Assembly (NCBI GenBank): GCA_028293365.1
Contig: JAQGOX010000518.1
Location: forward strand, 1-26,779
Length of the DNA stretch: 26,779 nt
Reading direction: 5' to 3'
Source of the DNA: Verrucomicrobiales bacterium
GTDB lineage: Bacteria > Verrucomicrobiota > Verrucomicrobiia > Limisphaerales > SXQI01
Positions 1 to 26,779 of this stretch are shown in pieces. The translations under genes and the position numbers were made by a program. Within the stretch, counting starts at the first letter, position 1, and each line of letters starts with the position of its first letter. The notes under the pieces were generated by a model. That model did no database searches. It was not told where the DNA came from and saw only the letters and a program-made list of their open reading frames with translations.

Positions 1-527
1 TTACCGAGAGCGCGCGTAACCAGTGGCATAACAATCCAGGTCAGGCTGGCTACCATGGCGGCGTTGAAGACAATGCTGCTGACGACAAACGGCCATGATT
101 GGATGGCCGGGCCGAGGGCAACGTTCAGAATCATCGCCACCGGGCAGACGCCCAGAAACGTGGAGACCGCCATTTTCCACTTTGGCAACGGTCGTATTGA
201 AGCTCCAGGAAGCGTGAACCAGCTTTCGAGGCCCGTTAGCTCTTCAGCGCGGGACTGGCCTTCTGTGAGCTCGGCTGCAACCTGGTTCCACTCCAGGTAT
301 TCGGGGGAAGCGCGAAACTCCTCCAGTGCTTCACGGCTGGCGAACTTGCGAACAATGCCGTATTCGCGCGAACCGCTGCCAAAAGCGGGACGCATGATAT
401 GAACGCCATCTTGGCCCGGCAATGCGAGGGAGCGCTGCACAAAGTCATGCAACGCCCGTTCGAAGTCCGTTTCACGTCCCGCTTTAACGGTCCGGGTGAT
501 CGAAACAGTGATTGGCGTCGCGCTCAT
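1..527 (-). CDS. Antibiotic biosynthesis monooxygenase (ABM)-domain protein with C-terminal membrane segments, 3' end outside window
   Basis: Not in the ORF track; translated by hand from ATG at 527: MSATPITVSITRTVKAGRETDFERAL...YGIVRKFASREALEEFRASPEYLEW...GLESWFTLPG..PLPKWKMAVSTFLGVCP...WIVMPLVTR. An ABM-like N-terminus is followed by hydrophobic helices. The frame is open to the window edge. Confidence 0.8.
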   Translation of the reverse strand, partial: MSATPITVSITRTVKAGRETDFERALHDFVQRSLALPGQDGVHIMRPAFGSGSREYGIVRKFASREALEEFRASPEYLEWNQVAAELTEGQSRAEELTGLESWFTLPGASIRPLPKWKMAVSTFLGVCPVAMILNVALGPAIQSWPFVVSSIVFNAAMVASLTWIVMPLVTRALG

Positions 528-573
528 AAAGAAACGGCTGCCGCCGTCCTGAACGGCAGCCGGGACCGTGGGT

Positions 574-1302
574 TCAGCGATATGAAGGGGCAGCCGGGGT
601 TATGCTTCGGGCGGGCGCGTGACCATCACCGGAGATTTTTTTGGGAACGATTTGCGGCTTCTGCGCCGATTGAGGAGCGTGATGGACCATGGTGTACGCG
701 TACTCGACGCCAACGCCGTAGGCGCCCGCTTGCGGCTTCAGCAAACTCATCAGGGCGTTGTAGTGCTCTCTCCTCGCCCAATCGCGCTGCCATTCGAGTA
801 GCGCCCCGATCGTTGTGAGTCGCACCGCGCCAGCTTGAACCATTCGAGATAGAGCCGCTTCCTGCGCGGCAGGCGAAGTCGCGCCACAACAATCCTCGAC
901 GACGTATATGTTGTAACCTTCGCCGAGCATCTCGATGGTCGGCCAGGTGACGCAGACCTCGGTCCACAGGCCGGTAACAAGAATGTTCTTGCGACCAGTG
1001 GCTTCGATGGCTGCGCGAAAGCCCGGGTCGTCCCAGGAATTCATTGAGGACCGTTCGATGACCGGTTGACCTGGAAAGACGTCGAGCAGTTGCGGCCACA
1101 CGTATCCGGAAAAGCTTTCCGTTTCGACGGCGGTGATGACGGCGGGGACGCCGAATTCCTTTGCTACCTTCGCGAGAAGGGTGACGTTATTGATGAGGTT
1201 GGCGCGATCAATATTAGCGACGCCAAAGGTCATTTGTGGCTGGTGGTCAATAAAGACAATCACGCTGTCCTGGGGCGTATACAATTTGTGATAGTTTGAC
1301 AT
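574..1302 (-). CDS. Isochorismatase/cysteine hydrolase family protein (YcaC-like)
   Basis: Motifs VFIDHQPQM, RSSMNSWDD, GLWTEVCV (catalytic Cys) and VVEDCCG. ATG at 1302 (MSNYHKL) is preferred over the track start at 1332. Confidence 0.88.
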   Translation of the reverse strand: MSNYHKLYTPQDSVIVFIDHQPQMTFGVANIDRANLINNVTLLAKVAKEFGVPAVITAVETESFSGYVWPQLLDVFPGQPVIERSSMNSWDDPGFRAAIEATGRKNILVTGLWTEVCVTWPTIEMLGEGYNIYVVEDCCGATSPAAQEAALSRMVQAGAVRLTTIGALLEWQRDWARREHYNALMSLLKPQAGAYGVGVEYAYTMVHHAPQSAQKPQIVPKKISGDGHAPARSITPAAPSYR

Positions 1303-1429
1303 ATTAGCTTCTTCAGTTTGATTTCCACGCATATTTGCGATGGTAAAATTTTAGCGCACTGAAAAGTTCGTTGCTATTGAACCTCCGGCGGGTATGGGGC
1401 TATCTCCAATGGGGGATGCCGGGAACAGA

Positions 1430-2515
1430 CTAAAAAGTTCCCGCTGCGATGATTGGCTTCGGAACGAAGGGAAGACAGATCTGCAGGAAGGACTGCGGTT
1501 TCTCAATTTCGAGACTGAGCCTGGCCATCAATGCTGAGACTCCTGCGTCGATGATTTGGTCGCACTTCGCGAGATCTTGTTGGCGGAACCGGACATTTTC
1601 GCGCACGAGAGATTCGAGAGTGTCGATATTGTAGAGGTAAACGCCCTCCAGAGAGTGGACGCCAGCATCAATGTTGCGGGGCACAGCAATGTCGATCAGG
1701 AATAACAGCCGGTTCTTGCGCCTGCGCATCAGGTTTTCGACGTCCACGCGATGCAACAATGTATTGGGGCAGCCTGCTGCCGCCACAACAATGTCCACGT
1801 CGGTCATTGTTTGCAGGCATTCTTCGAATCGCACCGCCTCGCCACCAAATTCCCTGGCCAATTCAACGGCCCGTTCGAAGGAGCGATTAGAGACGAGGAT
1901 TGACCGTGCACCATTTTTCGCCAAATGGCGAATACAGGTTTCACCCATTCGGCCAGCGCCAATGATCATGACCTTCTGCTGCGAAAGGTCATCATGGAAA
2001 ATCCTTTCCGCCAACTCGACTGCGACACTGCCAACGGAGGTGGCGCCACGGCCGATGCTGGTTTGAGTGCGGGTTTCCTTCACGGTTTGAAACGCCTTTT
2101 GAAAGACCCGGTTCAGCATTCGGCCGGTCAGGTGAGCCGCCCGAGCCGCTTCATACGCGGTCTTCACTTGCCCGGTAATCTCGGTCTCGCCTACCACCAT
2201 CGAATCAAGGCCGCTGGCGACGCGAAAGAGATGGCGCACCGCTTCAACGTTTTCAATGACGTAACCATGCAGGCGAAGGTCATGCTCACTGCACCCCACT
2301 GCCTTCGAGAGCGAATCCAACGAGCGCGCTTCGTACCGCGTCGCGCCGTATATTTCCACCCGGTTGCACGTGGAGAGCAAAACCACTTCGTCGAGTTCGC
2401 CCTCCACTTGCAAACGGCGAGTTTGCTCGAGGAGCCGTGGGGGTGTGACCGCAAATTGTTCACGCACCTCGACGGGCGCCGTTCGATAGTTCACACCGGC
2501 AACGAAAAGCTTCAT
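1430..2515 (-). CDS. hemA: Glutamyl-tRNA reductase (short form, 361 aa)
   Basis: N-terminal GVNYRTAPVEVRE, catalytic LSTCNRVEIY, SMVVGETEITGQVK, NADPH-binding IIGAGRMG and DIAVPRNID. Start overlaps the upstream stop (ATGA). Confidence 0.95.
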   Translation of the reverse strand: MKLFVAGVNYRTAPVEVREQFAVTPPRLLEQTRRLQVEGELDEVVLLSTCNRVEIYGATRYEARSLDSLSKAVGCSEHDLRLHGYVIENVEAVRHLFRVASGLDSMVVGETEITGQVKTAYEAARAAHLTGRMLNRVFQKAFQTVKETRTQTSIGRGATSVGSVAVELAERIFHDDLSQQKVMIIGAGRMGETCIRHLAKNGARSILVSNRSFERAVELAREFGGEAVRFEECLQTMTDVDIVVAAAGCPNTLLHRVDVENLMRRRKNRLLFLIDIAVPRNIDAGVHSLEGVYLYNIDTLESLVRENVRFRQQDLAKCDQIIDAGVSALMARLSLEIEKPQSFLQICLPFVPKPIIAAGTF

Positions 2516-3216
2516 CGGACCTTCCTGACGTCTAACTGCGCCCGCTCCCTGGGCACTTCGCTTTCCGAATGTCGAAAGTCGGAAATGACCTGTGTGAGAA
2601 CCTGCATCAGAGCCTGATTCCAGCCGTCCATCAACGCGGTCGGCGTGGCCGACTTCAGCGGAACAGAGCGCGCATACTCCCGTTCCAGCAGGACTTTTCC
2701 AGGGAGGGCATTCGGCGCGTCAAAGAACCGAAAGCGCATGGTCAAGACTGCGACAGGACGCTGCGGCTGACGGAAATCGCCGTAGAGCCGGGTTACACTG
2801 ATCTCGGCGAATGTATTTGGTTTGAGGGAGCTGCTGCGTTCGACCACTGCGACGAAACTTGCCTGGTCGCGCAGCCATTCGCGGATCGTAATGAGCAGGC
2901 CCTCGGCGGGAGTGTCCAGGAATGCAGCGTAAGGATCGCGCACGTAAGTATAATCCCCCGTGCGGTACACGAGCGGCCGTCCTTCAAAAGGGGCGGCGAT
3001 TTCCAGGTTTCTAATGCCGAGCACGCGTTCAATTGCTGCGTTTGACGAAGCCATTTGCTCCGGTGCGGTAAAGGCGAATGTTTGTCGATTCAAAGAGGGC
3101 CTGGAAAGACACCCGCTTAGAGTGCAAGCGGAAATGAGAATGGCTGTCGTGATGAAGATTGAGCCGGATGATGAATGTGAAGGATTCATTTTGATCGAGA
3201 ATTTCAGCAGGCTCAT
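2512..3216 (-). CDS. ABC-type transport auxiliary lipoprotein (PqiC/DUF330-like)
   Basis: Lipobox-like TLSGC after a hydrophobic stretch, LVYRTG...DPYA-type segment, and position directly after the mlaD-like gene with an ATGA overlap. Confidence 0.75.
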   Translation of the reverse strand: MSLLKFSIKMNPSHSSSGSIFITTAILISACTLSGCLSRPSLNRQTFAFTAPEQMASSNAAIERVLGIRNLEIAAPFEGRPLVYRTGDYTYVRDPYAAFLDTPAEGLLITIREWLRDQASFVAVVERSSSLKPNTFAEISVTRLYGDFRQPQRPVAVLTMRFRFFDAPNALPGKVLLEREYARSVPLKSATPTALMDGWNQALMQVLTQVISDFRHSESEVPRERAQLDVRKVR

Positions 3217-4184
3217 TTCCTTGCAGTTGGTTGAACTTCCTTCACATGAGAAGGCGGGTTTCCGAAAAGAAAGCCGGAGGGGTATTGTTTCAATTCGAGC
3301 AGCACGTCATCCAGGTCACCCAGGGTTCGGTGAGCGTTACCCAGTGTCTGGTTAAGCGCGTCAAAATTAATGTTCGTCAGACCGGGTTTAATCCCTTCGA
3401 CGGTCTCGCTGAGGTCGCCAAGAAGACCGCCCAGGTCCCGGGCCAGCTTCTCCAACTTCATCCGCTTCACCGTCTCGTCCGCATCTGCGATGAAGGAGTG
3501 GAGTTTGGTGTTGCTGCCCCTCAATTCCGTCAGCAGAGAATTGGCATTCGCGCTAAGAGCCCCGAAGTCTGCCTGTTTCGCCCGGTCGAAAACCTCCCCT
3601 GCCGACTTCAGGCCGCTTTGAAGCAATTGGTTCAAGGCACCGAAATCCAAGCGCTCAACGTTGCGCAGAGATCTCTCGATTGAGGCGAGCAATTCGCCGA
3701 GCAGGCTCGGCGCCGCAGGGATGTAGGTGTGCTTTGGTCTCCAGGGAATCCGCGCCGGAGGGTTTTCGGTTGGATTCAGATATTCTACTGATAGCAGGCT
3801 TGTTCCAGTGATGCCCTGGCTTTTGAGGCGCGCCCGCAGGCCTCGGCTGATCGCTGATTGGAGCATCTCACTACGAGCCGCCCCGGGCGGCAGGGGTGTT
3901 ACGTCGTTTCGCATCTCGAATTCGACAACGACGTAGCTTGGTTGGGTCTCCCGGTATTCGTTCCAGGAGAAGCTTATGTTTCGGACTTTCCCGACGCGCA
4001 CACCGCGGAGTTCAACGGGAGCGCCGACCGCAAGTCCGGTCACATCGCCAGCCACGTAGGTTTCAAACACACTTGTGCGCACAAAATAGCTGCGTGCACC
4101 AAAGGCAAGAATTCCGGCTACCAGCAGCGCCAGGCCGCCGAGAGTGAACAACCCGAGTTTGAGATTGTTGGTCAGCTTGTTCAT
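3213..4184 (-). CDS. MCE/MlaD family substrate-binding protein with helical C-terminal extension
   Basis: N-terminal TM (KLGLFTLGGLALLVAGIL), MCE motif VTGLAVGAPVELRGVRVGKV, LKSQGITG, and C-terminal LKQYPSGFLFG. Confidence 0.9.
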   Translation of the reverse strand: MNKLTNNLKLGLFTLGGLALLVAGILAFGARSYFVRTSVFETYVAGDVTGLAVGAPVELRGVRVGKVRNISFSWNEYRETQPSYVVVEFEMRNDVTPLPPGAARSEMLQSAISRGLRARLKSQGITGTSLLSVEYLNPTENPPARIPWRPKHTYIPAAPSLLGELLASIERSLRNVERLDFGALNQLLQSGLKSAGEVFDRAKQADFGALSANANSLLTELRGSNTKLHSFIADADETVKRMKLEKLARDLGGLLGDLSETVEGIKPGLTNINFDALNQTLGNAHRTLGDLDDVLLELKQYPSGFLFGNPPSHVKEVQPTARK

Positions 4185-4972
4185 TCAGCTTGAGGGTGGT
4201 GTTCGGACTCGGCCGATTCCGGTTCCCGGTTGAAGAACTGACGCACCCACGGATCACGGGAGCTTTCGCGAAGCTCGGCTGGCCTGCCTTCCGCGATGAT
4301 TGATCGAGTTCGGCCGTCGAGCATGATCACCCGGTCGGCAATGGCGTAGATGCTTGCCAGTTCGTGGGTGACGATCACGAAAGTAATGCCGAAATGATGC
4401 GCCAACTCTTTGATCAGCAGGTCCAAACCAGCTGAGGTTACAGGATCAAGTCCAGCCGAAGGTTCATCAAGGAACAAGATGCGCGGGTCGAGCGCCATGG
4501 CCCGCGCGATGGCTGCTCTCTTCTGCATCCCGCCGCTCAATTCTGAGGGCAGCTTCTGCGCCGCGGCATCCAGGCCGACCAGCTTCAATTTGGCAAGCGC
4601 CGCCAACTCCTTCACTTCATCAGGCAGACCTGTAAACTCATCAAGCGGCAGCCGGACGTTATCGAGAACGGTCATCGAACCAAACAGAGCGCCGCTTTGA
4701 TACATAACGCCGAACTTGCGCAGCACCAGCAGGCGTTCATCGTCTTTGGCAGCCACAAGATTGATTCCTTCAATCCACACCTCGCCTGCTACGGGCGCGT
4801 ACAGTCCGATCAGGTTCTTCAGCAACGTGCTTTTCCCAGAGCCCGAACCACCCAGAATTACGAACACTTCGCCGCGCCGGACCTGAAAATTAATGTCCTG
4901 CAGGATGACCTTCTCGCCGTAACCGGCTTTCAGATCGCGGACCTGGATGATGGATTCCGGGAGGTTGTTCAT
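4181..4972 (-). CDS. ABC transporter ATP-binding protein, MlaF/Mkl family
   Basis: Walker A GGSGSGKST, YQSGALFGSMTV, signature LSGGMQKR and Walker B ILFLDEP. The true start is ATG 4972, which overlaps the mlaE stop; the track's 5239 start runs inside the upstream gene. Confidence 0.93.
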   Translation of the reverse strand: MNNLPESIIQVRDLKAGYGEKVILQDINFQVRRGEVFVILGGSGSGKSTLLKNLIGLYAPVAGEVWIEGINLVAAKDDERLLVLRKFGVMYQSGALFGSMTVLDNVRLPLDEFTGLPDEVKELAALAKLKLVGLDAAAQKLPSELSGGMQKRAAIARAMALDPRILFLDEPSAGLDPVTSAGLDLLIKELAHHFGITFVIVTHELASIYAIADRVIMLDGRTRSIIAEGRPAELRESSRDPWVRQFFNREPESAESEHHPQAE

Positions 4973-6108
4973 CGTCTCAGGAAAAAGAAGAGGACTGAAA
5001 ACACGGCGTCCGCGATAATGATCAGCAAAATGCTCGTCACCACCGCGCGGGTGGTTGAGACGCCAACGGCGCTCGGCCCTTGGTGCGTTTGCAATCCACG
5101 CATACAACCCACTCCAGAAACGATCGCGCCAAACACCAATCCTTTGACGGTGCCTAATGCGATATCGCTCAGCTGTATGCTCGACGAGAGCTGGTGAAGA
5201 ATCAGAGAGAGCGGAAAGCCCAGGCCGAGGGTGATCCATACGCCCCCGAGAATACCCATAAATGTCGCGTAGAAAGTAAGCAGCGGAGTCAGCAGGATTC
5301 CGGCGGTGATACGTTGCAGAACCAGAAACCGCATCGGATCGAGCCCAAAGGTCTCTAACGCATTCAACTCCTCATTTACTTTCATCGTGCCTAGTTCCGC
5401 CGCAAACGCCGAAGCGGACCGACCAGCGAGCAGGATGGCCGCGAGCAACGGTCCCAGCTCGCGCACCATGACCAGCCCGATCAAGTTTGCCACATAGATT
5501 TGCGCGCCGAACTGTGCCAGCGGCTGGGCCGATTCAAACGCTATGATGAGTCCCACGAGTGTGCTCACCAGCGAGACGATGGGCACCGCGTTGGCCCCAG
5601 CCGATTCAAATACCCGGCGGACCTCCGCCCAGCGCATTCGTTTCCGGTCCAGGAATGTGAGTGGCAGTTTGCCCGTGACACTGCCAAGAAATTCGAGTTG
5701 TTCACGAAAGTCTGTGATTACCTGTCTAACCGTGTTTCCCACTTCTTCAGGCAGGGAGAGGCGCCGGTTACGCAACGGCTGGCGAAACGCTTCGTAGTCG
5801 GCGGGCGTAAATCCGCGAACGAGCTTATCCAACTCTGGCTCCAGTCCGATTACGGAAACTGCCGCCTGCGGCGCCATTCTTCGCAAGTTCAGATAACTGA
5901 GCAAAGCCAGCCCAGCGCTGTCGCAGAAGCGTAAACCGGCGGCCTCCACCTCGAGCTTATTGATCGTCGCAGCGCGCAAGCGTTGCAGATCCTTCCAGCA
6001 ACCCGCGACTGTTTCTGCATCCAGGCGACCACGCAGAATCACCCGGGCGATGCCCTCAGGTGTGATTTGCACCTCAGTTTCCAGTTCGCGTTGCGTGGCG
6101 GTTGTCAT
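4969..6108 (-). CDS. MlaE family ABC permease with N-terminal STAS domain
   Basis: STAS-like LRGRLDAETV...FCDSAGLALL, then MlaE motifs RELGPLLAAILLAGRSASAFAAELGTMKVNEELNAL and AVGVSTTRAVV. Confidence 0.92.
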   Translation of the reverse strand: MTTATQRELETEVQITPEGIARVILRGRLDAETVAGCWKDLQRLRAATINKLEVEAAGLRFCDSAGLALLSYLNLRRMAPQAAVSVIGLEPELDKLVRGFTPADYEAFRQPLRNRRLSLPEEVGNTVRQVITDFREQLEFLGSVTGKLPLTFLDRKRMRWAEVRRVFESAGANAVPIVSLVSTLVGLIIAFESAQPLAQFGAQIYVANLIGLVMVRELGPLLAAILLAGRSASAFAAELGTMKVNEELNALETFGLDPMRFLVLQRITAGILLTPLLTFYATFMGILGGVWITLGLGFPLSLILHQLSSSIQLSDIALGTVKGLVFGAIVSGVGCMRGLQTHQGPSAVGVSTTRAVVTSILLIIIADAVFSVLFFFLRR

Positions 6109-6116
6109 GCGATCAT

Positions 6117-6136
6117 TTATCCGAGTTATCCGAGTT
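6117..6136. repeat. Perfect 9-bp tandem duplication (TTATCCGAG)x2 spanning the FUSC stop codon
   Basis: Sequence reads ttatccgag ttatccgag tt. On the minus strand this gives CAA CTC GGA TAA CTC GGA TAA. Confidence 0.85.
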
Positions 6137-8246
6137 GTAACCGGGCCAGCTCGACCACGAGTGGTGTTGCTTCTTGATAGAGCGCCAGACGTCCACGGAT
6201 TTGAGCAGCAAGCGCGGTGTCGCGGACACCATCGATTTGCGTGGCGACGGTCTCTTCAAGGCCTGCGAGCGCGCCCTGCACGTCTGCTAAAGGACGTTCG
6301 GCCCTCCCTGCCAGCCGATCGGACAGGTTATCCAGCATATCGGCCAGGGTTGTTCGAAAGTGCATGGATGCCTCGCGCAAGGGCTCTGGAATTGCATCTG
6401 GCCGCAGGTCAGGACGGTGCTGGATGACTGCCAAAATCTGGAGGAGAAGTTCCTTGATCTTCTCGCTTCCCGCCTCTAGACGGTTGCGAACCTCTGCACC
6501 GGGCTCGAACTTCGAGCTTTCCTGGAGCTCGACGACAACAGCAAAATCCTTATAGGCTTGCAGGCGCAACGTATAGGCTTCGACCAGGCGCGGTGCGGGA
6601 TTAGCTTGATCGTCTGGGAGTCTGGCCAGGTGGGCGAGCAGGTGAAGGATGTCGGCCAATTTCGCGCGTATGGTTTCTAAGGCGCTGACCGGCCAAAGCT
6701 GGCTATTGATGATTCCAAAGACGATCAGACCCAGAGCGATTCCCACAAAACGGTCGCGCACCACTCTGAGCTCAGTGTATGTCCCGTAACTTTGGAGGGC
6801 ACATTTGAAGAAGGCGAGGCCGATTTGAAAGCCGCAGTAAGAAATGCTGGGACTCCCAAAATGGACGTAGGCTGCCAGCGCCGTGACTGCGGCGAACGGA
6901 AACCAAAATCCTCCGAGAGAATCGACATTGGGGAAAATATACATCAGTGCAAACACACCCAGCAGCCCGCCGACAACCGCGCCGGCAAGGCGCATAATCC
7001 CCTTTTGAACACTGGCGCCGATAGTCGAAAGGGAACAAACGACGCAAGTGATGACCGAAGTGTAAATCCCCTGATAGGCAAACATCGTGAAAATCAGGTA
7101 ACAAATGAAGGCGGCTAGCGCCCCTTTGACTGCAAAGTGGATATATTCGGGATTTGTGAAAGCGTCCGGCGCGATCGCGCCGCCCTTTTGGGCCGGAGGC
7201 AGCTCGAGCTCCTCCGGCAGTTTGTCGGCATGATATGCCTGTGGCAGCAATTGAACGACGCGTTCTATTTCGGCAAGCACCGGAAGGGCCTCGCGGTCGG
7301 GACCTCCGCTTCTGTCCTCCGGCGGTAGCGTGGAAAGATTGGGCGCGCGATTTTCCTGCATGGCTGAACGCCAAAGCGCACAGGCATCCGCCACACGCAG
7401 CAACCGCCTTTTTTCGGAGTCGCTCGCGCTGGCCGCCGGACGATTTTCCAAAGCCGCTCCCGCGGTGACGAGCCGATCTATCAAAATGATCTGCGCGGTG
7501 AATTGAAGCCGGCGTTGTTTGAGCAGCGGCTCGACTATACCGGCAAGTTTCAGAAGGCGCAGTTGTTCCGCCGCACCGGTAAAGGCAAACGAGCTGATTG
7601 AGGACTTAGACGTTTGCTTTGTTTCCTCCATCGCTCGGCGTCGGAGCATGCCTTCCACAGCGTGGAGCCGGGCGGCCATACCGTGCACAAGGACCCAATG
7701 TGAAGTCTTCGGATTCAAAAGATATTGAACTGCGAGATTTACACTCAAGCCCAGCACTCCCGCCCACCAAAAGTAGAATGGGTAGCGGTTGAGATATTCA
7801 GGCGAGGAAACTGTATCCGGGGTGATCATTCCCATCGCTAGCGGAAGGCTGATGGCTGTCCCCAATGGCCCCAGTGTGAGGATACGGTTTAGGAAAAGTC
7901 CCAATGTGATGAAAGCCGGCACCGCCAGAACTCGCAGCCATTCCAAATCGATCGCACATAAGTAAAATGCGAGTAAACCAGCGCAACCGATTGTGAAGCC
8001 GATGATGCCAATGACTGTCCCCAGCAAAGTTGCGGTCGTGTCCTCTTTCGAAATAACAAACATGAGGATCATCACGATGAGTGGCTGTTGCAAATGAAAC
8101 GCCATGACCGGAACTGTGCAGATCAGGCATGAAAGCGTGATGCGCAAAGCGGCCTCCCAACGTCCCGGAGTAGGGGCCATCTCGCGCCAAAAGAGTTCCC
8201 AAAACCGGGATGGACTCAACCATGGAATTGGGGGATTGGCGGTCAT
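6126..8246 (-). CDS. FUSC-family inner-membrane efflux component (MdtO-like)
   Basis: 706 aa with two hydrophobic blocks (EMAPTPGRWEAALRI...; YIHFAVKGALAAFICY...GASVQKGIMRLAG...RDRFVGIALG) separated by a soluble region. Follows an MdtN-like gene. Confidence 0.85.
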   Translation of the reverse strand: MTANPPIPWLSPSRFWELFWREMAPTPGRWEAALRITLSCLICTVPVMAFHLQQPLIVMILMFVISKEDTTATLLGTVIGIIGFTIGCAGLLAFYLCAIDLEWLRVLAVPAFITLGLFLNRILTLGPLGTAISLPLAMGMITPDTVSSPEYLNRYPFYFWWAGVLGLSVNLAVQYLLNPKTSHWVLVHGMAARLHAVEGMLRRRAMEETKQTSKSSISSFAFTGAAEQLRLLKLAGIVEPLLKQRRLQFTAQIILIDRLVTAGAALENRPAASASDSEKRRLLRVADACALWRSAMQENRAPNLSTLPPEDRSGGPDREALPVLAEIERVVQLLPQAYHADKLPEELELPPAQKGGAIAPDAFTNPEYIHFAVKGALAAFICYLIFTMFAYQGIYTSVITCVVCSLSTIGASVQKGIMRLAGAVVGGLLGVFALMYIFPNVDSLGGFWFPFAAVTALAAYVHFGSPSISYCGFQIGLAFFKCALQSYGTYTELRVVRDRFVGIALGLIVFGIINSQLWPVSALETIRAKLADILHLLAHLARLPDDQANPAPRLVEAYTLRLQAYKDFAVVVELQESSKFEPGAEVRNRLEAGSEKIKELLLQILAVIQHRPDLRPDAIPEPLREASMHFRTTLADMLDNLSDRLAGRAERPLADVQGALAGLEETVATQIDGVRDTALAAQIRGRLALYQEATPLVVELARLQLG

Positions 8247-8261
8247 CGGCAGTTCAAAATC

Positions 8262-9383
8262 TTAACGTTTTGTTGCAGCAAAGCCGGTGATGGTGACCAC
8301 TGCTGAAGCGCCGACGCGGAAACTGTCGTCGGGATTTTCCACCTGAATTCGTACCGGGAAACGTTGAGCCAGGCGAACCCAGTCCAAATTGCGCGGCACA
8401 CTCGGTAGCCCTATGGCGCTGGTGCCGTCTTCGGGAACCACCGCCCAAGCGAGACCGACGACTTTTCCATTGAACCTTTTTCCACCCTTAAATTGGAGAT
8501 AAACCTCCGCCGGCGCTCCTTCCTCAATATGCATCAATTGCGTTTCACGAAAGTTACCCACGACAAACCACGTGCGGGTGTCCACCAGAGTGAAAACGTC
8601 CACGCCGGCCCGCGCGAATTGACCCAACGAAATGTTAAAATTCACAATCTTCCCGCTGAATGGCGCACGGACACGGCAGTATTCCAGGTTCAATTCCGCT
8701 TCGCCCAATTGCGCCTCCGCCGCCGCGATGTGTCCGTTGATATCGCCTTCCTGACCGATGGCATCCTCGGCCCGCAGGCGCTCGGCTTTTGCCTGACCGA
8801 CCCCAGCGATTGCAGCGATGAGATTTTTTTTGGCTTCCTCGACGGCGTCAGCTGCGATGAGTTGCCTTGTCCGCGCCGCCTCAACCTGGTCCGTCGTTGT
8901 AAAATCCTTGGCCAGCAGAGGTTCCAACCGCTTGAGATGGTCGTCGGAGTTCTTGAAGTCGGCCTCGGCCCGGTGAACTGCCGCTTCCGCCGCCGCGCGT
9001 TGCGCATCGGCCCTGGCGATGGAGGCATCGGCCACTTTGAGCGCCTTCTCTGCACCATCTACCTGTTTGTGCGCCAACACCAACTGGGCTTTTGCAGTAG
9101 CCACCGCGTGCATATAAGGCCGTGGATCAATGACAAACAGCAACTCGCCCTCCTTCACAAACTGGTTATCCTTGACGTGCAACTCAACAATATGCCCGCT
9201 TGCGTGCGGAGCTATGCCGATGAAGTTGGCGCGAATGGTAGCGTCATCGGTCTGAGGCCGGTAATCGTAAGCCCAAAACGCAATGACTGCGACGACAACT
9301 GAAGCAAGTATAATCGCAAAGCTAATACCCCGGCCGATCCTTCTCCGATTGGCCTCTGTTGCAGGAATTGTTTGGTTCGGCAT
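8262..9383 (-). CDS. Membrane fusion / periplasmic adaptor protein (HlyD/EmrA, MdtN-like)
   Basis: N-terminal TM, TDDATIRANFIGIAP, lipoyl half-motifs VKDNQFVKEGELLFVIDPRPY and VRAPFSG, and WVRLAQRFPVRI. Confidence 0.92.
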   Translation of the reverse strand: MPNQTIPATEANRRRIGRGISFAIILASVVVAVIAFWAYDYRPQTDDATIRANFIGIAPHASGHIVELHVKDNQFVKEGELLFVIDPRPYMHAVATAKAQLVLAHKQVDGAEKALKVADASIARADAQRAAAEAAVHRAEADFKNSDDHLKRLEPLLAKDFTTTDQVEAARTRQLIAADAVEEAKKNLIAAIAGVGQAKAERLRAEDAIGQEGDINGHIAAAEAQLGEAELNLEYCRVRAPFSGKIVNFNISLGQFARAGVDVFTLVDTRTWFVVGNFRETQLMHIEEGAPAEVYLQFKGGKRFNGKVVGLAWAVVPEDGTSAIGLPSVPRNLDWVRLAQRFPVRIQVENPDDSFRVGASAVVTITGFAATKR

Positions 9384-9387
9384 AATG

Positions 9388-9702
9388 TTAACTCCTGAAG
9401 AAGAGCAGCCAGCAAGACAGCGTCACCAGCCCCCATAAGCACAGGTAAACCAGGGGACGCGGCACTAAATGGGACTCGACATTCGTCTTGATGAAGACTT
9501 GTCGAAACACCAGTGCGCTCAAGAGGCCCAATCCCATGCAGAGCATCCAGCCAGGAAAGAACGAGCCCAATAGGTTGATTGAGGGCGCACCACGGCAACC
9601 GCTGAGAAACAAAGAGGTAAGGACAGTGAATGCGGCGTGGCAGTGGTCAAGCCGACCCGCGCTTCCGGCTGTCGGGACCGCCTGAAGTGACTCCAAACGC
9701 AT
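9388..9702 (-). CDS. YtcA-family small lipoprotein
   Basis: LFLSGC lipobox followed by RGAPSINLLGSFFPGWMLC...LVYLCLWGLVTLSCWLLFF, directly upstream of the mdtN-like gene as in ytcA-mdtNOP. ATG 9702 is preferred; the frame is open back to GTG 9867, so the start is uncertain. Confidence 0.75.
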   Translation of the reverse strand: MRLESLQAVPTAGSAGRLDHCHAAFTVLTSLFLSGCRGAPSINLLGSFFPGWMLCMGLGLLSALVFRQVFIKTNVESHLVPRPLVYLCLWGLVTLSCWLLFFRS

Positions 9703-9705
9703 CGA

Positions 9706-9843
9706 CCTCTTCTCCCCAGCCCTCTCCAGACGAAGAGAAAGAGGACGCTTCTGTCCGGGTCGTGGTCTGAGGCTCCGTTCAACGCTCCGGAGCCAATGAG
9801 TCGCCTCTCCTCCTTTAGAAGAGAGGCGTTGGGGGAGAAGAGG
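9706..9843. repeat. Composite REP-like element: two inverted CCTCT(T)CTCCCC...GAGAGG units around a small hairpin
   Basis: 9706-9717 CCTCTTCTCCCC is the exact reverse complement of 9832-9843. Internal hairpins are CGCCTCTC/GAGAGGCG (9802-9828) and GGCTCCG/CGGAGCC (9771-9794). Confidence 0.75.
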
Positions 9844-9863
9844 CCTTAAATTCACGACAATTT

Positions 9864-11378
9864 TCACTTTTTCCGATTTCGATTGAGAAGCTGTGGGCCG
9901 AGATCACCTGAAGCAAAAGCCAGGGCCGCGGTGGATTGGAGCACGGTGGCGCGTGTGTCGAGTTGCGTGAAGCGGGCCCGACTAAGTTCGCGTCGCGAAG
10001 CCAGGACGTCGACCAGGCTGCTAAGGCCATTCCGATACGCCTCGAATGTTTGCTGATAGGATTTCTCCGAGGCCTCCACCAGCGCGGCTGCGACTTCCAA
10101 ACGCCGAATCGCTAACTTGGTATCACTGTAATACCGCCAGACTTGGGAAATCGCCTTGTCCCGCGAATCATCTAAATCGTGTTTCGCCGCTTCACGCGCC
10201 GATTTGGCGATTTCGAGTTTCCGCTTCCGGGCACCGCCATCGAACACGGACCAGCTTAAAGCAAGGCCCACCCCCCAGATCGGTTGTTGGGTTGATGCCC
10301 AGGGTAGCTTTTGTCCATCCGCCTCGATCTGCGCGCGTTCGAAAGCTCCGCCAGCTCTGCCTTGAAGGGAAAGAGTGGGATAATACGCCGCCCGTGCGCG
10401 GCGGATATCGGCCTCCTTTTCGCGCAGGGCCGACACCTTCGACAAAAGGTCCGGTCTCTGTTCCAAACTTCGATCAATGACCTTTTCGACGGACTCCTCC
10501 AAATTGGTGGGCATGGGCAATCGAGAGAAATCCTCTACTCGGAAGGGTGTTGTCGGTGTGATCCCGATGGCTTCGGCAAGGGATACCTGCGCGTCGCGTT
10601 CCTCAACCTGAACCGATTCCAAATCAAAGGCGGCCTGTGCCGCCTGCTGGCGCGCCTGTGATACATCCGGAGCGGTCGCCAAGCCCAGCTTGAAGCGCTC
10701 CTCCGCCGCTTCCTGAACTTTGACGGCCGAATCCAGCGACGATTGCGCAACGTCGATCCGGCCACGAGCCTTGGATAATTCGTAAAACGCGCTCTGCACC
10801 TTGAAGACGATTTCCTCGTGGCGGGCGTTGAAACCGAGATTGGCGGCGAGCAATTGATATTTCGCCGCGCCGACCTCCGCTTTCCGGCGTCCGAAATCGA
10901 GCAGCACCCACTCGAGAGTGGCAGCTGGTGACGCTTCCTGTGCCTCGACATCCAGGAATCCGCCTTTGGTCGCTGACAGTGGAACAGGCACCGGTTCGCG
11001 CGCATACTTGGCCGCAGCCTGCAGAGCGAGAACGGGATAATACTGACTTTGAGCCAGCCCGACCGCCGAAGCAGCCCGCCTGGCTTGCTCCCACGCCACT
11101 TTGGTTTCGGGATTGATCCGCTCAGCAAGGTCGATGAGTTCGGCAAGTTCATAGTCCTTCCGGGCATCGGCTTCCGTCTTTTCTGGGGCCGCCAGTTCGC
11201 TAGCGAAATTTTTCAGATCCGGAACCTGCCATGGCCTTTCAGATAAGGACGGCGCTTTCAATTCAGTGAGCCCATCAGAGGAATGATCAAACGAGGCTCC
11301 AGGCCCTGTGGCACATCCGGCCATTTCCACGGCCAACAAGGCCGCAACCGAAATGGGATAAATCCTGCTCGTTCTCAT
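9864..11378 (-). CDS. TolC/OprM-family outer-membrane efflux lipoprotein (MdtP-like position in the module)
   Basis: Signal peptide with EMAGC, LAELIDLAERINPE, SQYYP, WVLLDFG, RPDL, AYYPTLSL and WSVFDGG repeats. Confidence 0.92.
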   Translation of the reverse strand: MRTSRIYPISVAALLAVEMAGCATGPGASFDHSSDGLTELKAPSLSERPWQVPDLKNFASELAAPEKTEADARKDYELAELIDLAERINPETKVAWEQARRAASAVGLAQSQYYPVLALQAAAKYAREPVPVPLSATKGGFLDVEAQEASPAATLEWVLLDFGRRKAEVGAAKYQLLAANLGFNARHEEIVFKVQSAFYELSKARGRIDVAQSSLDSAVKVQEAAEERFKLGLATAPDVSQARQQAAQAAFDLESVQVEERDAQVSLAEAIGITPTTPFRVEDFSRLPMPTNLEESVEKVIDRSLEQRPDLLSKVSALREKEADIRRARAAYYPTLSLQGRAGGAFERAQIEADGQKLPWASTQQPIWGVGLALSWSVFDGGARKRKLEIAKSAREAAKHDLDDSRDKAISQVWRYYSDTKLAIRRLEVAAALVEASEKSYQQTFEAYRNGLSSLVDVLASRRELSRARFTQLDTRATVLQSTAALAFASGDLGPQLLNRNRKK

Positions 11379-11524
11379 TCACATCAATACGCGTTAGCTG
11401 TAATGACCCTTTCAAAAATACCAACTTACCCCTCAAGCATAAGCACTGACGCGGATGATAACCATTGCACGCCGGGCAGGTTTTCAATTGCTCAATTAGA
11501 GATAATAATTTCTGGCCTGAAGGT

Positions 11525-11555
11525 GGATTGCGGACTCCCTCTTTGGAGGCAATCC
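11525..11555. promoter_or_regulatory. Hairpin in the intergenic leader of the efflux operon
   Basis: GGATTGC-gga-CTCC-ctcttt-GGAG-GCAATCC gives a 7-bp plus 4-bp stem. There is no clear U-tract, so its role is unknown. Confidence 0.35.
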
Positions 11556-11841
11556 TTGCGATTCCACTATGATGATGGGAATGCTTGCGCCTCGACCGTC
11601 AGTGGCAGGAAAGCAGAATCGTCAATCGAGTCGGAAAACTTCATGCATTCTGTTCGCCGGCCCCACAGCGATTTACTACACACTCTCACGCCGTCGCCGC
11701 AAAGTGGGAACGTCTGTTGGCCATGTAGTTGTCTTCGCAAGTTTCGCGCCTTGCTTTGACCAGTGGCTCGATACCAAAGGGCGACGTGCGTGGATAGGCA
11801 GCATGTCGACTTGGGCGAAAGATCCCAACTAACGCTTGTGT

Positions 11842-12471
11842 CTAGGCAAGATGGATCAGACCCTGGTGAACGGCCTCTCTCACTGCAGCAGTGCGGCCTG
11901 GAACGTGAAGCTTTTTAAGCAAACCCTTGACGTGGGTCTTCACCGTCCCTTCAGTAATACGAAGTTTGTCCCCGATGGCCTTATTGCTGTCGCCTTCAGC
12001 AATGAGCTTTAGAATTTCGCCCTCCCGATCTGTCAATTCCGGGCGCTTCATTTTTTCGACCAACTTTTGGCTGATGCGCGACGGGATGCAAGTTTCGCCC
12101 CGATGCACCCGGCGTATTGCATCCAGCAGTTCGGGACGTGGTGTGTCTTTGAGCAAATAACCGCGCGCGCCCTGTTTGAGCGCCTGATGAATATCTTGTT
12201 CGCTTTCGTACGTCGTCAGCACCACCACCTTGCATGCTAAACCGAGGGATTGAATCTGCGTAATAGCGTCCAAGCCATCCAACTCCGGCATCCTCAAATC
12301 CAACAAGATAATATCGGGCCGGTGCTTTTTCGCGAGCGCGACGGCTTCTGCGCCGTCTGCCGCTTGCGCCACGACTTGCATGTCTCTCTCTGTGGTCACA
12401 AGGGATACTATGCCATCGCGGACGTAGGGATGATCGTCTGCGACCAGGATTTTGATTTTTGGTAGTTTCAT
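11842..12471 (-). CDS. NarL/FixJ (LuxR-type) response regulator
   Basis: REC domain (LVADDH, LLDLRMP, VLTT, GYLLK) plus LuxR HTH (LTDREGEILKLIAEGDSNKAIGDKLRITEGTVKTHV). Confidence 0.95.
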   Translation of the reverse strand: MKLPKIKILVADDHPYVRDGIVSLVTTERDMQVVAQAADGAEAVALAKKHRPDIILLDLRMPELDGLDAITQIQSLGLACKVVVLTTYESEQDIHQALKQGARGYLLKDTPRPELLDAIRRVHRGETCIPSRISQKLVEKMKRPELTDREGEILKLIAEGDSNKAIGDKLRITEGTVKTHVKGLLKKLHVPGRTAAVREAVHQGLIHLA

Positions 12472-13751
12472 TTCGGTCCTTCCATAGATTTGTCAGCTTT
12501 CACCAATGGCACCTGAACGCGGACTGACATGCCGCCGTTCTTAGGACTCTTAATTTCCAGTTCTCCGCCGATTCGTTGCGCTCTTTCTCGCATCGTCGCG
12601 AGACCGAAACTGCGCTTGGGTTCCGTGGCAGTGGTCGCCGTTAGACCAACTCCGTTGTCTCGGATCGTAAGTGCAACCTCGCGGGCTGTGAATGCCAGGT
12701 TGATCCAGACTGACTTAGCTTGCGCGTGTTTGCTGACGTTCGTGAGCGCTTCCTGAGCAATGCGGAATAATTCGTTCTGCGACTCCAGTGAAAGTATTTG
12801 GGCTTCCCCTCGCTGCCTGAAATGGCATGAAAGCGTCCCGCCCTCAGCCAGGCGTTTCGCCGCTTGTTTCAGCGCTTCCGAAATGGTGCTTCCCGCCAAT
12901 GCCTTGGGCCGGAGCGCCTGCACCGAACGGCGTGCCTCGTCCAGTCCAGAGCGTGCCAGTTTCTGAATTTGCGACAGCGCCTTGGCGCTGCGCCGCTTGC
13001 TGACCGCCAAAGAAGTGCCAAGCGCCTCCGAATGCAAGACGATGCCAGCAAACGCCTGGGCCAGTGTATCGTGAATTTCCCGTGCCAAACGGTTCCGTTC
13101 CTCGGTCACCGCCAGTTGCTCGGCTCGACGAGTCAGTCGGTTGAGCTGCAAGGCCAAGGTCGCATGATTTACCAACGCCTGGGCCAGCTCAAGGTCATCG
13201 GCTGTAAACTGGGTTGGCGATTGAAAATGCAATTCGAGGAATCCCGCGTATTGCTCTCCAAGGACCAGCGGCACGATCATGAGCGTTTTGATTCCAAGCG
13301 CTTTGAGCGATTCGCCAAGTCGCCGATTGAGTAAAGACTCTTGGGCCGGAAGCTGCAAGATTTGAGGCGCTCGGGCAGCATCCTCTATTTGCCAGAGGAC
13401 CTGCAACTCTTCCAGCGGACGGACACTCTTGCTGCCAATTCCTGGGCTGACGGATTCGCTTGGATGTCTAGTCGAGTGTAGCACTAAAGCACCGATGGCG
13501 TCGTCAAACAGCCAAAGCTCCCAGGATTTCGCATGGAATTGATTGTTCAACTCCGCGATCACATCGCCAAGGAAGCGGTTCACGTCCAACTCTTCGACAA
13601 ACGCGTTTAAGGCCAGCCGGATCGCTTCTCTCTGGCTTTGTGCCCGTTCTTCAGCACGCTTGCGTTCGGTGATATCCATTACAGTGCCGACCAATTCGAT
13701 AAACTTTCCGTCCTTTTGGACGCCGTAACCAACCACGTTCAAGTGCTTCAC
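12468..13751 (-). CDS. Sensor histidine kinase, C-terminal part (end of PAS, GAF, HisKA_3, HATPase)
   Basis: EERNRLAREIHDTLAQ (phospho-His), FRIAQEALTNVSKHA, IRDNGVG and FGLATMRERA. Begins at GTG in the middle of a PAS fold. Confidence 0.9.
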   Translation of the reverse strand: MKHLNVVGYGVQKDGKFIELVGTVMDITERKRAEERAQSQREAIRLALNAFVEELDVNRFLGDVIAELNNQFHAKSWELWLFDDAIGALVLHSTRHPSESVSPGIGSKSVRPLEELQVLWQIEDAARAPQILQLPAQESLLNRRLGESLKALGIKTLMIVPLVLGEQYAGFLELHFQSPTQFTADDLELAQALVNHATLALQLNRLTRRAEQLAVTEERNRLAREIHDTLAQAFAGIVLHSEALGTSLAVSKRRSAKALSQIQKLARSGLDEARRSVQALRPKALAGSTISEALKQAAKRLAEGGTLSCHFRQRGEAQILSLESQNELFRIAQEALTNVSKHAQAKSVWINLAFTAREVALTIRDNGVGLTATTATEPKRSFGLATMRERAQRIGGELEIKSPKNGGMSVRVQVPLVKADKSMEGPK

Positions 13752-15067
13752 CGAACCTCCGGCATGAGTAATCTATGCTCGAAATCAACCTGTTCTCCTT
13801 CGGAGGCTTGGGCAAAAGCCTTCAGCCATAATTGAAGGTCGTCAGGATGGACTCGGTCACGCACCCGTTCGAAGGTGGGTTTGACTAACGGTTCGTAACC
13901 AAGGATGCGATAATTTTCCTTAGACCAGGTCCGTTCGCCCGTGATAACATTCCAATCAAAGCTCCCAGTATGGCTGAGTCTTTGCGCTTCCTCCAGAAAC
14001 GCTTCCCGCCGCCGGAGCTCCTGAGTCAATTCTTCCTGCTCAGTGATGTCCATCGCCGTGCCGACAAATCGAGTAACGACTCCTTTTTCTCGGACCGCCA
14101 TTCCAACGCAGCGGATCACCCGCTGCACGCCGTCGGGCCGGATAATGCGCTTCTTGAGATCGCATCCTTCACCGGCTGCAATCATACCTCGGATAGTTGC
14201 TTCCACTACGGCGCGATCCTCTGGATGTACCCTTGTGAAATAGTCAGAAATGGTTGGAATTCCAATCTTGGCGTCGAAGCCGAGGATCTCATATAGCTCA
14301 CGCGACCAGTAGTCGCAGGTGAGGTCGGGTTTGAAAGACCAACTCCCCGCGTGAGCGAGCCGCTGGCCTTCGGCGAGATAAAATTCGCTCCGGCGCAGCT
14401 CGGAGGTTCCTTCTGCCACCTTAATTTCTAATTCGTCGCGAGCCGTGCGAAGCTCTCGTTCTCTATCGCACAGCACTTTTTGGGCGTTGCGCAGCTCGTT
14501 GATAAGATGCGCGTTCCGAAATGCCGTGGCGGCGCTGTTCGCAGTCACCGAAAGCAACTGCTCATCAATCTGGTCGGGAAAATCTGAGCGATAGCACGCT
14601 GCGGCAACGAAACCACGTTCGCCGTTTATACCGATAGGAATCACGATACCGGAGCAGGCTTCGTCGGGACCGCTAATTTGGTTTAGTACTTCCTCGCGAG
14701 AGATTTGGCCCGAAACAGCGAGCCGCTGCTGCAGCCATTCCGGAAATGTCCTCCAGGCGTCGCCGCAGCTAGCCTCGACAGTTTGTCTCATTTCGGGATC
14801 GCACAAGCGCACAAAGGCGAAATCAAGGCGCAGCGATTCGATTAGCAGATCGGCCAGCTCTGTAGCGAAGGCCGGTGGTTGTCTTCCGTCATAAGTCACC
14901 TCACATCGGCTGGCGTACCACGTGTGCGCCGGAATCTGCTCGATGTTTATGAGGTCAACCACAGGAACACCAAGTCCCGATTCGGCTTTTTCTTCGACTC
15001 GTGGTTGCACGGGTTCAGCAAGTTCATTTGGGAAGGCAATGACCGCCAAGGCCAACGAGCCTCTCAT
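13748..15067 (-). CDS. Sensor histidine kinase, N-terminal part (GAF-like plus PAS repeats), cut by a frameshift
   Basis: GAF-like DFPDQIDEQLLSVTAN and two PAS repeats (LAEGQRLAHAGSWS...RVHPEDR...VGTAMDITE; LEEAQRLSHTGSFDW...RVHPDD...FEHRLLMP). The start codon is uncertain. Confidence 0.82.
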   Translation of the reverse strand: MRGSLALAVIAFPNELAEPVQPRVEEKAESGLGVPVVDLINIEQIPAHTWYASRCEVTYDGRQPPAFATELADLLIESLRLDFAFVRLCDPEMRQTVEASCGDAWRTFPEWLQQRLAVSGQISREEVLNQISGPDEACSGIVIPIGINGERGFVAAACYRSDFPDQIDEQLLSVTANSAATAFRNAHLINELRNAQKVLCDRERELRTARDELEIKVAEGTSELRRSEFYLAEGQRLAHAGSWSFKPDLTCDYWSRELYEILGFDAKIGIPTISDYFTRVHPEDRAVVEATIRGMIAAGEGCDLKKRIIRPDGVQRVIRCVGMAVREKGVVTRFVGTAMDITEQEELTQELRRREAFLEEAQRLSHTGSFDWNVITGERTWSKENYRILGYEPLVKPTFERVRDRVHPDDLQLWLKAFAQASEGEQVDFEHRLLMPEVR

Positions 15068-15224
15068 CAGCCCATCGGGTCAGCCTCACCAACGATAATG
15101 ACATCAACGCATGGAACTTATGCTAGCGCCAATTTGAGCCGAAAGCCAGTCTCTCTTTGGAGAGAGCCACTCCGTCCCCTAAAGGGCAGTCCGCAACTAG
15201 CCGCCGTCCATTGTGGGGACCGAA

Positions 15225-15903
15225 TCACCATTGCAGCACGGACGATATCCAAAGCAGCAGGTCTGTTCGGACTTCGTTTGAATTAACCTCATTCAGCATC
15301 TCATGCCGTCCGCCAGGATAGAAATGGTGCGAGAGGTTCGAGAAGCCTGCGCGACGATAGCGGCCCATGAGTATCCGAAGGCCCTCCAGTCGCTCGCCTA
15401 CGGGGTCGTCGCTGCCGGAAAAGAGGTAAATTGGCAGCGAGCGCCGCATCCAGCGAAGGCCGCAGGGATCGGCCAATTGAGGAGCGGTGGCCAGGATGGA
15501 CTGCATCGATGCGGGCTGGAGTGTTCCAAAACATAATGGGTCACGCATGAAGGCGTCTGCTACTTCGGGATTGCGGCTCAACCAATCGAATGGCGTTCGC
15601 GCCGGCATGAACGAGGCGTTTAGAAAGTTTTCTCCCGGCTGCGCAGACCTGGCAAGCCGCGCGAGCCCGTCGAGAGTGCCCGACCCCGAAAGTACCAGCC
15701 CCTCAATCAAATCGCTGTGCTTGAGAACGTATTGCTGCGCAGCAAAGGATCCCATGCTATGTCCGAGCAATATTAACGGCTGGTTGGGGGTTTCATCCTT
15801 AGCCTTGAGGCTTAGCCGGATCATGTCTTTCACCAGTAAGTCAAACCCGCCGGGCCCAAAGTCTCCCAGTTCCTTTGGCGATCGCGAGAGGAGAGGTTGT
15901 CAT
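15225..15903 (-). pseudogene. Alpha/beta hydrolase (lysophospholipase / Hydrolase_4-like) missing its N-terminal part
   Basis: Retains GHSMG, GSDDPV and GGRHEMLNE. The frame is open only back to 15899 (TGA at 15900-15902). An RBS-like AGGGGA with ATG 15903 lies in a different frame (20-aa ORF). No N-terminal HG..EH segment. Confidence 0.75.
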
Positions 15904-15919
15904 TTGCAACTAAGTCCCC

Positions 15920-17410
15920 TTAAGCAATCGCGCGTTGCTTGCCTTCCCAAAATCGCTCGCGTAATACGCGCTTGAGAATCTTGCCAGAAGCACTCTTGGG
16001 TAATTCCGTGTCGGAAAACTCCACCCGGCGAGGAACCTTGAAAGGAGACAAGCGGTCGCGGCAAAACTGCACCAACTCCGGATCACTGAGAGCGATGTGC
16101 GGCTTCAAGGCCACACAGGCCATGACCGCTTCGCCCCATTGCGGATCGGGAATTCCGAATACGGCGGCCTCCAGCACCGCCGGATGTTCGTAGAGTACGG
16201 ACTCGACTTCGCTGCAGAATACCTTTTCACCGCCGGTAACGATCATGTCTCTGATGCGATCGACAAGATAGAGATAGCCGGCCGTATCCTGGTAGCCGAA
16301 GTCTCCTGTGCGGAAGAAGCTATTCCGAAAGGCGCTGGAGGAATCCGCAGCGTCCTTCCAATAGCCCGACATGACGTTTGCGCCCCGTGCCACTACCTCG
16401 CCACGCTGTCCCACCACAAGGTTCCTTCCCTCCTCGTCCACCACCTGAAGGTCAATCCCGGGACATGGCCGGCCACACGACATAAGCCGCTCCGGTGTAT
16501 GCTCCTGGTCTCGCAATCCCGTCAGGAACCCAGTTTCGCTCAGCCCGTAAACCTGCACTAACCGTGTGCCGGGCAGAATCTCACGAGTGCGGCGAATGAC
16601 CTCCGGAGCGACGGGAGAGCCGCCATAAGCCAGGACTTCCAGGCTCCTTAAATCATACCGCTTGAGGTCCGCAAACTGCGTCAAAAGGTTGATCATTGTC
16701 GGCACCATAACCGTGTGGGTAACCTTCTCATTGGCGATGATTTCACAGAGAGCCTGGGCATTGAACCGTGGCAATGTAACCTGGCAGGCACCAAACGCCG
16801 GTGCGGCGAATATCGCCGGAAAATCGGCGATATGAAAAATGGGGGCGACATGAAGATAAACGCCGCCCTCGCGATAACTCATCCAATAATTAAAGTTATG
16901 AACGTTCGAAAACACATTGGCGTGCGTCAGCCTCACTCCTTTCGGTTGGCCGGTTGTGCCGCTCGTATAGATAAGAGTCAAAACTGCGTCCGGGTCATAA
17001 AATACTTCGGGACAGGGGCCGGATGTGATTTCGAATGGTTCTTTGTCTAATACCCGCTGCCAGGCCAGTCGCACTTTTGGTTCCGGCAAGGATGAGTGAC
17101 GTACCAAGCCATGAGGGGCAGAATCGGTTAGTACCCGATCTATTTCCTGTGCCGAGTACCTTGTATTTAACGGCACAACAATAATTCCCAGGCGGCTGCA
17201 AGCGTAAATCAATTCGAGATACTCCGATTCATTTGGAAGCAAGACGGCCAGCCTGTCTCCAGCGCGGAAACCAAGCTGATGCAGAGCCGCCGCGATACGC
17301 TCGATACGCTGGTGGAGCTTCAGAAAGGTAAGCCGCTTCCCCCTCACCGAAAGCGCGACGAGGTTCGGATAATACCTTGCCGCGCGGCCAATTGAATGAA
17401 CATAAATCAT
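15920..17410 (-). CDS. Long-chain acyl-CoA ligase (AMP-binding, ANL superfamily)
   Basis: YTSGTTGQPKG, YGLSETG, FRTGD, IVTGGEKV and PKSASGKILK. ATG 17410 (MIYVHS) is preferred over 17431. Confidence 0.92.
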   Translation of the reverse strand: MIYVHSIGRAARYYPNLVALSVRGKRLTFLKLHQRIERIAAALHQLGFRAGDRLAVLLPNESEYLELIYACSRLGIIVVPLNTRYSAQEIDRVLTDSAPHGLVRHSSLPEPKVRLAWQRVLDKEPFEITSGPCPEVFYDPDAVLTLIYTSGTTGQPKGVRLTHANVFSNVHNFNYWMSYREGGVYLHVAPIFHIADFPAIFAAPAFGACQVTLPRFNAQALCEIIANEKVTHTVMVPTMINLLTQFADLKRYDLRSLEVLAYGGSPVAPEVIRRTREILPGTRLVQVYGLSETGFLTGLRDQEHTPERLMSCGRPCPGIDLQVVDEEGRNLVVGQRGEVVARGANVMSGYWKDAADSSSAFRNSFFRTGDFGYQDTAGYLYLVDRIRDMIVTGGEKVFCSEVESVLYEHPAVLEAAVFGIPDPQWGEAVMACVALKPHIALSDPELVQFCRDRLSPFKVPRRVEFSDTELPKSASGKILKRVLRERFWEGKQRAIA

Positions 17411-17491
17411 ACACTTACTTGAATCCGGCAACAGAGGGCCAGTCTTTGCGGTAGCTCTCCAAGCCGTCTTTGCCTGAAATCCGATCCATGG

Positions 17492-17854
17492 TTAGATCCC
17501 GCGTTCATTAAGGACTATGTTGTTGTCTCCCAGCACGATCACGCGGGGCTTCCAGGATTTGGCTTTCCTGGCGTCAACCTGGGTGAAGCTCATAATGGTG
17601 AGGCGGTCACCGGGCTTGCCCAGATGCGCTGCCGCACCGTTGAGAATGATGCTCCCCGAAGCGCGGTCGCCAGGGATGGCGTAGGTTTCAAATCTTGCCG
17701 CGTTCGCCAGATTGCTGCAAAGAATCCTTTCGTAGGGCAACAGGCCGACCTTTTCCATGAAGTCGAGGTCAATGGTCAGGCTGCCTTCGTAATTGACATT
17801 CGCCGCGGTAACTTTGGCGCGGTGAATTTTGGATTTCAATAGGAAGAGTAACAT
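17492..17854 (-). CDS. panD: Aspartate 1-decarboxylase
   Basis: LKSKIHRAKVT, self-cleavage site YEG24-S25, RFETY and LNGAAAH. GGAGG RBS before ATG 17854. Confidence 0.96.
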   Translation of the reverse strand: MLLFLLKSKIHRAKVTAANVNYEGSLTIDLDFMEKVGLLPYERILCSNLANAARFETYAIPGDRASGSIILNGAAAHLGKPGDRLTIMSFTQVDARKAKSWKPRVIVLGDNNIVLNERGI

Positions 17855-17879
17855 TGTGGGGCCTCCGGTCGGAACAATC

Positions 17880-18719
17880 TCATAGCGTGGCAAGAACAGG
17901 AGCGCGGTCACGGCCCGCCACAGCCCCCTTTGGGAATACACCTTCGCGCACGTCGTTTGCATAATTCTGTGCTGCCCTGAGAACCATTTGTCCGAGCTGT
18001 GCGTACTGCTTAACGAACGGCGGCACGAAGGAGTCAAAGAGCCCGAGAGCGTCGTAACTGACCAGCACCTGACCGTTGCAGTGTGGTCCTGCCCCGATCC
18101 CAATGGTGGGAATCTTCAGTCGGGAAGTCACGACCTCCGCAACGGCATCGGGAATCGCCTCGAGCACCAGGGCGAAGGCGCCCGCGTCTTCCAGCGCAAG
18201 CGCATCCAGGATTAATTCCTGAGCTGCTTTGTCGCTCCGGGCCTGTTGCCTCATTCCTCCAAGATAATGAACGTGCTGTGGAGTCAGCCCGACGTGTCCC
18301 ATCACAGGGAGGCCAGCTTCGGTCAGCCTTCGAACGGTGTTCGCCACCGGGCGTCCACCTTCCAGTTTCACGGCGGCAGCTCCCCCTTCCTGAAAGAGTC
18401 TGGCCGCGTTCTGGATGGCTTGCTCCGGCGAAACCTGGTAGCTCAGAAAGGGCAGGTCCGCCACAACAAGCGCGCGATTGGCGCCACGGGTAACCGCGCG
18501 CGTATGATGGATCATTGCCTCCATGGTTATGGGAATGGTCGTGTCCAATCCCAGGATCACATTTCCGAGCGAATCTCCGACGAGCAGCAGATCAACGCCC
18601 GCTCGATCAAACAGCCGCGCCATGGTGGCATCGTAAGCGGTCAACATGACGATTCGCTCACCTCGCTCCTTCATGAGGAGCAGATCAGGCACTCGGATTT
18701 TTCTTGCCGGGGTGTGCAT
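17880..18719 (-). CDS. panB: 3-methyl-2-oxobutanoate hydroxymethyltransferase
   Basis: MLTAYD, LLVGDSLG, VKLEGG, GHVGLTPQ and TIGIGAG. AGGA RBS before ATG 18719. Confidence 0.96.
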   Translation of the reverse strand: MHTPARKIRVPDLLLMKERGERIVMLTAYDATMARLFDRAGVDLLLVGDSLGNVILGLDTTIPITMEAMIHHTRAVTRGANRALVVADLPFLSYQVSPEQAIQNAARLFQEGGAAAVKLEGGRPVANTVRRLTEAGLPVMGHVGLTPQHVHYLGGMRQQARSDKAAQELILDALALEDAGAFALVLEAIPDAVAEVVTSRLKIPTIGIGAGPHCNGQVLVSYDALGLFDSFVPPFVKQYAQLGQMVLRAAQNYANDVREGVFPKGAVAGRDRAPVLATL

Positions 18720-18771
18720 CAGGACTTCCTTTCTACGACGCTGGAGAGCCAGATCAGCAGATTGAGCTCGC

Positions 18772-18999
18772 TCAGCCTTGGTATTTGAAAGACAACTGCA
18801 CACGCGCGCGGAATGCCTTCACTTTGCCGTTCTCGACCGTCACGTCGGTTTTAATGACTTCGGCAACGCGCAGGTCGCGCAGCGATCGAGCCGCGGTCTC
18901 TACCGCATTCTTCGCGGCTTCTTCCCACGATTTCGTGCTGGTCCCGATTATTTCCGTTACTCTATATACCGAGTCTGTCCCATTAGTTTGTTTTGCCAT
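18772..18999 (-). CDS. Dodecin (flavin/CoA-binding)
   Basis: 75 aa, SVYRVTEIIGTSTKSWEEAAKNAVETAARSLRDLRVAEV...FRARVQLSFKY. A-rich leader with AAGGA RBS. Confidence 0.93.
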   Translation of the reverse strand: MAKQTNGTDSVYRVTEIIGTSTKSWEEAAKNAVETAARSLRDLRVAEVIKTDVTVENGKVKAFRARVQLSFKYQG

Positions 19000-19125
19000 A
19001 ATGCATCCTTTCTTTGTTTGTTGTTTTTATGGTGCTGCCGAAATTTGTGTTCATCAGGCTACAGCCCGTTCTTTCTCATATTCGCTCAGCGTTAAATCAG
19101 TGCCGCTGACATTGGTTCCTGCGGT

Positions 19126-21534
19126 TCAGTGGCTCAGGGCCACGGGCATTTCCTTCCTGTCTTTAGTGACCGCCGATGGCTCGGGTTTGGTTTCATTTGC
19201 CGAGGCATGGTGGTTTATGATTAGCCGGGAACCACGCTGGCCTGTCAGGAACGTCCAGACCCACTGGACGAAAACGCTTACCCGAAGATTGGCCGTTGCG
19301 AGAAACTGGATGTGGATCGCTGCCCAGCCGAGCCAGGCGAACAATCCGCTTAAATGAATCTTGCCGCTCTGCATGATCGCAAAGCCCTTGCCAACCACTG
19401 CCATGTTGCCTTTATCGAAATAACGGAATGGCGGCGGCGCCGCTTTCCCCGACAGGCGTTTCGCAAGCAGTCTTCCGGCGTACCGCCCGCCCTGAATCGC
19501 CACCTGGGCCACACCCGGCAGCGGCTTCCCGTCCTGCTGAAGCGACGCCGTATCGCCGACCACAAAAATCTCCGGATGTCCAGGCACAGTGAGATCGGGC
19601 TGCACTTTGACGCGCCCCGCGCGATCGGTTTCCACTCCCAGCCATTTGCCCGCCGGGGATGGAGCCACTCCAGCCGTCCAGATGACTGTCCTGCTCGCGA
19701 TCCTCTCGCCGCCGACGATCACACCCTCGTCGTCAATTTTATCAACGCCGTGGCCCAGGCGCACCTCAACACCCAAGTCCTCCAGGTGTTTCCTGGCTGC
19801 TTCCGAAAGGCCTTCGGCGAATGTGCCCAGCACGCGATTCGCCATGTCCAGGAGAATGATTCGAGCCGAGAGCGGGTCAATCCGTCTGAATTCCGAGTAC
19901 AGCGTGGTCCGCACCATGACGGCCAGCGCGGCGGCCATTTCAACGCCGGTCGGCCCTGCGCCCACCAGAACGAAGGTGAGGAGGTCCCGGTGCCGGCCGG
20001 GGTCCTCTTCAGCCTCCGCTTGTTCGAAGGCTTGGAGGAGGCGATTTCGAATGGCCACGGCATCCGCCAGGCTCTTCAGGCCGGGAGCGAAGCGTTCGAA
20101 TTCATCGTGCCCGAAATAACTATGGCGCTGGCCAGTCGCGAGTACGAGATAGTCGTATGGGATCTGCACTTCCGAACGATCCGCCGAGTTGGCGAGAACA
20201 TAACGCTCCTCTTTGTTGACGCCGGTTACCTCTCCAAGGATTACGGTCGTGTTGCTTTGCTTGCCCAGGATGCCCCTAATCGGAGCACTGATTTGGCCCG
20301 GCGCCAGAACCGATGTCGCCACCTGGTAAAGCAATGGTTGAAAAACGTGGTGATTGGAGCGGTCAATCAAAACCACTTCGGCTGGAGTCAAACGGAGCGC
20401 TTTGGCTGCCGCCAGGCCGCCGAAGCCCCCACCGACGATAACGATACGGGCCACATGATCATTCATAGTTTCTTCTCCTCTCAGTTCGTATAACGGTTGA
20501 TCGTCCAGCCTGAGGCTGACTTTTCCGGCATAACGCCGGGAAATAAAATTGGAATAGGCGAAGGACAATGCGAGGGCGATTGGGAACCAAACGGAAGCCA
20601 GCACCAAAGCGTTGTGGCTGGAAGCGACGGCGTATGCGGTCAGTGAATTCTCCGGAGCAAGGGTTGAATGCAGCATCACCGGGAAGAGAGCTGCGGCTCC
20701 GGTTGCCAGCACGCCCACGATGAGGCCATTCGAACCAACGAACGCGCGCATTTCGCTGCGAGCAGCCAGGCCGGAAACAAGCGTGACGGCTGAGGCGACG
20801 ATGACAAGCACTCCAAGCCAGCAAATGGACTTGTGCACAGCCTCGTGGAACAAGTCTGGACGCACAATCCATGACTCTACCGAGAGCGCGAAGAAGAGCG
20901 GCACGACCGCGACCCAGAGACGCTTCGCGTACCTGGCGGCGCGGTCATGCACGGGGCCTTCTGTCTTCAGCGTGAGGTAAGTCGCGCCGTGTGCTGCCAG
21001 CAGGACGGTTACAAAAATGGCGGCAGATATCGTGTACCAATCGAAAAGCCCCACATTGCCGCGTGTCCTAAAATCCGTGAAGAATGCCATCGAGAAATTC
21101 CCGTTGCCGTCGAGTGGAACGCCCCGTTCGAGATTGCCTGCTGCAACTCCGAAAAGGATCGCCAGCAGGAAATTGGCGAACACGAAAACGAAATCCCAAA
21201 ATCCCTGCCAGAGTCGGTCATTGATGTGCCCCGCAACTTCGAGCGCGACGCCACGCAGAATCAGCCCCCACAGAATCAGCATCAGCGCCAGGTAATATCC
21301 GGCGAACGCCGGGCCCATGAGCTTGGGAAACACCGCGAGCAATGCGCCGCCGAAACCGACCAGCCACACCTCGTGCCATGACCAAAGCGGGCCAATCGCT
21401 GCGACGACCTGGCGCCGCTCCTGTGGTGTTTTGGCGACGAACCAATGGAGCATCCCCGCCCCAAAATTGCGTCCGTCCAGTGCCACGTATGCAATGAGCA
21501 TCAAGCTGACAACGCCGAACCATATCCCAATCAT
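19126..21534 (-). CDS. cydB-ndh: Fusion of cytochrome bd ubiquinol oxidase subunit II (aa 1 to ~349) with type II NADH:quinone oxidoreductase (aa 357-802)
   Basis: The N-terminal part is a multi-TM CydB (LDG..FGAG, IGPLW..HEVWL, LRGVALE). The C-terminal part has GGGFGG, HHVFQPLLYQVAT, VGAGPTGVE, WTAGV, AQVAIQ and FRYFDKG. There is no stop between them. The NDH-2 part has its own GAGGAG and ATG at 20466. Confidence 0.9.
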   Translation of the reverse strand: MIGIWFGVVSLMLIAYVALDGRNFGAGMLHWFVAKTPQERRQVVAAIGPLWSWHEVWLVGFGGALLAVFPKLMGPAFAGYYLALMLILWGLILRGVALEVAGHINDRLWQGFWDFVFVFANFLLAILFGVAAGNLERGVPLDGNGNFSMAFFTDFRTRGNVGLFDWYTISAAIFVTVLLAAHGATYLTLKTEGPVHDRAARYAKRLWVAVVPLFFALSVESWIVRPDLFHEAVHKSICWLGVLVIVASAVTLVSGLAARSEMRAFVGSNGLIVGVLATGAAALFPVMLHSTLAPENSLTAYAVASSHNALVLASVWFPIALALSFAYSNFISRRYAGKVSLRLDDQPLYELRGEETMNDHVARIVIVGGGFGGLAAAKALRLTPAEVVLIDRSNHHVFQPLLYQVATSVLAPGQISAPIRGILGKQSNTTVILGEVTGVNKEERYVLANSADRSEVQIPYDYLVLATGQRHSYFGHDEFERFAPGLKSLADAVAIRNRLLQAFEQAEAEEDPGRHRDLLTFVLVGAGPTGVEMAAALAVMVRTTLYSEFRRIDPLSARIILLDMANRVLGTFAEGLSEAARKHLEDLGVEVRLGHGVDKIDDEGVIVGGERIASRTVIWTAGVAPSPAGKWLGVETDRAGRVKVQPDLTVPGHPEIFVVGDTASLQQDGKPLPGVAQVAIQGGRYAGRLLAKRLSGKAAPPPFRYFDKGNMAVVGKGFAIMQSGKIHLSGLFAWLGWAAIHIQFLATANLRVSVFVQWVWTFLTGQRGSRLIINHHASANETKPEPSAVTKDRKEMPVALSH

Positions 21535-23015
21535 AGCGACGTCTCCTTTAAACTTCCGGCAGCCACACCGTTGTTGGAACGGGAGCCGTTGCCGTTGCTC
21601 GCGACCGATGTAGTCGCCGACGTGAGGAGGCGGTCCGATGCCGCGTCCGAATCAGCGTCCTTACGTCGGCGGCTACGTGTGGCTTCCTTGTCCGGACCGT
21701 GGCCGATCTCCCGGCCGACTAGAAAGAGGAAAAGCAGACCGAGCACAAAATAGAGACCAGTAAAACCAATCAGGGTGAAAATCGTGTTGCCGTTGCTCAC
21801 CACCTGACTATAGCCGTCAGCCGTGTGAAAAAGGCCGTGGATGAGCCATGGCTGCCGTCCCAGTTCGGCGGTCATCCAGCCCAGGGTGTTGGCGATATAG
21901 GGAAACGGTAACGCCAGCATCAGGACCCAGAGGAGCAACCTGCTGGACTCCAGACGGCCGAGCAAATTCTGCAAAGTTGCGAGGCCCATGAGGAAAATGA
22001 AAATCGTCCCCAGCGTGATCATGATATGAAACGAGTAGTACAACAGCTCAATGTTGTCGGGCCATGTTTCCTTCGGATAATCCTCCAGGCCGTGCACGTA
22101 ACTCCCAAAATGGCCGTAGGCAAGGAAACTAAGTGCGCCCGGAACTTCGATAGGATTGTCCAGTCGCCGCGCTGCGACATTGGGTTGGCCGATAACCGCT
22201 ACCCCCGCTTTGGTGCCGCCCTCAAATTTGCCCTCCATGGCGGCGAGCGTGATGGGCTGATGACGGCCTACCATCTTGGCCTGCTGGTCGCCGCTCGGAA
22301 ACGCAACCAGGAGCGACGCAACCAACCCGGCAAATGTCCCGCCACCAAGATAGAGTCGAGCTTGCGTCCGGTGCAGCCCGCGCAAGGCGTAAAAGGCGCC
22401 CACTGCAGCCACCACGAACGAGCCGGTCACCAGCGCCGCCATTTGATTATGGGCGAACTGCACCCAGGCCCATGCATTCAATAAGTAGGCGCTTAGACTG
22501 GCGATGCCAAGCGAGCCGTCGGCTTCGATTCGATAGCCCACCGGATGCTGCATGAATGAATTGGTGACCAGAATGAAGTAGCCGGAAAGCCAACTCCCGA
22601 CTGCGACCGCCAGCGCCGCCAGGAAGTGATATCGCGGCCCGAGCCGTTTCTCGCCCCAGATCAGTGCGCCGACGAAAGCGCTCTCGAGAAAGAACGCGAA
22701 CAACCCTTCCATCGCCAGGGTCTGTCCGATCACACTCCCGGCATACTTGGAGAAACCCGCCCAGTTTGTTCCAAACTGAAACTCCATCGGAATGCCGGTG
22801 ACGACACCCAGGGCGAAATTCAGTCCGAAAATCTTCGCCCAGAACCGAGCGGCTTGATTGTAGCTTTCATCTCCCGTCCTGAGGGCGCGCCATTTCCAGT
22901 AAACCAAAAACCAGGCCAGCCCCATGGTAAGCTGCGGAAAGAGGTAGTGATAGGTTATCGTGAAGCCAAACTGCAACCGGCTCCAAAACGCAGGATTGGA
23001 TAGATTTGAGTTCAT
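21531..23015 (-). CDS. cydA: Cytochrome bd ubiquinol oxidase subunit I (short Q-loop)
   Basis: RLQF...H23 (heme ligand), [36 protein letters not shown] and AELGRQPW. Carries a low-complexity C-terminal tail. Confidence 0.95.
21610..21676. repeat. REP-like palindrome (GTAGCCGCCGACGTGAGGAGGC type) in frame within the cydA 3' end
   Basis: Arms at 21610-21631 and 21655-21676 match 19/22 as an inverted repeat. Encodes [23 protein letters not shown]. Confidence 0.85.
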
Positions 23016-24439
23016 TGTTCCAAAACCCCGCAGCGTGATTGGGAACCTGGAGAGATGGGCAGCAACCCATCGATCGCGGCAAAAGATGTCTCAAAATCCA
23101 GTTCCAATCGGTAGCGCGCCAGGTCCGCCACGCTAATCATCAGCAGACCGTGCTTCTTACAGAATCGGATCAGGTCGGGAACGCGTGCCATCGTCCCATC
23201 GTCGTTGAGGATCTCACAGATTACGCCGACGGGATAAAATCCCGCGAGACTGGCGAGATCAACAGCGGCTTCCGTTTGGCCGCGCCGCTCCAGAACGCCG
23301 CCCTCGCGAGAGCGCAGCGGAAAGACATGACCTGGCCGGGCAAAGTCTTCCGGGCGACTGTTTGTATCAGCGAGGGCCCAAATGGTCTGAGCCCGATCGT
23401 GCGCTGAAATGCCAGTCGTCACATCGGGACCTTTCACATCAGTCGAAATCGTGAACGCCGTGCCGCCTAACGCGGTGTTATCCGGCACCATCGAGCCAAG
23501 CGCCAATTCGTCGAGGCGCTCACCGGCCATGGCCACGCAGATCAATCCTCGTCCATGCATCGCCATGAAATTGATGGCCTCTGGCGTGATCATTTCCGCC
23601 GCCATCGTCAGGTCGCCTTCGTTCTCGCGATCTTCATCGTCAACCACGACGATCATGCGACCCGCCTTAAAGTCGCGAATAGCCTCTTCGATACTTGCAA
23701 ACTGGAACGGATCATGATTTTCGTGACCGCCGGCTTGAGGAGACTCCGATTTCGAAATTTCAAATTTCAAATGAGAGATTTTGGATGGGGCCTCCTCGCG
23801 TCGGCTGCTACTCGATACAAGGGTTAGGGTGTGCCCCATTTTTTCCTTCTTGGTCCGCAAGTAATCCAGGGAGTGTTCGGTAGGCGTGATTTCACAGGAA
23901 ACTTGTTCGACAACGTCAATGCCGGCATCGAGCAAGGCGCGAGTCTTGTTGGGATTATTCGATAAAAGACGAACTCGCGAGACGCCAAGTTGCTGAAGAA
24001 TCGCGGCTGGCAGGCCGAAATCCCGATAATCGGCCCTGAAACCCAGCGCATGATTTGCTTCGACAGTATCAAGGCCGGCGTCCTGTAGCTCGTAAGCGAG
24101 TAGCTTGTCCAGTAAGCCAATGCCGCGACCTTCCTGATATTCGTAGATCAGCAGTCCGCGCCCTGCGGCAGAAATGGCTTGCATAGCGATCTCCAACTGC
24201 TCTCCGCAGTCACAGCGCAAGGACCCGAATATTTCGCCGGTGACGCACTGCGAATGAATTCGCAGCAACGGCGCCTCCTCGGTCACATCGCCCAGAACGA
24301 GCGCCAGCGCGGTTTCAACCCGGCGGTCGCCATTCGAGTTTTCGCGCTCGAACCCGATGGCTCGAAATAAACCCCATTTGGTCGGCATTCGGGTATTGGC
24401 AACTCCTCGCACCGTTCCGTCTTGCGTTCTTGTTTTCAT
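23012..24439 (-). CDS. ribA-ribB: Fusion of GTP cyclohydrolase II (N-terminal) with 3,4-dihydroxy-2-butanone-4-phosphate synthase (C-terminal)
   Basis: RibA motifs [38 protein letters not shown] and KMGH. RibB motifs [29 protein letters not shown] and [16 protein letters not shown] before ATG 24439. Confidence 0.93.
23723..23811. repeat. Degenerate copy of the same REP-like palindrome, forming the RibA-RibB linker
   Basis: Arms at 23723-23747 and 23787-23811 match 17/25 as an inverted repeat. The right arm (revcomp GTAGCAGCCGACGCGAGGAGGC) resembles the cydA copy. The loop contains tandem ATTTC(G/A)A units. Confidence 0.75.
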
Positions 24440-24464
24440 ATTCGTCCTTCGAGCAAGTGCCCGG

Positions 24465-25250
24465 CTAGGCAACCGCCACTGGTTCCTTCATTCTGGAGAA
24501 ATTCGGCGGGCGCTTCTCGAGGAACGCCGCGAACGCTTCCTTGGCTTCCGCGGAGCGCACGTGGACGGAGAATTCCTCGTTCTCGCGCTTTACCGCCTGC
24601 TCAAGTTGCTCGCGCGTTGACTGCTTCATCAGTCGCTTGCAGGCCTGGAGCGCGTGTGGCGCTTTCGCTGCCAGCTTCTGAGCCGTATCGGTCGCGGTCG
24701 CGAGCAAGTTCTGATCCGGCACAACCTGTGTCACCAATCCAAGCTCCGCGGCCCGCCTGGCGTCGAAAAAGTGGCCCGTCAGAATCAACTCAGCCGCACG
24801 GAGGTATCCGATCCGTGCCGGAATCGTGCAGCTCGATCCGAACTCCGGCACCAGGGCGAGATTGACGAACGGTATTTGGAATTTTGCGCTCTCACCCGCG
24901 TACACGAAGTCACAGTGCATTAACATCGTGGTTCCTCCTCCGATTGCGGCGCCATGGACCGCGGTGACGATTGGTTTGTCGAAATCAATCAGCGCCTTGA
25001 TTAAGAGAGCTTGTGGACTTTCACCTGCCCCGGGAGGGTGCTTTACGAAATCTCCTATGTCATTCCCTGCGCAAAACGAATCTCCCGCGCCGTGCCAGAG
25101 TACGACGCGAATCTGATCGTCCTTGGCAGCCGCGTTGAATGCATCGGCCAAAACGATGTACATCGCCGACGTCATCGCGTTTTTCACTGCCGGCCGATTC
25201 AATTGGATCCTCAGGATGTTTCCGGAACGTTCGGTAACAATGTCAGTCAT
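24465..25250 (-). CDS. Crotonase-superfamily protein, enoyl-CoA isomerase-like
   Basis: [34 protein letters not shown] and FLEKRPPNF. Confidence 0.9.
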
Positions 25251-25260
25251 ACTCCACCTT

Positions 25261-26553
25261 CTATGCTTTCACCGCCGGTTGGTTGGGTTTCGATGCGGGT
25301 GCCGGACGCTCGCCTGGCTTTGCCGCCAACGTGGCGGGCTCGGTTATTTTTCCGATCGCGCCGCCCGCCCGCAGTCGCTCAATTGCCTTCGTGTCGAATC
25401 CCAGTTCTTTGAGAACCTCGTCGTTGTGTTCGCCGATTTCCGGCGCGCGTTTCGCGGGCACTTTGCTGACACCATGCACCTGAATCGGACTACTGATCGT
25501 GGAGGTTAGCTTGCCGCCCGCGCCTTCGAGCGGAACCACGATGTCATTCATCCGCAATTGCGGGTCATTAATCACTTCCTCTGGCCCGCGGACGGCCCCA
25601 AACGTGACGTGAACGCTGCTGAAGACCTCGGCCCAATGGGCCATCGGCTGCGCGGCGAAGACTTCATCGAGAACGGCCGTCAGTTGGGGCATGTTCGCCA
25701 CCAGCTTTACTGGATCGGAAAATCGCGGATCTGTTAAGAGATCGGTGCGACCGATGGCTTTCGCGACCGCCGCCAACTTGTCCGGTGTGACGACGAGGAG
25801 GAACCAGGTGTCATCGGCAGCCCGATACACGTTGAACGCGGCATTGGCGGGGTTCTTGCGATCGTGCAGTCCGTAGAATTCCGCCCCGCTCAGGGCGGCT
25901 TGGATTGAAACGCTCGCGGACCAGATACCCTCGGCGAGCAGCGAAGTTGTGACATGCGACCCGTTGCCGGTGCGCTCGCGACGATAGAGCGCGGTGACGA
26001 TCGCGGAATAGAGACCGACAGCTGTCGCGTTGTCACCGCTGCCGGCGACTGGCCAGGTAGGCGGCGCGCCGGCATCTCGAGTCATCGACAGCAACCCGCT
26101 GCGCGCCCAGTACGATGTGATATCGAAGCCTGGCAGCTCAGCATCAGGTCCGTTGTCCCCGAAACCTGTCACATCCGCATAGATCAGGCGCGGATTCCAA
26201 TGCACTACATCCTCGTATTCGAGCTTCAGTCGTTTCCGTGCTGGGTGGGGCGTGTTCACGATGAGCACGTCGGCCCATTTGACGAGTTTTTCGAGAACCT
26301 GCTGAGCGCTGGGCGATTTCAGATCGAGCGCAATGCCGCGCTTGTTGCGGTTGGCCAGGTGCCAGGGATACGCATCCTTCGCCCGCGGCTGCGGCGGAAT
26401 CTGGTGCCCATGTCTCCAGAGGTCGCCGGACGGCGGCTCCACTTTGATCACTTCAGCGCCAAAATCGGACAAGATTACCGCGGCGCTTGGGCCGGCGATA
26501 AAGCTTGCGAGGTCAACGACCTTTAAACCTGAAAAGATATTGTCATTCGTCAT
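25261..26553 (-). CDS. Family III CoA-transferase (CaiB/BaiF/Frc-like)
   Basis: GLKVVDLASFIAGP, FGAEVIKVEPP, NRNKR, NPRLIYADVTGFG and GSGD (catalytic Asp). AAGGAG RBS upstream. Confidence 0.93.
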   Translation of the reverse strand: MTNDNIFSGLKVVDLASFIAGPSAAVILSDFGAEVIKVEPPSGDLWRHGHQIPPQPRAKDAYPWHLANRNKRGIALDLKSPSAQQVLEKLVKWADVLIVNTPHPARKRLKLEYEDVVHWNPRLIYADVTGFGDNGPDAELPGFDITSYWARSGLLSMTRDAGAPPTWPVAGSGDNATAVGLYSAIVTALYRRERTGNGSHVTTSLLAEGIWSASVSIQAALSGAEFYGLHDRKNPANAAFNVYRAADDTWFLLVVTPDKLAAVAKAIGRTDLLTDPRFSDPVKLVANMPQLTAVLDEVFAAQPMAHWAEVFSSVHVTFGAVRGPEEVINDPQLRMNDIVVPLEGAGGKLTSTISSPIQVHGVSKVPAKRAPEIGEHNDEVLKELGFDTKAIERLRAGGAIGKITEPATLAAKPGERPAPASKPNQPAVKA

Positions 26554-26592
26554 AGTATTCTCTCCTTCGTTTGTTTATTTGATTTGCAACCG

Positions 26593-26779
26593 TCAGTGCC
26601 CCTGGAACTTCGCCGCGCGCTTTTCGAGGAACGCCGAAGTGCCTTCCTTCTTGTCCTCGGTGCCGGCGCATAGGCCGAAGAAAGAAGCTTCAAGTGACAA
26701 GCCTTCCGCCTGGCTGGTTTCCAATCCCTTGTTCACCGCTTCGAGCGAGTACTTCACGGCGATCGGCGCGTTGGAGAAA
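26593..26779 (-). CDS. Enoyl-CoA hydratase / crotonase, C-terminal fragment (5' end outside window)
   Basis: Translated by hand: FSNAPIAVKYSLEAVNKGLETSQAEGLSLEASFFGLCAGTEDKKEGTSAFLEKRAAKFQGH*. Confidence 0.88.
   Translation of the reverse strand, partial: FSNAPIAVKYSLEAVNKGLETSQAEGLSLEASFFGLCAGTEDKKEGTSAFLEKRAAKFQGH

Follow-up and report, generated by a model that had tools for sequence, protein, structure and literature searches.

The 26,779-nucleotide stretch of DNA analysed here (the window) carries an array of acyl-CoA and respiratory genes, among which lie paralogues of the entry enzymes for riboflavin, pantothenate and haem synthesis. Related clusters were found with a patchy distribution across phyla. 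We lean towards reading the window as a variant of a modular accessory cluster, disseminated among soil bacteria, that tops up cofactor supply with its own paralogues of committed steps. The window is the entire contig C213 of a 79%-complete metagenome-assembled genome (MAG), and the neighbourhood beyond it therefore cannot be read.

Gene content of the window

All genes named in the original prediction were found on a single (minus) strand. The later pathway steps had been stated to be absent from the window, and indeed no minus-strand ORF of at least 80 aa matched panC/E, ribD/H/E or hemL/B. The gene identities were correct, with two amendments: RibA and RibB are encoded by one fused ORF rather than by separate genes, and NDH-2 is the C-terminal half of a CydB fusion rather than a stand-alone protein. 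The following features were assigned:

26593..26779, minus strand: crotonase (enoyl-CoA hydratase), C-terminal fragment cut by the contig end (ECH_1 profile positions 193-250, 25.9 bits)
25261..26553, minus strand: family-III CoA-transferase (CaiB/Frc-like), core gene (PF02515, 329 bits)
24465..25250, minus strand: second crotonase, EchA19-like (PF00378, 184.6 bits)
23012..24472, minus strand: RibA-RibB fusion in reversed order (GTP cyclohydrolase II, residues 23-218; DHBP synthase, 255-459)
21531..23015, minus strand: CydA, cytochrome bd subunit I (PF01654, 475.7 bits)
19126..21534, minus strand: CydB fused to type-II NADH dehydrogenase (NDH-2), 802 aa (PF02322, residues 4-328; PF07992, 363-683)
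18772..18999, minus strand: dodecin (PF07311, 86.3 bits; gathering score 22.5)
17880..18719, minus strand: PanB, ketopantoate hydroxymethyltransferase, cluster-lineage copy (TIGR00222, 341.4; cut-off 207.55)
17492..17854, minus strand: PanD, aspartate 1-decarboxylase, extra copy (TIGR00223, 119.9; cut-off 106)
15920..17431, minus strand: acyl-CoA ligase (AMP-binding), core gene (NCBIfam acyl-CoA ligase models, E-values to 1e-133)
15225..15881, minus strand: alpha/beta-hydrolase remnant (Hydrolase_4 profile positions 60-238)
11842..15067, minus strand: PAS protein, HisKA_3-type histidine kinase and NarL-type response regulator
6126..11378, minus strand: TolC-like, YtcA, MdtN-like adaptor and MdtO/FUSC-like efflux genes
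2512..6108, minus strand: Mla-like ABC system (STAS-MlaE permease, MlaF ATPase, MCE protein, auxiliary lipoprotein)
1430..2515, minus strand: HemA-2, second glutamyl-tRNA reductase (TIGR01035, 349.8; cut-off 209.55)
574..1332, minus strand: isochorismatase-family hydrolase, followed by a strong terminator-like hairpin at 535-562

From the second crotonase through CydB::NDH-2, consecutive stops and starts overlap by 4-8 bases. Overlaps of 4 bases were found at the joints of the PAS protein, histidine kinase and response regulator, between TolC and YtcA, and from MlaF through the MCE protein and lipoprotein to HemA-2, the start of which overlaps the lipoprotein stop. The remaining intergenic gaps measured at most 157 bases, with a single exception of 463 bases upstream of tolC. 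A terminator scan of the array predicted no intergenic terminator before 535-562. Sigma-70 and terminator scans of the window gave counts at chance level, and the sigma-54 promoter consensus matched 14 times against 14.2 expected. Neither the window nor any of 14 housekeeping and cluster loci, the housekeeping ones with only about 1.5 kb of flank, yielded a riboswitch in an Rfam scan, which leaves a riboswitch bypass by the cluster copies unsupported. No shared regulatory signal (riboswitch, sigma-54 site or other) was found in these scans, which counts against the cofactor-supply reading. The only run labelled RNA (X20) probably represents DNA, and its contigs are without direction.

CydA is present as a single copy in the assembly (tblastn). 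The CydB::NDH-2 junction is crossed gap-free by one contig of run X1, and 27 near-full-length fused clusters at 74-89% identity and 4 farther ones (48-57%) were among the matches listed. The literature searched contained no paper describing this fusion. NDH-2, quinone and cytochrome bd constitute a minimal, non-pumping respiratory chain. A report on Streptococcus agalactiae describes NDH-2 and bd oxidase as such a short NADH-to-O2 route (PMC6030563). The cluster likewise pairs the two enzymes; unlike in S. agalactiae, CydB and NDH-2 form one polypeptide here, and an acyl-CoA cluster houses the genes.

The RibA-RibB fusion sits between a crotonase and CydA. Like conventional bifunctional RibBA it holds both catalytic domains, each above its cut-off (TIGR00505, 224.8, cut-off 205.85; TIGR00506, 249.9, cut-off 177.45). 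Unlike conventional RibBA, its domain order is reversed, so that DHBP synthase does not come first, and the whole-protein RibBA model NF006803 scored 532.5, below its cut-off of 569. At least 119 other clusters of this fusion were found at 65-80% identity. In trees, the RibA half is placed beside solo acidobacterial RibA and the RibB half beside acidobacterial RibB(A*), which points to a joining of neighbouring ribA and ribB genes independently of conventional RibBA.

Dodecin, PanB and PanD are located between NDH-2 and the ligase. In PanD the G24-S25 self-processing site and K9, H11 and Y58 are conserved, and HemA-2 retains the catalytic Cys in LSTCNRVE and the NADPH-binding GAGxxGE. Dodecin homologues (66-80% identity) were found in six loci (L014, L016, L050, L079, L123, L124). 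Thermus thermophilus dodecin is given as a bifunctional store for flavins and coenzyme A in a passage citing Meissner et al. 2007 (PMC8044443); the cluster dodecin belongs to the same Pfam family and is a putative store of this kind. Flavin and CoA, the cofactors named in that passage, are also the two whose entry enzymes adjoin dodecin here.

In sibling loci, ACAD-ECH is found upstream of the CoA-transferase, where the contig ends here. The alpha/beta-hydrolase ORF (15225-15833) lacks about 75 N-terminal residues compared with its homologues, and full-length homologues align from their residue 73-82 onward (tblastn). For the CoA-transferase, every NCBIfam equivalog scored far under its cut-off. 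The E. coli carnitine operon caiTABCDE encodes an ACAD-type enzyme (CaiA), a family-III CoA-transferase (CaiB), a ligase (CaiC) and a crotonase (CaiD), and the cluster core has the same four enzyme families. Unlike the cai operon, the cluster also has a beta-propeller partner, NDH-2, bd oxidase and cofactor genes, and none of the cluster loci examined yielded a CaiT or CaiE equivalent. The core enzymes score far under all equivalog cut-offs, so that the scores name no substrate: the CoA-transferase reached 94 bits with the CaiB model (cut-off 413), the ACAD 134.5 bits with the crotonobetainyl-CoA dehydrogenase model (cut-off 540) and the dehydrogenase 305 bits with its top NCBIfam match, L-carnitine dehydrogenase (cut-off 414). 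On these scores the cluster does not qualify as a cai-type carnitine/crotonobetaine pathway, and the resemblance is one of architecture only. An oxalate (Frc/Oxc) reading of the CoA-transferase together with a TPP enzyme was rejected; the TPP enzyme is nearest to indolepyruvate/phenylpyruvate decarboxylase, with all scores under cut-off.

Second copies of the cofactor enzymes

Whether the cofactor genes are second copies with phylogenies of their own had originally been set as a test. Within the assembly, extra copies were established for RibA/RibB, HemA and PanD, as conventional RibBA with RibH is encoded on contig C177, a housekeeping HemA and HemC pair on C834 and a solo housekeeping PanD on C551. 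A search of the assembly located no housekeeping panB or panC, which counts against the cofactor-supply reading, although absence is not implied at 79% completeness; panB is here a candidate second copy. The window PanB is 44-50% identical to the lone PanB of each of 17 relatives (3 further relatives gave weak or partial matches only) and 80-82% identical to the cluster PanB of loci L123 and L124.

Distinct phylogenies were recovered for cluster RibA, RibB, PanB and HemA. Each forms one group apart from the housekeeping copies, with a single split per tree (HemA 99, RibB 98, RibA 90, PanB 100). Housekeeping copies are also retained by other cluster-bearing genomes; four Bryobacterales genomes each hold cluster RibA/RibB, a standard RibB(A*) and a solo RibA. 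The PanD on C551 is 63% identical to the window PanD and nests with family relatives. Among the sampled cluster loci, a cluster-borne PanD occurs in this window only.

The profile match of HemA-2 stops at position 332 of 416, before the C-terminal dimerisation domain (model positions about 333-416). The housekeeping HemA on C834 (350 aa) ends at the same model position, so the missing domain is a trait of both paralogues, and the short HemA-2 was ruled out as a sign of new function. Five Verrucomicrobial genomes were found with two HemA each, one by HemC and the other beside NDH-2 (4/5), with TolC downstream in 3. The TolC/YtcA/MdtN/MdtO efflux set of the window adjoins NDH-2/HemA-2 in Verrucomicrobial loci and in locus L123. 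In Verrucomicrobia, HemA-2 neighbours NDH-2 and efflux genes also at loci that have no bd oxidase close by, which counts against the cofactor-supply reading.

Recurrence and distribution of the cluster

A recurrent core of ACAD, crotonase, family-III CoA-transferase, crotonase, beta-propeller, 3-hydroxyacyl dehydrogenase and acyl-CoA ligase is carried by 36 of the sampled loci. CoA-transferase homologues (60-92% identity) are present in 29 of these, the ligase in 23 and the second crotonase in 18; the 90% cluster of the CoA-transferase has 27 members. NDH-2 occurs in most sampled loci, most of which were found using that NDH-2 as query, and some core loci add cytochrome bd or catalase. RibA and RibB were counted in 12 of the 36 core loci, dodecin, PanB and catalase in 5 each and HemA-2 in 2. 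The 57 other NDH-2 loci, without the core, gave RibA once and RibB twice. For a reverse test, contigs were picked by the RibA-RibB fusion: in 4/4 long contigs the fusion lies inside the core, and PanB follows in 3. Across many soil metagenome contigs and MAGs, gene content persists while gene order changes. Annotated sibling contigs contained no Pfam family of later cofactor-pathway steps.

Recurrence in other genomes shows that the arrangement exceeds chance. Conserved co-occurrence, originally set as a check, holds for soil contigs and MAGs but not for the full composition, given that PanD is confined to this window and HemA-2 to 2/36 core loci; that 24/36 have no rib gene within 10 kb counts against the cofactor-supply reading.

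The cluster was found in several phyla at 70-90% identity. These loci define a widespread, undescribed cluster family, represented in Acidobacteriota and Verrucomicrobiota as well as other soil phyla; a literature search for this cluster found no paper describing one.

Cofactor supply and rival explanations

The preferred reading starts from the cai-operon-like acyl-CoA set, in which the 3-hydroxyacyl dehydrogenase is of carnitine type. Added cytochrome bd would complete a non-pumping NADH-to-O2 route with NDH-2. One sub-lineage would then have acquired paralogues for each cofactor, with RibA-RibB serving flavin synthesis, PanB (joined in this window by PanD) serving pantothenate and CoA, and HemA-2 serving haem, together with dodecin as a cofactor buffer. 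Induced by a presumed trigger and co-regulated under the cluster's own control, the paralogues would raise flux of precursors into the housekeeping downstream enzymes of the host. The supply of FAD, CoA and haem would thereby rise together with the flavoproteins (ACAD, NDH-2), the CoA-thioester enzymes acting on a putative acyl-CoA substrate and the haem proteins (bd oxidase, catalase). The catalase, ferritin-like and OsmC genes of sibling loci point to oxidative rather than acid stress as the setting. Against this reading, pantothenate kinase is the main control point of CoA synthesis, so that an extra PanB or PanD need not increase CoA.

[quoted passage not shown] The cluster similarly carries riboflavin-synthesis genes within an array of flavin users; this placing of cofactor genes inside an array of their users, characteristic of a lux-rib-type operon, recurs in 12/36 core loci. 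Unlike lux-rib, which includes the late ribE and ribH, the cluster has two entry enzymes only, fused in reversed order, and it also has pantothenate and haem entry steps and dodecin. The users are acyl-CoA and respiratory enzymes, not luciferase, and whereas lux-rib is co-transcribed, the cluster genes are candidates for co-transcription.

Under neutral accretion, the cofactor genes would be passengers on a recombination-prone island, functionally unconnected with the acyl-CoA and respiratory genes. Composition varies by locus, with many core loci carrying none of these genes; phage-type integrases adjoin two cluster versions; a relative's contig joins 17413 to 19086, without dodecin-panB-panD; and a decayed panB remnant is present on contig C860. 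We nevertheless hold such accretion to be improbable, as the same four families recur as single clades across many rearrangements, down to about 63% identity, the contigs picked solely by the fusion all have it inside the core, and every recruited gene encodes a committed step towards a cofactor used by cluster enzymes. A comparably small chance was given to another role, in which RibA/RibB, PanB and PanD feed flavin export (iron reduction or electron shuttling) or provide building blocks for a metabolite of the CoA enzymes. Such a role would suit the exporters in the same gene array, the frequent position of RibAB directly before the beta-propeller, dehydrogenase and PanB, and the absence of a named substrate from the equivalog scores of the core. 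However, neither tailoring enzymes nor other downstream enzymes acting on DARPP, DHBP or ketopantoate were seen, the secretion model does not fit HemA-2 or dodecin, and the enzymes score as equivalogs of housekeeping functions.

Stress-proof isozymes, standing in for housekeeping entry enzymes when the inducing stress leaves these repressed, feedback-inhibited or damaged, without adding flux, are more doubtful still. The paralogue clades are distinct, and sibling loci contain the catalase, ferritin-like and OsmC genes mentioned above; a feedback bypass is unsupported by the examined housekeeping and cluster loci, where no FMN riboswitch or similar element was detected. It is very unlikely that C213 derives from another organism by a binning artefact, which would make the second copies in this genome illusory. 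The contig is an outlier in GC (0.567, against 0.528 +/- 0.013) and tetranucleotide composition (PC1 z = 3), so its placement in this MAG is uncertain, which counts against the cofactor-supply reading. Searches of 30-40 relatives did not recover the cluster NDH-2 and CoA-transferase, and no match exceeded 52% identity in 150 genomes of the phylum. Against an artefact, extra-copy status was seen independently in other genomes on long contigs, C860, a contig of typical composition, holds a second, partial cluster, and the window PanD shares 62-72% identity with that of family- and order-level relatives, the top values (70-72%) being reached with three such relatives.

A bolder form of the cofactor-supply reading is put forward tentatively and is rather unlikely. 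The cluster would be a plug-and-play island, combining acyl-CoA oxidation, its own NADH-to-O2 outlet (in this window with CydB joined to NDH-2 in a single protein), committed steps for all three cofactor classes that it consumes and a buffer, that could run at full rate on arrival across phyla, independently of host cofactor regulation. Should the cofactor-supply reading itself hold, a principle known from single cases like lux-rib would be extended to three cofactors at once, and condition-specific paralogues of flux-controlling cofactor enzymes could travel on mobile metabolic modules. Many 'redundant' copies of ribA/ribB, panB and hemA found in soil bacteria would thereby be accounted for, and a design rule for transplanting cofactor-hungry pathways would be provided. 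The core is carried by two cultured strains, Acidobacteriaceae bacterium KBS 83 and Tunturiibacter gelidiferens M8UP28, which make the cluster experimentally testable.

Gene content of the window

Gene order was obtained from NCBIfam and Pfam scans combined with ORF listings. All convincing genes, from 26779 down to 574, lie on the minus strand:

26593-26779, minus, crotonase fragment, truncated by the contig end
25261-26553, minus, family-III CoA-transferase
24465-25250, minus, crotonase
23012-24472, minus, RibA-RibB, single ORF, GTP cyclohydrolase II N-terminal
21531-23015, minus, CydA
19126-21534, minus, CydB::type-II NADH dehydrogenase (NDH-2) fusion, 802 aa
18772-18999, minus, dodecin
17880-18719, minus, PanB
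17492-17854, minus, PanD
15920-17431, minus, acyl-CoA ligase
15225-15881, minus, alpha/beta-hydrolase, 5'-truncated
11842-15067, minus, PAS protein, histidine kinase and NarL-type regulator
6126-11378, minus, efflux genes (TolC, YtcA, MdtN, MdtO-like)
2512-6108, minus, Mla-like ABC system
1430-2515, minus, HemA
574-1332, minus, isochorismatase-family hydrolase
3-527, minus, antibiotic biosynthesis monooxygenase (ABM) domain ORF, after the hairpin at 535-562, open at the contig end

The single-strand gene set of the original prediction was recovered, except that RibA and RibB, and likewise CydB and NDH-2, are fused and not separate. Downstream cofactor steps, noted as missing, gave no match among minus-strand ORFs of at least 80 aa; the window spans an entire contig, so that its flanks are unreadable. 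RibA, RibB, PanB, PanD and HemA all exceeded curated equivalog cut-offs. PanD retains its Gly24-Ser25 processing site and HemA its catalytic cysteine. Many adjacent genes overlap by 4-8 bases, the sole long gap (463 bases) being located upstream of tolC. Between genes of this strand, a strong terminator-like hairpin was predicted only at 535-562.

For the CydB::NDH-2 fusion, metagenomes yielded 27 fused protein clusters of nearly full length (74-89% identity) and another four at greater distance (48-57%), and a contig from the sequencing run of the source sample (X1) crosses the junction without gaps. An assembly error was rejected on these grounds. Close relatives of the NDH-2 (80-91%) mostly stand alone, and their cydAB is usually located downstream of the ligase. 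Literature searches retrieved no description of such a fusion or of this gene cluster.

The alpha/beta-hydrolase ORF (15225-15881) is about 75 residues shorter at the N terminus than its 309-312-aa homologues in loci L014 and L131, and only 38 bases separate the ligase stop from the start of hydrolase homology. The ORF is probably a remnant.

Paralogues and phylogeny of the cofactor genes

The source assembly (5.84 Mb, 978 contigs, 79% complete, 2.7% contaminated) was searched by tblastn and the contigs found were annotated. Contig C177 encodes a conventional RibBA of 399 aa and, after it, lumazine synthase; C834 encodes HemA (350 aa) and then HemC, C551 a solo PanD and C672 a further NDH-2 (45% identity). 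C177, C834 and C551 represent housekeeping contexts, and the riboflavin, haem and PanD genes of the window are therefore extra copies. The proposed second-copy status thus held for RibA/RibB, HemA and PanD; PanB is without a housekeeping partner, since neither housekeeping panB nor panC was found in this 79% complete assembly, which does not establish their absence. One PanB each, 44-50% identical to that of the window, was present in 17 of 20 relatives, with weak or partial matches only in the other three; panC lies elsewhere in the genome in the five relatives checked.

Independent genomes settled the extra-copy status. Four Bryobacterales genomes carry cluster-type RibA and RibB in addition to a standard RibB with degenerate RibA half, RibB(A*), and a solo RibA. 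Five Verrucomicrobial genomes carry two HemA each, one adjoining HemC; the second neighbours NDH-2 in four of these genomes, and TolC follows downstream in three.

Maximum likelihood trees were calculated by quick IQ-TREE searches with SH-aLRT as sole support measure. In each of four families a single branch parted cluster from housekeeping copies (support 99 for HemA, 98 for RibB, 90 for RibA and 100 for PanB), bearing out the expected distinct phylogenies. Nearest to cluster RibA and RibB were solo acidobacterial RibA and acidobacterial RibB(A*), respectively; this placement is consistent with ribA and ribB having been neighbouring genes that fused independently. PanD behaved differently: the C551 copy is nested within family relatives (up to 80% identity), and the window copy falls outside this group with weak support, being 70-72% identical to three order- or family-level relatives and 62-72% across the 12 relatives with a match. 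No other cluster version carries PanD, and the window copy therefore looks recently and locally recruited.

Further observations concern the standard copies. Standard RibBA has a strongly diverged cyclohydrolase half (35-39% identity to window RibA) in the examined genomes of Bryobacterales and Tunturiibacter (G041-G045; loci L105, L108-L112), which encode a separate solo RibA elsewhere (55-58%). Several Terriglobia genomes (L030, L032, L050, L057, L082) carry a RibB-RibA gene in standard order 3-6 kb upstream of the cluster ACAD, beside UbiA-family genes; in trees it groups with housekeeping copies. Both HemA of the source genome (window, 361 aa; C834, L096 110-1162, 350 aa) stop before the C-terminal dimerisation domain of TIGR01035 (416 positions). 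Shortness was rejected as a hallmark of the cluster copy because both paralogues are short. In the five Verrucomicrobial genomes, cluster-linked and HemC-linked HemA align to window HemA only to about residue 325-355.

Recurrence and spread of the cluster

A search with CydB::NDH-2 yielded 80 species-genome loci (NDH-2 identity 66-90%) in MAGs labelled Acidobacteriota, Verrucomicrobiota, Planctomycetota, Gemmatimonadota and others. Clustering of all ORFs of the NDH-2 loci and further contigs defined a core of ACAD, crotonase, CoA-transferase, crotonase, beta-propeller protein, 3-hydroxyacyl/carnitine-type dehydrogenase and ligase. NDH-2 is present in most sampled loci, most of which were found via that gene. 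Acidobacteriaceae bacterium KBS 83 is among the carriers of the complete core. Accessory genes in some loci encode CydAB, catalase, ferritin-like protein, OsmC, and TPP decarboxylase or aldehyde dehydrogenase.

Census of loci with at least three of the seven core genes and of the other NDH-2 loci
Gene: core loci; other loci
Cluster-clade RibA+RibB: 12/36; RibA 1/57, RibB 2/57
Dodecin: 5/36; 2/57
PanB: 5/36; 1/57
PanD: 1/36 (the window); 0/57
HemA-2 (second, cluster-linked HemA): 2/36; 5/57
CydA: 10/36; 4/57
Catalase: 5/36; 0/57

PanB was found inside the cluster in two more contigs beyond the census, and the reversed RibA-RibB fusion in at least 119 other protein clusters (65-80% identity). 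In a reverse test, four long contigs were picked solely for this fusion; it lay within the core in all four, followed by PanB in three, with NDH-2 in two. The co-occurrence originally envisaged holds in part: 12 of the 36 core loci carry RibA and RibB, PanD is confined to the window and HemA-2 occurs in two of the 36. Gene order varies widely among versions and content is kept. Pfam families of later riboflavin, pantothenate or haem steps were detected in no annotated sibling contig. A 235-nt contig (90-95% alike) from a sediment metagenome (X4) joins 17413 directly to 19086, which shows that a close relative has NDH-2 followed by ligase and that the dodecin-panB-panD block comes and goes.

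In the NDH-2 tree the phylum label has to change 10 times or more, a number that bin errors could inflate; the window falls into a small, well-supported group mixing Acidobacteriota, Verrucomicrobiota and Gemmatimonadota. The gene is nonetheless located on contigs of 0.9 to 7 Mb in three phyla. Two versions have a phage-type integrase gene within a few kb of the cluster (L123 19319-20362; L138 18102-19544), which fits mobility.

Dehydrogenase and beta-propeller, adjacent genes in most loci, form a single 639-aa protein in L139 (2275-4194); this fusion suggests that the two act jointly. Automatic annotation widely labels the stand-alone propeller family '3-hydroxyacyl-CoA dehydrogenase'.

Putative function and origin of the contig

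The gene cluster is best read as a modular accessory unit that has spread horizontally, one sub-lineage having acquired its own committed-step cofactor paralogues. These would match the cofactors of the cluster enzymes: FAD for ACAD and NDH-2, CoA (PanB/PanD) for the thioester enzymes, and haem (HemA-2) for bd oxidase and catalase. Dodecin, described as a flavin and CoA store (PMC8044443), would have been acquired along with them. The copies may raise flux and may be co-transcribed with the core. The cluster might be triggered by organic acid, low O2 or low pH; its accessory genes for catalase, OsmC and ferritin-like protein, however, are a hint of oxidative stress. No riboswitch was found by Rfam scan of the window and 14 housekeeping and cluster loci, and sigma-54 consensus matches stayed at chance level.

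The nearest known parallel is lux-rib of Photobacterium, an operon that consumes flavin and into which rib genes have been recruited (PMC6279958). The core shares its enzyme-family architecture with the E. coli cai operon, but all cai-type matches, including L-carnitine dehydrogenase as best match of the cluster dehydrogenase, score well below equivalog cut-offs; the likeness is one of architecture.

The window contig is a compositional outlier (GC 0.567 versus a mean of 0.528, SD 0.013; tetranucleotide PC1 z = 3), and no close homologue of its NDH-2 or CoA-transferase was found in 30-40 relatives, the best match across 150 genomes sampled from the phylum being 52%. The contig thus stems either from acquisition or from a binning error. 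Contig C860 of the same MAG carries a second, partial core at its end (ACAD-ECH-CoA-transferase; L098 3-3301), with a transferase 78% identical, and, about 10 kb away, a decayed panB remnant (L098 11270-11497; 76 aa, 61% identical, two in-frame stops).

Follow-up and report, generated by a model that had tools for sequence, protein, structure and literature searches.

A cydB::ndh fusion gene encoding a candidate tethered NADH-to-oxygen branch in a Verrucomicrobiales bacterium

Introduction

In caa3-type oxidases, a cytochrome c is fused to subunit II of the enzyme. These oxidases, and the obligate III2IV2 supercomplex of mycobacteria (cited in PMC12994193), resemble the locus described here in that donor and terminal oxidase are held together and a diffusion step is removed; they differ in that a soluble carrier is replaced by direct transfer, whereas here a lipid-soluble quinone would still shuttle between opposite faces of the membrane. 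The same two activities found at this locus, type II NADH dehydrogenase (NDH-2) and cytochrome bd, are described as a two-enzyme respiratory chain in Streptococcus agalactiae (PMC6030563), forming a minimal NADH-to-O2 route through quinone, but as separate proteins, with NDH-2 as sole entry point, rather than as one polypeptide.

The canonical bd oxidases of solved structure (E. coli bd-I, 6rko, and bd-II, 7ose; M. smegmatis, 7d5i; M. tuberculosis, 7nkz) have in common with this locus the translational coupling of cydA and cydB, the CydA heme-ligand positions and a nine-helix CydB which aligned over its whole length. Unlike in these enzymes, CydB here runs on via a tail and linker of ~29 residues into a 446-aa flavoenzyme, and the Q-loop is short. 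Known NDH-2 enzymes, such as 9mqy (deposited as NADH:ubiquinone reductase (non-electrogenic)) and that of Caldalkalibacillus thermarum (4nwz), share with this flavoenzyme two GxGxxG motifs and the AQxAxQ motif, but are free peripheral proteins, whereas here the N-terminus is covalently joined to an integral oxidase subunit. A PDB search with CydB retrieved plain CydB chains only, and no bd oxidase bearing a dehydrogenase domain. A full-text literature search, the coverage of which stops short of subscription journals, turned up no account of either a CydB-NDH-2 or a DoxX-NDH-2 fusion, and a phylogenomics preprint on the bd superfamily mentioned no fusion.

Results and discussion

The fusion gene and its junction

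The window, i.e. the whole stretch of DNA that was analysed, comprises 26,779 nt of contig JAQGOX010000518.1 (assembly GCA_028293365.1). One 802-aa frame was found to encode, without interruption, a complete nine-helix CydB, a cytoplasmic tail and linker of ~29 residues and a complete NDH-2 (Table 1). Both the ORF listing and the translation reproduced this single frame, first noted in a sequence-only reading of the DNA, and the GAA codon at 20487-20485 and the GAGGAG at 20480-20475 were read on the minus strand as that reading had described them, the junction being ...CCG TTA TAC GAA (20487-20485) CTG AGA GGA GAA GAA ACT ATG (20466-20464). Pfam searches with the fusion assigned Cyt_bd_oxida_II to residues 4-328 (2.4e-67) and Pyr_redox_2 to residues 363-683 (2.2e-47). 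Basic residues directly follow TM9, as seen from the K/R distribution, and the linker is predicted to be flexible (AF2 pLDDT <50 at residues 342-359). The AF2 model of the whole fusion consisted of folded domains and a disordered linker, with a pTM of 0.49 and hence an unreliable inter-domain geometry.

Table 1. Features of the cydB::ndh locus, in window coordinates
Feature	Position	Strand	Details
Dodecin (flavin-storage protein) gene	18772..18999	-	Pfam Dodecin 1.8e-24
cydB::ndh fusion ORF	19126..21534	-	802 aa + stop; ORF listing, translation, Pfam
NDH-2 domain	19129..20466	-	Residues 357-802; PF07992 2.2e-47
Internal ATG, Met357	20464..20466	-	Start codon of stand-alone orthologs
Tail and linker	20467..20553	-	Residues 328-356, SNFISRRYAGKVSLRLDDQPLY-ELRGEET
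Last seven linker codons, ELRGEET	20467-20487	-	Read as translated former cydB-ndh intergenic spacer
Shine-Dalgarno-like GAGGAG	20475..20480	-	Internal; AGGAG at -14..-12 from internal ATG
CydB domain	20554..21534	-	Residues 1-327, nine TM helices; PF02322, TIGR00203, PDB, hydropathy, AF2
TM9 of CydB	20554-20610	-	Residues 309-327
cydA, cytochrome bd subunit I	21531..23015	-	494 aa, short Q-loop; Pfam Cyt_bd_oxida_I 1.4e-142, full profile
ribA-ribB bifunctional gene	23012..24472	-	Pfam GTP_cyclohydro2 25-191, DHBP_synthase 262-454

A sequencing or assembly error, by erasing a stop codon or introducing a frameshift between what are really two genes, could give the same appearance. The source MAG is fragmented (978 contigs, 79% complete), the junction was laid out with assembled contigs rather than raw reads, and one distant 'fused' protein (P0032), which has no TM9 and ends in a Pro/Arg/Ser-rich tail of the kind produced by out-of-frame reading, does resemble a frameshift product and was not counted as a fusion. 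Against such an error, an independent Logan contig (run X1; 1491 nt, depth 9.8), from what may be the window's own sample, covered 20200-20657 with 0 differences and was thus identical across the junction, whilst a 730-nt contig of ~96% identity from another study (X5) crossed it without stop or indel, and shorter contigs from a third study (X3) also kept the frame open. The sequence-only reading had proposed a check for a stop at 20485-20487, and none was present in the independent assembled contigs. Furthermore, ~29 fused protein clusters were drawn from JGI, ENA, NCBI and Logan, and a syntenic copy, 91% identical, lies on a 106-kb contig. An artefact is effectively refuted, its probability being vanishingly small, and the fusion gene is genuine. 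Between them, X3 and X5 showed C>T at 20480 (Arg to Lys), G>T at 20484 (Leu to Met) and, at 20488, a G>A that leaves the Tyr unchanged; X3 and X5 come from soil/wetland studies other than that of X1.

Both subunits of the oxidase and a complete dehydrogenase

The CydB domain scored 227.9 bits against PF02322 (cut-off 35.6) and 157.4 bits against TIGR00203 (cut-off 117.3). Its PDB matches included 7d5i_B (5.5e-34), 7nkz_B and 6rko_B, with 9r2g_D at only 3.7e-4, and it aligned end to end with the solved chains 7d5i_B and 7nkz_B. Nine hydropathy peaks were found, with which the AF2 helices agreed, TM9 being modelled as a helix spanning residues 307-334 with the disordered linker after it. The even (cytoplasmic) loops held 4, 1, 5 and 2 K+R plus RR..K, and the odd loops 0, 3, 2 and 0; the in/out orientation of this CydB was assumed to be that of published bd structures. 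The nine helices, the positive-inside rule, the full-length alignment to solved CydB and the modelled TM9 support an N-out/C-in topology, with a predicted cytoplasmic junction and not the periplasmic one that would have undone the sequence-only reading.

CydA matched 7ose_A (8e-77) and 6rko_A (9e-70) in the PDB, and its alignment showed equivalents of His19, Glu99, His186, Met393 and GRQPW. The cydA stop overlaps the fusion start by ATGA (21531-21534), and only one cydA was found in the 79%-complete genome. This coupling to a directly preceding cydA recurs in L094, L095, L176 and L177. CydA and CydB-NDH-2 would be expected to assemble as an O2-reducing bd oxidase.

Within the NDH-2 domain, the motifs GGGFGG (at 368), GAGPTG (525), VGDT (659) and AQVAIQ (676) were identified. 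Both GxGxxG motifs (FAD and NADH) were invariant in 31 fused sequences, as were Q677, V678, A679 and Q681 of the quinone-site AQxAxQ motif, with A676 nearly so. The best PDB matches were 9mqy_A (1.4e-118, domain residues 8-426) and 4nwz_A (2.4e-41). Whilst PF22366 (NDH2_C) scored 20.7 bits against a cut-off of 27.7, the alignment with 9mqy covers nearly the whole domain and extends through the C-terminal membrane-helix region, where AF2 predicted amphipathic helices of moderate hydrophobicity at 731-742 and 748-764. The domain would be expected to reduce quinone with NADH.

Distribution and conservation

The sequence-only reading would have been refuted had no other genome carried the fusion. 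Searches instead retrieved ~29 metagenome protein clusters with both domains, at 74-89% identity, in addition to the further fusion types discussed below; the fused orthologs lay directly downstream of cydA wherever DNA was seen. A fused cluster of 63 members was found in the ESM Atlas, and a fused copy in a Chloroflexota MAG. The GTDB family was represented by 13 further genomes and the class by a sample of ~400, and no other match across the junction was identified in either set; these genomes encoded only NDH-2 of 43-59% identity. Among GTDB species genomes, the 80 best ndh loci were all unfused, several of them having cydB a few kb away. Sequence comparison with L176 showed both halves to be under purifying selection, with dN/dS of 0.19 overall, 0.24 for CydB and 0.11 for NDH-2.

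In the CydB tree, the fused and split-adjacent genes formed one clade with 97% support, in which 19 of the 22 sampled cydB genes directly preceding ndh were fused; split and unfused members were interspersed among the fused ones.

Origin of the fusion

In the split relatives L102, L112 and L116, the homologous Tyr is the last residue encoded by cydB (...GFY-TGA); a ribosome-binding site and the ndh ATG come next, ndh being in another frame. Since these genes stop right after the homologous Tyr, ELRGEET would be the translated former intergenic spacer. Thus, an ancestor may have had ndh immediately downstream of cydB, with ~14 nt between them; the cydB TGA after the conserved Tyr would have been lost and the spacer length changed, such that the spacer came to be read as the linker, ribosome-binding site of ndh included. 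It looks like the T of TGA was lost ('TACTGAAC' versus 'TACGAAC'), together with a downstream length change. The loss of a stop codon proposed in the sequence-only reading is therefore upheld by the split relatives, but not its route through a single TAA-to-GAA substitution, because the stop of the relatives is TGA and their ndh is in another frame.

The internal start

The internal AGGAG is spaced from Met357 as are the GGAG boxes that precede cydB::ndh, the CoA-transferase gene and orf373 in the window, and every fused DNA locus, like the L100 relic, keeps a GGAG or AAGGA. Met357 was invariant in window-type fused proteins (26/26), with adjacent linker columns 35-73% conserved, and corresponds to the start of free NDH-2 orthologs of 445-446 aa. 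In L100, a non-coding cydB relic precedes a free 446-aa ndh ORF starting at the equivalent ATG, which appears to be a reversion by deletion that left ndh intact. The invariant Met357, the AGGAG spacing and the L100 relic lend indirect support to the suggestion, made when the fusion was first noted, that both fused and free NDH-2 could be produced. With the internal ribosome-binding site and Met357, the fusion mRNA would probably also yield free NDH-2; RNA runs contained 0.04-0.11 of the sampled words, too low a share to bear on expression. The retained internal start, the intermixed states and the reversion in L100 show that switching between fused and split is easy.

Further fusion types

Other CydB-NDH-2 fusions were also found, with CydB partners 26% (P0086/P0101), 42% (P0066) and ~31% (P0124) identical to that of the window, and NDH-2 halves 73%, 57% and 52% identical, respectively. 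With CydB partners only 26-42% identical, the fusion would have arisen more than once. However, separate origins are unproven by the NDH-2 tree alone, since an AU test of the P0101/P0086 group as sister to the window clade returned a p of 0.73, the constrained tree being even better, and independence thus rests on the 26% CydB identity. P0086 and P0101 have no internal Met and are, as judged from this loss, obligate fusions. The same broad NDH-2 group was additionally found fused to the unrelated membrane proteins DoxX, FTR1 and a Na/Ca exchanger; as here, the partner is N-terminal and integral to the membrane, but unlike here it is not a terminal oxidase subunit.

Proposed role

We favour, with a probability of roughly 0.6, a genuine, selectively maintained cydB::ndh whose product would form a tethered NADH-to-O2 branch via quinone, with free NDH-2 probably made in addition. 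The nine CydB helices would sit in the membrane, with a flexible tail and linker of ~27-29 residues leaving on the cytoplasmic side and leading into a complete NDH-2 that retains predicted amphipathic membrane-docking helices of its own. Together with CydA this would constitute a cytochrome bd oxidase with a built-in NADH:quinone reductase in a 1:1 ratio. Electrons would pass from NADH via FAD to membrane quinone at the cytoplasmic face, and CydA in that complex would oxidise the quinol at its Q-loop site, O2 being reduced to water. Such a branch would be short and non-pumping, with energy still conserved via the vectorial chemistry of bd. As bd takes up quinol on the periplasmic side and NDH-2 meets its quinone on the cytoplasmic side, no closed channel would result, and at most a shorter diffusion path. 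Unlike in chains of the S. agalactiae type, with a sole dehydrogenase and a sole oxidase, the 79%-complete genome also holds NuoD, three to four COX1 matches and a second NDH-2, for which reason the fusion is seen as an auxiliary branch, which would work beside complex I and heme-copper oxidases.

The retained internal start, the intermixed states and the L100 reversion would also be the pattern expected of a nearly neutral fusion, in which loss of the stop was tolerated owing to a flexible linker and cytoplasmic junction, and mainly the free NDH-2 works, with no kinetic gain from tethering. In keeping with this, the internal ribosome-binding site and Met357 persist, fused, split and unfused states are mixed within one clade, the L100 deletion left ndh intact, and NDH-2 has been joined to several unrelated upstream membrane proteins; moreover, the target for re-splitting is only ~24 nt, making persistence by itself weak evidence of selection. 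Near-neutrality nonetheless accounts poorly for the dominance of the fused state in its clade (19/22), for its persistence to ~74% identity and for its renewed appearance with 26-42% identical CydB, including the obligate P0086/P0101 types, and we consider it somewhat unlikely.

The DoxX, FTR1 and exchanger fusions raise the possibility that the N-terminal partner may be mainly an anchor. The fusion would then serve membrane recruitment, co-assembly, 1:1 dosage or the stabilisation of a fast-evolving CydB, and not quinone proximity, a reading in line with NDH-2 being otherwise bound just peripherally, via its C-terminal helices. We regard this as very unlikely, given that NDH-2 keeps predicted membrane-docking helices of its own and would not need an anchor, and that CydB, a member of the same electron path, was chosen repeatedly from different bd subfamilies, which points to functional coupling.

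Solved bd oxidases bind structural quinones in a lipid-exposed CydB groove. A stronger form of the favoured tethered branch would be a self-contained NADH oxidase, in which a retained quinone, situated for example in such a groove, might cycle between tethered NDH-2 and oxidase while staying out of equilibrium with the bulk pool, the dual-start mRNA setting the ratio of tethered to free enzyme. This would amount to a natural respiratory chain within one complex; we hold it to be a decidedly doubtful extension.

It has long been debated whether respiratory enzymes profit from being held together, with quinone 'channelled' rather than drawn from a free pool, and the supercomplexes on which this is usually tested are fragile and sensitive to detergent. 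A natural covalent dehydrogenase-oxidase pair, with close split alleles differing by a stop codon, offers an isogenic comparison of fused and split forms. If tethering matters, it would explain a fast, low-cost NADH sink or O2 scavenger of soil bacteria under fluctuating oxygen; if it is irrelevant, the locus would be a case of coupled genes toggling between fused and split whilst an internal start persists. In addition, a CydB C-terminus that tolerates a large cytoplasmic passenger would be useful for tagging and as a site for cryo-EM fiducials.

Gene neighbourhood

A scan for promoters and terminators returned nothing exceeding the shuffled expectation. Directly upstream of cydA lies ribA-ribB, the end of which overlaps the cydA start; this overlap and the shared strand suggest that ribA-ribB is probably in the same operon as cydA and the fusion, and the ribA-ribB neighbourhood is repeated in L176. 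The dodecin gene is located 126 nt downstream of the fusion and is followed by panB and panD, a gene order that recurs for dodecin in L176, L003 and L004.

The cydB::ndh reading frame and its junction

The sequence-only reading had proposed that CydB, a short linker and a complete type II NADH dehydrogenase (NDH-2) are encoded in one frame, and the window sequence matched it exactly in the extent of the ORF and in the positions of the GAA codon, the GAGGAG motif and the internal ATG. The minus strand at the junction reads TTA TAC GAA CTG AGA GGA GAA GAA ACT ATG AAT. Pfam searches assigned Cyt_bd_oxida_II to residues 4-328 (2.4e-67) and Pyr_redox_2 to residues 363-683 (2.2e-47), whilst the CydB part also exceeded the TIGR00203 (cydB) cut-off.

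Features of the cydB::ndh locus in the window
Feature	Position	Strand	Remarks
ribA-ribB fusion	23012-24472	minus	upstream of oxidase; domain order reversed, GTP cyclohydrolase II first
cydA	21531-23015	minus	ATGA overlap of its end with the fusion start
cydB::ndh fusion ORF	19126..21534	minus	802 aa, uninterrupted (ORF listing, translation)
first linker codon GAA	20487-20485	minus	reading of minus strand
GAGGAG	20480-20475	minus	reading of minus strand
internal ATG	20466-20464	minus	reading of minus strand
dodecin	18772-18999	minus	downstream of fusion

Support for the junction was drawn from assembled contigs, not raw reads. A 1491-nt contig from a separate Logan assembly of sequencing run X1, the run matching the window best and one that may be the window's own sample, showed 0 differences over 20200-20657. 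The junction was also crossed without a stop or indel by a contig from run X5 of another study (~96% identical) and by shorter contigs from run X3 of a third study, the differences there being Arg351Lys, Leu350Met and one silent Tyr change. The fusion is also known in other sequences, as a large protein collection held ~29 clusters at 74-89% identity with both Pfam domains, originating from JGI, ENA, NCBI and Logan, some carrying IMG names that combine both COG names. A fused copy at 91% identity, HWV99898.1, whose annotation mentions only cytochrome d ubiquinol oxidase subunit II, occurs on a 106-kb contig that shares the window's gene order. An assembly artefact is effectively ruled out by the identical X1 contig, the open X5 and X3 contigs, the fused clusters and this syntenic copy. 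Relative to HWV99898.1, dN/dS was 0.24 for CydB and 0.11 for NDH-2, so both halves are under purifying selection while fused. No description of a CydB-NDH-2 fusion was found in the literature searched, including a bd-superfamily survey; databases carry the fused proteins under automatic names.

Origin of the linker

Where metagenome loci place cydB immediately before ndh, nine are fused (L001, L094, L096-L099, L101, L108 and L176) and four are split (L102, L112, L114 and L116, with L112 and L116 being two independent contigs). In L102, L112 and L116, cydB terminates as ...DNQGFY-TGA, followed by 14 nt containing a GGA or GGAGG box and then the ATG of ndh, which occupies another frame than cydB; in L114 the stop is a TAG that comes a few codons sooner. 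Fused genes instead read TAC GAA CTG A(A/G)A GGA GAA GAA ACT ATG, indicating that the linker is probably the former intergenic spacer, translated with its ribosome-binding site. The proposed origin by stop-codon loss is supported in that three split relatives stop immediately after the Tyr, but not as a TAA-to-GAA substitution, since the stop is TGA; comparison of 'TACTGAAC' with 'TACGAAC' suggests that the T of TGA was lost and the spacer length changed.

In the CydB tree, all fused and split-adjacent genes formed one clade (97% support), with three split genes scattered near its base and separate, non-adjacent cydB genes outside. The window's NDH-2 clade was supported at 99% (FastTree, 184 rows) and 98% (IQ-TREE, 76 rows) and mixed fused, split and cydB-less members, so the state has changed several times. 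In six further loci (L027, L031, L038, L078, L079 and L088), from MAGs that mostly carry an Acidobacteriota label, the orthologous ndh has a cydB 1-5 kb away but not adjacent; this cydB shares 65-73% identity with that of the window. The two genes were therefore neighbours before contiguity and fusion.

A probable internal start for free NDH-2

The suggestion that both fused and free NDH-2 could be made, from an ndh part that keeps its own GAGGAG and ATG, was supported indirectly. AGGAG precedes the ATG at 20466 by 12-14 nt, a spacing equal to that at the starts of cydB::ndh, the CoA-transferase gene and orf373, and the corresponding Met357 was invariant in 26/26 window-type fused proteins, with flanking linker columns 35-73% conserved. 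The nearest stand-alone ndh orthologues, which are 445-446 aa long and reach 91% identity, begin at Met357 and share the ribAB...dodecin-panB neighbourhood of the window without cydAB. The clearest trace is at L100:3028-3159, where a cydB 3' relic of ~130 nt (TM9, tail and linker) persists as non-coding DNA. It lies past the point at which an unrelated 83-aa ORF stops, and GGAGGAGAAGGAGAAACT-ATG with an intact 446-aa ndh comes directly after it. This lineage descends from a fused ancestor that lost cydA and most of cydB, with the internal start now in use. Taken together, the spacing, the invariant Met357, the orthologues' start and the relic make two products, fused and free NDH-2, likely.

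Recurrence of the fusion

Fused proteins P0086 and P0101 had NDH-2 73% but CydB only 26% identical to those of the window, with a short, unrelated junction without Met. P0066 (CydB 42%, NDH-2 57%) had a linker of ~45 residues, and P0124 (CydB ~31%, NDH-2 52%) had a fused copy at 74% identity in a Chloroflexota MAG. An ESM Atlas cluster of 63 members contained both domains throughout, mostly from Actinomycetota where the phylum is known. That fusion arose independently is concluded from the differing CydB partners and junctions; an AU test on the NDH-2 tree did not reject a placement of the P0101 group as sister to the window's clade (p 0.73). The main rival explanation, a nearly neutral read-through fusion, would fit the easy toggling between fused and split states and the joining of NDH-2 to other membrane domains, yet the fusion is dominant and persistent and recurs in forms without an internal start, and we consider this explanation rather unlikely.

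Among ten scanned representatives of ~680-840 aa, a complete NDH-2, including NDH2_C, followed an N-terminal DoxX domain in six (P0130, P0132, P0135, P0141, P0144 and P0195), an FTR1 iron permease in P0208 and a Na/Ca exchanger (Na_Ca_ex) in P0165. About ten further representatives (~700-740 aa) probably share this layout. A literature search found no paper on DoxX-NDH-2 fusions. Near both the P0066- and P0086-type fusions (L095:767-3551 and L177:7900-10743) lie a cupredoxin gene and one for a RoxA-like multiheme cytochrome c. P0032 (820 aa) was not counted as a working fusion: its CydB shares 70% identity with that of the window as far as residue 296, where a Pro/Arg/Ser-rich stretch (~295-395) replaces TM9 before NDH-2, a pattern resembling read-through after a frameshift, whether in a pseudogene or through a sequencing error.

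Protein architecture and proposed function

The CydB part has nine hydrophobic helices, with basic residues concentrated in even loops and after TM9 (SRRYAGK), and can be aligned from end to end with CydB chains of known structure (7d5i_B, 5.5e-34; also 7nkz_B and 6rko_B), the match to 9r2g_D reaching only 3.7e-4. Since solved bd CydB chains have an outside N-terminus and nine helices, the CydB C-terminus lies in the cytoplasm, the side on which NDH-2 works. AF2, with an alignment of 31 fused proteins, folded both domains (mean pLDDT 73.6), with TM9 as helix 307-334 and residues 342-359 disordered, predicting a flexible connection of ~27 residues; the mutual orientation of the domains is not interpretable because pTM was 0.49. 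The NDH-2 part matched solved NDH-2 9mqy (1.4e-118) and retains GGGFGG, GAGPTG, VGDT and AQVAIQ, together with probable C-terminal amphipathic helices. In CydA the heme-ligand positions are preserved and the Q-loop is short.

Two intact, constrained catalytic halves are thus carried on one cydA-coupled polypeptide with a cytoplasmic junction. CydA and CydB-NDH-2 would assemble into a single complex that oxidises both NADH and quinol, with the two activities at fixed stoichiometry. The bd quinol site is periplasmic, so quinone still has to traverse the bilayer, and the fusion can shorten quinone diffusion without abolishing it. Both bd oxidase and NDH-2 are known kinds, and this is not a new enzyme; the fused and split forms together make a natural, isogenic setting in which to ask whether quinone is channelled.

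A CydA Q-loop segment (~residues 245-262; ~22230-22283, minus) aligned to QPVKLAAMEG of E. coli AppC, with Thr in place of the Lys that is usually counted among quinol-site residues; the next Glu is kept.

Locus and genome context

The fusion lies in a same-strand string of CoA-transferase, enoyl-CoA hydratase, ribA-ribB, cydA, cydB::ndh, dodecin, panB, panD and acyl-CoA ligase genes; no promoter or terminator signal above chance was found. Flavin-supply genes, ribA-ribB and dodecin, thus flank a flavoenzyme, and flavin supply may be co-expressed with the FAD enzyme. The 79%-complete genome carries one cydA. It also encodes NuoD and a second NDH-2 (45% identity), and heme-copper subunit I gave three to four matches, which makes the fusion an auxiliary branch.

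The closest relatives of hemA (window 1430-2515) were from Verrucomicrobiia MAGs (79%), whereas the syntenic L176 contig was binned in a MAG that carries the label Candidatus Acidoferrum (Acidobacteriota); most genes shared with L176 show 82-95% identity (ribAB 71%). Probably, then, one of these bins is in error. Close ndh orthologues occur in MAGs whose labels include Verrucomicrobiota, Acidobacteriota and Gemmatimonadota, among others, and this spread, with L176, is a sign of binning errors, of frequent transfer or of both. L176 also encodes an extra GTP cyclohydrolase II (12776-13555) following dodecin.
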